The position numbers and the translations under genes were made by a program. 64,000 nt of DNA, taken from contig CAWGRK010000009.1 in NCBI GenBank assembly GCA_963824995.1, forward strand, positions 235,934 through 299,933. The letters are read 5' to 3'. Source of the DNA: an uncultured Actinomycetes bacterium. Lineage in GTDB: Bacteria; Actinomycetota; Acidimicrobiia; Spongiisociales; DATADW01. How positions within the stretch are numbered: the first letter of the stretch is position 1; each line of letters begins with the position of its first letter. Shown in pieces: positions 1-64,000 of this stretch. Below the pieces are notes generated by a model. That model had not been told where the DNA came from. It was given only the letters and a program-made list of their open reading frames with translations, and searched no databases.

Positions 1-324
1 GACGGTCCAGGCGGCCCTCACCATGCCATACTCCGCCGCCACCGGCGTCAACCCATCGACGACCGCTTCGTCGACCCAAAAGCCATATGGCAGCCCGCTT
101 TCGTTGAGCCATCCCAGAGCAGCAACGAGGTGTTCAGGAGCCACTGGCTGCGTCACGACGCATCCGTTGAGCTGTGGGGTGGCAAGACCGCTGACGAAGG
201 CAAAGGTCTCCCCGGCGTCCCACACCGCGCCGTTCGGGCAGTGCTCGGCCAGCTTGCGGAAGGCGTTGACGTAGCTCCGGTGCGCCGCCGAGATGAGTTG
301 CTCCTCGGTCATCGCCTCCTGCAT
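1..324 (-). CDS. Partial CDS running off the window edge; possibly N-terminal part of a GNAT-family acetyltransferase
   Basis: Manual translation from ATG at 324 (MQEAMTEEQLISAAHRSYVNAFRKLAEH...) is open to position 1 and starts 1 nt after the upstream stop; family call is a weak resemblance only. Confidence 0.5.
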   Translation of the reverse strand, partial: MQEAMTEEQLISAAHRSYVNAFRKLAEHCPNGAVWDAGETFAFVSGLATPQLNGCVVTQPVAPEHLVAALGWLNESGLPYGFWVDEAVVDGLTPVAAEYGMVRAAWTV

Positions 325-325
325 G

Positions 326-862
326 TCAGCCCACCCGACCGCCTGTCCGCCAGTAGACGCCTTCCGCCCTGGTCAGATAGCCCTCATCGACCATGTAACG
401 GCGCAACGTGGCGTGATCGGGGTGAAACAGTTGGAGGATCAGGTCCACCTGGCGTTCGGGATAGCGCAGTCCCGGCTCGAACTCCTGGGAGAGTCGATCC
501 AGTACGAGCAGGCGCTTGGCCCTCTGCGCCGGGATCTGGGTGAGTCGCGACCCTTGGAAGAAGCGGGTCATCACCGACACCTCTTCGGTGGACCACGGAC
601 CCTCGGTCAACTCGGCCGAGGCTGCCTCGACCGCAGGCAACGCCCTTGCCGTGTCGCGCAGTGCCTCGCGATCGAGCCGGAGGTCATCGGTGAGCAGCCC
701 GGCATCGCGCAAACGCCCGACGGCCTGCAGGATGCGCCGCCGGGGGACATCGAGCATCCTGGCCAGCAACGAGACGTCCACCGGACCGACGGCGGCGTGG
801 CCGAGCACGGCGAGCCGCTCGGGGTCGAGCGCCAATCTGAGGAATTCGGTCGGCGGGGTCAC
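326..862 (-). CDS. DUF2087 domain protein with N-terminal HTH-like region
   Basis: C-terminal IPAQRAKR...FEPGLRYPERQVD...DHATLRRYMVDEGYLTR pattern typical of DUF2087. Confidence 0.8.
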   Translation of the reverse strand: MTPPTEFLRLALDPERLAVLGHAAVGPVDVSLLARMLDVPRRRILQAVGRLRDAGLLTDDLRLDREALRDTARALPAVEAASAELTEGPWSTEEVSVMTRFFQGSRLTQIPAQRAKRLLVLDRLSQEFEPGLRYPERQVDLILQLFHPDHATLRRYMVDEGYLTRAEGVYWRTGGRVG

Positions 863-921
863 CGGCTCAGGGTATCTCGGCCTACCCGGAGGGGAACGAG
901 CATGTTGGTTAGCCTCCCCCG

Positions 922-1368
922 GTGCCCGAGCGGTCCTTCACCCACGTGGTCAATGCAGCAACCGGGATCGAGACCGCGTGGCAGGCGCTTCAGGACGAGT
1001 CGACATGGGGGTCCGTTGGGGGAGTCGACCGGTTGTGGGACGCGGTGCACGACGCAGCCGGCGAACTCCGCAGCTATCGATTCGCCGCCACCGCGGGACG
1101 CCAATACGAGGGAACCGCCGAAGTGGTCGATTCGGTCCGGCCCGAGAGAATGACGGTCGCCTTGTCTACTTCGGAACTCGATGGACAGATCGCAGTGGCG
1201 TTGCAACCGATCGATGAGCGCCAGACCGAAGTTGCGGTGAAGCTCGGGATTCGTTCCAAGAGCTGGCTGTCGACTGCCCTCTTCCCGGTCGTGGCAGCAG
1301 CAGTCGGATCGGGTCTTCCGGCCAACGTCGAGAGCTTCGCCCGTAGGCTCGAAGGGACCGCCGGCTGA
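922..1368 (+). CDS. SRPBCC/CoxG-like (START-fold) protein
   Basis: 148 aa with 'AWQALQD' N-terminal motif, alternating beta-strand pattern and C-terminal helix. Confidence 0.6.
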   Translation: MPERSFTHVVNAATGIETAWQALQDESTWGSVGGVDRLWDAVHDAAGELRSYRFAATAGRQYEGTAEVVDSVRPERMTVALSTSELDGQIAVALQPIDERQTEVAVKLGIRSKSWLSTALFPVVAAAVGSGLPANVESFARRLEGTAG

Positions 1369-1369
1369 C

Positions 1370-1734
1370 CTAAGCGGTCTGCTCCTCCTCGGCCTGCTCT
1401 TCCTCGATCCGCTCTTCCTCGGCCTGCTCTTCCTCGATCTTCAACTCGGCGGCAAGCTCAGCCGCACCCTCACGCCCACCCGTTGCGATCTCGGCCCGAT
1501 CGGTGAGCAGCGTGACCTGGTTCTGGAGCACCTGCAGAAAGCCGCCGTGGACCCCAACGGTGGTCCGGTCGTTGCCCGACTCGATGATCACCGCCCCTGT
1601 GGCCAGAGCCGCCATCACCGGCTCGTGATCGGTGAGGATTCCGATCTCACCCTCGGTAGTGCGCGCCACGAGGAAGTCGGCCTCCCCCGACCAGACCACC
1701 GCCTCGGGCGACACCACGTCCACCTGGAAAGGCA

Positions 1735-1735
<1 letters not shown>
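1370..1735 (-). CDS. atpC: F0F1 ATP synthase subunit epsilon
   Basis: FQVDVVSPE...ARTTEGEIGIL..H.P...VHGGFLQV; directly downstream of atpD. Confidence 0.95.
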
Positions 1736-3171
<1,436 letters not shown>

Positions 3172-3193
3172 TCACTCGCTTTGCTCGTTCGCG

Positions 3194-3235
3194 GTACTTA
3201 GTACTTAGTACTTAGTACTTAGTACTTAGTACTCA
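3194..3235. repeat. Heptamer tandem repeat (GTACTTA)x5 + GTACTCA in the atpG-atpD intergenic region
   Basis: Read directly from sequence. Confidence 0.95.
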
Positions 3236-3239
3236 CTAC

Positions 3240-4118
3240 TCACTTCGCTCTCAAGGCTTCGGCGCCGCCCACGATCTCTGATATCTCCGTCGTGATCTCG
3301 GCTTGTCTGGCCTGGTTCGCCTGTCTGGTGTAGAGCTTGACCAGGTCGCGGGCGTTGTCGGTGGCCGCTTTCATGGCCCGCTGCCGGGCGGCGTGCTCCC
3401 CCGCAGACGCCTCGAGCAGCATCCCGAACACCCCCGCCTCGACGTAGCGTGGCAGGATTCGGTCGAGGATCTCCTCAGGAGACGGCTCGAACTCGTAGCT
3501 GACCGGCGGGCCTTCCGCATCGCGGTCCTCGGGTGGTCTGACCGGGAGCATCTCGACGCGCTCGGTCACCTGGTTGAGGGCCGACTGGAACCTGTTGTAG
3601 ACGACGTCCAACTGGTCGATCTCCCCGCTGGCGTATTCGTCGAGGATGTGGTTGGCCACGGCCCTGGCATCGCCGTACCCGGGACGGTCGGTCACCCCGA
3701 GGAAGGCACGGCGCACGTGATACCCGCGGAAGCGGAAATAGCCCTGTGCCTTTTTCCCCACCACATAGAGACGGTGCTCGACCCCATCACGCCGCAACTC
3801 GAGCAGCCGGCTCTCGGCCGCCCGCAGCACGTTCGTGTTGTACGCCCCCGCCAGACCGCGGTCGGAGGTGATGGCGAGCACCCCCACCGTCCTCACCTCA
3901 CGCTGCTCGAGGAGTACGTGGCTGGTGCCACCGCCGGCGGCCCCGACGTTGCGGATCACCTCGGTGAGCTTGTGGATGTACGGCAGCGACTCGCGGACCC
4001 TCTGCTGGGCGCGCACGATCCGCGAAGCCGCGATCAACTCAAAGGCCCGGGTGATCTTCATCGTCGCCTGGACGCTCTTGATCCGGCGCCGGATCTGGCG
4101 GACCTCAGCGCTAGCCAC
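3240..4118 (-). CDS. atpG: F0F1 ATP synthase subunit gamma
   Basis: TSDRGLAGAYN and ARQAEITTEISEIVGGA motifs. Confidence 0.98.
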   Translation of the reverse strand: MASAEVRQIRRRIKSVQATMKITRAFELIAASRIVRAQQRVRESLPYIHKLTEVIRNVGAAGGGTSHVLLEQREVRTVGVLAITSDRGLAGAYNTNVLRAAESRLLELRRDGVEHRLYVVGKKAQGYFRFRGYHVRRAFLGVTDRPGYGDARAVANHILDEYASGEIDQLDVVYNRFQSALNQVTERVEMLPVRPPEDRDAEGPPVSYEFEPSPEEILDRILPRYVEAGVFGMLLEASAGEHAARQRAMKAATDNARDLVKLYTRQANQARQAEITTEISEIVGGAEALRAK

Positions 4119-4121
4119 GTG

Positions 4122-5675
4122 TCACTCGGTCGGCTCGAACATCTCGAGGAACTCCCTCACCGCCGCCTCCAACTCGGAGGTGTCGGGTTCGCCCTCGTCA
4201 TTCTTCGGGAAATCGCCCGTCTCGGCCAAGGAGTCGATCAGACCCCGGTGCCGGGTCCTCACGTACTCCCTCATCTCGGTCTCGAAGCGGCGGATGTCTC
4301 TCACGGGCACGGAGTCCATCAACCCGTTGGTGACGGCGAAGATGGCGAGGACCTGTTCCTCCACCGGCACCGGTCGAAACTGGGGCTGCTTGAGCACCTC
4401 GACCACCCGGCGGCCCCGCTCCAACTGCGCCTGGCTGGTGGCGTCGAGCTCAGAACCGAACTGGGCGAATGCCTCGAGTTCGCGGAACTGGGCGAGGTTG
4501 ATCCGGAGGGTGCCCGCCACCCGCCGCATCGCCCGGATCTGTGCCGAACCTCCCACGCGGGACACCGAGGTGCCTGCGTTGATGGCGGGGCGGACCCCGG
4601 AGTAGAACAGGTCGGTCTCGAGGAAGATCTGACCATCGGTGATCGAGATGACGTTGGTGGGGATATAGGCCGAGATGTCGTTGGCCTTGGTCTCCACTAT
4701 TGGCAAGCCGGTGAGAGAACCGCCCCCGTTCTCGTCCGACAGCTTGGCGCAGCGCTCGAGGAGCCGGCTGTGGAGATAGAAGACGTCGCCCGGGTACGCC
4801 TCACGGCCCGGTGGGCGGCGTAGCAGGAGAGCGATCTCGCGGTAGGCGACGGCCTGCTTGGACAGGTCGTCAAAGATGATCAGGGCGTGCTGGCCGTTGT
4901 ACATCCAGTGCTGCCCGATGGCTGAGCCGGCATAGGGGGCGTACATCTGCACCGGGGCCGGTGCCGAGGCGGTGGCGCTCACCACGACGGTGTATTCCAA
5001 GGCCCCCGCCTTCTCCAACGAGTCGACCACTTCGGCGACGGTCGATGCCTTCTGGCCGATCGCTACGTAGATGCATCGAACCGCCTGGTCGGTGCCCCAG
5101 AACTGCTTCTGGTTGATGATCGTGTCCACCGCCAGTGCGGTCTTGCCGGTCTGACGGTCACCGATGATGAGCTCGCGCTGACCGCGGCCGATCGGGATCA
5201 TGGCGTCGATGGCCTTGATCCCGGTCTGGAGCGGCTCGCGTACCGGTTGGCGTTCGACGACCGATGGGGCGGTGGTCTCGAGAAGCCTGGTCTCGGTGGC
5301 GTTGATGGCACCCTTGCCATCGAGCGGGTTGCCCAGAGGGTCGATCACCCTGCCGAGCAGCTCATCGCCCACGATCACCGAGAGGACGCGCCCGGTGGAG
5401 CGGACGGCGTTGCCCTCCTCGACCTCCGATGCCTCCCCCATGAGCACTGCGCCGATCGACGATTCATCCAGGTCGAGGGCCACACCGAGCAGCCCGCCGG
5501 GAAACTCGAGCAGCTCAGAGGACATGGCATTGGGCAGCCCGCTGACCCGAGCCACGCCGTCGGCCACCGACACGACGTACCCGACCGTCTCGGCTTCGAG
5601 AGTGGGTTCCCAGCCCTCGAGACTGCGACGCAGCGCGGCTGTGATGTCGTCTGCGGATATCAGGACGTCGGCCAT
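4122..5675 (-). CDS. atpA: F0F1 ATP synthase subunit alpha
   Basis: [31 protein letters not shown]. Confidence 0.99.
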
Positions 5676-5714
5676 CGAGTGGTACTCCTCACTCCACGGG
5701 GCAGCGGATTGTCG

Positions 5715-6244
5715 TCATTTCCTCATGCTGTCGCGCAGGCTCTCGAGTCGCCGACGCACCGTTCCATCGATCACGGTGTCACCGACGGTTGCGGCGACGC
5801 CTCCGATGACCGACGGATCCACGACCACGCGGACTTCCACGTTCCGCTTGGTCGCTCTACCAAGCGATTCGGCCAGCCGCTGGCGGGTGGCGTCGTCGAG
5901 CGGCACGGCACTGCGGACCTCGGCAACAGCCCGTTCCCTGGTGGCGGCGGCCTGGGAAACGAGCTCGTCGGCGATTTCGGGGAGGTCGGCTCCCCTGCCG
6001 GCGGCGACCACCATCGAGATGGCATTCATCGTGACCGGGGTGACCCGGTTGTCGAGCAGGTCGTTGACGATCGCCTGACGACGCTCGAGCGGGAGCCTTG
6101 GGTCGCTGAAGGTCTGCCTCAACTCGGGTGATGCCTCCACCGCCCTCCCCACCTGGAACACCTCGTCCTCCACCCGCTCGAGGTCCCCCTCGGCTTGGGC
6201 TATGGCGAGGATGGCGGTGGCGTACCCGCTCGCCCGGGACTCCG

Positions 6245-6248
<4 letters not shown>
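5715..6248 (-). CDS. atpH: F0F1 ATP synthase subunit delta
   Basis: YATA..., VRSAVPL, VDPSVIGG...VIDGTV; operon position. Confidence 0.95.
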
Positions 6249-7878
<1,630 letters not shown>

Positions 7879-7891
<13 letters not shown>

Positions 7892-8295
7892 TCGAGCTCC
7901 TTCTCGGCACCGCGGGCCACGGCGACGGTCTCCCAGGCGAGCAGCACGATATACGCCGCCACCGTGGCCAGCCCAAACGCCAGCCGGTCGAGGTCGGTGA
8001 ACCGGAGCACGACGATCACGGTCAGGGTCATCAACCCGAAACGGAGAAAGAACCCGAGGAGGGCGGTGGCCTGATAGAGGGCCGGGGAGATCTTGGCGGC
8101 CACCGAGAGCATGGCGCCGGCGAGGAGGAAGTTGACCACCACCAGCACCACACCGAACGCTGCGGCTATGGCGCCCTCGCCACCCCTGGTGATCCAGAAG
8201 ATGGCCACCAGGATCGGTCCCACGACCACTGCCCTCCGTGCAATGTGCGAAGCGAGCACCGCCTCCACGTTCACCGCTGCCTCCACGGTGCCCAT
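7879..8295 (-). CDS. atpI: ATP synthase subunit I-like membrane protein
   Basis: Four hydrophobic helices directly upstream of atpB; start approximate. Confidence 0.7.
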
Positions 8296-8558
8296 GAGCT
8301 GTCGTCGTTGGCTTCCTTCGACATCGTCACCAGCCTCATGAACCCGGAGTAGGCGCCGAGTGCCGCCCCGATGACCACCAGCCAGGGCGCAGTGTCGAGC
8401 CATTGATCGGCGAAGTATCCGAGCAGGGTCCCCGAGGCAATCGAGCCGAAGAAGGACCCGCCCGCCATCCACCCCTCTTCCATGGCCTTGCCCACCTGCT
8501 GATGAGGGGTCGGCCTGCTGGCATCCACTGGGTCACGGCTCCTTGTGACTTCTTTCAC
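8271..8558 (-). CDS. AtpZ/AtpI family protein (true start may be GTG at 8528)
   Basis: GTLLGYFADQWLDTAPW...G..LG pattern; first gene of the atp operon. Confidence 0.8.
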   Translation of the reverse strand: MKEVTRSRDPVDASRPTPHQQVGKAMEEGWMAGGSFFGSIASGTLLGYFADQWLDTAPWLVVIGAALGAYSGFMRLVTMSKEANDDSSWAPWRQR

Positions 8559-8560
8559 AA
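8543..8560. promoter_or_regulatory. Rex/CRP-type palindrome TTGTGACTTCTTTCACAA upstream of the atp operon
   Basis: Exact TGTGA-N6-TCACA; one mismatch to Rex TTGTGAA-N4-TTCACAA. Confidence 0.7.
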
Positions 8561-8597
8561 TGTATCGATTTCCCGGGCCGGAAGCAAGACTCCGGCG

Positions 8598-8625
8598 ACC
8601 CTAGCAATCCCCACTCCCAGGGCAA
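8598..8625 (-). promoter_or_regulatory. Putative housekeeping promoter of the atp operon (TTGCCC-N16-TAGGGT, with TGn extension)
   Basis: Motif match by eye. Confidence 0.4.
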
Positions 8626-8729
8626 TCTGCCTCGGCAGTTGACCCCCCTTCCGTCTCCCTTCTCCCGACTCGTGCATCAGCCGATCGGTTGATTCGCCGC
8701 ACCAGCCGAATGACAGACGATTCGGCTTT

Positions 8730-8798
8730 ATCGAGTCAGAGCCGGGCAGGGGCACCGCCATCTCGGCGCGGATCCCGGTTGGCGCGGTAGCAGGATGA
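8730..8798 (+). pseudogene. Remnant C-terminus of a sensor histidine kinase
   Basis: Translates [22 protein letters not shown], the G2-box tail of HATPase_c; stop overlaps the response regulator start (ATGA). Confidence 0.65.
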
Positions 8799-9439
8799 CC
8801 GAGTCGATTGGTGTCTTGATCGTCGACGACCACCCTGTGGTTCGCGATGGTCTCAAAGGGATGTTCGCCCGCGAACCGGGTTTCACCGTCGTCGGCGAGG
8901 CCTCCGACGGAGACGAAGCGCTGGCCAAAGCCGCCGTGCTACTGCCCGATGTCGTCCTCATGGACCTGCGGATGCCGGGGGTGGGGGGTGTCGAGGCGAT
9001 CGAGCTCCTCGCCGCGCGTGGCATCCCTTCGTGGGTGCTGGTCCTCACCACGTTCGACACCGAGGTCGACGTGCTCCCGGCGATAGAGGCCGGTGCCACC
9101 GGATACCTCCTCAAAGATGCCCCGCGTCAGGAATTGCTCCGGGCAGTACGCGCCGCGGCTCAGGGGGAAGCGGTCTTGTCTCCGGCGATCGCCACCCGGC
9201 TACTCGGGCAGGTGCGGCGACCGGCGGGCGAAATGGTGAGCGAGCGGGAGCTCGAAGTGCTCCGGCTGGTGGCACGGGGCAGCACCAACCGCGAGACCGC
9301 GGACCGTCTCTTCATCAGCGAGGCGACGGTCAAGACCCACCTGCTCCACATCTACGCCAAGCTCGGGGTGAACGACCGCGCCTCCGCGGTCGCCGCCGCC
9401 TATGACCGCGGGCTGCTCACCCCCGGTGAGGCGCCGTAA
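8795..9439 (+). CDS. NarL/LuxR-family response regulator
   Basis: [21 protein letters not shown]-terminal LuxR HTH (SEATVKTH). Confidence 0.95.
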
Positions 9440-9448
9440 GGCGAGGCC

Positions 9449-10699
9449 CTACGACGGTACCGGGAATCCCGAGGTGAATTCCCTCACCTCGACGGCGATC
9501 TGGTCGAGAATGCCTTCGTCCTCCTTGCGGGTGGCGTCCACCGCCTGGTCGATCCAGGCTGCGATTGGAGCCATGTCGGAGGTGACCATGCCCCTGGTGG
9601 TGATCGCCGGCGTACCCAAACGGATCCCCGACGGGTCGAACGGCTTGCGCGTGTCGAAGGGGACCGTGTTGTAGTTGAGCTCGATCCCAGCACGGTCGAG
9701 CCCCTTGGCGGCCGGCTTGCCACCTATCTCACGGTTGGTCAGGTCCACCAGGATGAGGTGGTTGTCGGTGCCCCCCGACACCAGGTCGAAGCCCCTCTCC
9801 AGCAACGCCTCGGCCAATGCCTTGGCGTTTGCCACGATCTGATGGGCGTAGTCGCGGAACTCGTTGGTCGATGCTTCCTCCAGCGCCACTGCGATGGCTG
9901 CCGTCGTGTGGTTGTGCGGACCCCCCTGGAGGCCGGGGAAGACCGCCCGATCTAGGTCCTTGGCGTGCTGGGCGCGGCTCATCAGCATTGCACCTCTCGG
10001 TCCGCGCAGCGTCTTGTGGGTCGTGGTCGAGATCACACCGGCATGTGGCGCCGGAGATGGGTGGGCTCCACCCGCCACCAATCCGGCGATATGGGCGATG
10101 TCCGCCACGAGGACGGCCCCGACCTCGTCGGCGACGGAGGCGAATGCGGCGAAGTCGATGGTGCGCGGGATGGCGGTCCCGCCGCACCAGATGAGCTTGG
10201 GCCGCTCCTCCTTGGCCAGCCGTCGAACGTCGTCCATGTCGACCATGCCGGTGTCGGCTCGGACCTCGTATTGGACGGACCGGAACCACTTCCCGGTCGC
10301 CGACACGTTCCACCCATGTGTGAGATGGCCGCCCATGGGGAGGGCCATCCCCATGACCGTGTCGCCCGGGTCACAAAAGGCGAGATAGACGGCCAGGTTG
10401 GCTGGTGAGCCCGAGTAGGGCTGGACATTGGCGTGCTCGACCTCGAAGAGTCGCTTGGCACGTTCTCTTGCGAGCTCCTCGATCGGGTCGATGAACTGCT
10501 GGCCCTCGTAGTAGCGGCGCCCCGGGTAACCCTCGGAGTACTTGTTGGTGAGCACGGTGCCTGACGCCTCGAGCACGGCGCGCGACACGTAGTTCTCCGA
10601 AGCGATGAGCCGGATCTTCTCCGCCTGCCGTTGTTCCTCCGCCTCGATGAGCCGGGCGATCTCCGGGTCCACCTGCTCTATGGAACTGGGGTCGGTCAT
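9449..10699 (-). CDS. glyA: Serine hydroxymethyltransferase
   Basis: LIASEN, NKYSEGYPGRRYY, TTTHKTLRGPRG. Confidence 0.98.
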   Translation of the reverse strand: MTDPSSIEQVDPEIARLIEAEEQRQAEKIRLIASENYVSRAVLEASGTVLTNKYSEGYPGRRYYEGQQFIDPIEELARERAKRLFEVEHANVQPYSGSPANLAVYLAFCDPGDTVMGMALPMGGHLTHGWNVSATGKWFRSVQYEVRADTGMVDMDDVRRLAKEERPKLIWCGGTAIPRTIDFAAFASVADEVGAVLVADIAHIAGLVAGGAHPSPAPHAGVISTTTHKTLRGPRGAMLMSRAQHAKDLDRAVFPGLQGGPHNHTTAAIAVALEEASTNEFRDYAHQIVANAKALAEALLERGFDLVSGGTDNHLILVDLTNREIGGKPAAKGLDRAGIELNYNTVPFDTRKPFDPSGIRLGTPAITTRGMVTSDMAPIAAWIDQAVDATRKEDEGILDQIAVEVREFTSGFPVPS

Positions 10700-10773
10700 G
10701 GACGGCCTCCTTGAGACGCCAAGCGTAGAGCGGGACCCCTTACAATCCCCGCCCACGCCATGGGAGGGGCTGG

Positions 10774-11238
10774 ATGGACGGATACGACTGGTTGGTGCTT
10801 CTTCACATCATCGCGGCGACCGTCTGGGTGGGCGGGGGATTCGCCACCCAGGTGTACGCCGAACGGGCGAGACGCACCGCCGACCCGGCGAGGCAAGCGA
10901 GCTTCGGCAGGGACATTCAGTGGGTCGGGAGCCGAATCTTTGCCCCCGCTTCGCTTGTGGTGATCGTGGTCGGCATCGTGATGGTGCTGGTGAATCCCGC
11001 TTGGGACTTCAGTCAGCTTTGGATCACGCTGGCGCTCGCCGGGGTGGCCATCTCCGTCATCACCGGCGCCGTGTTCCTCGGGCCTGAATCGGGCCGGATA
11101 GGGAAGTTGATCGGGGAGCGGGGCGTCGAGGATCCCGAGGTGCAGCGGAGGATCGGGCGCACCCGCGTCATATCGCGGATCGACTATGTGGTGTTGCTCC
11201 TGGTGGTCGGGCTGATGGTGTTCAAGCCGGGTATCTGA
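10774..11238 (+). CDS. DUF2269-like integral membrane protein
   Basis: LHIIAATVWVGG N-terminus and LMVFKP C-terminus; TACAAT -10 at 10741. Confidence 0.7.
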   Translation: MDGYDWLVLLHIIAATVWVGGGFATQVYAERARRTADPARQASFGRDIQWVGSRIFAPASLVVIVVGIVMVLVNPAWDFSQLWITLALAGVAISVITGAVFLGPESGRIGKLIGERGVEDPEVQRRIGRTRVISRIDYVVLLLVVGLMVFKPGI

Positions 11239-11243
11239 GCGCA

Positions 11244-11826
11244 TCAATCGAGTGTTACCGGCCCAGCGCGCAGCACCCGTGGCACCGGCCCGGTGAGGTC
11301 GATCACCGTCGAGGCGACTCCGCCGGGGCAACGCCCGGGCAGGTACACGGCCACGGCTTTCCCGAATACCCCGCCGCGCCTCGTCGTGGTCCATCGATTC
11401 CGGCTCTCCCGAGAGGTTCGCCGATGTGATTGCAAGCGGCCCGGACGCGGCGAGGAGTTCGAGCAGAGCCGCGTGATCGGGAACTCTCACTCCGACGGTT
11501 CCCGCATCCGGATCACCCACCCATCCGGGCATCGAATGTCGGGTCGGCAAGACCAGAGTGAGGGGTCCGGGCCAGTGGAGCGAGGCAAGCTCGGCCGCCC
11601 CCGAAGTCATCGAGACCAGCGTCTCGGCCTGTTCGAACGATCCGACCATGAGCGATATCGGCTTGTCGGCGGGACGGCCCTTGATCTCGTAGAGCCTGGC
11701 GACCGCCCGTGGATCGGATGGCTCTACGCCGATGCCGTACACGGTGTCGGTGGGCACGCCAATTACAAGGCCGGAGCGCACCGCCTCCACCGCCTGGGCG
11801 ATCAGGGAACTGGTCGAATCGCCCAT
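11244..11826 (-). CDS. tsaC: L-threonylcarbamoyladenylate synthase (TsaC/YrdC); apparent frameshift near 11375
   Basis: PTDTVYG, KGRP..KP, WPGPLT, TSANLSG in one frame; STVIDLT...LRAG in the next. Confidence 0.9.
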
Positions 11827-11877
11827 CTAGGGCGTTCGCCGACCGGTAGCCTCGTCCGAACCAGGAGGGATACCACG

Positions 11878-12273
11878 ATGGATGCATCCCGGCTCGGCTC
11901 GGTTCCGCTGTTTGCCCAACTCGGCCGGCACGACCGTCAGCAGGTGGCCCAATGGGCCGAAGAGGTGGAAGTGGAGGAGGGAGCCGACCTCATTCGTGAG
12001 GGCGACTTCGCCCACGAGTTCTTCGTGATCGAGGAGGGAACCGCCAACGTCGAGCACGATGGCCGGATCCTCACCGAGCTCACCAAGGGTGAATTCTTCG
12101 GCGAGATCGGCCTCGTCGAGCACGTGCGCCGCACCGCGACGGTTACTGCCACCAGCCCCATGCGGCTGGTGGTGATGTTCGAGCGTGAGTTCACCGCCAT
12201 GGAGGAGCAGTTGCCCGCTGTGGCCGATCAGATCAAGGAAGCCATCCGGCAGCGCTGCTCGCAGATCGCCTGA
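11878..12273 (+). CDS. Stand-alone cyclic nucleotide-binding domain protein
   Basis: VPLFA, REGD..FFVIEEG, GEFFGEIGL...RTATV. Confidence 0.9.
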   Translation: MDASRLGSVPLFAQLGRHDRQQVAQWAEEVEVEEGADLIREGDFAHEFFVIEEGTANVEHDGRILTELTKGEFFGEIGLVEHVRRTATVTATSPMRLVVMFEREFTAMEEQLPAVADQIKEAIRQRCSQIA

Positions 12274-12275
12274 CT

Positions 12276-13076
12276 TCAAACACAGCATCTGGCTCCCTTG
12301 CGCGCAACGAGGATCCGATCGCGGCCAGCGAGGTCGCGCCTCAGGTCCACATCGAGCCACGCCCCGAATGCGGCGACCGCAGCCTCGCCCTGAGTCTCGC
12401 CGATCTCGCAGAAAACCCAACCGCCCACCCCGAGCCACCAGGGCGCGTCGGTAGCGATCCGGTCGATCAGTTCGAACCCGGACTCCCCGGCAACGAGTGC
12501 CTCCCGGGGCTCGTGGTCCCTGATCTCGACCGGCAGTTCGGGCCATTCGTCTTCGGCGACATAGGGCGGGTTGGACACGAGTAGATCGATGCGCTCGCGC
12601 AGATCGTCGGGCAGGGCGTCGAAGAGATCGCCGTGGTGGAAAGCGATTTCGAGCCCCAGCCTGGATGCGTTCTCCGCCGCCAGGAAAAGAGCCTCCTCTG
12701 AGATGTCGGTAGCGTGCACCCGAGCCTCCGGGAAAGTCGCTTTGAGCGCCAGCGCAAGCGCTCCTGAACCGGTGCAAAGATCGACGATCACCGTTCCCGG
12801 CCCTGCTTCGCCCAACGACGTGGCCGCCTGCTCCCAAAGCTGCTCGGTCTCGGGCCGGGGTATCAGCGAGCGCCGATCGACCATCAGCTCGACGGGGCCA
12901 AAATCCACTACACCCTCGATGTACTGCAGCGGCTCGCCGCCCAATCGCCGCGCCACCAGAGAGGCGAGGTGCTCGGCTTCGCCGGGAGACGAAGGTGCGA
13001 TGTGAACGGCACGACCGCCGGTGGCGACACGAGTCAGACGGTCCGCCTCGTGTCGCGGAAGTGAATCGATGGACAC
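12276..13076 (-). CDS. prmC: Peptide chain release factor N5-glutamine methyltransferase (start approximate)
   Basis: GEPLQYI, LIPRPETE, DLCTGSG, SNPPY. Confidence 0.95.
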   Translation of the reverse strand: MSIDSLPRHEADRLTRVATGGRAVHIAPSSPGEAEHLASLVARRLGGEPLQYIEGVVDFGPVELMVDRRSLIPRPETEQLWEQAATSLGEAGPGTVIVDLCTGSGALALALKATFPEARVHATDISEEALFLAAENASRLGLEIAFHHGDLFDALPDDLRERIDLLVSNPPYVAEDEWPELPVEIRDHEPREALVAGESGFELIDRIATDAPWWLGVGGWVFCEIGETQGEAAVAAFGAWLDVDLRRDLAGRDRILVARKGARCCV

Positions 13077-13142
13077 GTCATCAAGTGTCCCAGATCCGAG
13101 GGAATGGCGCGCCGGTGGCCCAGGGCAATTGGGCATATTGGG

Positions 13143-14912
13143 CTATTGGACTGCTTGGCCGTCACCGACGACGACGACGCCGCCCGGTGCCTTCCTAAAG
13201 CGGAACCAGGCCCAGAAGCTCACCGACACGAGGGCGAACCCGGCGAAGAGCGAACCGGCGACCAAGAACGGCGTTGCCGACTCCAGCGGCCCATATCCCT
13301 GTCCGGGATGGGCGAGAAAGTGGATCACCGCGAAGGCTCCAAACCCGAACAGCGCCGACCACACCCATCGGTTCCAGCGAAAGACCTTCTCCCCTGCCAG
13401 GAACCGCATTGGAGCCAAGGCGAAGACGAGTCCCTCCAACCCGGCGATGAACAGCGTCGCCAGCGCGGCGTCTCCGGCAACCGCCCCTAGCGTCGGAGCA
13501 GAACCGAGCGACGGATGGGTCGCCGACCAGGCGAGCCATGCCCCGAGCCCGACTACTGCGGCGAGTGCCGCCCCGGTTGCAGCCGCCCGGCCTTCTTGGC
13601 GTTTGCTGAGGACCACGGCTACGGCCACCCCAGCGAGGATGCCGTAGAGGTAACCCGGGAGAAAACCGATCATCCGCGAGACGAGCACGCAGGCTGCGGC
13701 AACGAGCAGAGCGCCAGGGAGAGCCCGAACCGAGATCCCGATGCCTGGCTGGGCTCGTCGGAGCATCAATGCGGTCGTCCCCGTCCCAACGAGCGTCAGC
13801 GCCACGAAGGCGGCCAACGTGCCCAACACCAGGCCGATGGTGGTCGTGTTCCATCCGAAACCGGGATCGAGCAAACCACCGAGAACTGCCCCGACGACGA
13901 TGCTGCCGCCCAGCGTCCACCAACTCGCCCGCACCCGTTCGCGCCTTGCCTTGGACGCCTCGTTGCGACGCTTGCCAAACCAGGCGAGGACCTCGTCGTA
14001 GTGCTCGTCAAGCGTCCGGTTGAAGAGTTCGGCAGGAAATGGCATCAGAAGTACCAGCAGGGCCGCCAGCAGCAGATTGGCCCCTATCACGAGCGGGTCG
14101 GTGGAGACCTCCCCCACCTGGTTGACCGATGCCACCACCGCGGATACGCCTGGTGGTGTGGTGCCATCTCCGCCGTTCGACTGATCGGTCCCACCCGGGT
14201 CGGACACCGGTGCTACCGCAACGACCGATGTTGTCGTCGTCGCCGGCACAGTGGTGGTGGGCGGCTGAGTCGTCGTCGGCGGAAGCGTGGTCGTGGTCGG
14301 CGGAATGGTCGTCGTGGTAGGCGGAATGGTTGTGGTCGTCGTGGCCGGCGCCGGCGGGGTATCAAGCCGTTCTGCCACGAGTTCGGTGTTGATGGCGCGC
14401 CAGCCGAGAAGCTCACCGGACTCGGGGTCGAAGACGATCCAGTCGTATGTGTTCAAGGTCCCTTCGACCGCGGTTGCCATGACCCCATCGACCGTGCGTT
14501 TGGAATCGGTCACGCGGAAAGAGGTGGGCCGTGCGTCTGGTACTCCATGACCGGCACCGGCAAAAGAGCATGGGCCGTGGTAGCGGCGACCGGATTGTGT
14601 CAGATCACAGTTCCAGGTGATTGCAGGGTTCCACTGCCATGTGAAACAGAGGTTTCCACCACAGCTCTCCATCGTCGTCTGGAACGTAACCCCCACTGGA
14701 GGACCGGGCCCCTCGGGCGCCTCTTCGCTTGTCTGGTCGCCGACTGGCACCGAATCCACGACGTTGAGCGTGATCTCCCAATGCCCCTCTACCTCCCCCG
14801 GTTTCCTCGAACCCGGGTTTTCCTGGGCGAATGCGGAGCCTGATATGCCCGCGATCAATAGGCCGATGACCACCGCCATCGACCACAACCTCGCTCCGTG
14901 TCTCCGCTTCAT
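13143..14912 (-). CDS. Signal-peptide protein with Pro/Thr-rich linker and C-terminal multi-pass membrane domain (FGLLP-motif-like family)
   Basis: GGAGG RBS; signal peptide ending AFA; PPTTTT repeats; PFPAELFN.TL and GFLPGYLYG motifs. Confidence 0.7.
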   Translation of the reverse strand: MKRRHGARLWSMAVVIGLLIAGISGSAFAQENPGSRKPGEVEGHWEITLNVVDSVPVGDQTSEEAPEGPGPPVGVTFQTTMESCGGNLCFTWQWNPAITWNCDLTQSGRRYHGPCSFAGAGHGVPDARPTSFRVTDSKRTVDGVMATAVEGTLNTYDWIVFDPESGELLGWRAINTELVAERLDTPPAPATTTTTIPPTTTTIPPTTTTLPPTTTQPPTTTVPATTTTSVVAVAPVSDPGGTDQSNGGDGTTPPGVSAVVASVNQVGEVSTDPLVIGANLLLAALLVLLMPFPAELFNRTLDEHYDEVLAWFGKRRNEASKARRERVRASWWTLGGSIVVGAVLGGLLDPGFGWNTTTIGLVLGTLAAFVALTLVGTGTTALMLRRAQPGIGISVRALPGALLVAAACVLVSRMIGFLPGYLYGILAGVAVAVVLSKRQEGRAAATGAALAAVVGLGAWLAWSATHPSLGSAPTLGAVAGDAALATLFIAGLEGLVFALAPMRFLAGEKVFRWNRWVWSALFGFGAFAVIHFLAHPGQGYGPLESATPFLVAGSLFAGFALVSVSFWAWFRFRKAPGGVVVVGDGQAVQ

Positions 14913-14999
14913 ATCCATCTCCTCCCAGGTCTCACATCTTCGAGGTGACGCCCAAAACGACGCCAAATGTCACGCCGTCCCCCACGCAGAGGCTGGCCT

Positions 15000-15205
15000 G
15001 GAATGGCCAGCGTGAACCGGATGTGGCTCCGGATAGCGGTGTCGGGTGGGTCGTCGCCCCAGAGTCGCTCGATCAGCATTTGGGTACCAACGACCTCGCC
15101 TGGTGCGGCCATCAACGCCGCGCAGAGACGACCCCCCATGCCCCCGACAGGTTCATATCGGTCCGATCGACCAATCTCGATCGGACCCAAGATTCGTAGC
15201 TGCAT
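15000..15205 (-). pseudogene. Truncated AfsR/SARP-type regulator (partial winged-helix only; 3' end approximate)
   Basis: MQLRILGPIEI...PGEVV...LIERLWGDDPP; similarity lost after about 60 aa, no BTAD domain. Confidence 0.7.
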
Positions 15206-15424
15206 CCCCGCTGTTGAGCGTAAGAGCACTCAGGGCCAAGTTGGCCAAATCGAATGGGTCCAGCGACTCATTTTGCGAAGGCCGTTTTGGCGACCTATTG
15301 GCGGCCGTTTTGGCGGCCTTTTAGGGGTGTGTTGTCTCATTGACAGGTTCTGAGCCTGCCGGCGGATGGCGCCGCGGCTCGCCTCAAAAGGAAACGCAAC
15401 GTCCTTCACAGCACGTCAAGCGCG

Positions 15425-15689
15425 GTGGCTAGGGGCGCTCGCCGTGCTGATGCCGAGCCGGCGAAGGATGTCTGGATCCCCCCCTCCCAGACCCGGAAAC
15501 TGCTCCGGTTCGACACTAAGACAAAGGACTTCGTCGCCGAGCTCGACCTGGCGGGGACCGGCTGCATCGGGTGGCGCAACACAGGCGCTCGCTGTGGGCA
15601 TGGAGATAACCGAAGACCGTTGGTACCTCAAGCAGTACGACCTCGAAAGCGGTGAGATGGTCGCTGAGGTCAAGATCCCCGGGGCGTAG
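15425..15689 (+). pseudogene. Possible degraded gene fragment (beta-propeller-like segments in two frames)
   Basis: VWIPPSQTRKLLRFDTKTKDFVAELDL then WYLKQYDLESGEMVAEVKIPGA* in another frame; no clear start. Confidence 0.35.
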
Positions 15690-15706
15690 GGGCACCCCGG
15701 GGCGAA

Positions 15707-16768
15707 TCAGTCGCTTTGAGCCAGACGGCGCGTCTGCTCCTCGGCGGCGAGGGCAGCAACGAGTGAGTCGAGATCCCCTTCGAGCACGTCGGAGAGACGT
15801 TTCAGCGTGAGTCCGATGCGGTGGTCGGTGACCCTGTTCTCCTTGTAGTTGTAGGTGCGGATCTTCTCCGAACGGTCACCACTCCCGATCTGGGAGCGCC
15901 TCGCCCCGGAGAGTTCGGCGTGCCGTCTCTCCTCTTCGGCCTGACGGAGGCGGGCGCGGAGGATGCGAAAAGCCTTCTCCTTGTTCTGGAGCTGGCTCTT
16001 CTCGTCCTGGCAGGAGACAACGATCCCCGTGGGGATATGGGTAAGGCGCACAGCCGAGTCCGTCGTGTTGACAGACTGACCTCCTGGCCCGGTGGACCGG
16101 AAGACGTCGACCCGTACCTCGTCGGGGCTCAGCTCGATGTCGCTCTCCTCCACCTCGGGCAGCACCGCAACCGTGGCGGTCGACGTATGGACCCGCCCCT
16201 GGCTCTCGGTGCGTGGCACCCGCTGCACGCGATGGACCCCGGCCTCGAAGCGGAGACTGCCAAATGCGTCCTTTCCCCCGATGCCGAGCGTGACCCGGGA
16301 GAAGCCTCCCGACTCTGAGGGGTGGCTCTCGAGCGTCTCGACAGTGAGTCCGTGGGACTCGGCATAACGCTGGTACATGCGGCTCAGGTCTCCCGCCCAT
16401 ATGGCCGCCTCGTCCCCACCCGCTGCCGCACGAACCTCGATGATGACCGCCCGGCCCTCGTCGGGATGACGCGGTAGGAGGGCGGTGCGAAGCGACTCCT
16501 CGAGCCGGGTCGCCTCGGCCTGCCGCTCCTCTGCCATATCGGTGAGGTCCGATGCAAGCTCGGGGTCGTCACCCGCCATGGCCCGTGCCTCTCGGACATC
16601 CTCGTCGGCCTGGCGCCAGGAGCGAAACAGATCCACCAGTGAGGTCAGGTCGGCGTGTCGTTTCGCCAGTTCGCGGTAGCTTCGCTGATCGCCAACCACC
16701 TCGGGGTCGGCAAGCCGCTGTGTCACGTCATCGAGTTCGCGCTCCGCCTCCTCGAGGCGTTTGAGCAT
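15707..16768 (-). CDS. prfA: Peptide chain release factor 1
   Basis: GGDEA, HRVQRVPRTE (PxT), GPGGQSVNTTDSAVR, RTYNY. Confidence 0.97.
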   Translation of the reverse strand: MLKRLEEAERELDDVTQRLADPEVVGDQRSYRELAKRHADLTSLVDLFRSWRQADEDVREARAMAGDDPELASDLTDMAEERQAEATRLEESLRTALLPRHPDEGRAVIIEVRAAAGGDEAAIWAGDLSRMYQRYAESHGLTVETLESHPSESGGFSRVTLGIGGKDAFGSLRFEAGVHRVQRVPRTESQGRVHTSTATVAVLPEVEESDIELSPDEVRVDVFRSTGPGGQSVNTTDSAVRLTHIPTGIVVSCQDEKSQLQNKEKAFRILRARLRQAEEERRHAELSGARRSQIGSGDRSEKIRTYNYKENRVTDHRIGLTLKRLSDVLEGDLDSLVAALAAEEQTRRLAQSD

Positions 16769-17863
16769 CCCGGCGTCCACGATCAGGCTATCGGCGGATC
16801 TTCGACCGGGTCGGCCTCCAACCCAGGGTTGGCAGCCACCCCAGAGGTACTCTCCAACCCAGGGTTGGCAGCCTACCCCACCGGTACTCTCCAAGCCAGG
16901 GTTGGCCGGGGTGACAACGCCTCCCGCCGGCTCGCCGACCTGGGGGACGACGCTTCCGGCCTCTGCATCCAACTCGCCGCGAGATTCGACTTCAGCCCGA
17001 CCCGTCGGGTCCATCGCCGCGAGCAGGCTGGCCACCGCCACCGGGATCATCTGTCCCTCGGGCACACGTGTGGTAAGCCGCTGCAGCCACAACCCTGGGG
17101 CGGCGAGCACCTTCCCGAGCGTGCCCTCGGCCCTCAACCCGGAGAAGCGGAGCAGTTCGTAGGAGACGCCGGCGATCACCGGGATCAGCAGGATTCGGCT
17201 GGCGATCAGCCATGGCAGCGACGGCCTACCAAGCAGAGAGAACAGGAGCACCGACAGCAGGACCACCAGCAAGAGGAAGCTGGTCCCGCATCTGGGGTGC
17301 TCTTTGGGGTAGCGACCCACGGAGACAGCCGAGAGCTGCTCCCCGGCCTCATAGGCGTGGATCGTCATGTGCTCTGCACCGTGGTACTGGAAGACCCGGC
17401 CGATCTCGGGTATCCGCCCGATCCCCCAGATGTACCCGACGAACACCGCCACACGGATCGCTCCCTCCACCAGATGCACCCACCCCGATTGCCCGACGAC
17501 CCACCTCGCCCCTACTGCGGGGAGCACGACGAAGAGCCCGGCGAAGAGAGCTAGAGCGAGAGCCAGCGACCCGACCACCTGGCCGCGGGACAGGGGCTGC
17601 TCGTCCTCTCCGCTGGCGCGCTGAGCCGACCACGACAACGCTCGCATACCGAGGGTCAGCGATTCGCCGAGGACCATCACGCCGCGAATCAGTGGGATGC
17701 GGGCCCATCTCGACCGCGACGAAAGGCGAGGCAGATCGTTGCGCGTTGCCTCGATGACGCCCGACGGGGTGCGGACCGCCACCGCCCAACCGGCGGGTGC
17801 CCTCATCATCACACCCTCGATCACGGCTTGGCCCCCGACGGTCTGAGACGGATCCCGACTCAT
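16769..17863 (-). CDS. DUF1385 domain protein (no stop before prfA in this assembly)
   Basis: VGGQAVIEGVMMR, YHGAEH, HPRCGTSF, PGLWLQRLTT; usual position between rpmE and prfA. Confidence 0.9.
16816..16907. repeat. Three tandem REP-like palindromes CTCCAACCCAGGGTTGG (period 36-37 bp)
   Basis: Copies start at 16816, 16852, 16889; same family at 41666-41786. Confidence 0.85.
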
Positions 17864-17897
17864 CGGTGGTCAGCCGATCGCGGCGGCCGCCGGTGGC

Positions 17898-18161
17898 TCA
17901 GGACTCTTCGGCGGCGGGCTCCGCCGCGGTGTCACCGCTGGCGGAACGGGTGAAGGACGTCTTTCCGTACCGCTTCTGGAACCGCTCGACTCGTCCACCG
18001 CTGTCCACCAGCTTCTGGCGGCCGGTGAAGAAGGGGTGGCACTCGTTGCACAGTTCGACGTGCATCTCGGGCTTGCCACTCGTAGAGCGGGTGGTGAAGC
18101 TGTTCCCGCAGGAGCAGATCACCTTGGTCTCGGTGTAGTCGGGATGGATCCCGGTCTTCAC
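17898..18161 (-). CDS. rpmE: 50S ribosomal protein L31 (Zn-binding type)
   Basis: [31 protein letters not shown]. Confidence 0.97.
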
Positions 18162-18178
18162 TGCATCCTCCTGATCGT

Positions 18179-19729
18179 TCAGCTACTGCTCCGCGCCACC
18201 TCGGCGAGGAACTCGGGGTTGGACTTGGTGTTCTTGAGCCGGTCGATGAGCAACTCCAGCGCGGCCCCCGGCTCGAGGGCGAGCAACACCCGCCGCAGCT
18301 TCCACACCTGGAGCAGCTCCTGTCGGTCGAACAGCAACTCCTCCTTCCGTGTTCCCGAGCCTTCGATGTCGATGGCCGGGTAGATCCGCTTGTCGGCGAG
18401 CTTGCGGTCGAGCCGGAGCTCCATGTTCCCGGTCCCCTTGAACTCCTCGAAGATGACCTCATCCATCTTGGAGCCGGTCTCGACGAGGGCGGTCCCGAGG
18501 ATGGTGAGGCTGCCACCTTCCTCGATGTTCCGGGCGGCTCCGAAGAAGCGCTTCGGCGGGTAGAGGGCGGTCGAGTCGACACCACCGGAGAGGATGCGTC
18601 CCGAGGCCGGCGTGGCCAGGTTGTGGGCGCGAGCAAGACGGGTGATCGAGTCGAGCAGGATGAGGACGTCGGTCCCCATCTCGACTAGCCGCTTTGCCCG
18701 CTCCAGGGCCAGTTCGGACACCTGGCAGTGCTCCTCGGCGGGGCGGTCGAAGGTCGAGTAGACGACCTCGCCCTTCACCGAGCGCTGCATGTCGGTGACC
18801 TCTTCCGGCCGCTCGCCGACCAGGACCACCATCAAATAGACCTCGGGGTTGTTGAGGGTGATCGACTGGGCGATCTCCTTGAGCACCGTCGTCTTACCGG
18901 CCTTTGGCGGCGAGACGATCATCCCCCGCTGTCCTTTCCCGATGGGGGAGATCAGATCCATGATCCTGGCGATCATCCCGTTGGGCTTGCCGTCCAACTC
19001 GAGCCGGAGCCGCGAGTCGGGGAATAGAGGAGTGAGCTTCTCGAAGCGGGGCCGGCGGTGCGCCTCATCGACGGTCATCCCGTTGACCGAGTCGATCCGG
19101 ATCAGGGCGGGGAACTTCTCCTGGCTGCGCGGCGGGCGGATCGGACCCTCGACCAGGTCGCCTCGCCGCAGGCCGAACTTGCGCACCTGACTCGCCGAGA
19201 CATAGACGTCGCGGTCGCCGGGTAGATAGCTGGTGACCCGGAGGAACCCGTATCCCTCTGGAAGGACGTCGAGAATCCCCTGACGGATCTCGAGTTCGCC
19301 CTCCGGGATCTGCGGTTCGCGGTCACTCCGCTCGTAGCCCTGGGGTCCCATGCCCTGGCCGCCGCGGCGGCGGCGCCTTTTGCGGTTCCCGTCGCGCCCG
19401 CCGTCCCAGTCGCGCCGGTCGTCGTCGCGCCGATCGTCGTCGCTCGCGACCCGAGGCGCGGAGTCGTCGACCGGTTCATCCTCGGTCGGCTCCGGGGCGG
19501 GCGTGCTGCTCGGCTCCGGGGCGGGCGTGCTGCTCGGCTCGGGCCGGGGCAGCGCTGCGGGAAGCTCGACCACGGGGAGGCTCTCACCGCTCGGCTGATA
19601 GCCGTCGGCGTTCATGATGGCGTCGATGAGGTGGGCCTTCTGCAGGCCGTCGGTCTCGATGCCGACCGCTTCGGCGATCTGGCGGAGATCCCTGATCGAC
19701 TTCCCCTGGAGTTCCGCTCTGGTCGTCAT
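18179..19729 (-). CDS. rho: Transcription termination factor Rho
   Basis: [36 protein letters not shown]. Confidence 0.99.
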
Positions 19730-19957
19730 ATGGTCCTTTCACCGTCGCCTTGATCGGCTCTGGCTAGAGAGATGCCGGGTCCACCGGTGGGGAGGTTCTC
19801 CGCACCGCCGGAGCGGCTTTGCTGAATCGTTCAGCCGGACCTACTGGCTCCGTCTTTGCCCGCACAGTCCACGACGGGATTACCTAGAGGTGAGTGCCGT
19901 GTGGCTCGGGGGTCCTCCGCGACGGAAGATGAGCACGGGAGTGACGAATCGGTGGGC

Positions 19958-19985
19958 ATTGTACACAGCCGCGTTCGCTTTCCAA
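19958..19985 (-). promoter_or_regulatory. Putative rho promoter TTGGAA-N16-TACAAT
   Basis: Motif match about 230 nt upstream of the rho start. Confidence 0.45.
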
Positions 19986-19992
19986 GCCGCCT

Positions 19993-21384
19993 TCAACCCG
20001 TTTCCTCCACGGCCTCCCAGATGAAGCTGCGGGCCGCTTCCAAACCGGCCGGGATGGTGACCAACCGCTCGGTCCGATCGATGATCCCAGCGAGTTCGGC
20101 GGGGAGCGCCGGCTCCATTCCCGTTGCTGCCGCTACCGCTTCGGGGAACTTGGCCGGGTGCGCCGTCGCCAGGCTCACCAGCGTCGTCCCCGGCGGCCGT
20201 GACCGCTTCCCGGCTGCGACGCCGATCGCAGTGTGCGGGTCTATCAATCGCCCCGTCTCGCGGTAGACATCGGCGATCGCAGCCTCGGTTGCCTCGTCAT
20301 CCAGCCAGGCTGCCGAGAAGAGGCGACGCAACCGGGTCGAGGTATCTGCGGGGAGATCGAATGAGCCATTCGTGCGGAGTTGGCGGACCGCCTCACCCAC
20401 TCGAGGTCCTGCACCGCCGAGCAGGTCGGCGAGGAGCCGTTCCATGTTCGAAGGTACCTGGATGTCCATCGCCGGGGAGAGTGTGTGAACCACCGGCTCG
20501 ATGGTCAATCGTCCATCGACGATCAGGTCCGTCAGCCCGTGGTTGCGGTTGGACCCGACAACCAGTTGGCCCACCGGGATCCCCATCTTCGAAGCGGCGT
20601 ACGCCGCATAGACGTTGCCGAAGTTTCCGGTCGGAACCGAGAACACCAGTTCGCCTGGTGGTATTCCCAACCGTGCCACCGACCAGGCAGCGAATGCGGT
20701 CTGGGGGGCTACGCGCGCCCAGTTGATCGAGTTGAACCCGGCCAACCGGTGTTTCGGGGCGAGATCGGGATCGGCGAGCAGTGCCTTGGCCAGATCCTGA
20801 CAGTCGTCGAAAGTCCCATGGATGGCGACGGCGTGAACGTTGCTCTCCTCCACAGTCGTCATCTGGCGGCGCTGGATGTCGGAGATACGGCCTTCGGGGT
20901 AGAGGATGACGACGTCGATCCCGGTTCGCCCCCGCAACGCTTCGATCGCAGCAGACCCCGTGTCGCCTGAAGTTGCACCAAGGACGAGGACACGCTCTCC
21001 GGTGCGCTCCACCGCCGCCTCCATCATCGCCCCCAGCAACGCCATGGCGTAGTCCTTGAAGGAGAGGGTCGGCCCCCAGGTGAGGTCGAGCAGCCAGTCG
21101 TCGTCACCCAGTCGCACGAGAGGTGCGACCTCGGGGTGGCGGAACCGCGCGTAGTTCGACTCCGCCATCGCTCCGATCTCGTCAGCATTGAAGAAGGGAG
21201 CGGCGAAGGGAGCCACCATCGTCACCACGACCTCGGGATACGAACGTCCCACGAGTGCCACCGCGTCCACCTGCGGCCAGCTCTCCGGCACGTACAGCCC
21301 GCCATCTGGTGCCGGGCCTCCCAGTAGCAAGTCGCCAAACCCGGTCAGTGCCGGACCACTGTCGCGGGTGGAGCGGTATCTCAT
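19993..21384 (-). CDS. thrC: Threonine synthase
   Basis: MRYRSTR, DGGLYVP, GPTLSFKD, ATSGDTG, NSINWAR, TAHPAKF. Confidence 0.97.
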   Translation of the reverse strand: MRYRSTRDSGPALTGFGDLLLGGPAPDGGLYVPESWPQVDAVALVGRSYPEVVVTMVAPFAAPFFNADEIGAMAESNYARFRHPEVAPLVRLGDDDWLLDLTWGPTLSFKDYAMALLGAMMEAAVERTGERVLVLGATSGDTGSAAIEALRGRTGIDVVILYPEGRISDIQRRQMTTVEESNVHAVAIHGTFDDCQDLAKALLADPDLAPKHRLAGFNSINWARVAPQTAFAAWSVARLGIPPGELVFSVPTGNFGNVYAAYAASKMGIPVGQLVVGSNRNHGLTDLIVDGRLTIEPVVHTLSPAMDIQVPSNMERLLADLLGGAGPRVGEAVRQLRTNGSFDLPADTSTRLRRLFSAAWLDDEATEAAIADVYRETGRLIDPHTAIGVAAGKRSRPPGTTLVSLATAHPAKFPEAVAAATGMEPALPAELAGIIDRTERLVTIPAGLEAARSFIWEAVEETG

Positions 21385-21390
21385 GCGAGA

Positions 21391-21669
21391 GGACGGCGGG
21401 CGGCGGACGGGGGACGGGGGACAGAAGGTAAGGCGGAAGGCGGAGGGCGGAGGGCGGAAGCGAAAGGACGGCGGACGGCGGACGGCGGACGGCAGCCACA
21501 ATTTCCGTCCCACCGCAAGGGGGAAGGGGCCCGCTGCGGAGCAATGGGTGGGGGGGCAGTCGAGCCTTCCAACGGTGATCGACTCGCGGTGCTACACAGT
21601 TGGGAGTTCGTCAGCCCCCGTCTCCCGACGCCTTCGGCGGCGGGTACTCCCCCCAAGGTGGGAGCGGAA
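21391..21669. repeat. Composite repeat: degenerate heptamer tract (GGACGGC/GGAGGGC) plus two inverted copies of a GC-rich palindromic element
   Basis: Heptamers 21391-21493; element TTCCGTCCCACCGCAAGGGGGAAGGGGCCCGCTGCGGAGC at 21503; inverted relative about 21586-21669. Confidence 0.8.
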
Positions 21670-21694
21670 TCACCTCTCGCGTCGTGCCAAGTCA

Positions 21695-22976
21695 TCAGTC
21701 CTCGGCGATGACCCTGAGCGTCGCCGCCACTTGGCGCACGACACTCAGGTCTTCGAGGTCGGCCACGGTCTTCCGGTGGCGCCACTCGGCGGCGCTGTGG
21801 GTGACGAGGAGGAGGGTCGCCCCGTCGCCGCGCCCTTCCTGCCATACCGAGGCGATCGACACCTGATGTCGGCCGAACACCGAGGCGATCTCGGCGAGGA
21901 CGCCGGGAGCGTCCACCACTTCAAGCCGGAGATACCACCGGGTCTCGACCTCGGCCATGTCCCGCACCCTTCCGGGGGCGAAGCGGACCCGCGGCGCCAC
22001 CTGCGCCCCGGCCAACAGCTCGCGGGCTGCGTCGATCACATCACCGAGCACGGCGGTGGAGGTGGGCTCGCCACCGGCACCAGGCCCCGAGAACAGGAGC
22101 TGCCCGATCGATGGACCCTCGATGTAGATGGCGTTTTGGGCGCCTCGCACCGCAGCAAGTGGGTGCCGGCGTGGGATGAGCGTCGGATGGACCCGGACGC
22201 TCACTCCCTCAGCCGTCTCCTCGGCGATCGCCAGCAGTTTGGGCACATAACCAAGGTCGGCGGCGTGGCGAACATCGTCAGCGGTGATCGAGCCGATCCC
22301 CTCGCGGTGAACCTGATCGCCCGCCACCCATGTACCGAAGGCCAGACTGGCCAGGATCGCCGCCTTGGCTGCTGCATCGGCTCCTGAGATGTCTGCCGTG
22401 GGATCGGCTTCGGCGTAACCGAGCCGCTGCGCCTCGACCAGCGTCTCGTCGAGCGGACGGCCGTCTTCCGCCATGGCGGTCAGGATGAAGTTGGTGGTGC
22501 CGTTGACGATCCCGAGCACCCTGCTGAGCCGCTCCCCGGCGAGCGACTCGGATAGCGGGCGGATGATCGGGATGCCACCGCCGACCGCCGCCTCGAACAG
22601 GAGCGAAACCCCCATCTCGGCGGCCGTCTCGATCAACTCGACCCCGCGTGCCGCGACCAGCTCCTTGTTCGCCGTGACCACGGGCTTGGCGTGTCGCAAC
22701 GCGGCGGAGCACCAGCTCTCCACCCGGTTCGAGACCACCCATCAACTCGACCACGAGTTGGACCGCTGGGTCGTCTACCAGATCCTCGGGACGGTCCATC
22801 AGCAGTGCGGGTGGAATTCCGGAGGCGCGTGGCTTCTCGATGTCGCGGACCGCCACCCCCCGCAGCTCGAGGTCGACGCCGGCCTTGGCGGCGATCGCCT
22901 CGCGGTCGTCGAGCAGTTTGCGCGCCAAAGCACCACCGACGTTTCCTCCCCCGAGAATCCCGATACCGACACTCAT
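21695..22976 (-). CDS. hom: Homoserine dehydrogenase with ACT domain; apparent frameshift near 22705
   Basis: GILGGGNVG, VVTANK, FEAAVGGGIP, NGTTNFIL, C-terminal ACT (DAPGVLA). Confidence 0.95.
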
Positions 22977-23040
22977 CGCTCGAAAACGGTAGACGGGCAA
23001 AGCAAGACGGCAGCCGGAAGACGGAAGACGAGAGACGGTG

Positions 23041-23388
23041 TCAGCAGGTGACGTGGAGGATGGCGTTGACGTCGGCGGGGTCGAGATCGCGCAGCAGGGC
23101 ACAGGCTTCGGCTGTAGGCAGGACCACTAGCTCGACACCCCGGCGCTTGGCCTCGTCGTGCACTTCGGACATGACGGGGAGGCTGCCGGAGTGACCGGAC
23201 CCCACTATCAGTCGCCGTCCCGACCACGGGATGTCCTCTGCTACCGACAGAGGAGTGTGCCCGCTCTTGAATGGCTTGGAGGGTCGCTTGTCGCGGGGCC
23301 GAACCGCACCATCCTCGAGCACGACGTCGTGGTCAAAGCGCTCGCCCTCGACGACGATGGTCCCGAAGCCGGGGTACTCGACGTCCAC
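23041..23388 (-). CDS. Mth938-like domain protein
   Basis: FGTIVVEG..FDHDV, LIVGSG..G.L, PTAEAC, C-terminal HVTC. Confidence 0.8.
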   Translation of the reverse strand: MDVEYPGFGTIVVEGERFDHDVVLEDGAVRPRDKRPSKPFKSGHTPLSVAEDIPWSGRRLIVGSGHSGSLPVMSEVHDEAKRRGVELVVLPTAEACALLRDLDPADVNAILHVTC

Positions 23389-23435
23389 GTCCGCAAGATA
23401 GCCATGAGCGGGCAGCGCTTCTATACGCTCCGGTG

Positions 23436-24224
23436 ATGACTCTCGCGGGGCGGTCGATCGTCGTCACTGGGGCCAGCGGGATCGCTGCCGCCGGAGCACG
23501 CCGCTTCGCCGCCGAGGGTGCCGGCGTATTCGTGATCTCCCTCGAGGAATCGGAGTGCGCCGCGCTGGCCGGTGAGATCGTCGCCGAGGCAGGTCGCGCC
23601 GCTGGGTGCGGGGCGGATCTTCGAGACGAGAGGGAGACGAAGCGGGCGTTCGATGCGGCAAGGGCGACATTGGGGCGGATCGATGGCGCCTTCCTCGTCG
23701 CCGGTGGAAGCGGGCGTCGATTTGGCGACGGACCCATCGACCAGTTGGGTGCCGAGGCGTGGCGCAAGACCATCGAGCTCAACCTGACCACGGCGGCGCT
23801 CTCGGTGGCCGAGACGGTGAGGATCATGCTCGGCCAAGACCCCGAAGGCGGCTCCGTGGTGATGGTGAGCAGCGCCATCGCCCGCCACCCGTCTCCCCGG
23901 CACTTCGGGACCCATGCCTACGCCGCGGCGAAGGGAGCGCAGCAAGCCCTGGTCACGGCGCTCGCCGCCACCTACGCCCCCCGTTCGATCAGGGTCAATG
24001 CCATCGCTCCCGGGCTGGTCGACACTCCGATGGCGGCGAGGGCAGCGTCGGACCCGCAGATCCAGTCCTATGCCAGAGCCAAACAGCCGCTGGCAGGGGG
24101 CATGCTCGACCCGTCGGACGTGGCGGCCGCCGCCGGATTTCTGTTATCCGACGATGCTCGGATGGTCACCGGTCAGGTGCTGGCGGTGGATGGCGGGTGG
24201 GGCGTCACCGAAGCGGGCACCTAA
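23436..24224 (+). CDS. SDR family oxidoreductase
   Basis: VTGASGIA, YAAAK, IRVNAIAPG..DTPM, VDGG. Confidence 0.93.
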   Translation: MTLAGRSIVVTGASGIAAAGARRFAAEGAGVFVISLEESECAALAGEIVAEAGRAAGCGADLRDERETKRAFDAARATLGRIDGAFLVAGGSGRRFGDGPIDQLGAEAWRKTIELNLTTAALSVAETVRIMLGQDPEGGSVVMVSSAIARHPSPRHFGTHAYAAAKGAQQALVTALAATYAPRSIRVNAIAPGLVDTPMAARAASDPQIQSYARAKQPLAGGMLDPSDVAAAAGFLLSDDARMVTGQVLAVDGGWGVTEAGT

Positions 24225-24228
24225 CGGA

Positions 24229-25258
24229 TCAGACCCCAAGCTCATCCCTGACCTCGGCCACCCCGCTCACCAGGCTGGCCAGCTTCGCCTTGGCTGCCCA
24301 GCGCGCTGTCTGGCTCAGACCGCAGTCGGGGGCCAATGCCAGACGATCGGCAGCCACATATTGGAGGCACCGCCGCACTCGGTCGGCGATCACCTCGGGG
24401 GTTTCCACCCAATAGCTCTTGACGTCGATCAGACCGACGGCGACGTCGTGCCGCTCCCCCACCTTCTCGATCGCCTCGAGCTCGGCCATCTCCCTCCCCG
24501 CCATCTCGAGGTGGACCTCGTCGGCGGCTATGTCGAGGAAGGCGGGGAACAAGGGGGCGTAGCTACGGGGAGCGACCGCATGGCCCTTGTAGTTGCCAAA
24601 GCAGAGGTGGGCATCGATGCGGCAACGACCGGCCACCGGTGCAACGGTTCGGTTGAAGACCTCGACCATCCGATCGGGGTCCTCACGGTGGGCGTAACAG
24701 CTCATCGATGGCTCATCCACGCAGATCTCGGTGGCGCCCGCTTCCACAAGCATGCCCAGCTCGGCGGAGACCAGCGGCAGCAGCGCCTCGGTGATGGCCC
24801 AGCGGTCGGGGTAGTCATCGTTGGGAATGAGGCGGCCGCTGAGCGTATACGGCCCGGGCACGCTCACCTTGAGCGGCACGCCGGGAGGCGCCAGACGCTG
24901 CAGCCGGGTGTACTCATCGACCACGCCGAGACCCCTCTCGGCACCCAACCGGCCGCTGATGCGGTGACGGCCCCGCTGGTCGTGCGCCGGCGGCCCGAAC
25001 TCTCGTTTCGTCGGCTCTGCGGCCTCGATCCCGTCGAGGAACCCGTAGAACGAGAGGTTGAAGTCGAGCCGGGTCTGCTCGCCGTCGGTGACCACGTCGG
25101 CGCCTGCGCCGAGTTGGTCGGCGAGTGCCACCGTCACCGCGTCGTCCTGCATCTCGGCGATGTCGTCGGCCCCGAATTCGTCGAGACGGCGCGAGGCGAA
25201 CTCGAGCCAGCCGGGGAACGGCCAGCTACCGACCAGGGTGACGCGGCAGCGGTTGCAT
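24229..25258 (-). CDS. Cobalamin-independent methionine synthase II-like (single-barrel MetE) Zn enzyme; +1 indel near 25245
   Basis: VGSWPFP, TDGEQ.R, PGPYTL, VDEP, HLCFGN, PDCGL Zn-ligand motifs. Confidence 0.88.
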
Positions 25259-25272
25259 CGGCTCGCCTTCCA

Positions 25273-25282
25273 TGTCTAGACA
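25273..25282. promoter_or_regulatory. GntR (HutC-type) operator-like palindrome TGTCTAGACA
   Basis: Between the divergent MetE-like gene and deoC; matches sites at 27665 and 40201. Confidence 0.7.
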
Positions 25283-25312
25283 ACCTGCAGCCCGATGTGG
25301 GACCATCCCCCG

Positions 25313-26029
25313 ATGGAAACTGCACCGCCCGAGTCTGACACGGCCCTCACCGTCGCAGACGTCAGCTACGAAGATCTGGCCGGGGCCATCGACCACTCGC
25401 TCCTCCGCCCGGAACTGACCAGGGACGAGGTCATCGCCGGATGCCAGCTGGCAGCGAAGTATCGGGTGGCGTCGGTCTGTGTCAGGCCCGCCGATGTCGC
25501 CCTGGCCGGCTCGCTGCTCGAGGGATCGGGGGTGGCGGTGGGAACGGTTGTCGGTTTCCCCCACGGTTCGCACAGCACCTCGACCAAGCGGTTCGAGGCG
25601 GAGGTCGCCGTCGCCGAAGGCGCCAGCGAATTGGACATGGTGATAAACATCGGTGCCCTCCGCTCCGGGGACGACTCCTTCGTCGAGTCCGATATCCGTA
25701 CGGTGGTTGGAGCTTCGGGATCGGCCCTGGTGAAGGTGATCCTGGAGAACGCCTACCTCGACGACGAGCAGAAGGTGCGAGGGTGCCGACTCGCCGAGGC
25801 GGCCGGAGCCGACTACGTGAAGACCTCGACCGGCTTCGCTCCGGGTGGCGCCACCATCGCCGACCTCAAGCTGATGCGTGCCAGCGTGTCATCCGCAGTC
25901 AAGGTGAAGGCGGCGGGTGGCGTCAGGAACCTGGACGGCCTTCTCGAGGTGCTCTCGGTCGGGGTCAGCAGGGTCGGCGCCACCCAGACGGCCGCCATCC
26001 TCGACGACTACCGGGACCGCACCGGCTAG
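25313..26029 (+). CDS. deoC: Deoxyribose-phosphate aldolase
   Basis: IDHSLL, VVGFPHG, ELDMVIN, VKTSTGF, VKAAGG. Confidence 0.95.
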   Translation: METAPPESDTALTVADVSYEDLAGAIDHSLLRPELTRDEVIAGCQLAAKYRVASVCVRPADVALAGSLLEGSGVAVGTVVGFPHGSHSTSTKRFEAEVAVAEGASELDMVINIGALRSGDDSFVESDIRTVVGASGSALVKVILENAYLDDEQKVRGCRLAEAAGADYVKTSTGFAPGGATIADLKLMRASVSSAVKVKAAGGVRNLDGLLEVLSVGVSRVGATQTAAILDDYRDRTG

Positions 26030-26918
26030 GCCGGGTCGGACTGCATACCGACGAGCGCCGCACCGATGGCGCCGGCAGCCGAGCCGAGCGAAGCGGCCAC
26101 CACATCTATCTGGTCGGTGGGTACAAGGGTCACCCGCTGGCGGACGGCGTCCCTTATCGGACCGAGCACCAGTTCGCCCGCGGCGGCGATCCCTCCGCCG
26201 ACGACGATCCGCTCCGGTCCGAAAACGGCGACGACGTTGGCCAGACCAATCCCGAGCCAGCCGGCGGCGGCGCGCACCGTGCCGATACTCCGCTCGTCGC
26301 CCTCGGCCACGCCTGCATAGACCTCCTCCACCGTCGCCTTGCCCGCCGCCTCAGCCAACACGTCGGATCGAGCCAGGGCTTCGATGCACCCATGGTTACC
26401 GCAGCCGCACAACGGCCCATCGGGAAGCACCGTTTGGTGGGCGATCTCACCGGCGACTCCGAAGGCACCAAGGTGGAGCTTGCCGTCGATCATCACCCCG
26501 CCGCCGATCCCGGTGCCCAGAGTGATGCAGACGAGCGTGCCGCAACCTGCGCCCGCCCCCAAGGTCCCCTCGGCGAGGGTGAAAGCGCGGGCATCGTTGA
26601 TCATTTGGACACCGCGCCCAGTTCCTGTTCCAATCTGGCGCGCAGCGGGTAGCCCGCCCACGGCCCGGGGAGATTGGGGAAGAGCAGAACGCGGCCGTCT
26701 GCCGGGTCGAACAACCCCGGGATCCCGAGGCCGATCGTCTGAACCGGCCCGTGCCGCTCGATGGCCCACCGCGCCACCTCGGCCAGCCTTTCGACCACGC
26801 CTTCCGGCCCGTGCTGTGCATCGGTGGGAGACGTCGCCCTCGCCACCACCTCGGAGTCGTCGAGCACCACCGCCTTGACGTTGGTGCCTCCCAGGTCGAG
26901 ACCGAGATGACGAGTCAT
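26026..26918 (-). CDS. ROK family sugar kinase; frameshift near 26607
   Basis: GLDLGGT, GIPG, INDA, LGTGIGGG, GEIAH, CGCGNHGCIE. Confidence 0.9.
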
Positions 26919-27643
26919 CACCCCACCCGGTCGGTCGCGTCGCGATGGAGCACCGCGGCGAACACATAGCGCTCAGCGGCGTACACGGTCTCGGTGTGCT
27001 CGAGGGGCGATCCGTCCTGGTCGGATATGGTGCGGCGCTCCACCAGCACGACCGGCTCGACCAGACCGAGCAAGCGCCGTTCCCTTGCGGTGGCGGGTCG
27101 CGCCATCACTTCCGCTTCGGCCCGCGTCGGGATCCATCCATTGGCCTCGAAGGCATTGTGGAGCGAGCCCCGCTCCAGATCGGCGCCGAGCACGGCCGAG
27201 CAACGGGTAGAGAAGACGACCCGCTCGATCGCCATCGGCGTGCCGTCGGCCAGCCTGAGCCGCTCCAACACGAGGGCGCCCTCTCCAGTTGTCAGACCCA
27301 GCGCCTTGGCCTCCACTGCCGACGACTCGACCGTTCCCGATGCGAGGATCTGCGAGGTGGCAGACATGCCGCGGCTTCGCATGCTGTCGGTGAACGACAA
27401 GGGAGATCCAAGCACCCGCGGTACCGGGCGCGGCGCCACGAATGTGCCCTGCCCCCGGGTGCGGTAGAGCAACCGCTCGTTGGCCACAGTCTGGACCGCC
27501 TGGCGCGCGGTCATCCGGCTCACCCCGAAGTGCTCGCAGAGCTCGGCATCCGACGGGAGCCGGTCGCCCGGGCGGGAACTCGCCACCAGCCGCCGCAGGT
27601 GATCGGCGATCTCCTCGTACCGTGGCGGGGTCTTCGTAGTCAT
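26918..27643 (-). CDS. GntR family regulator, HutC subfamily (UTRA domain)
   Basis: LPSDAELCEHFGVSRMTARQA, GQGTFV, RLRLADGTP. Confidence 0.93.
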   Translation of the reverse strand: MTTKTPPRYEEIADHLRRLVASSRPGDRLPSDAELCEHFGVSRMTARQAVQTVANERLLYRTRGQGTFVAPRPVPRVLGSPLSFTDSMRSRGMSATSQILASGTVESSAVEAKALGLTTGEGALVLERLRLADGTPMAIERVVFSTRCSAVLGADLERGSLHNAFEANGWIPTRAEAEVMARPATARERRLLGLVEPVVLVERRTISDQDGSPLEHTETVYAAERYVFAAVLHRDATDRVG

Positions 27644-27664
27644 CGCGCCCTGCTCCGATGCTAC

Positions 27665-27676
27665 ATGTCTAGACAT
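27665..27676. promoter_or_regulatory. GntR operator-like perfect palindrome ATGTCTAGACAT
   Basis: In the short divergent gntR/SIS intergenic region. Confidence 0.78.
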
Positions 27677-27692
27677 TTGATACGATCCGCCG

Positions 27693-28469
27693 ATGCGGTC
27701 GTCCGCCGGACGCTGGCTCGCCGAGGCGCGAACGGTGCTCGAGCGAATCGAGCAGTCTCAGATGGGGTCGATCTTCGCCGCCGCCGAGCGGTGCGCTCAA
27801 GCCATTGTGTCGGGGGGACTGGTCCACCTGTTCGGTACGGGCCACTCCCGAATACCCCTCGAGGAGATGTTCCCCCGCTACGGGTCGTACCCCGGCTTCC
27901 ATCCCATCGCCGAGCTATCGATGACCTTTCATACCCAGGTGGTCGGCTCCAACGGGCAGCGGCAGGCGATGTTCATAGAGAGGACCGAAGGGCTCGCCGG
28001 GGAGATCTTGGCCAACTTCAACTTTGGTGAATCGGACGTGATGATCGTCTTCAGCGTGGGTGGACTGAGCGCCGTCCCCATCGAGATGGCCATGGGGGCA
28101 AGGGAACGAGGGATGACCGTCGTTGCGGTCACATCGCTCGCCGAGTCGACCGCCACCGAGCCTCGTCATCCCACCGGGACCAGGCTGGCGGACCATGCCG
28201 ACATCGTGATCGACCTGTGCACCCCGGTGGGAGATGCAATGGTGACGCTGGAAGGGTTGGCCACACCGGTCGGGCCAGGCTCCACCGTCGCCTATGCCGC
28301 GGTGGTCAACGAGATAAAGGTGCAGACCGCAGAGTTGCTGGTGGCGGTGGGGAAGATGCCCCCGGTTATCACCAGTGCCACAGTCGCCGGCCCGGCCGAG
28401 GCGTCGCGCCTGTTCGACGCCGCCTATGCCCAACATGCGAGGGGGATGGCGAAGGCAATCTCGCCTTGA
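27693..28469 (+). CDS. SIS domain sugar isomerase-like protein
   Basis: VHLFGTGHS, FSVGG, VVAVTS, ADIVID, PVGPGST. Confidence 0.85.
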   Translation: MRSSAGRWLAEARTVLERIEQSQMGSIFAAAERCAQAIVSGGLVHLFGTGHSRIPLEEMFPRYGSYPGFHPIAELSMTFHTQVVGSNGQRQAMFIERTEGLAGEILANFNFGESDVMIVFSVGGLSAVPIEMAMGARERGMTVVAVTSLAESTATEPRHPTGTRLADHADIVIDLCTPVGDAMVTLEGLATPVGPGSTVAYAAVVNEIKVQTAELLVAVGKMPPVITSATVAGPAEASRLFDAAYAQHARGMAKAISP

Positions 28470-28503
28470 GTAGATCTTTGTCCTTGCATCAGTCAGAAGT
28501 TCC

Positions 28504-29703
28504 ATGCTTAATGGACGAACTGTGGGAGGAAGTGGGTCGCACGGGATGCTTCTCGACCTGATACGGACCGGGGAGGCGACGACTCGCCGCGAGCTCGCCC
28601 ACGTCACCGGTCTCTCTCGGTCCACCGTGGCGGTCCGCATCGAGAATCTCCTCGCCGAGGGTCTCATCGCCGAGGTGGGCGAAGCACCTTCGAGCGGAGG
28701 CAGACCGCCGGCCGTCCTCGGGCTCAACCAGGAGGCCGGCGTCGTGCTCGCTGTGGACCTCGGCGCAACACATGCCCGTGTGGCCGTCACCGACCTCGGA
28801 GCAGCGCCGATCGCAGACACGGCCCTCGACCTGGACATCGCATCGGGTCCCGAGAACGTCCTCGGCACCATCAATCAGGTTCTGGTCGTACTGCTCGACA
28901 CCACCGGGCGACCCCCAGGTGAGGTCAAGGGGATCGGCATCGGTGTGCCGGGGCCGGTCGAGTACGCCGCCGGAAGGGCGGTGACCCCGCCGATCATGCC
29001 CGGGTGGGACAGTTACCCGATCCGCGACCGCTTCGTGGATCGTTATCACGTGCCGGTGCTGGTGGACAACGACGTCAACATCATGGCCAGGGGCGAACAC
29101 TGGGCCGCAACAGAGCCATCTGACGATTTCCTCTTCGTCAAGGTGGGTACCGGGATCGGATCGGGGCTGATCCTCGGTGGCAGGCTCCACCGCGGCGCCC
29201 TCGGCGCTGCCGGGGACATCGGCCACGTCCAGGTGGCAGCAGCCGAGGGGATTGTCTGTCGTTGCGGCAACACCGGGTGTCTCGAGTCGGTGGCCGGCGG
29301 ACGGGCGTTGGCCGCCAGGCTGGGCGCTGCGGACACCCGTGCCGTGGTAGCCCTGGTCAAGGGCGGAAACCGCGACGCCATCCAGGCGGTGCGCGAAGCC
29401 GGCCGTCTTATCGGACAGGTGCTCGCCTCGACGGTCAACCTGCTCAACCCGGGGACCATCGTCCTCGGAGGCGATCTCGCCGACGCCGGTGACCAGTTGT
29501 TCGCCGGGATACGCGAGGTGGTCTACCGCCGCTCCACCGCCCTCGCCACCAGCCGCCTACAACTGATCCCCAGCATCCTCGGGGACCGCGCCGGGGTGAC
29601 GGGTGCGGCGGCGATGGTGATCGATCACGTGCTGTCCCCCCACGGGTGGACCGCACACTCAGCTTGGCCCAAGGGGGGGTCCGATGACGGGACGGCCAGA
29701 TGA
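28504..29703 (+). CDS. ROK family transcriptional repressor
   Basis: N-terminal HTH ([16 protein letters not shown]), [24 protein letters not shown]. Confidence 0.93.
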
Positions 29704-29752
29704 AGGGCGCCGGCACCGCCGGCGCCGCCAGGCAACCAAGAGAGGAGGAAGC

Positions 29753-30918
29753 ATGCGACGACCGATAGGTCGGAGCGTCGGACTGCTGGCTCTGCTCGTC
29801 GTCTTCGCCCTTGTGGCGGCGGCGTGCGGCGGGGACGGCGGGACCGACACAACCGCGGCGGGGGGGACCGCTACCACCGCAGCGGGAGGTACCGAGACCA
29901 CGGCCGGTGGGGGGACAGGCACAACCGCGGCAGGAGGTACCGAGACAACGGCGGCGGCAGGGGGCGAAGGGCCATTCACCATCGGGGTGAGCAACACCCT
30001 GGTCGGCAACGGCTGGCGTGAGCAGATGATCTGCGCGATCAAGGCCGAGGCGCTGGCCAGCGGAGTCGTCGACGAGGTGGTCGTGGTCAACCGCAACGGC
30101 GGACCTACCGAGCAGATCGCCGACCTCGAAGAGCCTCATCTAGCCAGGGTGTCGACGCCATCATCTTCAACCCGACCGACCGCGAGGCCCTCAACTCGGT
30201 GATCGAGGAGGGCGTCGCGCAGGGGATCGTGGTGGTGGCGGTCGACCAGGCGGTGACCGCCGAAGGCGCCTACGTCGTCACCAACGACCAGGTCGCCTAC
30301 GGCCGGCTCGGAGCCGAGTGGCTGTTCGAGCAGCTAGGTGGCGAGGGCAATGTCGCCTACATGCGCGGGATCGACGGAGTTCCCGCCGACACCGACCGCG
30401 ACACCGGCTTCCAGGAGGCGCTCGCCGCCAACCCGGACATCACGGTGGTGGCAGAGGTCTTCACCGGTTGGGACCCGTCGACGGGTGCCCAGCAGGCCCT
30501 CGACATCATCACCACTCAGGAGATCGACGGGATCTGGACCTCGGGGATCGACTACACCGTGGTCGAGCAGTTCTCGGCCGCCGACAAGCCCTTCGTGCCG
30601 ATCGTCGGGGCGGACAACAACGGGTTCGTCCAGCAGCTCATCGAGCTGTAGGGCGACGGTCTGACCGGAGCCGCGGTGACCAACCCGCCGGCCATCGGCG
30701 GGGTGGGGACCTCGATCGCCATCTCCGGCTCGCAGGGCGAGGACGTGGAAAGGGAGACGATCCTGACGCCGGAGGTGTTCGACAGCGACGACCAGGAGGC
30801 GCTCGAGGGTCTGTACGACCCCGACCAGCAGGTCGGGTGGAGCACGTACGTCGAGATCGACCCATACACCAGCTACGAGGCCGCCCAGGTCTCGGAGTGC
30901 AAGGGACCCGGGGAGTGA
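29753..30918 (+). CDS. Sugar ABC transporter substrate-binding lipoprotein; frameshift near 30135 and in-frame TAG at 30649
   Basis: AGGAGG RBS, lipobox AAAC, Thr/Gly/Ala linker, IGVSN...NGWREQM, periplasmic binding protein type I character. Confidence 0.85.
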
Positions 30919-30925
30919 GCAATCA

Positions 30926-30994
30926 AGGAACGAGCGGCCTCCGGCCGGGCTCGTTCCTGCTACCCGAGGGGGGTCGGCTGGCCGCCCCCTCGGG
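30926..30994 (+). terminator. Two hairpins after the binding-protein gene (mRNA stabiliser or terminator)
   Basis: AGGAACGAGC...GCTCGTTCCT and CCCGAGGGGG...CCCCCTCGGG. Confidence 0.45.
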
Positions 30995-31040
30995 CATCCC
31001 CCATCCCGTCGACAACTCGGTCACGGCGGAGACTCACCTT

Positions 31041-31127
31041 TCCCCCGAACCCGCTGCTCCGCAGCGGGACCTTCCCCTGCGGGGGGACGGAATCCTTCAC
31101 TTCCGTCTTCCGTCTTCCGTCTTCCGT
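31041..31127 (-). repeat. Composite repeat: palindromic element plus (CTTCCGT)x4
   Basis: Reverse complement reads heptamers then TTCCGTCCCCCCGCAGGGGAAGGTCCCGCTGCGGAGCAGCGGGT. Confidence 0.8.
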
Positions 31128-31138
31128 CTCTTCCTCCA

Positions 31139-32621
31139 ATGACCGACCAAACACTCCTCGAGACGCGCCAAGTCGCCAAGAGCTTCGGCTCGGTGGTGGC
31201 GCTGCGCTCGGTCGATCTCACGGTGCGACCGGGGGAGATCCATGCCCTGCTCGGCGCCAACGGGGCGGGCAAGAGCACCCTGGTCAAGATCCTCTCCGGG
31301 GTGTTCCCGCCGAATTCCGGCACGATAGCGTCAATGGGGCACAGATTTCACCCCGCACGCCCGGCCGATGCGATGGCAGCCGGACTGGCCACCGTGTTCC
31401 AGGATCCGGCGCTGATTCCGGATCTGACGGTCGATCAGAACTTCCGCCTCACCGGGGTCGATACGGGTCGGTGCGGATCGTGGCTGGAGACGATGGACAT
31501 GGGCGATCTCGACTTCGACAGTCTCGTCAGGGAACTTCCTCTCGAGGTCTTGCGGCTGCTCGACCTCTCCCGGGCGCTGGCCCACGACCCGCAGTTGCTC
31601 CTGCTCGACGAGATCACCGCCGCCCTTCCCGCCGATCAGGCGGAGCATGTCTTCGCCGTGATGCGGGACTGGGTGGACAAGGGTCGGTCGGTGCTCTTCA
31701 TCACCCATCGCCTGGCCGAGGTGCTCAGGATGTGCGACCGGGCGACCATCCTGCGCGACGGCCGCAACGTCGCCAGCGTGGTTCCGGGTGAAGGTGGTGA
31801 GGCGCGCCTGGTGGAGGCGATGCTCGGCCAGGAGTCGCCGAGGAACATCTCGCCGAGCCGAGCGGACCCCAGGTCCAGCGGCGAAGCGGCTGACGTCGCC
31901 TCGAGGCGACCGACCTTCAGTTCGGGCGATCAGGTCAACGGCATCTCCTTCCAGTCTCCGAGCCGGCGAGATCCTCGGAATCGTCGCGCTCGAGGGCCAA
32001 GGCCAGGACCGGCTCTTCGATCTCCTGGCCGGAGACCGCCGACCCGACTCCGGCGAGGTCATGGTCGAGGGAAAACCTCTCTCGGCGCGACTCTCCTTAC
32101 GACGCCATTCGACGCGGCGTGGTGCTGGTGCCGTCCGATCGCCTGCTCGCCTTCTGCCGAAGCGTTCGGTGCGGGAGAACCTGGCCATTCCGCTCTACAA
32201 CCGGCGCGGTCGCTGGCTCAGCCTCGTCGGGGACGAGGACGAGCGCGCCGACAAGGCGATCGACCGGCTCGTCGATCGACACCCGGGCCCAGCGCCAGGT
32301 GCGACGGCTCTCTGGCGGAAACCAGCAGAAGGTGGTCATCGGGCGCTGGCTCGCCTCGGGCTTCCGAACCCTGCTCTGCTTCGACCCCACCCGAGGAATC
32401 GACATCCAGACCAAGCGGCAGATCTACGACCTGCTGCGCGAGATCGCCGATGACCGGCGCCGCGGTGCTGATCTACACGAGCGAGTTGCCCGAGATCCCT
32501 CTGGTCTGCGACCGGGTGCTGGTGCTGTACACCGGGCGGGTCGTCCACGAGCAGGCCGCGGCCACCGCGACCGAGGAAGGACTGCTGTCGGCCGCCCACG
32601 GGCTTGGGGCAGACGGCGTGA
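31139..32621 (+). CDS. Sugar ABC transporter ATP-binding protein (two NBDs); several frameshifts
   Basis: GANGAGKST, LLLDE, LSGGNQQKVV, DPTRGID across frames. Confidence 0.88.
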
Positions 32622-33638
32622 CACGCCACCGCGCCGCCCGTCACCACGTCGGAGGTGTCGACTGGCCGCGGTGGCGCCGCCGTCAGGGCTGGTCGGTCGG
32701 CGTCTGGCTGCTGCTCGTCGTTCTCATCGCCTGGTACACGCCGTTGGTCCCCGACTTCGGCAACTTCCAGATCGCCTCGATCGCCAAGAACAGCCTTCCT
32801 CTGATCTACCTGGCGATCGGGCAGGCGGTGATCGTCATCGCCGGTGGCATCGACCTCTCGGCTCGGGGCGATGATGGTGCTCACCAAAGCACGGCGGCCG
32901 GTCCTCATGGACGAACAACCGTTGTGCGTGATCTGCCTTGATGGTCGGTCTGGGAATCATGCTCGTCGCCGCTGTTCTCAACGGCGCCGTCGGTTGGGTG
33001 ATCAACGTCTCACGGGTGCCCGACATCGTGGTGACCCTGGCGACGAGTTTCATCTACTCCGGGCTGGCGCTCATGGTTCTCCCCGGCCCCGGTGGGGGGA
33101 CCGCCCCGGGCTTCCGGTTCCTCTTCACGGGTCGCGAGACCGGCACCGGATCGAATCTTCTGGCCGGCGCTCGTGATGCTCGATCATCCCGGCCGTCGTC
33201 GTGGCCTGGTTCATGCGCGCGGACCCGGACCGGCCTCTCGCTCTACGCCACCGGCAGCGACCGCAACGCCGCCTATCTGTCGGGGTGTCGACACGGCCGG
33301 GCCAAGATCATCGCCTATGCCGTCGGCGGGGCATGGCGGCCATCGCCGGGCTGGCCACTGTGGCGATCACCGGCAGCGGCGATCCCCGCTTCAGCATCGG
33401 CGCCAACGCCACCCTCAACAGCGTCGCCGCGATCGTCCTCGGCGGCGTCGCCCTGACCGGCGGGGTCGGATCGGTGGTCGGGGCGGTCGCCGCCGCGATC
33501 ATCGTCTTCTTCCTGAGCCCGATCCTCAGCGCGATGGGGATCGATCCCAACAGCGCCCAGGTCGTCCAGGGGACCTTGATCGCCCTGGTGATGATGCTGG
33601 CCGGACTGCTCGGCCTGCGCCGGAGGAGGGCCGAGTGA
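32618..33638 (+). CDS. Sugar ABC transporter permease; several frameshifts
   Basis: GGIDLS, IVVTLA, AAIVLGGVALTGG.GS. Confidence 0.85.
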
Positions 33639-34639
33639 CCGCCGAGATCCAGCCGCTGCTCAACGCTGCCGGGGCCCCGTCGGCAGGCCCGCTGGGCCCG
33701 GATCGCTGGCCGATCATCCGCTCTATGGTGCTCGGCGGCGTGCTGGTCGTGCTGATCCTGGTCACCGGCGCGATCCAGCCGAACTATCTCATCGGTCAGC
33801 GGGCTTCGCAACACCGCTGCTGCTCGCCGCTCCGCTGGGGATCATGGCCGCGGGGCAGACGATCCTGCATGCTCACCGGCGGCATCGACCTCTCGGTGGC
33901 GATGATCGCCACCGGGGCCGCCTACGTCGCCGGCAACCGCTCACCGAGCGGCGCCGCCATCGCCATCGTGTTCGGCCTGATGGTCGGGCTCCTGGCCGGT
34001 GCGGCCAACGGCGTCGGAGTGGGCGTGTTCCAGGTCAATCCGCTGATCATGACCCTGGCGATGTCGGCCATCCTCCTCGGCCTGTTCACCTCGTGGGCCC
34101 AGACCATTTTCACCGGGTCGACCACGGTCGCGCCGTTCATCAAACGGATGGGGGGTGGGTCCTTCCTCGGCAACCGGATCCCCTACAACGCCCTCGTCTG
34201 GGCGCTGGTGGCACTGCTGATCATGTGGATGCTGCAACGGACCGGCCTCGGACGGCTCATCTACGCCGTCGGTGACAATCCGATGGCAGCCCGCCTCTCG
34301 GGGGTCCGGATCTGGCAGGTCCACCTGGCGGTCTACACGATCGCCGGGATGCTCGCCGCACTGGCCGGGATCATCCTCGCCGGTCGCACCGGAGCGGTCG
34401 ACCTGCAACTGGCCAGCAGCTTTCTCCTGCCGTCGGTGGCGGCGGCGGTGATCGGGGGCACCTCGATCTTCGGAGGGGTCGGCAGCTATTCCGGAACGAT
34501 CCTCGGGGCGCTGATCCTGGCGGTGCTCAACTCGATGCTCACCTTCCTCAACGCCGGTCAGGCGATCCAGCAGGTGGTGTACGGGTTGATCGTCCTCGCC
34601 TTGGCCTGGCTCTACGCCCGGGTGACGGCCGAGCGATAG
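33635..34639 (+). CDS. Sugar ABC transporter permease; frameshifts in the 5' part
   Basis: LTGGIDLSV, GRLIYAVGDN..AARLSG, AAVIGGTSIFGG. Confidence 0.88.
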   Translation: MTAEIQPLLNAAGAPSAGPLGPDRWPIIRSMVLGGVLVVLILVTGAIQPNYLIGQRASQHRCCSPLRWGSWPRGRRSCMLTGGIDLSVAMIATGAAYVAGNRSPSGAAIAIVFGLMVGLLAGAANGVGVGVFQVNPLIMTLAMSAILLGLFTSWAQTIFTGSTTVAPFIKRMGGGSFLGNRIPYNALVWALVALLIMWMLQRTGLGRLIYAVGDNPMAARLSGVRIWQVHLAVYTIAGMLAALAGIILAGRTGAVDLQLASSFLLPSVAAAVIGGTSIFGGVGSYSGTILGALILAVLNSMLTFLNAGQAIQQVVYGLIVLALAWLYARVTAER

Positions 34640-34647
34640 GAGCGGCA

Positions 34648-35805
34648 ATGGCCCTATCGGACATCGAGAGCCGCGGTCGTAGGGGTGGGCTTCATCGGCG
34701 TCGCCCACGTCGAGGCGCTGCGGCGACTCGGGGTCGACGTCGAGTGGTGTGGTCGGCTCGAGCCCAGAGCGGGCCGGGCCAAAGGCGGAGGCCGCCAATC
34801 TCCCTCCTGTCCTACGACAGCCTCGAGGCGCTCTCGGCCGACCCGAGGTCGATGTGGTCCACATCGCCAGTCCCAACCACCTGCACGCCGAGCAGGTGCG
34901 GGCGGTGCTCGCCGCCGGGAAGCACGTCGTCTGCGAGAAACCGCTGGCTCTCGACACCACCGAGACCGCCGACCTCGTCGCCGCGGGCCGAGGCAGCCGG
35001 CATGGTCAACGCGGTCTGCTTCAACCTCCGCTTCTATCCGCTCTGCCACCAGATGCGGGCGCATGGTCGCATCCGGCCAGATCGGGCGCCGCGGTTCGTC
35101 ACCGGCAGCTATCCTCCAGGACTGGCTCCTGCTCGACACCGATTGGAACTGGCGTCTCGTGCCGGACAAGCCGGGGAGCTGCGCGCAGTGGCCGACATCG
35201 GCTCGCATTGGCTCGACCTGTCTCGGTTCATCACCGGGCGCAGGATCGTCGAGGTGATGGCCGACCTCCACACCTTCGTACCGGTCCGCCGCCACCCCGC
35301 CGGACCGGTCGAGACGTTCGCCGCGAACGAGCGAGGACGACGATCTGGTCGAGGAGGAGATGACCTCCGACGACGCCGCCGGAATCCTGCTTCGCTACGA
35401 GGACGGGGCACGCGGGGTCTTGGCCATCTCCCAGGTCTCGGCGGGGAGGAAGAACTCGTTGAACCTGGAGGTCGACGGCTCCGACTCGGCGCTGTCCTGG
35501 AACTCCGAGGACCCCGACCGACTCTGGATCGGCCATCGCGGCCGCCCCAACGAGATCTCGCAGCGCGACCCGTCGCTGGCCACCGAGGATGTCGCCCGCA
35601 TGATCGGCTACCCGGGCGGCCATGTCGAGGGATACCCCGACACCTTCCGGGCGCTCTTCGCCGAGGTCTACGCCGCGGTTGCCGAGGGGCGCCAACCGGA
35701 CAACCCACCTATCCGACCTTCGCCGATGGTCACGACGCGGTTGCGGTGACCGAGGCGGTGGCTCGTAGTTCTGACCAACGCCGCTGGGTGAAAGTCGAGC
35801 GATAG
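34648..35805 (+). CDS. Gfo/Idh/MocA family oxidoreductase; many frameshifts
   Basis: GFIGVAHVEALRR, SPNHLH, HVVCEKPL, QDWLL..TDWNWR, ADIGSHW. Confidence 0.85.
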   Translation: MALSDIESRGRRGGLHRRRPRRGAAATRGRRRVVWSARAQSGPGQRRRPPISLLSYDSLEALSADPRSMWSTSPVPTTCTPSRCGRCSPPGSTSSARNRWLSTPPRPPTSSPRAEAAGMVNAVCFNLRFYPLCHQMRAHGRIRPDRAPRFVTGSYPPGLAPARHRLELASRAGQAGELRAVADIGSHWLDLSRFITGRRIVEVMADLHTFVPVRRHPAGPVETFAANERGRRSGRGGDDLRRRRRNPASLRGRGTRGLGHLPGLGGEEELVEPGGRRLRLGAVLELRGPRPTLDRPSRPPQRDLAARPVAGHRGCRPHDRLPGRPCRGIPRHLPGALRRGLRRGCRGAPTGQPTYPTFADGHDAVAVTEAVARSSDQRRWVKVER

Positions 35806-35815
35806 GAGAACGACC

Positions 35816-36732
35816 ATGAAGATGGGACTGCTGACCGCACCCTTCGGCCGACCCCGCTCGATGGAGGTGGCCGACTGGGCCGCCACCGAGGGGTTCGAGA
35901 TGCTCGAGGTTTGCGCCTGGCCCCAGGGTGAGGGTGTCGCCCGTCGCTACGGCGGAGTCACCCACGTCGACGTCGAGGACTTGTCCGAAACCCGGGCATC
36001 CGAGATCGTCGACGAACTGGCCAACCGCGGGATCACGATCTCCGGACTGGGCTACTACCCCAACCCGCTCCACCCCGACCCCGAGCACGCCGAGACCGTC
36101 AACGACCATCTCAAGAAGGTGATCACCGCGGCAGAGATGCTCGAGGTGCCCGTCGTCAACACCTTCATCGGCGCCGACGGCTCCAAGACCCAGGCGGACA
36201 ACTGGGCCGACGCCAAGAAGGTATGGCCGGAGATCGTCGAACCATGCCGCCGACCACGGGGTGCGCATCGCCATCGAGAACTGCCCGATGATCTTCTCAC
36301 ACGACGAGTGGCCCTCAGGGCACAACCTCGCCCACACCCCGAGCATGTGGCGCACGATGTTCGAGGAGTTCGGCGAGACGGTCGGGCTCAACTTCGATCC
36401 GTCCCACCTCGTCTGGCAGATGATCGATATCGAGGCGGCGGTCGACGAGTTCGGCGACCGCTTCTATCACCTCCACGCCAAGGACCTCGAGATCGACCAT
36501 CACGGGTCTCTACGAGAACGGGATCCTCTCCGCCGGGATCGGCTGGCAGGTGCCCCGGCTTCCCGGGTTGGGCGACGTCCCCTGGGAGCGGCTGTTCGCC
36601 GCCCTCTACCGCTCCGGCTACGACTACGTCTGTTGCGTCGAGCACGAGGACCGGCAGTGGGAGGGCTCGGACGACCTGGTGAAGCGGGGTTTCCAGCTGG
36701 CACGCGACGTACTCGCCCCGTACGTGCATTGA
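35816..36732 (+). CDS. Sugar phosphate isomerase/epimerase (AP_endonuc_2 TIM barrel); frameshifts
   Basis: YYPNPL, IAIENCPM, GLNFDPSH, HAKD, PGLGDV.W, VEHED. Confidence 0.88.
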
Positions 36733-37649
36733 TCGTCCGAACCGTTCTGGGGGACGTACCCGCCGGCATGCTGGGCGTGACATACGCCCACGAGCACGTC
36801 ATCCTCGACGGCCCGCTGGTGGTGGAGAGATTCCCCGAGCTCCATCTCCCCTCGGTTGACGATGCCGTCACCGAACTGCGTGACGCGGCAACGGCCGGGG
36901 TGGGAACCATGGTCGACGCCATGCCCGGCGATGCGGGGCGCGACGTCGCCAGGCTGGCGGCAGTCAGCCGGGACAGCGGTATCCACCTGGTGGCGACGAC
37001 CGGCACCCACACCGCCCGCTGGTACAGCGAGGATCACTGGTCACGCACCGAGCCGGCGACGGCACTGGCGGCGCGTTTCGTGGCCGACCTGACTACCGGT
37101 GCCGACGGAACCGAGCACCGTTGCGGTGTCATCAAGGTGGCGACCCTCGGTGAGTCGCCCGACCCCGTCGAGCGCGGTCAATTTGAGGCCGCCGCCGAAG
37201 CCCATCGGACGACCGGAGCGCCGATCCTCACTCACTGCGAGAACGGCGAGGGAGGCTTCGGGCAGGTTGAGACCTTCTCCGCGCTCGGCGTCCCGCTCGA
37301 TCGGGTAGTGCTGTCGCATACCGACAAGGTCACCGATCTCGGCTACCACCGCGACCTGCTCGACACCGGAGTCAGGTTGGAGTACGACCAGGCGCTACGC
37401 CACGACGGTCCCGAGCCAAACCCGACCGCAACCCTCGTCGCCTCGATGTGCCAGGAGGGCCACGCCGATCAGATCCTCCTCGGCACCGACGCCGCCCGCC
37501 GCTCCCTTTGGACGACCCTCGGCGGCTCCCCCGGTCTCGCCTGGCTGGCCACCGGCTTCGCCGAGATTCTCGAGGCGGCGGGCCTGGACGCAGCGATTCG
37601 GCAGCAGATACTCGTCACCAATCCGGCCAACTGGCTGGACTGGGGCTAG
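36729..37649 (+). CDS. Phosphotriesterase-family (PHP/PLL) amidohydrolase
   Basis: GVTYAHEH, GVIKVA, ILTHC, LSHTD, LGTD, NPA. Confidence 0.9.
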   Translation: MIVRTVLGDVPAGMLGVTYAHEHVILDGPLVVERFPELHLPSVDDAVTELRDAATAGVGTMVDAMPGDAGRDVARLAAVSRDSGIHLVATTGTHTARWYSEDHWSRTEPATALAARFVADLTTGADGTEHRCGVIKVATLGESPDPVERGQFEAAAEAHRTTGAPILTHCENGEGGFGQVETFSALGVPLDRVVLSHTDKVTDLGYHRDLLDTGVRLEYDQALRHDGPEPNPTATLVASMCQEGHADQILLGTDAARRSLWTTLGGSPGLAWLATGFAEILEAAGLDAAIRQQILVTNPANWLDWG

Positions 37650-37652
37650 GCA

Positions 37653-37865
37653 AGACGGCGGACGACGGACGACGGACGACGGACGACGGACGACGGACGA
37701 CGCACGGAAGGAAATCCAAATCCTGCCCCCCGCTGCCTTCTCTCTGTCCCCCCGCGGGGGAAGGGTCCCGCTGCGAAGCAGCGGGTAGGGGGCTGGTCAA
37801 CTCCCAACTGCGCTCAGCCGCGCTCCGTTTTGTAGCGACAACCGCAAAGGCGGGGGAGGCAGGAA
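37653..37865 (+). repeat. Composite repeat: (GGACGAC)x6 plus palindromic element within TCCTGCC/GGCAGGA inverted ends
   Basis: Heptamers 37660-37701; element CTGTCCCCCCGCGGGGGAAGGGTCCCGCTGCGAAGCAGCGGGTAGGGGG from about 37744. Confidence 0.8.
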
Positions 37866-37868
37866 CCG

Positions 37869-38210
37869 TCAGTCATCCAACTTGTAGTTGGGTTGGTAGA
37901 GCTCGACTTCGACGCCGCCGGGCATGAGGAAACGGGTGGTGGGGCCGTACCCGTAGTCCTTTACCTCGGTGGTGAATTCGACGCCCTTTGACTTGAGGTC
38001 CTCCACCGTGGACTCGATGTCGTCGCAGGTGAAGGAGACGTCGTGTCGCACCGATTCGTCGGGGTGACAGCCGATCTCGCCCGCCGGTGCACGGAAGATC
38101 AGCCACCCGTCCCCCGTGTCGGTGGCCGGGATCCCCAAGGTGTCGCGGATGAATGGCCGCAACGCATCGGCACCGGGGGTGAAGAACATGGCGTGGATTC
38201 CGGTGATCAT
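37869..38210 (-). CDS. VOC (glyoxalase/extradiol dioxygenase) family protein
   Basis: MITGIHAMFF, SFTCDDIESTV.DLK.KGVEF, MPGG.EVELYQP. Confidence 0.85.
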   Translation of the reverse strand: MITGIHAMFFTPGADALRPFIRDTLGIPATDTGDGWLIFRAPAGEIGCHPDESVRHDVSFTCDDIESTVEDLKSKGVEFTTEVKDYGYGPTTRFLMPGGVEVELYQPNYKLDD

Positions 38211-38248
38211 TGACCCCTCCTCGATCTGCTCCCCCATTCTGGATGAAT

Positions 38249-38969
38249 TCATGCCTGGGCGCCTCCGTCCCGGGTTCCAACCGCCACTTCGTCGGCCCAG
38301 ACGATGGCGTTGCTGTGCTCTCTCAGGTACGACGCCGGACATTCCGGCCCCACCGGGCCCTCGAGAACCCGTCGCAGGATCTCCCGCTTCTTGCCGCCGG
38401 CGACCAACAACCAGACCTCGTTGGCGGCGAGGAGTTGCGCCATCCCCACCGTCACCCCGTGTTCGATGGGCAAATCGATCCCATAACGGGCCAGCCCTTC
38501 TCGAGTCTCCTTGGCAAGCTCGACCACCCGGGTCGAGTCACCCGGCTCCGATCCAGGCTCGTTCATCCCAAGGTGCCCGTTGGATCCGAGCCCGAGAACC
38601 GCCAGGTCGATGCCTCCCGTGGCGATGGCGTCGACACGAATGCACTCGGTATCGAGGTCGGGGGCGTCGACGTCTATCCGGTGGAACCGACCAACCTCGA
38701 CGTGGTCGAGCAGTTGGCGGCGCAGCATCGACTCGCACCTTCCGGGGTGACCGACCGGGAGTCCGATGAACTCGTCGAGGAGAATGACCTCGGAGCGGGC
38801 CAGAGATGCGCCACCGGACACCAGCGCTTCGATACACAGGTGCGGGGGTATCGCCCGGATGCCAGGCACATCCGCAGCCGCGGAGTTCGCGCCGGAGACG
38901 ATCTGCCAACTCCTTGGCAACACCCTTAGCCCATCGAGTGGTGGGGAGCACCTCGAGTCGAAGCGTCAC
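38249..38969 (-). CDS. nagB: Glucosamine-6-phosphate deaminase-like protein; frameshifts in the 5' part
   Basis: [32 protein letters not shown]. Confidence 0.75.
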
Positions 38970-40168
38970 CCCCCGGCGACGATCCGGTCGACGAAGTCGC
39001 CGCTTGCCGGGTCCTTGAGGATCAGCTTGCGCCGACCGTCGGGGAGGGTCTCCTCCTTGATGACGATGTGGCCGTCGTAGGTGCCGGCTCGCGTTCGATC
39101 CGCGCCGGCCTGTCCACCGCCGCCACTCGAGGTCGACCGGCTCCCAGCGCCTCGACTCGGCCGAGCGGTAGCAGGCGTCCATGATGGCGTTGACCACGTA
39201 GCCGTCGTAGAAGGTCTCCTGGGGCTCGTCGCCGCCATCCATAGCGTCGAACATGTCCGTGAACATGTCCACGTAGCCCAGTTCGGATACCTCGTCGCCC
39301 ACCGGGAACAGCCATCCCTTCTCGGTCTCCGCCTTCTCGGCGACGTAACCGCCGCTCCCTCCGGCGGTGAACATCTCGTACCCGGTGCGGAGGAAGTGGT
39401 TGAGCCAGATGGTGCCGTCGGTACCCGCCACCTCGTCGCGCAGGTCCATGCCGCCGCGGAACGTCCAACTCACTTCGAACTGTCCGATGGCGCCCGACTC
39501 GAATCGGATGAGGGCGATGGCGTTGTCCTCGTCGTCGATTGGATGGACGAAGGTGTCGGTCCAACAGGTCACCTCGACCGGCCGGTTGTCCTTGCCGACG
39601 AAGTTGCGGATGATCTCGATGCAGTGGCAACCGAGGTCGATGATGGCTCCGCCACCGGTGAGACGGCCGTCCCAGAACCAGGCGCTGTGAGGACCAGGGT
39701 GGGTCTCTCTGGAGCGCACCCAGGTGACCTCGCCGATCGCCCCGTCCCGCACCGCGGCCACCGCTTTGAGCGACTTCGGCGTGTAGCAAAGGTCCTCTAG
39801 GTAGCCGGCGAATACCCCGGCCGATTCGACTGTGTCGAGGATCCGCTTCGCCTCAGCGGCAGTCGCGGGCCAGCGGCTTGGTGCAGAGCACCGCCTTGCC
39901 GTGGGCGGCGGCCATGGCGATCGCTTCCTCGTGGAGATGGTTGGGCAGACCGACCACGACGACATCGGTGTCGGGGTCGGCTACGGCGTCCTCCAGGCTG
40001 GTGGTGAACCTGCGGGATGGCCCATCGCTCGCTGAAAGCGGCTCCGCGCTCTTCGCTGCGCGAGTAGACCACCTCGACGCGGTCCCGACCCCGCTGACCG
40101 TGGAGAGTCTGCGTGTAGAACTCGCCGATCAGCCCGGTCCCCAGCATGGTGATGCGATGGCTCCGCAT
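38966..40168 (-). CDS. Gfo/Idh/MocA family oxidoreductase; several frameshifts
   Basis: [37 protein letters not shown]. Confidence 0.85.
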
Positions 40169-40200
40169 CGATTCCCTCCACCTCGTCGACCGGCGCCGAT

Positions 40201-40210
40201 TGTATAGACA
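40201..40210. promoter_or_regulatory. GntR operator-like site TGTATAGACA
   Basis: 33 nt upstream of the Gfo/Idh/MocA start; one mismatch to the other two sites. Confidence 0.6.
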
Positions 40211-40219
40211 GGCCCCACT

Positions 40220-40274
40220 CCCGTTTTGGCGTCAGGAAACGCGGCATGACCCCGTCGGGTGACGCCAAAACGGG
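40220..40274. repeat. 15-bp perfect inverted repeat CCCGTTTTGGCGTCA-N25-TGACGCCAAAACGGG
   Basis: Read directly. Confidence 0.85.
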
Positions 40275-40297
40275 GGGTCTAGCCTCCGGGACCGCTC

Positions 40298-41564
40298 ATG
40301 GCCGGCCCGCTCCCCCGCCATCTCCTCCCCGACACCTCGATCGATCGACCGCGGCAGGCTCAGCATCGGGGGGTGCGACACGCTCGAACTGGCCGCCGAG
40401 TTCGGAACCCCGCTCTTCGTTTACGACGAGGAGCATCTCCGCGCCCGTTGTCGCCAGGCGGTGACCGCCCTGCCCGGCGGCGCCGTCTTTGCGACCAAGG
40501 CGTTCCACTGCGTCGCCATGGCCCGCTTGGCCCACGAGGAAGGGATGCTGCTCGACGTCGCCAGCGGGGGCGAGATGCACGTGGCGCTCGCCGCCGGGGT
40601 TCCGCCGGACAAATTGGTCCTCCACGGCAACGCCAAGAGCGACCGGGAATTGGCGACGGCGCTCGATGTCGGCGTGGGGCGGATCGTGGTCGACTCTTTC
40701 GACGAGATGGATCGGATCGATCGTCTCGCCGGCGGCCGAACGGCTCCTGTCCTGGTCCGGATCACCCCGGGCGTGGAGGCGCACACTCATCGCTTCACCG
40801 CCACTGGGCACGACGACACCAAGTTCGGCTTCACCGTGTCGAGCGGGGCCGCAGCCGAAGCTGTGGAGAGAGCGCGGGGGGCGCCGTCGATGGACCTGCG
40901 CGGCCTCCACACCCACATCGGCAGCCAGGTGTTCCGGCTCGACTCGTTCGAGCGGGCCGCTCGCATCGTCGCCGCCATGGCGGCACCGTTCGACCTGCCC
41001 GAACTGTCGCTCGGCGGCGGTCTCGGTGTCCCCTACGTCGAGGGTGAGGAGGCACCGGGGATCACCGATTGGATCGAGACCGTCGAGCGGGCGGTTCGAG
41101 CCGAGGGGGTGAAGTCCCAGGTCATGCTCGAGCCGGGGCGGGCCATCGTTGCCACGGCGGCTGTCACCGTCTACTCGGTCATAACCATCAAGGAGATCCC
41201 GGACGTCCGCACCTACCTGGCGGTGGACGGCGGGATGAGCGACAACCCCCGGCCGGTGCTCTATGGGAGCGGTTACGAGACCTTCCTCCCGAGGGCGACC
41301 GACGCCCCACGCCCCCGCACCGTCACCGTGGTGGGCAAGCACTGCGAATCGGGCGACCTTCTGGTCGAGCACGGCTCTGTCCCCGATGACGTCGCCGTTG
41401 GTGACCTCTTGGCCACGCCGGTAACCGGCGCTTACGGCCACTCCATGGGTTCGACCTACAACAAGGTCCCGCGGCCAGCGGTCGTCTTCTGCTCCGGCGG
41501 GTCCGCCAGGTTGGTGGTGCGGCGGGAGACCAACGAGGACCTGCTCAGGCTCGACGTCACCTGA
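40298..41564 (+). CDS. lysA: Diaminopimelate decarboxylase; frameshift near 40350-40375
   Basis: FGTPLFVYDE, FATKAF, DVASGGE, HGNAKS, HIGSQ, EPGR, GKHCESGD, TGAY. Confidence 0.93.
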
Positions 41565-41586
41565 GAGTTACACTCGCTGTTCCCCC

Positions 41587-41658
41587 GCCCTCGTAGCTCA
41601 GGGGATAGAGCACTGGCCTCCGGAGCCAGGTGCGCAGGTTCGAATCCTGCCGAGGGCG
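41587..41658 (+). tRNA. tRNA-Arg(CCG)
   Basis: Acceptor GCCCTCG/CGAGGGC, anticodon arm CTGGC-CTCCGGA-GCCAG, T-loop TTCGAAT; CCA not encoded. Confidence 0.95.
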
Positions 41659-41665
41659 CAATACC

Positions 41666-41786
41666 CCAACCCAGGGTTCGGAGCGTCGCACAGCAGCGCT
41701 TCGGGCCCACGGAACGGCTCTCGCCACCCACCAACCCAGGGTTGGCAGCTACCGATGCGGTACTCTCCAGCCCTGGGTTTGGCAGC
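41666..41786. repeat. Three REP-like palindromes (CCAACCCAGGGTTGG family)
   Basis: Copies near 41666, 41731, 41767; shares GGCAGC and GGTACTCTCCA flanks with the 16816 cluster. Confidence 0.8.
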
Positions 41787-41832
41787 AACCTTGCCCGCAC
41801 AACATGCTCGAGGCGGTAGATTCGCGATCTCT

Positions 41833-42636
41833 ATGAGAAGTATCTGGAAGGGCGCCATCTCATTCGGTCTGGTCACCATCCCGGTGGCGCTGTACAGCGC
41901 CACCGAGGACCGCACCCCGAAGTTCAAGATGCTGCGCGACTCGGATCACAGCCCGATCCGCTACCGCCGGGTTGCGGAGAGCGACGGCAAAGAGGTCACC
42001 TGGGACGAGATCGTGAAGGGCTATGAGGTCGACAAGGGCCAATACGTCGTCTTCACCGACGAGGAACTCGAGGCGGCCTCGGCAGGGTCGGGCGCCAAGA
42101 TCGTGGACGTCGTCCAGTTCGTCGACACCGAAGAGATCGACCCGATCTACTACAAGTCCACCTACTACCTGGCACCCGACAAGAGCGGGGTGAAGGCCTA
42201 CAAGCTGCTCGCCCAGGCGCTCACCGAGAGCAGCAAGGTGGCCATATCCAAGGTGGCCATCCGCGATAAACAGCAACTTGCCGTGCTGCGAGCCAAGGAC
42301 GAAGTGCTGGTCATGGAGACCATGTACTGGCCCGACGAGATCCGCCAGCCCGAGTTCGAGGAACTCGACATCGACGTCGAGGTGCGCTCGGAGGAGATCA
42401 AGGTGGCCGAGATGCTGATCGACAACCTCTCGGCGCCGTTCGACGCCGACGCCTTCCACGACGCCACCCGCGAAGCCGTACAAGAGATGGCGCAGAAGAA
42501 GCTCGAGGGCGAAGAGGTGGTCATCCCCGAGGCACCGGAGCCCACCAAGGTGGTCGACCTGCTCGAGGCGCTCAAGGCGAGCGTCGAGGCGACCAAGGAG
42601 AAGACCGGCTCCGAGAAGAAGCGCGTCGCCAGCTAG
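41833..42636 (+). CDS. ku: Non-homologous end joining protein Ku
   Basis: MRSIWKGAISFGLVTIPV.LYSA, EIVKGYE, IDPIYY..YYL.P, VDLLEALKAS. Confidence 0.97.
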   Translation: MRSIWKGAISFGLVTIPVALYSATEDRTPKFKMLRDSDHSPIRYRRVAESDGKEVTWDEIVKGYEVDKGQYVVFTDEELEAASAGSGAKIVDVVQFVDTEEIDPIYYKSTYYLAPDKSGVKAYKLLAQALTESSKVAISKVAIRDKQQLAVLRAKDEVLVMETMYWPDEIRQPEFEELDIDVEVRSEEIKVAEMLIDNLSAPFDADAFHDATREAVQEMAQKKLEGEEVVIPEAPEPTKVVDLLEALKASVEATKEKTGSEKKRVAS

Positions 42637-42713
42637 GCCGGGCGCCGGATCGGGTGCCGAGCAGAGATCCGAAGGACGAGGATTGTTTGCGGTCCCGTCA
42701 CGGAGGTTCAGCG

Positions 42714-43145
42714 ATGAAGGCCACCCGGATCCTTCCCGCAATCGTCTTGTTCGCCTTGGTCACCGTTGAGTTCGGTGGCTGGTCGCTGCTCGGGTTCCTC
42801 GTCAGTGAGGAAGCTCTGAGCCCGGTGGAGGAGCAGTTCTTCCGAGCGGGTCACGCCCACGCGGGGGTGCTGCTGGTACTCGCCCTCGTCTTCTTCATCC
42901 TCCTCGGCCGCACCAACTTTTCGGAGAGGACCACCTGGATTCTCGGGCTGGTCTTGTTGGCGGGGATACTCCTCCAGTCGGGTGGGTTCTTCATCCATTT
43001 CGCGGTCGGCGAGGCCGGGGTCGCATCCGTGGGGACGATGGTCACCCGCGTGGGAGCTGTCGTCCTCGCCGCGGCTCTGGTGTCCCTCGGGGTGGGCTTG
43101 CTGCGGGCGCACCCGGGTGACATGGAACAACCCAACGCCGCCTAG
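42714..43145 (+). CDS. Conserved hypothetical membrane protein
   Basis: GGAGG RBS; FFRAGHAHAGVL motif; four TM helices. Confidence 0.7.
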   Translation: MKATRILPAIVLFALVTVEFGGWSLLGFLVSEEALSPVEEQFFRAGHAHAGVLLVLALVFFILLGRTNFSERTTWILGLVLLAGILLQSGGFFIHFAVGEAGVASVGTMVTRVGAVVLAAALVSLGVGLLRAHPGDMEQPNAA

Positions 43146-43233
43146 AGGGCTCACCGGACGGGCCCGGGTCTAGGCTGCGCCACGGCCCCTGGGAGGGATC
43201 ACTGCACGTGATGGGCTACGAGCCAGCGAGCCG

Positions 43234-43848
43234 ATGACACAGAGCCTGGGCTCCAATCGACCGCGGCGCCCCTTGCTGACCCGCATCGCTCTCGGCTACC
43301 AGCGGGTGGTCGACCGGATCACCGAGATTGCAGGCACCATCTCCTGGTTCCTCGTGCTTCCTCTGGTCTTCATCGGGTTCGCCAACGTCGTGCTCCGCTA
43401 TATCGGCGCCGCCATCGGACAACGGCTCACCACCAACGCCCTCTTGGAGGCGCAGTGGTACATCTACGCCGTCATCTTCCTTCTCGGGTTCCCATACATC
43501 CTGAAGCACCACATCAATGTGCGTGTCGACTTCTGGTACACCAACCAGTCGCCGCGGAGGAAGGCATGGATCGACTTCATAGGACACCTGATCGGGCTGA
43601 TCCCCTTCTCGCTGCTCGGCATATGGGTGTCGTGGTCGGCCTCGATGACGTCGTGGCGGAACAACGAACAGTCCCCCGACCCGAGCGGCATTCCCCGGGC
43701 GCCGATCAAAACCATGGTGCTGGTCGGGTTCTTCCTCTTGTTCCTCCAGGCGTTGGCCGAGATGGTCAAGTTGGTTGCCGTGCTCCGTCAACGGGAGGAT
43801 CTCGTCGAGATCCCCGAGGAGCCGGAAGCTCCTTTGCTGATCGAATGA
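43234..43848 (+). CDS. TRAP transporter small permease (DctQ)
   Basis: NVVLRY, EAQWY, INVRVD; four TM helices. Confidence 0.9.
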   Translation: MTQSLGSNRPRRPLLTRIALGYQRVVDRITEIAGTISWFLVLPLVFIGFANVVLRYIGAAIGQRLTTNALLEAQWYIYAVIFLLGFPYILKHHINVRVDFWYTNQSPRRKAWIDFIGHLIGLIPFSLLGIWVSWSASMTSWRNNEQSPDPSGIPRAPIKTMVLVGFFLLFLQALAEMVKLVAVLRQREDLVEIPEEPEAPLLIE

Positions 43849-43879
43849 GCCCGGTCACGACGGCGATCCGGTACTGGCG

Positions 43880-45222
43880 ATGACCCTGGAATGGCTCGCC
43901 ATCATCATGTTCGTCCTCTTCCTCGGACTGCTCCTCATCGGCTACCCAGTGGCCTTCTCGTTCGCCGCCACCGCGATCGTGTTCGGTGGGATCGGGCTGA
44001 TGTTGGGAATCTTCCCCATCCAAAACTTCAACCTCCAGTTCAACCGCTGGTTCGGTGACGGGGTGAGCAGCTTCGTTCTCTGGCGGTTCCCTTCTTCGTC
44101 TTCATGGGGGCGGTGTTCGAGAAGTCGGGGTTGGCGGAACGACTGATCACCACCGTCGGACTGCTGATGGGTCCGCTCAAGGGCGGACTGGCGTTGGCAG
44201 TCGTGGTCGTCGGTGCCCTGTTGGGTGCCGCCACCGGCGTGGTTGCGGCGACAGTGATCATGATGGGTCTGCTCTCGCTCCCGGCGATGCTCCGATATGG
44301 GTACGACCACAAGCTGGCGACCGGAGTGATAACCGCTTCGGGGACCCTGGCCCAGCTGATACCGCCCAGCCTCGTGCTCATCGTGATTTCCAGCCAAATG
44401 CCGAATGTGTCGGTGGGAAAACTGTTCGCAGGCGCCCTTATCCCCGGTCTGATCCTCGCCGGGCTCTACGCCGTGTACTCGGTCGCCTTCGCCTACATCA
44501 AGCCGGGAGTGGCCCCGGCACTCCCCAAGGAGGAGCGGAACCTGACGGGGGGCGAGTTATTCCGGAGAACGCTGGGCGCGGTCATCCCTCCGCTGATCCT
44601 CATCTTCGCCGTGCTGGGCAGCATCTTCTTCGGCATCGCAACCCCAACCGAAGCAGGATCGGTGGGAGCGGTGGGTGCACTGATCCTCGCCCTCGTCAAC
44701 CGCCGGCTCACTTGGGACGTGGTCAAGGACGCGGCCAAGTCCACCGCCCGGATCACCGTGTTGGTTCTTCAGATCCTTTTCGCCTCGTCGCTGTTCGCTC
44801 TGGTGTTCGATCGGTTGGGCGGTCAGAGCCTCATAACCGAGTGGCTCACCAGCATCCCGGGCGGCTTCTGGGGCTTCATCATCGCCGCCAACATCATCGT
44901 GTTCCTATTGGGGATCAATCTGGAGTTCCTCGAGATCAGCTTCATTGTGCTGCCTCTCTTCGTCCCCGCCGCGATCGCCCTCGGCGTGGACCTGACCTGG
45001 TTCAGCGTGATGATGGCGGTCAACCTCAACATCGCCTTCATCTCGCCACCCGTCGGGTTCTCGCTGTTCGATCTACAAAGCGTTGCTCCCGAAGAGGTGC
45101 GCACCGCCGACATACACCGGGGCGCGCTCCCCTTCATGGCGCTCCAGGTGGTGGCCTTGATCATCGTCATCCTGGCGCCGGGGACCGTCACCTGGCTGGT
45201 CGAGGTGAGCGGGCTCTCCTAG
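43880..45222 (+). CDS. TRAP transporter large permease (DctM); frameshift near 44085
   Basis: [31 protein letters not shown]. Confidence 0.92.
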
Positions 45223-45225
45223 GCC

Positions 45226-46409
45226 TCAGCCTGGCTGTGGGGCCACGAAGTCGATCATCGCCCGCTCCGCCACCCCGAACCACGTATTGACCTGGTCGTG
45301 GAAGGCCGTCCACTCAGTGAAGATCTCGCCGTAAGCCGGGTCAGCAGCCGCCGTTTCGTCGTACAACTCGAATGCTTCGGTTTGCGCCGCCTCCATCACG
45401 TCGTCCGGGAAGGGGAGGACCGTTACGTCCGAGTTGTTGAGGATCTCGGCGAAGGCCACGGGGTTCTGGGCGTCGTAACGGGCCATCATGGTGACATTCG
45501 CCTCATAGGCGGCGGTGCGGACGATGTCCTGGTAGAGGCTTGGCAGCTCGTTCCACTGGTCGAGCGCGATCTGGACCTCGAAGAGTCGGCCCTGGCTCCC
45601 ACCATCCGGGGTAGTAATAGAACTGTGCCACCGATTGGAAGTCGAGCTTGAGGTCGTCGTACGGACCGACCCACTCGGCAGCGTCCACCGCCCCGGTCTG
45701 GAGCGCCTGGAAGATCTCGGCTCCGGCGAGCACCTGAACCGAGACGCCGAGTCGTTCCATGACCGCTGCCCCTTGGCCGGGAATTCGAAACCGCAGTCCT
45801 CTGAGGTCATCGACGCTCCCGATCTCGGTGTTGAACCAACCACCCATCTGTACCCCGGTGTTACCTGCAGGGAACTGGATGACGTTGAACTGGGATGCGT
45901 AGAACTCCTGGAGCATCTCCAACCCGCCCCCGAAGTACAGCCAGGCGTTCTGCTGGCGGTCGTTGAGACCGAATGGAAGGGCGGTGCCGAACGCGGTGAC
46001 CGGGCTGAGACCGGTGTAGTAGTACGAAGCGGTGTGACCCGCCTGGGCACCGCCGCTCTGGACCGTCTGGAGCACCTCGAGCGGTGGCGCAATCTCACCA
46101 CCCTCGCGGGCGTTGACGACGAACCGCCCCCCGCTGAGCGAGTTGACCCGATCGGCGAATGTGGTGGCTCCCCCGAAGATGGTGTCGAGCGCGGCCGGCC
46201 AACTGGTCGGCATCTCCCACTCGATCTCGGGGAAGCGACTCATCGGCCGCAGCCGCCTCGGTCAACTCGGTGGAGGTGCCGTCGGCCCCTGGCGCCGCCT
46301 GGTTCTGGCAGGCGAGCAGACCGATGGCTGTGGCGCCGAGCGCTCCCTTGGCCGCCATTCCCAGAAAATCGCGGCGATCGACCGTGCTGGATCCGTCGTG
46401 CTTGTCCAC
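45226..46409 (-). CDS. TRAP substrate-binding protein (DctP, TakP-like) with Tat-type lipoprotein signal; frameshifts near 46240 and 45585
   Basis: [41 protein letters not shown]. Confidence 0.88.
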
Positions 46410-46652
46410 GTCTCACCTCCAGGCGTGCCCCCGTCGACCGCTGCTCGCGGCCACTGCCGAGAATACGAAGGTCGATCGTGATTTGCCGCCGGCATGGCGG
46501 TTCATTTCCGCCGCCAGACCATGACCTACCAGGACCGTTAGCATCGTGCTGGGCACGGGCGACCAGTCAGGCGGCCGAGGTCCGAGCGATCAGAGTTGTT
46601 CAGGCTCGGAGAATCCCCCAACCGTCCGCGGTGGGGAGAGAGGAGCGATCCG

Positions 46653-47541
46653 ATGGCCGACCGCGCCAAGATGACGCGCACCGGACGTGCTCGCCCGCAA
46701 AGGCGGGCCGAAGCTGGTGATGATCACCGCCTACGACCACCCCTCGGCGATCATCGCCTCGGAGGCCGGAGTGGACATCATCCTGGTGGGCGACTCGCTG
46801 GCCAACGTGGTCCACGGCTACGACGAGACCCTGCTGGTGGACCTCGACATCATGGTGCAGCACACGGCAGCGGTGTCACGTGCCGAGCCCAACTGCCTGG
46901 TTGTGGGCGACCTCCCTTGGATGAGCTATCACATCTCGGTCGAAGAGACCGTCCGCAACGCCGGGAGACTGGTGAGGGATGGCGGCGCCGAGGCGGTCAA
47001 GCTCGAAGGGGGTCGGAAGAGGCTGCCCATGGTCCGCGCCATCCTCGATGCCGAGATCCCGGTCATGGGGCACATCGGGCTGACCCCGCAATCGGTGCAC
47101 GCCATGGGTGGCTTCAAGGTCCAGGGCAGGGCGGTCGAGCAGGCCAGAGCCCTGATCGACGACGCCAGGGCGCTTGCAGACGCAGGCGTGTTCTCGCTGG
47201 TCCTCGAGGGCGTGCCCGATGTGCTCGCCGCCGTGATCACCAAGGAGATATCGGTACCCACCATCGGGATCGGAGCCGGTTCCGGATGTGACGGCCAGGT
47301 GCTCGTCTGGCATGACGCTCTCGGTCTGAGCTTCGGACATTCGCCCAAGTTCGTCCGGAAGTACGCCGATCTCGGCGGGATCGCCATCGAGGCGTTGCGC
47401 TCGTACGCCGCCGACGTTCAGGCAGGCGAATTCCCCAACGACGACGAGAGCTATCACATGAGCGACGAGGCGGCGGCGCTGCTCCTGGGAGAGCAGACCC
47501 GCAAACTCGACCTCGACCCCGACTGGCCTATGAGTTGGTGA
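46653..47541 (+). CDS. panB: 3-methyl-2-oxobutanoate hydroxymethyltransferase; indel near 46676
   Basis: MITAYD, LVGDSL, VKLEGG, GHIGLTPQS, IGIGAG..CDGQVLV. Confidence 0.96.
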
Positions 47542-48490
47542 TACCCCCTGCTCCCGGGCCCGCAGCCTCCCATGTGGCCTCTTCCGACGGCGTTGTCGAT
47601 AGGCCTTTGAACACCGGCGCCCTCAGGCGCGGCCCAGCGGTCCACTGCTTGTAGGCGACCTCGGCCACCACCACCGGCTGAACCCAGCGCGACCCTGCCG
47701 GGATCAACTGATCGGGATGGAACGGTGCCTCGGCCTGTTCCAGTCCCTCAAGTCGGGACATGAACATCGCCAGCGTCCGATCGTCGAACCCGCTACCCAC
47801 TGCCCCCACCCACCGCAGGGCGGGGCCGTCCCAGAGACCGACGAGCAGGGCGCCGAAGCTGTTGCGCCTGGCGCCCTCGCCTCGGGTGAAGCCTCCGATC
47901 ACTGCAGACATCTGATAGACGCAGGCGACCTTGCGCCAGTCGGGAGACCGGGTCCCACTCCGATACAACGAGCCCCTCCGTTTGGCCACGATCCCCTCCA
48001 GGCTTTCGGCCTCGACCGCCTGGTACAAAGCCTCTCCGGCGGCTTCGACCTGGGAGGAGACCACCATCGGTGCGGGCAGATCGAGTTCGGCCAACAGGTC
48101 GCGGCGTTGCTCGAGCGGCCTCCCCGTGAGGTCGCCACCGGCGTGGAGCAGGTCGAAGACCATGTAGCTCGCCGGCATCCCGATCGATGCCCGCCTGCCA
48201 TCGGTCAGGTTCATCCGGGATTGCAGCATCTGGAACGAGGGGTGACCCCGATCGTCGAGCACGACGATCTCACCATCGAGGACCAGGGGCACATCGGGGT
48301 GGAAGCCGGATAGCTCCGGATAGGTGGGGAGAACGTGGCGTCCCCTCCTGCTGCGGATCGACAGCGCCTCGCCATCCCAGCACCACAGCGCTCTTACCCC
48401 GTCCCATTTCACCTCGAAGAGCCAATCGGGATCGGTGAACGCCGCCGGCCAGGGACTGGCGAGCATGGGCTCGTATCGTCGAAGGGTCAA
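47528..48490 (-). CDS. ATP-dependent DNA ligase (stand-alone LigD/LigC-type ligase domain)
   Basis: PMLA, FEVKWDGVR, LDGEIV, FDLL, EGIVAKR, VGSGF, LRAPVF. Confidence 0.92.
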   Translation of the reverse strand: MTLRRYEPMLASPWPAAFTDPDWLFEVKWDGVRALWCWDGEALSIRSRRGRHVLPTYPELSGFHPDVPLVLDGEIVVLDDRGHPSFQMLQSRMNLTDGRRASIGMPASYMVFDLLHAGGDLTGRPLEQRRDLLAELDLPAPMVVSSQVEAAGEALYQAVEAESLEGIVAKRRGSLYRSGTRSPDWRKVACVYQMSAVIGGFTRGEGARRNSFGALLVGLWDGPALRWVGAVGSGFDDRTLAMFMSRLEGLEQAEAPFHPDQLIPAGSRWVQPVVVAEVAYKQWTAGPRLRAPVFKGLSTTPSEEATWEAAGPGAGGITNS

Positions 48491-48984
48491 TTCCCGTCGT
48501 CTGCCTCGGCGCCACCGCCCTCGAGCACCTGACGCACCAGACGGTTGACCATGGCCCCATCCAACTCGTCGCGGCGGTCGCGCATCAACTTCCCGATCAC
48601 CTGCCCCGCCTGCTTGGGGTCGGTAGCGCCGACCTCGGCAACCGCTTCCTCGACAATGCGAAGCGTCTCCTCCTCGCCAAGGGTGGATGGGAGCCACTTG
48701 GCCAAATAGGCAACCTCATAACCCAGCTTGGCGGCCATCGCCTCGCCCCGCTCCCCCGCTGCCAGGTACTCGCCTCTGGCCTTCTCCATCTTCTTCACAT
48801 ACGAGCTGATGACCCGGCGGTAGAGATGGTCGTCCACCTCGCCGCTGAACCCCGGTTCGGAGCGGGCCACCGCAACCTCGGTCTCGATCTGGCGGATCAC
48901 GTCCCGGCGGTCGCGATCCTTTGCGCGCATCGCATCGCGCAGCTCGGCGGCGAGTTGCTCCTTGATGGTTGGGTCCTCAGTCAC
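48487..48984 (-). CDS. GatB/YqeY domain protein
   Basis: IKEQL...AMRAKD, WLP..L.EEE, GQVIG.LM. Confidence 0.88.
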   Translation of the reverse strand: MTEDPTIKEQLAAELRDAMRAKDRDRRDVIRQIETEVAVARSEPGFSGEVDDHLYRRVISSYVKKMEKARGEYLAAGERGEAMAAKLGYEVAYLAKWLPSTLGEEETLRIVEEAVAEVGATDPKQAGQVIGKLMRDRRDELDGAMVNRLVRQVLEGGGAEADDGN

Positions 48985-49687
48985 GTCCCGCCACCTCTCC
49001 CAATTGAGCGGTCAAACCAACGGGGTCGTTGGTGATGATCCCGTGTACTCCCGCTTCGGCCAGGACGGTGGCGAGGTGCGGGTCGTCAACCGTCCAAACG
49101 ACCAATTCGATGCCGGACTCGTGGGCCTCGAGAATCTTCGCGTCCGGGTTGTCGGCCAGCAGTGACCAGTGCGGGGCAACCACAGGATGACCTTCGCTAA
49201 CCGCATCCTCGATCGCGGCTCCGAGCGCCCCCTCCTCGGGGACGAGGAAGCCGGTGCGCAGTTCAGGCTTGGCGGCACGCACCGCAGCAACGGTGCCGAG
49301 GTGGAACGAGGTGACGAGGTCTCCAGGGCGGGCGGCTTCCGCCACGTCGATGGGGAACTGGTACGTGTTGTCGAATCCCGGCTCCCACGGGTGGTGCTTG
49401 ATCTCCAGATTGAGGGGCACCGGGCACGCCGCGGCTACCGCGGCCAGGTCCGGCGGGTTCGTGCCCTTCCCCAGGTCGGTGTCGCGCAGCGCCTCCCACG
49501 GGGTTTCCGCGATCACCCTGTCCCCCAACACCGGATCGTGGCTGAGCATGAGGACACCATCGGCGCTCCGCCTCACATCCACCTCGACCATGTCGCACAC
49601 CGAAGCCGCGGCGACGATCCCGTCGAGCGTGTTGTCGGGGTACTCCAGCGGGAGCCCTCGATGGCCGATTATCAGTGGTACCACCAC
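48977..49687 (-). CDS. Glycerophosphodiester phosphodiesterase family protein
   Basis: IGHRG, EVDV...DG....HD, NLEIK, WTVDD, GIITNDP. Confidence 0.92.
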   Translation of the reverse strand: MVVPLIIGHRGLPLEYPDNTLDGIVAAASVCDMVEVDVRRSADGVLMLSHDPVLGDRVIAETPWEALRDTDLGKGTNPPDLAAVAAACPVPLNLEIKHHPWEPGFDNTYQFPIDVAEAARPGDLVTSFHLGTVAAVRAAKPELRTGFLVPEEGALGAAIEDAVSEGHPVVAPHWSLLADNPDAKILEAHESGIELVVWTVDDPHLATVLAEAGVHGIITNDPVGLTAQLGEVAGRD

Positions 49688-49720
49688 GGTGCCTACCTGG
49701 TCGATTCGTCAAAGAACCCC

Positions 49721-49749
49721 TTGCGACACACCAGGGTCACCGGTAGGGT
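49721..49749 (+). promoter_or_regulatory. Putative whiB promoter TTGCGA-N17-TAGGGT
   Basis: Motif match and spacing. Confidence 0.5.
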
Positions 49750-49792
49750 ACCGGTCACGTAAATACAGCTAGGCACTCGCGTTTGCCTTGGC

Positions 49793-49810
49793 TTGTGAAA
49801 TCTCTCACAA
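49793..49810. promoter_or_regulatory. Rex/CRP-type palindrome TTGTGAAATCTCTCACAA upstream of whiB
   Basis: Exact TGTGA-N6-TCACA; one mismatch to the Rex consensus. Confidence 0.72.
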
Positions 49811-49833
49811 TCATCCTCCAGGAGTCCAACCCC

Positions 49834-50118
49834 GTGTTAACCCTCACCCCAGATTCCCTGTTGACCGAATGGCGCGAGGTTGCCGCCTGCCGTGATTCCG
49901 AGCCGAGCCTCTTCTTCCCGATCGGCACCACCGGGCCTGCGATAGACCAGATCGTCGCCGCCAAGGAGATCTGCAGCGAGTGCGTGGTCAAGGACGCCTG
50001 CCTGCTCTATGCCCTGGAGACCAACCAGGAGAGCGGCGTGTGGGGTGGGTACGCCGAGGACGAGAGGCGCCGCCTCCGCAAGCGCTGGCTGGCTGAGCGC
50101 CGCCGCCGAGCCAGCTGA
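49834..50118 (+). CDS. WhiB family Fe-S transcription factor (WhiB1/WblE-like)
   Basis: WREVAAC...PSLFFPIGTTGPA, CxxC, C, GVWGG..EDERR; CAGGAG RBS. Confidence 0.93.
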   Translation: MLTLTPDSLLTEWREVAACRDSEPSLFFPIGTTGPAIDQIVAAKEICSECVVKDACLLYALETNQESGVWGGYAEDERRRLRKRWLAERRRRAS

Positions 50119-50120
50119 GC

Positions 50121-50348
50121 TCATCCCCCCGAAGAGAACCCCACGGATCTCTCCGCGGCGGTCTCCACTTCGACGAAGCCGATACGCCCCAGCGGCAAGC
50201 CGACGCGCCGACCCTTGCTGTCGGTGATCCAGAACATCAACTTGCCGGTGGCGAACGCCTCGTCGATCTCGGTGATGAAGGCGTCGTGATCTTCGATGTC
50301 GAATTCGACGACCCGGTCCGTGTCGGCAACGCCGATCCTCACTTGCAC
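50121..50348 (-). CDS. DUF3107 family protein
   Basis: VRIGV, W.TDSKGRRV, IGFVE, VGF pattern. Confidence 0.8.
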   Translation of the reverse strand: MQVRIGVADTDRVVEFDIEDHDAFITEIDEAFATGKLMFWITDSKGRRVGLPLGRIGFVEVETAAERSVGFSSGG

Positions 50349-50470
50349 CCTGGCTCCTTCTGAGTTGGCTTCGGATGGTACAACCGTCACCAATGGCCAC
50401 CGGATGTTGCATGACGTTGTTCCACGACGTTCAGTTGTCATCAGCGTCCCTCCACGCTAGGCTTCCGCGC

Positions 50471-51343
50471 ATGACCGCCCAGTCGCGATCCGGAGCGGCA
50501 ATTCGCCTTGGCGCTGTCATCGCGGTCGAGGCATTTGCGGTTTTCGCCCTCCACCGCTTGGGAAACGTCCCTGGGTTCTCTCCCGATTGGTCCGACCTCG
50601 GCGGCTGGTTGGCGAGCGTGTCCCCTGAGGACGCCATCGCTACCACGCTTCGGTTGGTTGCCCTCGCACTCGCCTGGTGGCTGCTGGTGACGACCGTCCT
50701 CTATGCCCTGGGCCGACTCGCCGGGTTGGTCGGTCTGGTACGGGCGGTCGAGTGGGCAACCCTCCCCGTGGTGCGGCGCATGGCTGACCGTGCCGCCGCC
50801 CTCAGCCTGGCGGTCATGACCGTGGCCACGCCGGCGGTGGCGGTCATCGCCCCCATCCCGGCGGTGGAGCACGTGACGAGCGGTCGGTCCGCCGACGAGC
50901 CGGTGCTCTCCCCTCCGGTCCCGCAACCACCACACGTAACCCGGGGCTCCCCGCCGGAAACTACCGACCCTGCCCTTCCCCCACCGGTACCCCAGTTGGG
51001 CGAGGTCTCCTACACACCCGCCCCGGCGGGCGATGCCGGCGCCACCTGGAGCCCGCCGACGCCACCTGCACGGCGCGCCGTGATCCGTACCGGCACCTCA
51101 TCATCAGCACAGGAGCAGGTCGCGATCCCCGCCGAACGCGTCGTCGTGCCCGGTGACAACCTGTGGATCATCTCCGAGCAGCACCTCGAGCAGGTCACCG
51201 GTCGAACCGACCTGAGCGACCAGGAGGTCGCCAACTACTGGGTCTTGGTCATCGAGGCGAACCGCAAACGGGTCCGCTCGGGCGACCCTGACCTGATCTA
51301 CCCGGGTGAGGTGATCGTCCTCCCGCCGGTCAGCCGGGGATAA
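50471..51343 (+). CDS. Membrane protein with Pro-rich linker and C-terminal LysM-like domain
   Basis: VVPGDNLWIIS...DPDLIYPGEV. Confidence 0.82.
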   Translation: MTAQSRSGAAIRLGAVIAVEAFAVFALHRLGNVPGFSPDWSDLGGWLASVSPEDAIATTLRLVALALAWWLLVTTVLYALGRLAGLVGLVRAVEWATLPVVRRMADRAAALSLAVMTVATPAVAVIAPIPAVEHVTSGRSADEPVLSPPVPQPPHVTRGSPPETTDPALPPPVPQLGEVSYTPAPAGDAGATWSPPTPPARRAVIRTGTSSSAQEQVAIPAERVVVPGDNLWIISEQHLEQVTGRTDLSDQEVANYWVLVIEANRKRVRSGDPDLIYPGEVIVLPPVSRG

Positions 51344-51734
51344 AGCTGAGCCGCAGCGAACGCTGCGGATTGTCCCGGTTGAGATCGACCAGCACCACCG
51401 ACTGCCAGGTCCCCAGCGCCAACCGACCCGAGATCACCGGGATCGTGATGCTCGGATTGATGAACGCCGGCAGGACGTGGTCAGCCCCGTGTCCCTCCGA
51501 TCCGTGACGATGCCGCCACCGCTCATCGCGGGGTAGCAGCCGGTCGAGCGCATCGACCAGATCGCTCTCGGTCCCCGACCCGGTCTCGATCAACGCCACC
51601 CCGGCGGTGGCGTGCGGGACGAACACGGAGAGCAGACCGTCTCCCCTCTCCCGAACGAACCCCGCAACCTCGGCCGTCACGTCGACGATGGCCGGCTCTC
51701 CACCGGTCCGAAATGTCAGGATCGCCGTGTCCAT
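51330..51734 (-). CDS. YjbQ/UPF0047 family protein
   Basis: FVPHATAG, HRHGS.GHGADH, LGTWQS. Confidence 0.9.
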   Translation of the reverse strand: MDTAILTFRTGGEPAIVDVTAEVAGFVRERGDGLLSVFVPHATAGVALIETGSGTESDLVDALDRLLPRDERWRHRHGSEGHGADHVLPAFINPSITIPVISGRLALGTWQSVVLVDLNRDNPQRSLRLSFIPG

Positions 51735-51764
51735 GAGGTCTCCCGTGAAATCTGTTGACGGAGC

Positions 51765-52010
51765 ACGGTAGGGACTTCCCCAGCCCCGATACCCGGTGAT
51801 CCGCAGCGGCTCCCTTCCCCCCTCCGGGGGTACGGAAAGAGATGCGCTGCGAGGCTCCCTCCGCCGGGGGAGGCGCGAGCGGAGCGAGCGGAGGGGTGAT
51901 GCTTGTACGGCGGCGGGGTCACTCTCCCCAACCGGAGTCACCCTCCCCCAACCCCTCTCTCAAAGGGGAGTCGGAGCCAAGCATCTGCCGTCCGCCGTCC
52001 GCTATGCCCG
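51765..52010. repeat. Cluster of GC-rich palindromic elements with a short heptamer tail
   Basis: Minus-strand TTCCGTACCCCCGGAGGGGGGAAGGGAGCCGCTGCGGA; also TCACCCTCCCCCAACCCCTCTCTCAAAGGGGAG. Confidence 0.7.
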
Positions 52011-52013
52011 CCG

Positions 52014-52985
52014 CTAGAGGTTTTCTCCGAGGAAGATCTCGCTCACCGAGCTCTCCATGAAGATTGCTTCGAGGGCTTCGGCGACGATGGGGGCTACCGA
52101 GAGGACAGTGATGTTCTCGAGTTGGGTTGCGGCCTCGGGCAGCGGGAGCGTGTTGGTGAGCACCACTTCATCGATCGCGGCGTTTTTGAGCCGGTCGATT
52201 GATGGCGGCGAGAGCACACCGTGGGTGGCGGCGACCGACACGCTCAGCGCGCCCTTTGCCCTGAGCAGCTCGGCGGCGTTGGCGACGGTTCCAGCGGTTC
52301 CGATGATGTCGTCGACGATGACCGCATGGCGTCCTTCCACCTCACCGACCACTGCCAGTGCTTCGGAGACATCATGCTCGGTCGGCTTGCGGCGTTTGTG
52401 GATGAAAGCGACATAGGCGCCGAGATGACGGGCGAACTTCTCGGCCCGCTTCACGCCGCCGGCATCGGGGGATACCACGGTCGTCTCGCCCTCGAGCCGC
52501 TCCTGGAGGTAGTCCACCAGGATCGGAAGCGCCGTGAGGTGGTCGAAAGGCTCGGAGATGAAGCCCTGAGTCTGACCGGTGTGGAGATCGACGGAGACGA
52601 TTCGTTCGGCGCCCGATGTCAGGAAGAGGTCACCGAGCAGCCGTGCGGTGATCGGCTCACGTGGCAGGACCTTCTTATCCTGTTTGGAGTAACCGTAGAA
52701 GGGGACGACGGCGGTGATCGCCCGCGCCGACGCCCTTTTCAGGGCGTCGATCGTGATCAACTGCTCCATGATGTGGTGATTGATCGGGTGGGAGTGGCTC
52801 TGAAGGACGAAGCAATCGGCGCCGCGCACGCTCTCAGTGGGACGGACGTAGATCTCGCCGTCGGCGAAAGTGGACAACTCCAGTCCACCGAGTCGGACGC
52901 CGAGCAACTCGGCGACCTCCTCGGCGAGCGCGGGATTGGCGCTCCCGCCGAACAGCATCAGCCGCTTGCGGCTGACCACCTCCAC
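52014..52985 (-). CDS. prs: Ribose-phosphate pyrophosphokinase
   Basis: FADGE, ESVRG, REPITA, DLH, VVSPDAGG, VDDII.TAGT. Confidence 0.97.
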   Translation of the reverse strand: MEVVSRKRLMLFGGSANPALAEEVAELLGVRLGGLELSTFADGEIYVRPTESVRGADCFVLQSHSHPINHHIMEQLITIDALKRASARAITAVVPFYGYSKQDKKVLPREPITARLLGDLFLTSGAERIVSVDLHTGQTQGFISEPFDHLTALPILVDYLQERLEGETTVVSPDAGGVKRAEKFARHLGAYVAFIHKRRKPTEHDVSEALAVVGEVEGRHAVIVDDIIGTAGTVANAAELLRAKGALSVSVAATHGVLSPPSIDRLKNAAIDEVVLTNTLPLPEAATQLENITVLSVAPIVAEALEAIFMESSVSEIFLGENL

Positions 52986-52987
52986 GG

Positions 52988-54391
52988 TCAGGCCTCCTCC
53001 GGCTCCTCGGCTTCCCGGGCCCGCTTGGTCTCCCGGCGGCGCGCAGCGTAGCCGGGGACGTCCACCTGGCTCGCCCTCTCCACCGCCAAGGCGCCCGGAG
53101 GGACGTCACGGGTGATCACCGACCCGGCGCCGGTCACCGCATCGTCGCCGACGGTCACCGGCGCAACCAGCATCGTGTCGGATCCGATGAAGGCGCGGTC
53201 GCCCACGACCGTTCGCGACTTGCGGTATCCGTCGTAGTTGCAGGTGATGGTGCCGGCGCCGATGTTGGCGTTCTTGCCCACCTGGGTGTCCCCCAGATAG
53301 GTGAGGTGGGGCACCTTCGAGCCCTCCCCCACCGTCGTGCTCTTGGTCTCGACGAACGTGCCCACCTTCGAGCCGTCCCGAAGGATGCTCCCCGGCCGGA
53401 GCGAGGCGTAAGGCCCCACCTCGCACTCGTTGCCGACCACGGCGCCGCGCAGCACCGCATACCAGACGCGCGACTCGCCACCGATGACGGTGTCTGTTGC
53501 GAATACATCCGGTCCAACCACGGCCCCGGCGGCAACGTGGGTCCTCCCCTCGAGATGGACCCCAGGGTAGAGACGCACCCCCGGCTCCAACGTCACGTCC
53601 GGTCCCAGGTATGTGCGATCGGGGTCCTGCACCCAGACCCCCTCGTCCATCCAGCGCGACGCGATCTGGCGTCTCATCAGACGCGATGCCTCGGCCAACT
53701 GGTCATGGCTGTTGACCCCGAAGATCTCGTCTGCAGAGGTACGGAGCGCACCGAGGGAGTAACCCTCCTCGGCCAGCACCGAGATGACGTCGGTTAGATA
53801 GAACTCGCCCTGGACGTTGTCGGCCTTGAGCTGGTCGAGGGCGGCGGGAAGAAGGTCACCGCGGAAGGCGTACATGCCGGCATTGATCTCCCGGATCCCG
53901 AGTTGACCGGGCGCGGCATCGCCGTGCTCCACCACCCCCACCACGCGCCCGCGCTCGTCGCGCAGCACCCGTCCGTAACCGGTGGGGTCGGACATCTCGG
54001 CGGTGAGCAGAGTGACCGCGGCGTTGGTGCGGCGTTGCATCGAAACCAGATCGGCCAGGGTGGCGCTGGTGAGCAGCGGCGCATCGCCGTTGAGGATGAG
54101 CACGATGTCTTCCTCCACGCTGCCGAGTGCGGCCAGACCGACGCGTGCCGCGTCACCCGTCCCCAATAGCTCGTCCTGGATGCACCACCCGGCGTGATCG
54201 GGGAGCACATCGGCGACGTGGTCGGCACCGTGACCGACAACCACCATTATCTGGCCAGGGTCGATCCCAGCCACTGCGTCGACCACCCAGGAGATCATCG
54301 GACGGCCTGCCACGTCCGCCAGCACCTTGGGGAGCTTGGACCTCATCCGCGTCCCCTGACCGGCGGCCAGGATCACCGCTCGCACCGTCAC
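52988..54391 (-). CDS. glmU: Bifunctional UDP-GlcNAc pyrophosphorylase/GlcN-1-P acetyltransferase
   Basis: LAAGQGTRMRSKLPKVL, EINAG, YLTD, hexapeptide repeats, NYDG; GGAGG RBS. Confidence 0.97.
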   Translation of the reverse strand: MTVRAVILAAGQGTRMRSKLPKVLADVAGRPMISWVVDAVAGIDPGQIMVVVGHGADHVADVLPDHAGWCIQDELLGTGDAARVGLAALGSVEEDIVLILNGDAPLLTSATLADLVSMQRRTNAAVTLLTAEMSDPTGYGRVLRDERGRVVGVVEHGDAAPGQLGIREINAGMYAFRGDLLPAALDQLKADNVQGEFYLTDVISVLAEEGYSLGALRTSADEIFGVNSHDQLAEASRLMRRQIASRWMDEGVWVQDPDRTYLGPDVTLEPGVRLYPGVHLEGRTHVAAGAVVGPDVFATDTVIGGESRVWYAVLRGAVVGNECEVGPYASLRPGSILRDGSKVGTFVETKSTTVGEGSKVPHLTYLGDTQVGKNANIGAGTITCNYDGYRKSRTVVGDRAFIGSDTMLVAPVTVGDDAVTGAGSVITRDVPPGALAVERASQVDVPGYAARRRETKRAREAEEPEEA

Positions 54392-54438
54392 ATCGCCTCC
54401 AAATTTCGATTGTCGCTGCGGTGCTGCCACCGCTTTCG

Positions 54439-54510
54439 CTGGGGGGACAGGACTCGAACCCATACCAACGGGACCAAAACCCGTTGTGCTGCCAATTACA
54501 CCACCCCCCA
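54439..54510 (-). tRNA. tRNA-Gln(TTG)
   Basis: TGGGGGG/CCCCCCA acceptor, ACGGG-TTTTGGT-CCCGT anticodon arm, GGTTCGAGTCC; usual position upstream of glmU. Confidence 0.93.
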
Positions 54511-54570
54511 CTCTCGGCGGTCGGTCGGGGCCGCCGGGGAGACCCGCAAGTGTAGGGAGACTGTGATCGG

Positions 54571-55455
54571 TCACTCGGTGTCGGTCTCCTCGACCCGCTC
54601 GGCGCCCCGATGGTGTGGCTCCACTGCGATGGCGGCCCGCGCCGCGGCCGGGACGACAGCGATGGCGTCCTGTGCCTCCTCCGGATCGCCAAAGAAGGCG
54701 AACAGCGATGGGCCGCTCCCCGACATAGCCACCTGCCGATCCCACAGACCTTCGAGGTCTGCGTGCCAATCGGCCAGATCGGCGGCGATCGAGCGCGCCG
54801 CCGGGTAGAGGTCGTTCTGCAACGGACCGTGGGAGCGAAGCGACGGTGGCAGTTGCCTTCCGTCAATCTTGGGTCCCTCGGGACCACCCAGGCGGTCCCA
54901 GGCGGCATACACCGCCGGCGTAGATAGCTCGAAGGGGGGTACGGCCACGGCCAAGGCATACCCACCCGGCGCCGGGTCTACCGGGCTGAGGAGCTCGCCA
55001 TAGCCCTCGCCGATGGCGGTGCCACCGAGCCGGGCGAAGGGGACATCTGCGCCGAGACCCACGGCAATTTCGTCGATCGCGACTGCGACGATTCTCGTGC
55101 CGAGCAGGTGTCGGAGCCCCTCCAGTGCGGCTGCGGCGTCGGCGCTACCGCCGCCGAGACCGGCGGCCACAGGGATTCGCTTGATGAGATGCAGCTTCAA
55201 CCGGGGCTTCCCCCCCGTATGCTCCCGAACGGCGGCGATGGCCCTCCATACCAGGTTCTGCGGTCCGTCGGCGAGGTCGGCACCGTCGATCGACAAGTCG
55301 TCCTCGTCATAGGGCGTGAGTTCGAGCCGGTCGAATAGGCCGACCGACTGGAAGACGGTGAGGAGCGGATGTCGCCCGGAAGCGTCGCGCGGGCGGACCC
55401 GCAGCGACAGGTTCACCTTGGCGGGCGCCCGCACGGCCACCTGGTCTTCAGCCAC
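54571..55455 (-). CDS. ispE: 4-diphosphocytidyl-2-C-methyl-D-erythritol kinase
   Basis: APAKVNL, KRIPVAAGLGGGSADAAA, GADVPF, MSGSGPS. Confidence 0.96.
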   Translation of the reverse strand: MAEDQVAVRAPAKVNLSLRVRPRDASGRHPLLTVFQSVGLFDRLELTPYDEDDLSIDGADLADGPQNLVWRAIAAVREHTGGKPRLKLHLIKRIPVAAGLGGGSADAAAALEGLRHLLGTRIVAVAIDEIAVGLGADVPFARLGGTAIGEGYGELLSPVDPAPGGYALAVAVPPFELSTPAVYAAWDRLGGPEGPKIDGRQLPPSLRSHGPLQNDLYPAARSIAADLADWHADLEGLWDRQVAMSGSGPSLFAFFGDPEEAQDAIAVVPAAARAAIAVEPHHRGAERVEETDTE

Positions 55456-56264
55456 CGGTCACCTCGGCGAGCCGCAACCACCCGGTGGGGGCAACCTGCT
55501 CGGCGCGCGCCCGCGGGTCGATCCCGGCGGCCTCCAATTCGACTGAAGGGGTGTCGAGCACGCCGGCCAGGGATTGCCGGAGCATCTTGCGCCGCTGCCC
55601 AAAACCCGCTGCGGCCAGTCGGAGGGCGCCATCGGCGTTGGCGGGGATCGGCAATCTGTCGAGCACGACGACCGCAGAGCCAACCCGGGGGGCGGGCAGG
55701 AAGACCTGCGGGGGCACGCGGCAGCGCGATCCGGGCGCTGGCGTGGAGCGCCACAACCACGCTGGGCAGGCCATAGGCGGACTCGCCCGGACCGGCCACC
55801 ATCCGCTCGGCTACCTCGCGCTGCACCATTACCACAAAGCGCTCCAAAGCTGGAACCTCTCTCAATCCGTCGAGCACCAGGGTCGTCCCTACCTCATACG
55901 GGAGGTTGGAGACCATCACCCACCGCTCCCCACCGAGCACACCGTTGAGGTCAACCCGCATGACGTCCTCGAAGCGGACCTCGGCCCTGCGATCGTCACC
56001 GAGCACCTCCTCGATCAGCGGACGCAGCCTGGCATCCACCTCGTACCCGAGCAGGCGGTGCCCCGCAGCCACAAGCTCAGCGCTCAGTGTGGCCGTCCCC
56101 ACCCCGATCTCGAGCACGGGGTCAGATGGGGGGCCAACCAGTTCGACTATGCGGCGGGTGATGTTGGGGTCCACGAGGAAGTGCTGCCCCAACGACGTGT
56201 TCGGCCGGAGCCCATGTCGCTCAAGCAGCGCGGCTACCTGGCGCCGGGTCTGGGCCCCGGTCAC
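55448..56264 (-). CDS. rsmA: 16S rRNA adenine dimethyltransferase; frameshift near 55725
   Basis: LGQHFL.D, VLEIG.G, SNLPY, MVQREVAER; then F.PAPRV.S and QRRKMLR. Confidence 0.93.
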
Positions 56265-57013
56265 AGGAACACGCGGCCGGCATTGGACGAAGTGGATACG
56301 GCTACCTCCTCTGGAGTGCTCCCCCATACGCGAGCGAGGGCACTGCCGACCAGGACCACTCGCGCCGGTTCGTTGGGCTCGCCACGGTGGGGTGGCGGTG
56401 ATAGATACGGGGTATCGGTTTCGACCATGGCGCGATCAGGAGGGACGAGCGCCGCCCCTCGGCGCACCGTGTCACCCGTCTCGAATGCCACCGGACCGGC
56501 GAAGGAGAACACGGTCGATGGGAGCTCGAGAAAGCGCCTGGTCCAGCGAGGACCCCCCGTCCAGCAGTGGAGCACCACGGGGCACGACGGATTCTCGGCG
56601 GCGAGGATCTGGTGAACGTCGTCGAAGGCGTCCCGGCAGTGGACGACGACCGGCTTACCGAGCGAGTCGGCGATTTGCAGCTGCGCTCGGAAGGCCTCCA
56701 CCTGAGCGTCACGCGGTGCGAGGTTGCGGTAGAAATCGAGCCCGGTCTCCCCCACGGCTGCAGCCCCTTCCGCCAGGCGCGCCAGTTGCTCTCCCTGCTC
56801 GGGCCAGAGCGTCGCATCATGGGGATGGAGGCCACTGGAGGCGAGCACCCTCCCCGGAAAAGACGCAGCCAGATCGAGGGCCCTCTTGGAGCTCGACAGG
56901 TCCACGCCCGGCACCACTACCCAGCCCACCGCGCCCGCCCGGGCGAGCAGTTCGCCGGGGGGACGGGGGTCGAGCTGGAGGTGGCAGTGCGTATCCACCC
57001 AGGAATTGCCCAT
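56261..57013 (-). CDS. tatD: TatD family nuclease
   Basis: DTHCH, GLHPH, VGETGLD, HCRDA, HCW, ETDTPY. Confidence 0.95.
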   Translation of the reverse strand: MGNSWVDTHCHLQLDPRPPGELLARAGAVGWVVVPGVDLSSSKRALDLAASFPGRVLASSGLHPHDATLWPEQGEQLARLAEGAAAVGETGLDFYRNLAPRDAQVEAFRAQLQIADSLGKPVVVHCRDAFDDVHQILAAENPSCPVVLHCWTGGPRWTRRFLELPSTVFSFAGPVAFETGDTVRRGAALVPPDRAMVETDTPYLSPPPHRGEPNEPARVVLVGSALARVWGSTPEEVAVSTSSNAGRVFL

Positions 57014-57069
57014 CGGGATGCCGAGGCTACCGACCCTGATGTAGAGGGGTAGGGTGACCAACGGACCTC

Positions 57070-57306
57070 ATGGACACCGGCATGGCTCGCAAGATCGACG
57101 ACCTCGGGAGGATCGTCATACCCGCCGAGACCCGGCGGCTCTTCGGCATCCGCGAGGGCGACCAACTCACCATCTCGGTTGAGAGCGATGCCATCGTGAT
57201 CCGCAAGCTCGAGGCGGTCTGCACCTTCTGCGCCGCCACCGACACCGTGGTCCCCTTCCGTGGCAAGGGCATCTGCTCCGATTGCCGGTCCCGGCTCGTG
57301 GGCTAG
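57070..57306 (+). CDS. AbrB-family transcriptional regulator with C-terminal CxxC...CxxC
   Basis: TGMARKIDDLGRIVIP, CTFC, CSDC. Confidence 0.88.
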   Translation: MDTGMARKIDDLGRIVIPAETRRLFGIREGDQLTISVESDAIVIRKLEAVCTFCAATDTVVPFRGKGICSDCRSRLVG

Positions 57307-57405
57307 AGCCAGGCGGAAGACGGAAGTCGGAAGACGGCAGTTCGCTGCTCCGTCCCCCCGCAGATCGTTGGTCAGAGAGCGCGCCGGTCGCCGTACCCTT
57401 TCCTA

Positions 57406-58230
57406 ATGCCTGGAAGGTTGGTGTTGTGTGCTACCCCGATCGGGAACCTGGGTGATATATCTCCTCGGTTGCTCGAGGTGTTGGCCGGAGCCGACGTCGT
57501 CTATGCCGAGGACACACGCCGGGCGGCCCGGCTACTCCAGCGCCACGCCATCGACCGTGCGACCCGCTCCTACTTCGTGGGCAACGAGGCTGAGCGCTCC
57601 GTCCAACTACGGAGCGAGCTTGCAAATGGGCTCACGGTGGCGCTGCTCACGGATGCCGGGACGCCCTCTGTTTCCGATCCCGGTTTGAGTGCCGTCAAGG
57701 CGGCCCTCGAAGCAGGAGCAACGGTGACGACCGTGGCAGGGCCAAGTGCGGTGACCGCCGCCCTGGCGGTCTCCGGTCTCCCCGCTGATCGTTTTGTGTT
57801 CGAGGGATTCCTCCCCCGCTCCGGGAGCGGTCGCACCGCAGTGCTCGAGGCTCTGGCTGCAGAGCGGCGCACCTCGGTCATCTTCTCCAGTCCGCGACGA
57901 ATTGGGGGAGACCTCACCGACCTTGCCGCCAAGTTGGGGGGCAGGCGCCGCGTGGCGGTGGTCCGTGAGTTGACCAAGTTGCACGAGGAGGTGTGGCGGG
58001 GCACGCTCGATGAGGCGGCTTCTCGCTGGGCGGATGGCACGAAGGGAGAGGTCACCCTGGTCGTCGAGGGCGCCGCCGATCGGGTTCCCGATCTCGATGC
58101 GGCACTCGAGGAGGTCGGACAGCTGGTCGTTGACGGCGTGAGCCGGTCGGAGGCCGTGCGACGGGTGGCCGCAGCCCACGCCGTGCCCAGACGTCAGTTG
58201 TACGAGCGTGCTGTCCTTCCGGATGCCTAA
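57406..58230 (+). CDS. rsmI: 16S rRNA (cytidine-2'-O)-methyltransferase
   Basis: ATPIGNLGD, AEDTR, DAGTP.VSDPG, FEGFLP, RELTKLHEE. Confidence 0.96.
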   Translation: MPGRLVLCATPIGNLGDISPRLLEVLAGADVVYAEDTRRAARLLQRHAIDRATRSYFVGNEAERSVQLRSELANGLTVALLTDAGTPSVSDPGLSAVKAALEAGATVTTVAGPSAVTAALAVSGLPADRFVFEGFLPRSGSGRTAVLEALAAERRTSVIFSSPRRIGGDLTDLAAKLGGRRRVAVVRELTKLHEEVWRGTLDEAASRWADGTKGEVTLVVEGAADRVPDLDAALEEVGQLVVDGVSRSEAVRRVAAAHAVPRRQLYERAVLPDA

Positions 58231-58260
58231 GTCACGGAGAGGCGCAGCGACCAGTAGGTT

Positions 58261-59199
58261 CTAGCCGGCGGCCAGGGCCCCGCTGCTGAGGTGTGTCGAA
58301 GCGGGGTTCAGATCGTCGGCCAGGGGCAGCGGCAGTTCCTCGACTTGCGGTGGTGCTTCCAGTAGCCGCTCGGCCGCGGCCCTCCATTGCTCGGCCGGCC
58401 CATCGAACCGCGACGCCATCTCATCCAGCACCGGGCGGTAGCGGACCGCCAGATCCAAGGCGATGTCGGTCGGGATGGTGGTGACACCCGAGCTGTTCAC
58501 AGGGTCCGGAAGTGATGAGACCAGACGGTCTGGATTGACGCCGAGGAAGGCGAGGACTGCCCGAACCAATTCGAGAGGCCGGGTGCGCGCCTCGTCAACG
58601 AAGCCGACGAAGATGCGCTCCTTGGGAAAGTGGTCCATCCATCGGTCCACGATCGCCGGGTAGTTACCCCGCTCGAGCGAATCCGCAGATGCAACGTGCG
58701 CCTTGGCCGTTTCCATGCTCACTGGCCGGTTGGTCTCGAGTTGGACCTGCGACCATGCTCGCCCGATCGGATCGCGAAGCATGATGATCACGCGGACATC
58801 CGGAAGCAGCGCGGCAGCCCGCTTGACCTCGAAGTCGGACAGAAGCGAATAGGCAGGGGTGATCTCGCCGGCTGCACGATTGCCGGAGCTCTGGAACAAG
58901 GCGAGATATCTGCTGTCGCTCGGGGAGAGGAACTCGTACGACATTTCGCGGCGAAGCCGAGCAAAGTCACGCCGCGCAACTGCCGAGCGGAACTCGCCAC
59001 GGACCCGCTGACGCCAAAGAGCAGAGAGCCGCTCACCCGAGGTGACCCGATTCGTGAGGCTCGGTCCGCCCGACATCCAATCGAAGTAGTGAAGCTCTTT
59101 GGCAGGGGGTAGCCAAAGGTCGGGGTGCTGTCGCAGCGAGTGGTGCAACCAGGTCGTCGCGGCACGTTGCGCGCCGATTCCGAGAAATGATGGATACAT
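58261..59199 (-). CDS. Sulfotransferase family protein
   Basis: GAQRAATTWL (5'-PSB-like), KELHYF, GEITPAY, LRDPIGRAWS. Confidence 0.88.
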   Translation of the reverse strand: MYPSFLGIGAQRAATTWLHHSLRQHPDLWLPPAKELHYFDWMSGGPSLTNRVTSGERLSALWRQRVRGEFRSAVARRDFARLRREMSYEFLSPSDSRYLALFQSSGNRAAGEITPAYSLLSDFEVKRAAALLPDVRVIIMLRDPIGRAWSQVQLETNRPVSMETAKAHVASADSLERGNYPAIVDRWMDHFPKERIFVGFVDEARTRPLELVRAVLAFLGVNPDRLVSSLPDPVNSSGVTTIPTDIALDLAVRYRPVLDEMASRFDGPAEQWRAAAERLLEAPPQVEELPLPLADDLNPASTHLSSGALAAG

Positions 59200-59445
59200 G
59201 ACCGCCCGTCCTCCGTGCGGTCCAGCCGCAAGGCGATGTTAGGGGCAATCGAGCGAGGACAGCGCGGTGCGCGAAAACAGGTGATAGGTGGTTGGCCGCC
59301 CCAAGTGGTAGGTCGGTGGCTGTCCGCTGTGGTGGAAGCCATCCAGGGGGGACGACCGTGACGGGACCGGGTCAAGGGCACACACCACCCAACCCCTGCT
59401 CCCCGCCGGGGCGGGTGGTGTGCCCGTTTCCGTTACCCTGCGGTC

Positions 59446-59658
59446 ATGGAACGGCCCACGCCCTGGCTCCCGGTAGCCCTGATCATGTTCGGGCTGACGG
59501 CGGCGACGTTCTTCCTCGGCACCAGACCCGGGCAACAGGGCTGGATAGCCCTCACCTGGTTCGCCCTCAGCATCGCCGTCTTCTGCCTGGCCGCTTGGGC
59601 AGACGAGCGCTGGCCGGGGTCGAGCGCCGCATCGCCCGACGCCGTCGAGGGAAGCTGA
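59446..59658 (+). CDS. Small two-TM membrane protein
   Basis: 70 aa ORF with two hydrophobic stretches. Confidence 0.5.
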   Translation: MERPTPWLPVALIMFGLTAATFFLGTRPGQQGWIALTWFALSIAVFCLAAWADERWPGSSAASPDAVEGS

Positions 59659-59687
59659 CTCGAGGCACCAACCTCGGAGCCATTTGC

Positions 59688-60360
59688 TCAGGAGAGACCA
59701 GCCGCCGACGATCCGGGGGCCACCAGCCCGGATTCGTAGGCGAAGACGATCGCTTGCGCCCGATCCCGAAGGCCGAGCTTGGAGAGGACTCGCTTGACGT
59801 GGGTCCGCACGGTCTCCTCCGAGATGAACAGGACCTCTGCCAGTTCGGCGTTCGAGGCACCGGTCGCCAACTCGATCAGCACCTCTCTCTCCCTATCGGT
59901 GAGTCTTGCCAGCGCGCTGGAAGAGTCCTTGGCGGTTGTCCGCCTGGCGAAAACCTCGATGAGGCGTCTGGTGACCGATGGGGATAGCAGGGCATCGCCG
60001 GACAGCGAGGGTACGGACCGCGGCGATCAGGTCATCTGGTGGGATGCGCTTGAGGAGGAATCCGGATGCTCCGGCGCGCAGCGCATCGAAGACATACTCG
60101 TCGTGCTCGAAGGTGGTCAGGATGGCGATCCGGCACCCGGGGATGGCCGCCGCAAGTTTCCGGGTTGCCTCGATGCCGTCGGTCCCGGGCATACGGACGT
60201 CCATCAACACCACATCCGGCCTCACCCTGCTCACCAGGCGTATCGCTTCGTCCCCGTCTGACGCCTCACCGATGACGTCGATGTCGGGAGCGGTCCCGAG
60301 GATCATCTTCACTCCGCTGCGGACCAGTTGATCGTCATCGACGACGACTACCGAGATCAT
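59688..60360 (-). CDS. NarL/LuxR-family response regulator; frameshift near 60000
   Basis: VVDDD.LVR, DVRMPG, GFLLK; then LTDREREVL...SEETVRTHV. Confidence 0.92.
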
Positions 60361-61481
60361 CCGAGCGGCAAAGGGATCGTTGCGTCCACGGTCCATCCGC
60401 CGCTCGGACCCGGACCGGCGATCAACTCTCCCCCCAGTTCCTCCACCCTCTCCCTGATACCGGCCAAGCCCCGACCGCCATTGGTTGGCCCTCGACCGGG
60501 CCCAGAGTCGCTCACGACGACACGGAGCGTGTCGGCCGCATACCCGATATGTACCTCTGCCGGAGCACCTCCGGCATGGCGGGCGACATTGGTGAGCGAT
60601 TCCTGGATGATCCGGTAGACCGCCAAATCGGTAGCCCCGGAGAGTGACCGCGGCTCCCCGTCGATCTCGACACTCACGGGTATCCCAGCATCGTTGAATC
60701 GCCCTGCCAGATCGTCGATGTCACCGACACCCGGGGCGGGGCGGCGATCATCGACATCCCCATCGCGCGGTCTTTGCAGCCCGAGCACCCGGTCCAGCTC
60801 GCCGAGCGTCTCCCGACCCACTTCCTGCACCGTGTTGACGGCGGATGCCGCCCCCGCCGGGTCGGTGGCCATCAGCCGCTGCGCTGCCCCGGCATGGAGC
60901 AGCATCACCGTCACCGAATGGCCCACGATGTCGTGTACCTCGCGCACTATGCGCGACCGCTCCTCGTCGGCGGCTGCAATCGCCGCGGCCTGGCGTCGCC
61001 GAACGTCCTCCTCCTCCTGCAAGGCCCGTGCCTCCACCCTCCTCCGCCGAGCCGCTTCTGCAGCGCCCCCCGCCCAGGCGAGCACCCAACTGGCAACCAC
61101 GATGGCCGGGATGACCGGGTTCGGGTCCGGCGGGGCGATCAGCCAATAGGCGACGGGCCCGGCAACGCTGAGGACCAGCCCAATGACTGCCCGCGATGGG
61201 TGCGCGTATGCACCGACCGAGTAGGTCTGAAGAAGGTTGGCGTACGGGTACATGCCGGCGGGGAACGCAAAAGCGACCATCGCAACCACGGAGGCACCAC
61301 TCACCAGGTACGAGGTGAGCGGGTAGGTGCGTCTGAAGGCGAGGGCTCCCCCGATGATGGTGGAGAGCACTATGGAGACGGGGGTGCCGCCCTCGATCAC
61401 AGCTTCGGCCACCAGGACGATGGTGACCAGCCCTGCGACGGCGATGTCCCAGAGGCGCGAACTCCTGCGCATCCTGGTCAA
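60357..61481 (-). CDS. Membrane sensor histidine kinase (HisKA_3)
   Basis: ERSRIVREVHD, YRIIQESLTNVARH, GRGLAGIRER. Confidence 0.93.
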   Translation of the reverse strand: MTRMRRSSRLWDIAVAGLVTIVLVAEAVIEGGTPVSIVLSTIIGGALAFRRTYPLTSYLVSGASVVAMVAFAFPAGMYPYANLLQTYSVGAYAHPSRAVIGLVLSVAGPVAYWLIAPPDPNPVIPAIVVASWVLAWAGGAAEAARRRRVEARALQEEEDVRRRQAAAIAAADEERSRIVREVHDIVGHSVTVMLLHAGAAQRLMATDPAGAASAVNTVQEVGRETLGELDRVLGLQRPRDGDVDDRRPAPGVGDIDDLAGRFNDAGIPVSVEIDGEPRSLSGATDLAVYRIIQESLTNVARHAGGAPAEVHIGYAADTLRVVVSDSGPGRGPTNGGRGLAGIRERVEELGGELIAGPGPSGGWTVDATIPLPLG

Positions 61482-62431
61482 GGTACCCCTAGGCGCGAGC
61501 CGGCTGGGGCAACCTCATTGCGCCGGCAAAAGAGACGATTCAGCGCGGCGGCCGATACGACCAGTGTTGCCAGCAGCAGCGGGGTTGGCTCCAACATCGA
61601 GCGGCCGGCGTATGCATGCGCCGTGATGGCCAAGGTCCCGACGACATAAGCCACCGCAGCCACAGTCATCGTCCGAATTCGCTCCGCGCCCACGACCCCC
61701 CTCACCCCGAGGAGCAGCTCGAGCGCGATGAGTACCTGGAGCCCGTGGATCCCAGCGGCGTGAGCCAACTTTCCCGACCCTGCAGCGCCGACGAGCAATC
61801 CAGTCGGAACGGCTCCGGTGGCTTCCACAACCGCCATCCCGCGACTGATGAGGTCGGTCCCGAGGGCCGACGCGAAGAGGAGTAGACCGAGACCAGTCGA
61901 AACCGCGATGAGCGCCGAGGGGCGGCCCCTGAGACGGAATCCGGCCCACGCCGCCATCACCAGAAGGCCGAGGGTGAGCGTGCCGACCGAGACACCCATT
62001 GCGGTGAATACAGCGCCATCGAAGTCTGTAGCAACGTTGAAGTGTGAAGGAACACCACGCCATGTCTGCATCGTGATCAGCCCGAGTTCGATCACAGAAG
62101 CGCCCCCGATCAGAGCGGTAGTGGTCCAACCGAGAACCCTGCTGCGCCCCATCAGACCCTGAGCCCAGCCGATCGAGAGCGCGGTCACCCCCAGTGAGAA
62201 GGCGAAGTTGATCGGCTTGCGCCACGACACCGGACCCCACCACGCACTCCCATCGAGGGCGAAAACCACCAGGTGGATTGCGGCCGACGCCAGCATTGCC
62301 ACACCAAGGATGTACAGGACCCGCTGGTAGCCGTATCGGGGTCGGACTTGTTCCCAGATCGCCGCCGTCATCTCGATGCCTCCTTCGGGGTCGAAGGGCA
62401 ACGTACGAATAGGCGCCGACGAAGTCGTCAC
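61478..62431 (-). CDS. Conserved hypothetical multi-pass membrane protein (start may be the internal Met of MTAAIW)
   Basis: GPVSWRKP..F, QTWRGVPSHFN, HAAGIHGLQ; overlaps the kinase start. Confidence 0.75.
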   Translation of the reverse strand: MTTSSAPIRTLPFDPEGGIEMTAAIWEQVRPRYGYQRVLYILGVAMLASAAIHLVVFALDGSAWWGPVSWRKPINFAFSLGVTALSIGWAQGLMGRSRVLGWTTTALIGGASVIELGLITMQTWRGVPSHFNVATDFDGAVFTAMGVSVGTLTLGLLVMAAWAGFRLRGRPSALIAVSTGLGLLLFASALGTDLISRGMAVVEATGAVPTGLLVGAAGSGKLAHAAGIHGLQVLIALELLLGVRGVVGAERIRTMTVAAVAYVVGTLAITAHAYAGRSMLEPTPLLLATLVVSAAALNRLFCRRNEVAPAGSRLGVP

Positions 62432-62520
62432 CCTCGGTGGGTATCGATGTCACCCTTGAGGGTGAGTGGGGAGTTCAGGACCGAGAGCCATCGGTTTCGG
62501 CATCGTGAGCCGAGTAGAAG

Positions 62521-62964
62521 TCAGTCGGCCGAGCCGAGTTCCTGAATGAGCTTGTCGACTCGTCGCTTTCTCGTCTCCGCGGCTTTTGCGGATTCGATCT
62601 GCTCCACGGCCTGGCGTCTCCTGGTGTACGAGATGGCATCGAACCGACCGGTCAGACCCGCTGCCGCCAGTGCGGCCTTCACATCGTCGGGCACATCGAC
62701 GGTCCGCTCGTCTTCGTCGAGTTCCAATTCCACTCGGACGGCATCACCGACCGCCTTGCCGATGACGCGCCGCGCCGACTTGACCACCCCCAGCACATGC
62801 TTGCCGCCGTACACGGCGATCGATCCTCGGTAGCGATGACCGTCGAAGCTGGCCTTCACCGGTATCCGACCCCCACCCCCAAGCCGATCGACGACTTCGG
62901 GCGGGATCTCCACCCAGGCGCCCCCGTCGTCTTCCCCCTCGATCACAGCCTCGAACACCGACAT
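62521..62964 (-). CDS. DUF1905 / YdeI-OmdA family protein
   Basis: AWVEIP, GRIPVKASFDG, VPDDV, AKAAETRKRR. Confidence 0.85.
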   Translation of the reverse strand: MSVFEAVIEGEDDGGAWVEIPPEVVDRLGGGGRIPVKASFDGHRYRGSIAVYGGKHVLGVVKSARRVIGKAVGDAVRVELELDEDERTVDVPDDVKAALAAAGLTGRFDAISYTRRRQAVEQIESAKAAETRKRRVDKLIQELGSAD

Positions 62965-63052
62965 GGCCCTTCACATTACGAGGAGTGCCACCGAGGAGCG
63001 CGCCGCGCCTTCCTGACGGATAGATTGCAGCGTGCAACGACCGGGGAGGAAA

Positions 63053-64000
63053 GTGGCCATCCCGATCGGCGGGCAGGGGGGGCAAGCGCCGCCGCTCGAC
63101 TTCGTCGTGGAGACGATGCCGCAGCGGATCGTTTTCGGTGCCGGGACGGTGAGGACGGTGCCGGCCGAGGTGTCCCGTGCCGACCTGAAACGGGTGCTGG
63201 TGATCGCTTCGGGCTCGTCGGCGCCGATCGCAGATCAGCTCCTCTCGGACCTGGGACCCTCCGCTGTGGGACGCCTCGCCGAGGTACGACAGCACGTGCC
63301 TCGATCGCTGGCGGAGACGGCATGCCGGGAGGCGACCGCCACCAAGGCTGACGGCATGGTTGCGATCGGGGGCGGCTCGTCCATTGGTCTCGCCAAGGCA
63401 GTTGCGGTGCGCCTCGGCCTCCCCATCGTGGCGGTCCCGGTGACTTACTCGGGTTCGGAGCTGAGCGCCGTCTACGGAGTCACCGACGAGCGCAAGCACA
63501 CCGCAAACGACCCGCGTGCGCTTTCGAGGGTGGTGGTTTACGACCCGGAACTCGGGAGCGGCTTGAAGGCGCGGGTCACCAGCGCCAGCGGGTTCAACGC
63601 CCTGGCTCACGCCGTCGAGGCTCTCTACTCCCCGGGCCGGAACCCGACATCCTCGCTCCAGGCCGTGGAGGCGATCCGCTTGCTGGCGGGCTCTCTCCCG
63701 GTGCTGTCCAAGGGGCGGGGGAACGGCGAGGCTCGGAGCGCGGCTCTGCTCGGTGCCTTCCTGGCGGGATCTGCGGTCAGCACCGCAGGCACCGCACTCC
63801 AGCACAAGCTGGCTCACGTACTGGGGGGAACGCACGACCTCGTCCATGCCGAGGTGCACGCAGTGCTCCTCCCCCACGTCGCCGCCTACAACCAAACGGC
63901 AACGGGTGATCTGTTGGCCGGTGCGGCGGCAGCCCTAGGTGCCGGCGACACAGCTACGGGTCTGTGGCGGCTGGGGCGGCGTCTCGGCAACCCGAGGAGT
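63053..64000 (+). CDS. Maleylacetate reductase-like iron-containing alcohol dehydrogenase (truncated at window edge)
   Basis: Manual translation: RIVFGAG, QHVP, GGGSSIGLAKA, VTYSGSE, YDPEL, NALAHAVEALY, HKLAHVLGG; GGAGG RBS. Confidence 0.88.
   Translation, partial: MAIPIGGQGGQAPPLDFVVETMPQRIVFGAGTVRTVPAEVSRADLKRVLVIASGSSAPIADQLLSDLGPSAVGRLAEVRQHVPRSLAETACREATATKADGMVAIGGGSSIGLAKAVAVRLGLPIVAVPVTYSGSELSAVYGVTDERKHTANDPRALSRVVVYDPELGSGLKARVTSASGFNALAHAVEALYSPGRNPTSSLQAVEAIRLLAGSLPVLSKGRGNGEARSAALLGAFLAGSAVSTAGTALQHKLAHVLGGTHDLVHAEVHAVLLPHVAAYNQTATGDLLAGAAAALGAGDTATGLWRLGRRLGNPRS

Follow-up and report, generated by a model that had tools for sequence, protein, structure and literature searches.

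The window analysed here, a 64,000-nucleotide stretch of DNA from an uncultured Actinomycetes bacterium, contains a genuine island of carbohydrate catabolism, controlled by a HutC-type GntR repressor, with TGTCTAGACA as its putative operator, and by a ROK repressor. The single-barrel MetE-like Zn enzyme of this island (METE) belongs to an ancient, widely shared and undescribed operon, whose core consists of a ROK kinase, a NagS-family SIS_2 protein, an SDR oxidoreductase and METE, mostly together with an MBL hydrolase elsewhere. It is very probable that this module is real and functionally linked. No described pathway was found in the literature for the combination, which the earlier note had likewise been unable to match to a known one, and no description of the METE family was found there either.

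Gene content of the island

Between 21.7 and 43.1 kb, all 161 ORFs that measure 75 aa or more from stop to stop were scanned against Pfam, and 27 of them were also compared with NCBIfam. Every gene class that the earlier note had listed was recovered by these profile scans between 23.3 and 40.2 kb, with the following features:

23271..24224, + strand: SDR oxidoreductase (adh_short_C2, E 1.9e-51), true start probably near 23436-23460
24229..25273, - strand: METE, single-barrel MetE-like Zn enzyme (Meth_synt_2 PF01717, E 1.3e-21)
25273..25282: operator-like perfect 10-bp palindrome TGTCTAGACA, exact, between or over the METE and deoC starts
25295..26029, + strand: DeoC, deoxyribose-phosphate aldolase (TIGR00126, 224 bits vs cut-off 117)
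26026..26972, - strand: ROK-family sugar kinase (ROK domain divided over two ORFs)
26918..27676, - strand: GntR/HutC-type regulator, HTH + UTRA (GntR E 2.1e-15, UTRA E 3.1e-26)
27666..27675: second exact TGTCTAGACA, between the divergent gntR and SIS_2
27693..28469, + strand: SIS_2, NagS/UPF0309 family (PRK02947, 279 bits vs cut-off 135)
28504..29703, + strand: ROK-family repressor, winged HTH + ROK (ROK E 5e-57, HTH_24 E 1.3e-6)
29684..30918, + strand: CUT2-type periplasmic sugar-binding protein (Peripla_BP_4 E 4.7e-38, middle piece)
31139..32941, + strand: double-domain ABC ATPase (ABC_tran matches in two frames)
32938..34639, + strand: two BPD_transp_2 permeases (Pfam/NCBIfam matches)
34648..35805, + strand: Gfo/Idh/MocA oxidoreductase 1, GFO1 (N- and C-terminal domains in separate ORFs)
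35816..36682, + strand: AP_endonuc_2, xylose-isomerase-like TIM barrel (Pfam match)
36770..37649, start approximate, + strand: PTE-family hydrolase, phospho-sugar-lactonase-like (PTE E 3.3e-48)
37869..38342, - strand: VOC/glyoxalase-fold protein, partial match (PF00903 E 1.7e-6)
38249..38965, - strand: NagB/AgaI-like sugar-phosphate deaminase/isomerase (Glucosamine_iso E 1.1e-15)
39000..40168, approximate, - strand: Gfo/Idh/MocA oxidoreductase 2, GFO2 (domains over two ORFs)
40201..40210: third operator-like site TGTATAGACA (one mismatch) at the right end of the island, upstream of the leftward GFO2-NagB-VOC genes

Several of these matches are partial or below cut-off: the VOC match covers only the C-terminal 47 positions of the PF00903 profile, the PTE-family protein scored 102.7 bits against the NCBIfam phospho-furanose lactonase model, under its cut-off of 630, the NagB/AgaI-like protein scored 122.9 bits against the galactosamine-6-P isomerase model, under its cut-off of 271, and the NCBIfam matches of the ABC ATPase are monosaccharide-importer ATPases, all below cut-off. 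The binding protein is 77-80% identical to those of the Chloroflexota loci L040 and L050, and the permeases 72.5-74% identical; a binding-protein orthologue matched 4pe6 best in the PDB (E 3.6e-34), with binding proteins of the ribose and YtfQ types next. Additionally, GFO1 shares 45% identity with the GFO encoded upstream of METE in L040, and the C-terminal domains of GFO2 were found in the ORF 38541-39980, with its N-terminal Rossmann part in the ORF 39856-40128. The SDR shares 49-52% identity (tblastn) with the SDRs beside METE in L007 and L063, and is the orthologue of the SDR encoded just upstream of METE in other phyla.

A neighbourhood conserved across phyla

In a pattern search of species genomes, a relative was encoded in 578 of the 600 matches, and the best 80 loci were kept. 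The earlier note had proposed that METE was recruited into a local GntR regulon; instead, it is part of an old module common to Actinomycetota, Acidobacteriota, Planctomycetota, Verrucomicrobiota, Chloroflexota, Gemmatimonadota, Latescibacterota and Armatimonadota. Among the best 80 loci, a NagS-family SIS_2 gene lies within 6 kb of METE in 56, a UlaG-like MBL hydrolase in 51, an SDR in 48, a GFO in 37 and a ROK kinase in 32. The neighbourhood analysis that had been suggested for MetE-like homologues was also positive in the 47 of these loci with 4 kb or more on each side of METE, where SIS_2 was found within the same distance in 37, SDR in 33, MBL in 29, ROK in 24 and GFO in 24, while 4 of the 47 had no SIS_2, MBL, SDR or ROK near METE. 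Of the most constant partners, the earlier note had overlooked the putative NagS-family dehydratase role of SIS_2 and the UlaG-like MBL.

The partner genes are mostly on the same strand as METE and adjoin or overlap one another, as in L012, L065, L010 and L040. Of the 76 loci with 1 kb or more downstream of METE, 47 have the MBL start within the first 300 nt. The MBL protein is nearest to the lactonase UlaG (E 8.7e-9), and its gene is absent from the window. In L040 and L050, a binding protein-ABC-permease-GFO series leads directly into METE-MBL, with AP_endonuc_2 after GFO in L040; AP_endonuc_2 neighbours are weakly UlaE/SgbU-epimerase-like (46 bits). PTE (5/80), DeoC (3/80) and NagB-like (2/80, plus the window) genes were rare among the best 80 loci and are not conserved parts of the module, although in L007 and L048 a same-strand DeoC gene comes after METE-MBL. 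Terminal aldolases elsewhere comprise Eda (L055, L078, L067), RraA-like (L015, L049) and DHDPS-like (L044) proteins, and an OYE ene-reductase follows METE in L053.

Hints of C1 chemistry came from a minority of loci. In L055, the genes of a URO-D/MtaA-like protein, GntR, SIS_2, SDR, Eda, a corrinoid protein, METE and MBL follow one another on one strand, and the corrinoid protein is MtgC/MtbC-like (223 bits) and carries the DxHxxG motif; L054 and L078 likewise carry the URO-D-like gene. In L035, a bona fide PurU (364 bits vs cut-off 286) is encoded between SIS_2 and METE, and the genes at the corresponding place in L051 and L076 cluster with it. In the best 80 loci, the corrinoid protein occurs once and the URO-D-like gene three times, all in Anaerolineae, and PurU-type genes three times, with no direct methyl-donor sign in 77/80. 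The Anaerolineae corrinoid and MtaA-like genes and the PurU of three loci are a hint of C1 chemistry.

The METE family and its SIS_2 partner

Thousands of proteins, each about 344 aa long, are about 70% identical to METE, and METE belongs to a tight and slow-evolving clade with 65-70% identity over at least eight phyla. In the tree, all 17 METE-family rows fell on one side of a branch with support of 85/89, and their end branches measured 0.06-0.29 vs 0.28-1.47 for the other rows. The family is a distinct clade of single-barrel MetE homologues. The Zn/homocysteine-site residues named for E. coli MetE are S433, E484, D599, H641, C643, E665 and C726 (PMC7857596), and the equivalents of all seven were invariant in 20/20 METE-family sequences. 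They also align with MesD 3RPD, to which the fold model of METE (pLDDT 82.9) showed a TM of 0.81, with about 0.8 to MetE C-terminal barrels. Once more distant relatives were included, the site was retained in 27/32 rows; it is lost in the relatives P0125, P0154 and P0164, which suggests that the fold tolerates other uses. A METE-like barrel is fused to a PfkB sugar kinase in the relative P0259, with the site intact, and to a Kelch propeller in P0178. Family-specific invariant loops of METE (PAHDQRG and GNYKG..PR.Y) are rich in Arg/His/Lys.

The SIS_2 protein matched SCO4393 (NagS, PDB 9eol) with an E of 8.2e-34, and the equivalents of NagS H53, R64, E94 and D179, but not of N228, were invariant in 16 SIS_2 orthologues. 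The one characterised member of this family dehydrates GlcNAc-6P and ManNAc-6P (PMC12680351). SIS_2 is therefore a putative sugar-6-phosphate 2,3-dehydratase or β-eliminase.

Operator-like sites

METE and deoC are divergently transcribed and, as had been claimed, share an operator-like palindrome. Allowing at most 1 mismatch, three TGTCTAGACA-like sites were found vs 0.63 expected, a number reached in 3/100 shuffles, whereas at most 2 mismatches gave no enrichment (6 found vs 12 expected). Two related actinobacterial loci, L001 and L007, also have exact TGTCTAGACA copies at the equivalent promoters, with the gntR/SIS_2 copy at 5739-5748 and 8761-8770, respectively, and none of the other 78 of the best 80 loci has them. 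The GTCTAGAC core of TGTCTAGACA also occurs in the string GGTCTAGACC, which is found in papers on NagR/DasR dre sites.

Frame breaks and state of the island

The earlier note had spoken of a corrected enzyme, hinting at frame breaks, and many island genes are indeed split as assembled: the METE 5′ end, ROK kinase, binding protein (over at least three frames), ATPase, permeases, GFO1, GFO2 and AP_endonuc_2, the last with two breaks, since its L040 orthologue matches three pieces in three frames. The body of METE is intact, with its 5′ end in another frame than the ATG codons at 25273 and 25258; in L001, METE retains its whole N-terminus, MQPRPLRVTVIGSWPFPGW, a stretch in which the window is shorter by 5 nt. 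The ROK kinase has one break near 26620, with a 1-base gap in a C run in comparison with L001, whose copy is intact.

The METE start out of frame and the many broken partners mean that the island may not work in its source genome, and it, or at least its uptake arm, could be a decaying relic made of pseudogenes, a reading that we regard as rather doubtful. It would agree with the at least 12 frame breaks found in the genes from the binding protein to AP_endonuc_2 and in GFO2, whereas the atp operon, glyA, rho, thrC, SIS_2, GntR, DeoC and the ROK repressor showed none. Likewise, when compared with L001, 3.3 kb of transporter genes had 39 gaps, of which 33 were single-base, vs none in the METE body. 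The 4.3 kb spanning DeoC through the ROK repressor had 2 single-base gaps and 3 longer ones, the latter located at the end of a gene and within the gntR/SIS_2 spacer. However, the housekeeping gene hom is likewise split, the flanking TRAP transporter genes also look truncated, and L001 has single-base gaps of its own in genes intact in the window, such as SDR; single-base gaps in both records fit an uneven assembly quality in L001 and the window.

Possible chemistry of the METE step

The METE step may be a thiol alkylation, in which an alkyl group is transferred to homocysteine from a sugar-phosphate-derived donor, and we give this reading, the preferred one, slightly less than an even chance; that the group moved is methyl is possible, though somewhat unlikely. 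A folate-independent methionine synthase of the ordinary kind, whether of MesA-D type or the catalytic half of a split MetE, whose place beside sugar genes is incidental, would also have an intact Zn/homocysteine site, and sources give METE that name, as does its top NCBIfam model, PRK04326 'methionine synthase'. Nevertheless, METE scored 174 bits vs 406 for that model and reaches the cut-off of no named NCBIfam family, no met-gene context was found among the METE neighbours scanned, and neither a stand-alone Meth_synt_1 nor DUF1852 (MesX) was present in 196 neighbour proteins or 161 window ORFs. The rarity of the corrinoid partner and the same-strand, abutting linkage to SIS_2, SDR and MBL over at least eight phyla also make this reading very unlikely.

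Two other chemistries, each improbable, would keep METE in sugar metabolism. The His/Cys/Cys/Glu ligand set also fits Lewis-acid catalysis, as in alcohol dehydrogenase, and the Zn could act in this way on the carbonyl or enediolate of a sugar phosphate, making METE for instance a decarboxylase, isomerase or hydratase, with an Ula-like route (lactonase, decarboxylase, epimerase) as the model. The UlaG-like gene immediately downstream, the weakly UlaE/SgbU-like neighbours, the decarboxylase UroD in the same fold clan and the Arg/His/Lys-rich loops, which would suit an anionic sugar phosphate, are consistent with it; yet a changed substrate would be expected to alter the homocysteine contacts, and neither the three contacting residues nor the Cys-rich Zn site, which is characteristic of thiol alkylation, varies. 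Alternatively, in a glyoxalase-like route, the Zn-activated thiol of METE would add to the aldehyde or enal of a NagS-type product, a 3-deoxy-2-oxo-aldose 6-phosphate, and isomerise the adduct to a thioester, which MBL would hydrolyse, and oxidation of the 2-hydroxy acid by the SDR would then supply Eda-type aldolases with a KDPG-type product. This would give a role to every conserved gene (ROK, SIS_2, METE, MBL, SDR), and it accords with the fold that MBL-fold proteins share with glyoxalase II, with terminal aldolases that are pyruvate lyases for 2-keto-3-deoxy acids, with the glyoxalase-fold VOC gene of the window and with the OYE ene-reductase of L053. On the other hand, the closeness of MBL is to UlaG and not to glyoxalase II, the chemistry is without precedent in the MetE fold, free homocysteine would be an odd catalytic cofactor, and the corrinoid, MtaA-like and PurU genes are left unexplained.

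Under the thiol-alkylation reading, we infer the following substrate, sequence of steps and METE chemistry. A modified, monosaccharide-sized sugar would be imported and then phosphorylated, and the NagS-type enzyme would take off its 3-substituent, giving an unsaturated or 2-oxo sugar phosphate. The Zn-bound homocysteine-type thiolate of METE would then accept an alkyl group, most simply methyl, from a sugar-derived donor, possibly via the corrinoid protein in Anaerolineae. Oxidation and opening of the product would fall to the SDR and a lactonase-type hydrolase, which is MBL elsewhere and perhaps PTE here, and an aldolase would cleave it, DeoC here and Eda, RraA-like or DHDPS-like proteins elsewhere. 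The presumed removal or salvage of an alkyl group is helped by the intact Zn/homocysteine site and by the corrinoid, MtaA-like and PurU genes of a minority of loci. By chemical reasoning, an O3 or O4 methyl ether or an O2 enol ether could leave as methanol after the NagS step, so that a methyltransferase is not strictly needed. The position of METE beside the same sugar-phosphate genes in many phyla points to an undescribed step of sugar metabolism.

A discrete family of single-barrel MetE-like proteins

The island encodes a single-barrel MetE-like zinc protein (METE; window 24229-25273, minus strand) which, like its orthologues in other genomes, belongs to a conserved, tightly linked gene module; the site for thiol alkylation is intact in it, and its partner is of the NagS type. 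The in-frame body of the window METE (24232-25245, 338 aa) matches the Pfam family Meth_synt_2; the protein measures about 344 aa and forms one barrel, whereas MetE consists of two tandem barrels in about 750 aa. No methionine-synthase equivalog cut-off of NCBIfam was attained by METE, the best score being that for PRK04326 (174 bits against 406), with PRK09121 at 113 against 392, PRK00957 at 60 against 258 and MetE itself (TIGR01371) at 50.2 bits against 930. The ESM Atlas clusters retrieved for METE were generic methionine-synthase ones only, and the names from the cluster look-up were equally generic.

A word-indexed search returned at least 8000 relatives, counted as 90%-identity clusters. 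The best 120 of these are 340-366 aa long and come from many phyla, one being 90% identical to the window METE and the other 119 being 67-72% identical. When a library clustered at 50% identity was searched, the whole group was reduced to one representative (P0121, 66%), the next full-length relatives were 32-46% identical, and 153 representatives were found at E ≤ 1e-30. A 43-row tree placed the family's 17 rows in one group with support of 85/89, which rose to 100/99 for the group that also includes P0125, and the end branches measured 0.06-0.29 in the family versus 0.28-1.47 in the other rows. Therefore, the grouping and the short end branches indicate that the METE clade is discrete and slow-evolving. 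Among proteins of 593-2000 aa, no fused METE-like form was found at E ≤ 1e-30, a weak hint that the family may stand alone. Three metagenome sequences of odd length joining METE to SDR, FAD_oxidored or PTE pieces (P0142, P0217 and P0183) were set aside as apparent read-through from neighbouring genes. At 32-35% identity, METE-like relatives are found fused to a PfkB sugar kinase (P0259) and to a Kelch propeller (P0178), both with all seven site residues kept.

The AlphaFold model of METE (pLDDT 82.9, pTM 0.86) superposed with a TM score of 0.81 on MesD (3RPD), at 24-25% sequence identity, and of about 0.8 on the C-terminal barrels of MetE, whereas the UroD and MtaA folds fitted far more poorly. 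In E. coli MetE, zinc is bound by H641, C643, E665 and C726, and homocysteine is contacted by S433, E484 and D599 (Price et al., PMC7857596). The METE equivalents of the zinc ligands (H213, C215, E247 and C308) and of the homocysteine contacts (S7, E56 and D177), all in fragment numbering, were invariant in 20 of 20 family sequences, and all seven line up with the MesD motifs. Once more distant relatives were added, the seven residues were kept in 27 of 32 rows, the exceptions being P0125, P0154, P0164 and P0169, which differ, and P0163, which is truncated. Additionally, the family carries two invariant loops of its own, PAHDQRG and GNYKG..PR.Y, which contain many basic residues, are modelled with low confidence and may bind an anionic co-substrate.

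Genomic neighbourhoods of METE

A scan of genomes with the METE alignment gave at least 600 pattern matches, 578 of which encode a relative. The best 80 of these 578 loci (labelled L001, L007 and so on) were analysed with genes called by a codon-score caller, and neighbouring ORFs were clustered, annotated and mapped back by tblastn. According to the record titles, the loci belong to Actinomycetota, Acidobacteriota, Planctomycetota, Verrucomicrobiota, Chloroflexota, Gemmatimonadota, Latescibacterota, Armatimonadota and others. Families were counted within 6 kb of METE, both in all 80 loci and in a well-flanked subset of 47 loci, where each side offered 4 kb or more.

Gene families within 6 kb of METE (best 80 of 578 loci; 47 well-flanked loci)
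SIS_2 (NagS-family partner): 56/80; 37/47
MBL (UlaG-like MBL-fold hydrolase): 51/80; 29/47
SDR: 48/80; 33/47
GFO (Gfo/Idh/MocA oxidoreductase): 37/80; 24/47
ROK: 32/80; 24/47
PTE: 5/80; 3/47
FAD_oxidored: 4/80; 3/47
PhyH: 4/80; 3/47

Only 4 of the 47 well-flanked loci held none of SIS_2, MBL, SDR and ROK. The earlier note had looked to recurrent linkage of METE with SIS, SDR, ROK, NagB-like and PTE genes; such linkage was found for SIS_2 (56/80), SDR (48/80) and ROK (32/80), but it did not extend to PTE (5/80) or to NagB-like genes, seen in L011 and L079. The typical order on one strand is (SDR)(ROK) SIS_2 (GFO)(SDR)(FAD-ox) METE MBL (PTE)(GFO GFO). Among the best 80 loci, 76 had sequence downstream of METE, and in 47 of them the MBL gene starts within 300 nt of the METE stop; module genes abut or overlap in L012, L065, L010 and L040. 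This downstream gene matches Lactamase_B_2/_3 in Pfam, its nearest solved relative being UlaG (E 8.7e-9). It is present in 52-53 loci by tblastn with five MBL orthologues, which found none in the window or in its nearest relative, L001.

A split MetE was rejected, since no partner with Meth_synt_1 only was found among 196 neighbour proteins or the 161 ORFs of the window. Likewise, DUF1852 (MesX) had no match among the 196 neighbour proteins or in the island, and, with regard to epoxyalkane:CoM transferase (EaCoMT), alkene-monooxygenase or CoM-related families had no Pfam match among the 196. Periplasmic GFO enzymes were ruled out by GFO N-termini without a twin-arginine motif.

Some loci carry further neighbours. 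In Latescibacterota, PhyH dioxygenases and a DAO-type oxidase lie beside METE, and in one genome (L073, 12066-13942) METE-PhyH is directly followed by an insert that encodes an EcoRV-like restriction endonuclease together with a D12-class adenine methyltransferase and is absent from the sister genomes L069 and L074. In an Acidimicrobiia genome, the SDR-METE operon has a gene for a tail-tube protein like gp19 of phage T4 directly upstream of it (L007, 2849-3655, minus strand). In a planctomycete (L075, 11861-13234), METE-MBL is followed by a DUF6513 protein with a weak match to the pterin-binding DUF4346, which may be a coincidence.

The SIS_2 partner

The island SIS_2 protein belongs to PRK02947 (279 bits against a cut-off of 135 in NCBIfam) and aligns with the structure of SCO4393 (9eol) at E 8.2e-34, with GHS, R, E and GD motifs in register. 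SCO4393 is the Streptomyces enzyme NagS, which dehydrates GlcNAc-6P and ManNAc-6P to an unsaturated product, and its essential residues are H53, R64, E94 and D179 (PMC12680351). These correspond to H51, R62, E96 and D181 of the island protein, and none of the 16 orthologues taken from METE loci departs from them. N228 of NagS, which contacts the sugar (PMC12680351), is replaced in the SIS_2 alignment by T, A or another residue. On GlcNAc-6P, activity was negligible or absent in NagS homologues at 26-36% identity (PMC12680351), so the substrate of the island protein is probably another one. The retention of the essential residues together with the loss of N228 thus points to SIS_2 as a putative sugar-6-phosphate beta-eliminase that probably acts on a substrate other than GlcNAc-6P. 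As would suit a sugar-6-phosphate substrate, the island SIS_2 is partnered with a ROK kinase. The synteny of nagS with dmdR1 is conserved in Streptomycetaceae, according to a supporting-figure legend of the NagS paper (PMC12680351), and methionine synthase goes unmentioned in the text of that paper.

The island and the integrity of its genes

The Pfam scan covered every stop-to-stop ORF of 75 aa or more in window 21.7-43.1 kb, 161 in all, and 27 of them were also scanned with NCBIfam. Every gene class that the earlier note had read from the DNA, from the SDR, DeoC and ROK genes to the PTE-like, VOC and NagB-like ones, was present at its place. DeoC reached the TIGR00126 equivalog score (224.1 bits against a cut-off of 117.3). 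The G+C content is 66-69% across the window, and the island shows no break in composition from its flanks, which hold the following genes:

1-21600, left flank: atp operon, glyA, prfA, rpmE, rho, thrC
21698-23126, left flank: hom
40263-64000, right flank: lysA, Ku, TRAP transporter, panB, whiB, prs, glmU

Since these are typical actinobacterial core genes, the 17 kb is an insert between hom and lysA. In the left flank, a single stop-to-stop frame (15710-17869, minus strand) holds DUF1385 followed by the PCRF and RF-1 release-factor domains, and represents either two genes in one frame or the loss of a stop. In the right flank, a Ku-domain protein is encoded immediately to the right of lysA (41755-42636, plus strand), and a small ORF for a MazE-like antitoxin lies at 57058-57303 (plus strand).

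Within the island, domain matches are split over frames in the genes for the ROK kinase, binding protein, ATPase, permeases, both GFO enzymes and the AP_endonuc_2 protein, and the METE start codon is out of frame. In L001, METE starts with MQPRPLRVTVIGSWPFPGW behind a Shine-Dalgarno-like run, where the window is 5 nt shorter. Indels that separate the window from L001 are spread very unevenly along the region: the 3.3 kb of transporter genes contain 39 gaps, 33 of them of a single base, the 4.3 kb that reach from DeoC to the ROK repressor only 2 single-base gaps, plus 3 longer ones where a gene ends and between gntR and SIS_2, and the body of METE none. It is possible, though rather doubtful, that the uptake arm, that is, the transporter genes, has really decayed. 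Against real decay, hom (21698-23126, minus strand), with six small indels relative to L001, is split over two frames as well:

22281-23126, minus strand: ORF with the N-terminal NAD_binding_3 part of hom
21698-22741, minus strand: ORF with the remainder of hom and the ACT domain

Moreover, the flanking TRAP genes DctQ, DctM and DctP (43174-46261) look truncated, the DctM match beginning at profile position 50 and the DctP match stopping at 201 of 286, and these partial matches suggest more frame breaks outside the island. L001 also has gaps of its own, in genes that are intact in the window, which likewise argues against decay. The rival account is an uneven quality of the assembly, which may equally well underlie the breaks.

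An operator-like palindrome

The earlier note had placed a common palindrome at the starts of METE and deoC, and this was borne out by an exact copy of the perfect 10-bp palindrome TGTCTAGACA, one of two exact copies in the 64 kb:

25273: TGTCTAGACA, exact, between or over the METE and deoC starts
27666: TGTCTAGACA, exact, gntR/SIS_2 spacer
40201: TGTCTAGACA with one mismatch, upstream of the leftward GFO2-NagB-VOC genes (GFO2 being the leftward GFO copy)

At up to one mismatch, these 3 sites compare with 0.63 expected, and 3 of 100 shuffles attained 3; at up to two mismatches there was no enrichment (6 sites against 12 expected). Among the best 80 of 578 loci, exact copies occur in two, the actinobacterial relatives L001 and L007, where they lie between gntR and SIS_2 as well as upstream of SDR-METE. 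The island GntR regulator combines HTH and UTRA domains in Pfam; with such a regulator and sites at promoters, the prediction of a HutC-type regulon of three promoters has good support. The string GGTCTAGACC occurs in papers on the dre sites of NagR and DasR (PMC4333415, PMC2853113, PMC4398421), regulators of the same HTH-UTRA subfamily as the island GntR. As far as the parts of those papers on dre sites go, the core GTCTAGAC is common to both strings, whereas the flanking bases differ, with TGTCTAGACA here and GGTCTAGACC there, and binding is a prediction here.

Uptake and sugar context

In the Chloroflexota loci L040 and L050, genes for a binding protein (77-80% identical to that of the window) and a permease (72.5-74%) are followed directly by GFO and then by METE-MBL; L040 additionally has an AP_endonuc_2 gene between GFO and METE-MBL, and its GFO and AP_endonuc_2 proteins are 45-56% identical to those of the window. 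Since the transporter genes run straight into METE-MBL there, the right arm of the window's island belongs with METE. The identity of the transporter to that of the window in these stretches (L040, 380-9862; L050, 3855-9609), at 72.5-80%, is far above that of the enzymes (about 45%), and such high cross-phylum identity suggests that the uptake genes may have spread laterally, and recently.

The island binding protein is of the CUT2 monosaccharide type, and AP_endonuc_2 genes recur in at least 12 METE loci. The terminal aldolase varies:

DeoC: window, L001, L007, L048
Eda: L055, L078, L067
RraA-like: L015, L049
DHDPS/NanA-like, beside a BNR sialidase: L044

Hints of amino sugars or glycans are scattered, and comprise NagB-like genes (window, L011, L079), sulfatases, GH109-like and PIG-L proteins and NanM-like Kelch proteins. 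In a Pyrinomonadaceae genome (L044, 4835-17996), the module lies amid a BNR sialidase, a NanA-like lyase and an FCD-type GntR regulator, with a large downstream gene taken for a TonB-dependent receptor by its size only, and the whole looks like a sialoglycan utilisation locus. The candidate substrates considered were S-ribosylhomocysteine, methylthioribose, mycothiol or bacillithiol fragments, Amadori compounds, O-methyl inositols, 2'-O-methylribose and N-acyl hexosamines derived from sialic acid.

Reading of the METE chemistry

Because the homocysteine and zinc residues are untouched, the favoured reading is that METE would catalyse a thiol alkylation, in which an alkyl group, most simply methyl, would pass from a sugar-derived donor to homocysteine. 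Hints of C1 chemistry come from a few loci. In L055, genes for a URO-D/MtaA-like protein, GntR, SIS_2, SDR, Eda, a corrinoid protein, METE and MBL follow one another on one strand, an arrangement that would correspond to a formal MT1/carrier/MT2 chain. The corrinoid protein has a DxHxxG motif and scores 223 bits with the MtgC model and 199 bits with TIGR02370, both under cut-off; such a gene lies beside METE only in L055 among the best 80 of 578 loci. A URO-D-like gene is also found in L054 and L078, which with L055 make up all three Anaerolineae loci with enough upstream sequence, and the H-x-C motif of this gene is not shared by L054 and L055. In L035, a bona fide PurU (TIGR00655, 364 bits, the cut-off being 286) is encoded between SIS_2 and METE, and its cluster also takes in the genes that occupy this position in L051 and L076. 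Against alkyl transfer, donor-related genes are absent from 77 of the best 80 of 578 loci, and many methyl ethers could be lost by simple elimination, with no need of METE.

The alternatives differ in what they make of the thiol and of the neighbouring genes. A glyoxalase-like thiol route, in which MBL would act as a thioesterase, is considered unlikely. In the L-ascorbate Ula pathway, UlaG is a lactonase, UlaD a decarboxylase and UlaE an epimerase. The MBL beside METE is closest to UlaG, and the AP_endonuc_2 neighbours are weakly UlaE-like; however, the scores are far under the family cut-offs, there is no UlaD, and the window is without MBL. A Lewis-acid role of METE in a Ula-like route, with no thiol involved, is similarly improbable. 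That METE is a bystander methionine synthase is very improbable. Its annotation is 'methionine synthase' throughout, although the genes around it point to a role on sugar phosphates. The complex prediction for METE and SIS_2, run with alignments, gave no support and is neutral as to binding.

Comparison with known systems and significance

METE was compared with the folate-independent 'core' methionine synthases MesA-MesD through its NCBIfam scores, its gene context and the MesD structure 3RPD. As far as the available text on MesA-MesD goes (PMC7857596), METE resembles them in being a single Meth_synt_2 barrel of about 340 aa with zinc and homocysteine residues kept, for which a methyl donor other than methyl-folate is expected, and the corrinoid protein adjoining METE in L055 recalls what was proposed for MesA and MesB. 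In contrast, METE is found in phosphosugar operons rather than beside Wood-Ljungdahl, Mtr or DUF1852 genes, and it is far more conserved across phyla (65-70% identity). The genomic partners are corrinoid or Wood-Ljungdahl proteins for MesA-MesC, and the DUF1852 protein MesX for MesD. With its URO-D/MtaA-like, DxHxxG corrinoid and MetE-like genes in one operon, L055 also resembles MtaABC-type corrinoid systems and O-demethylases, but the whole set occurs in 1 of the best 80 of 578 loci, amid sugar-phosphate genes, and no RamA-type activating gene was seen in the METE loci scanned.

The frlABCDR operons for fructoselysine and Amadori compounds combine a GntR/UTRA repressor, a SIS-fold 6-phosphate enzyme, a sugar kinase, an AP_endonuc_2 enzyme and a transporter, FrlB being a double-SIS deglycase and FrlD a PfkB kinase. 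This cast of gene types is that of the METE island, but frl operons are not known to include a MetE-like, MBL or GFO gene. The earlier note had proposed that the locus degrades a modified sugar, and the problem of methyl groups blocking sugar catabolism is shared with the oxidative demethylation of 6-O-methyl-D-galactose by a cytochrome P450, which yields formaldehyde (PMC6292453, PMC9400963). As those papers present it, that route differs from the present case, since no P450 is found here and a thiolate route would keep the methyl group as methionine. The mlp methyltransferase clusters, as described in PMC10418091, are unrelated to the METE module. In the literature searched, the coverage of which leaves out most subscription journals, no sugar operon with a MetE-like enzyme was found described.

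The METE clade is very large, with at least 8000 90%-identity clusters and at least 578 places in species genomes, and knowledge of its reaction would correct a widespread annotation. It would also give a physiological role to the NagS relatives outside Streptomyces that are inactive or almost inactive on GlcNAc-6P, and may show how blocked or methylated sugars are handled in Acidobacteriota, Verrucomicrobiota, Planctomycetota and Chloroflexota. The module core comprises five genes, which is small enough for reconstitution in vitro. It is put forward tentatively, as a less than even prospect, that METE may add a fifth type to the folate-independent methyl (alkyl) transferases that act on homocysteine, the donor being a sugar phosphate activated by the NagS-type dehydratase or, in Anaerolineae, a corrinoid protein charged from that sugar. 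If this is true, common soil and water bacteria would demethylate blocked sugars without oxygen and bank the methyl group directly as methionine, so that glycan degradation would be tied to C1/sulfur metabolism in a way not recognised before.
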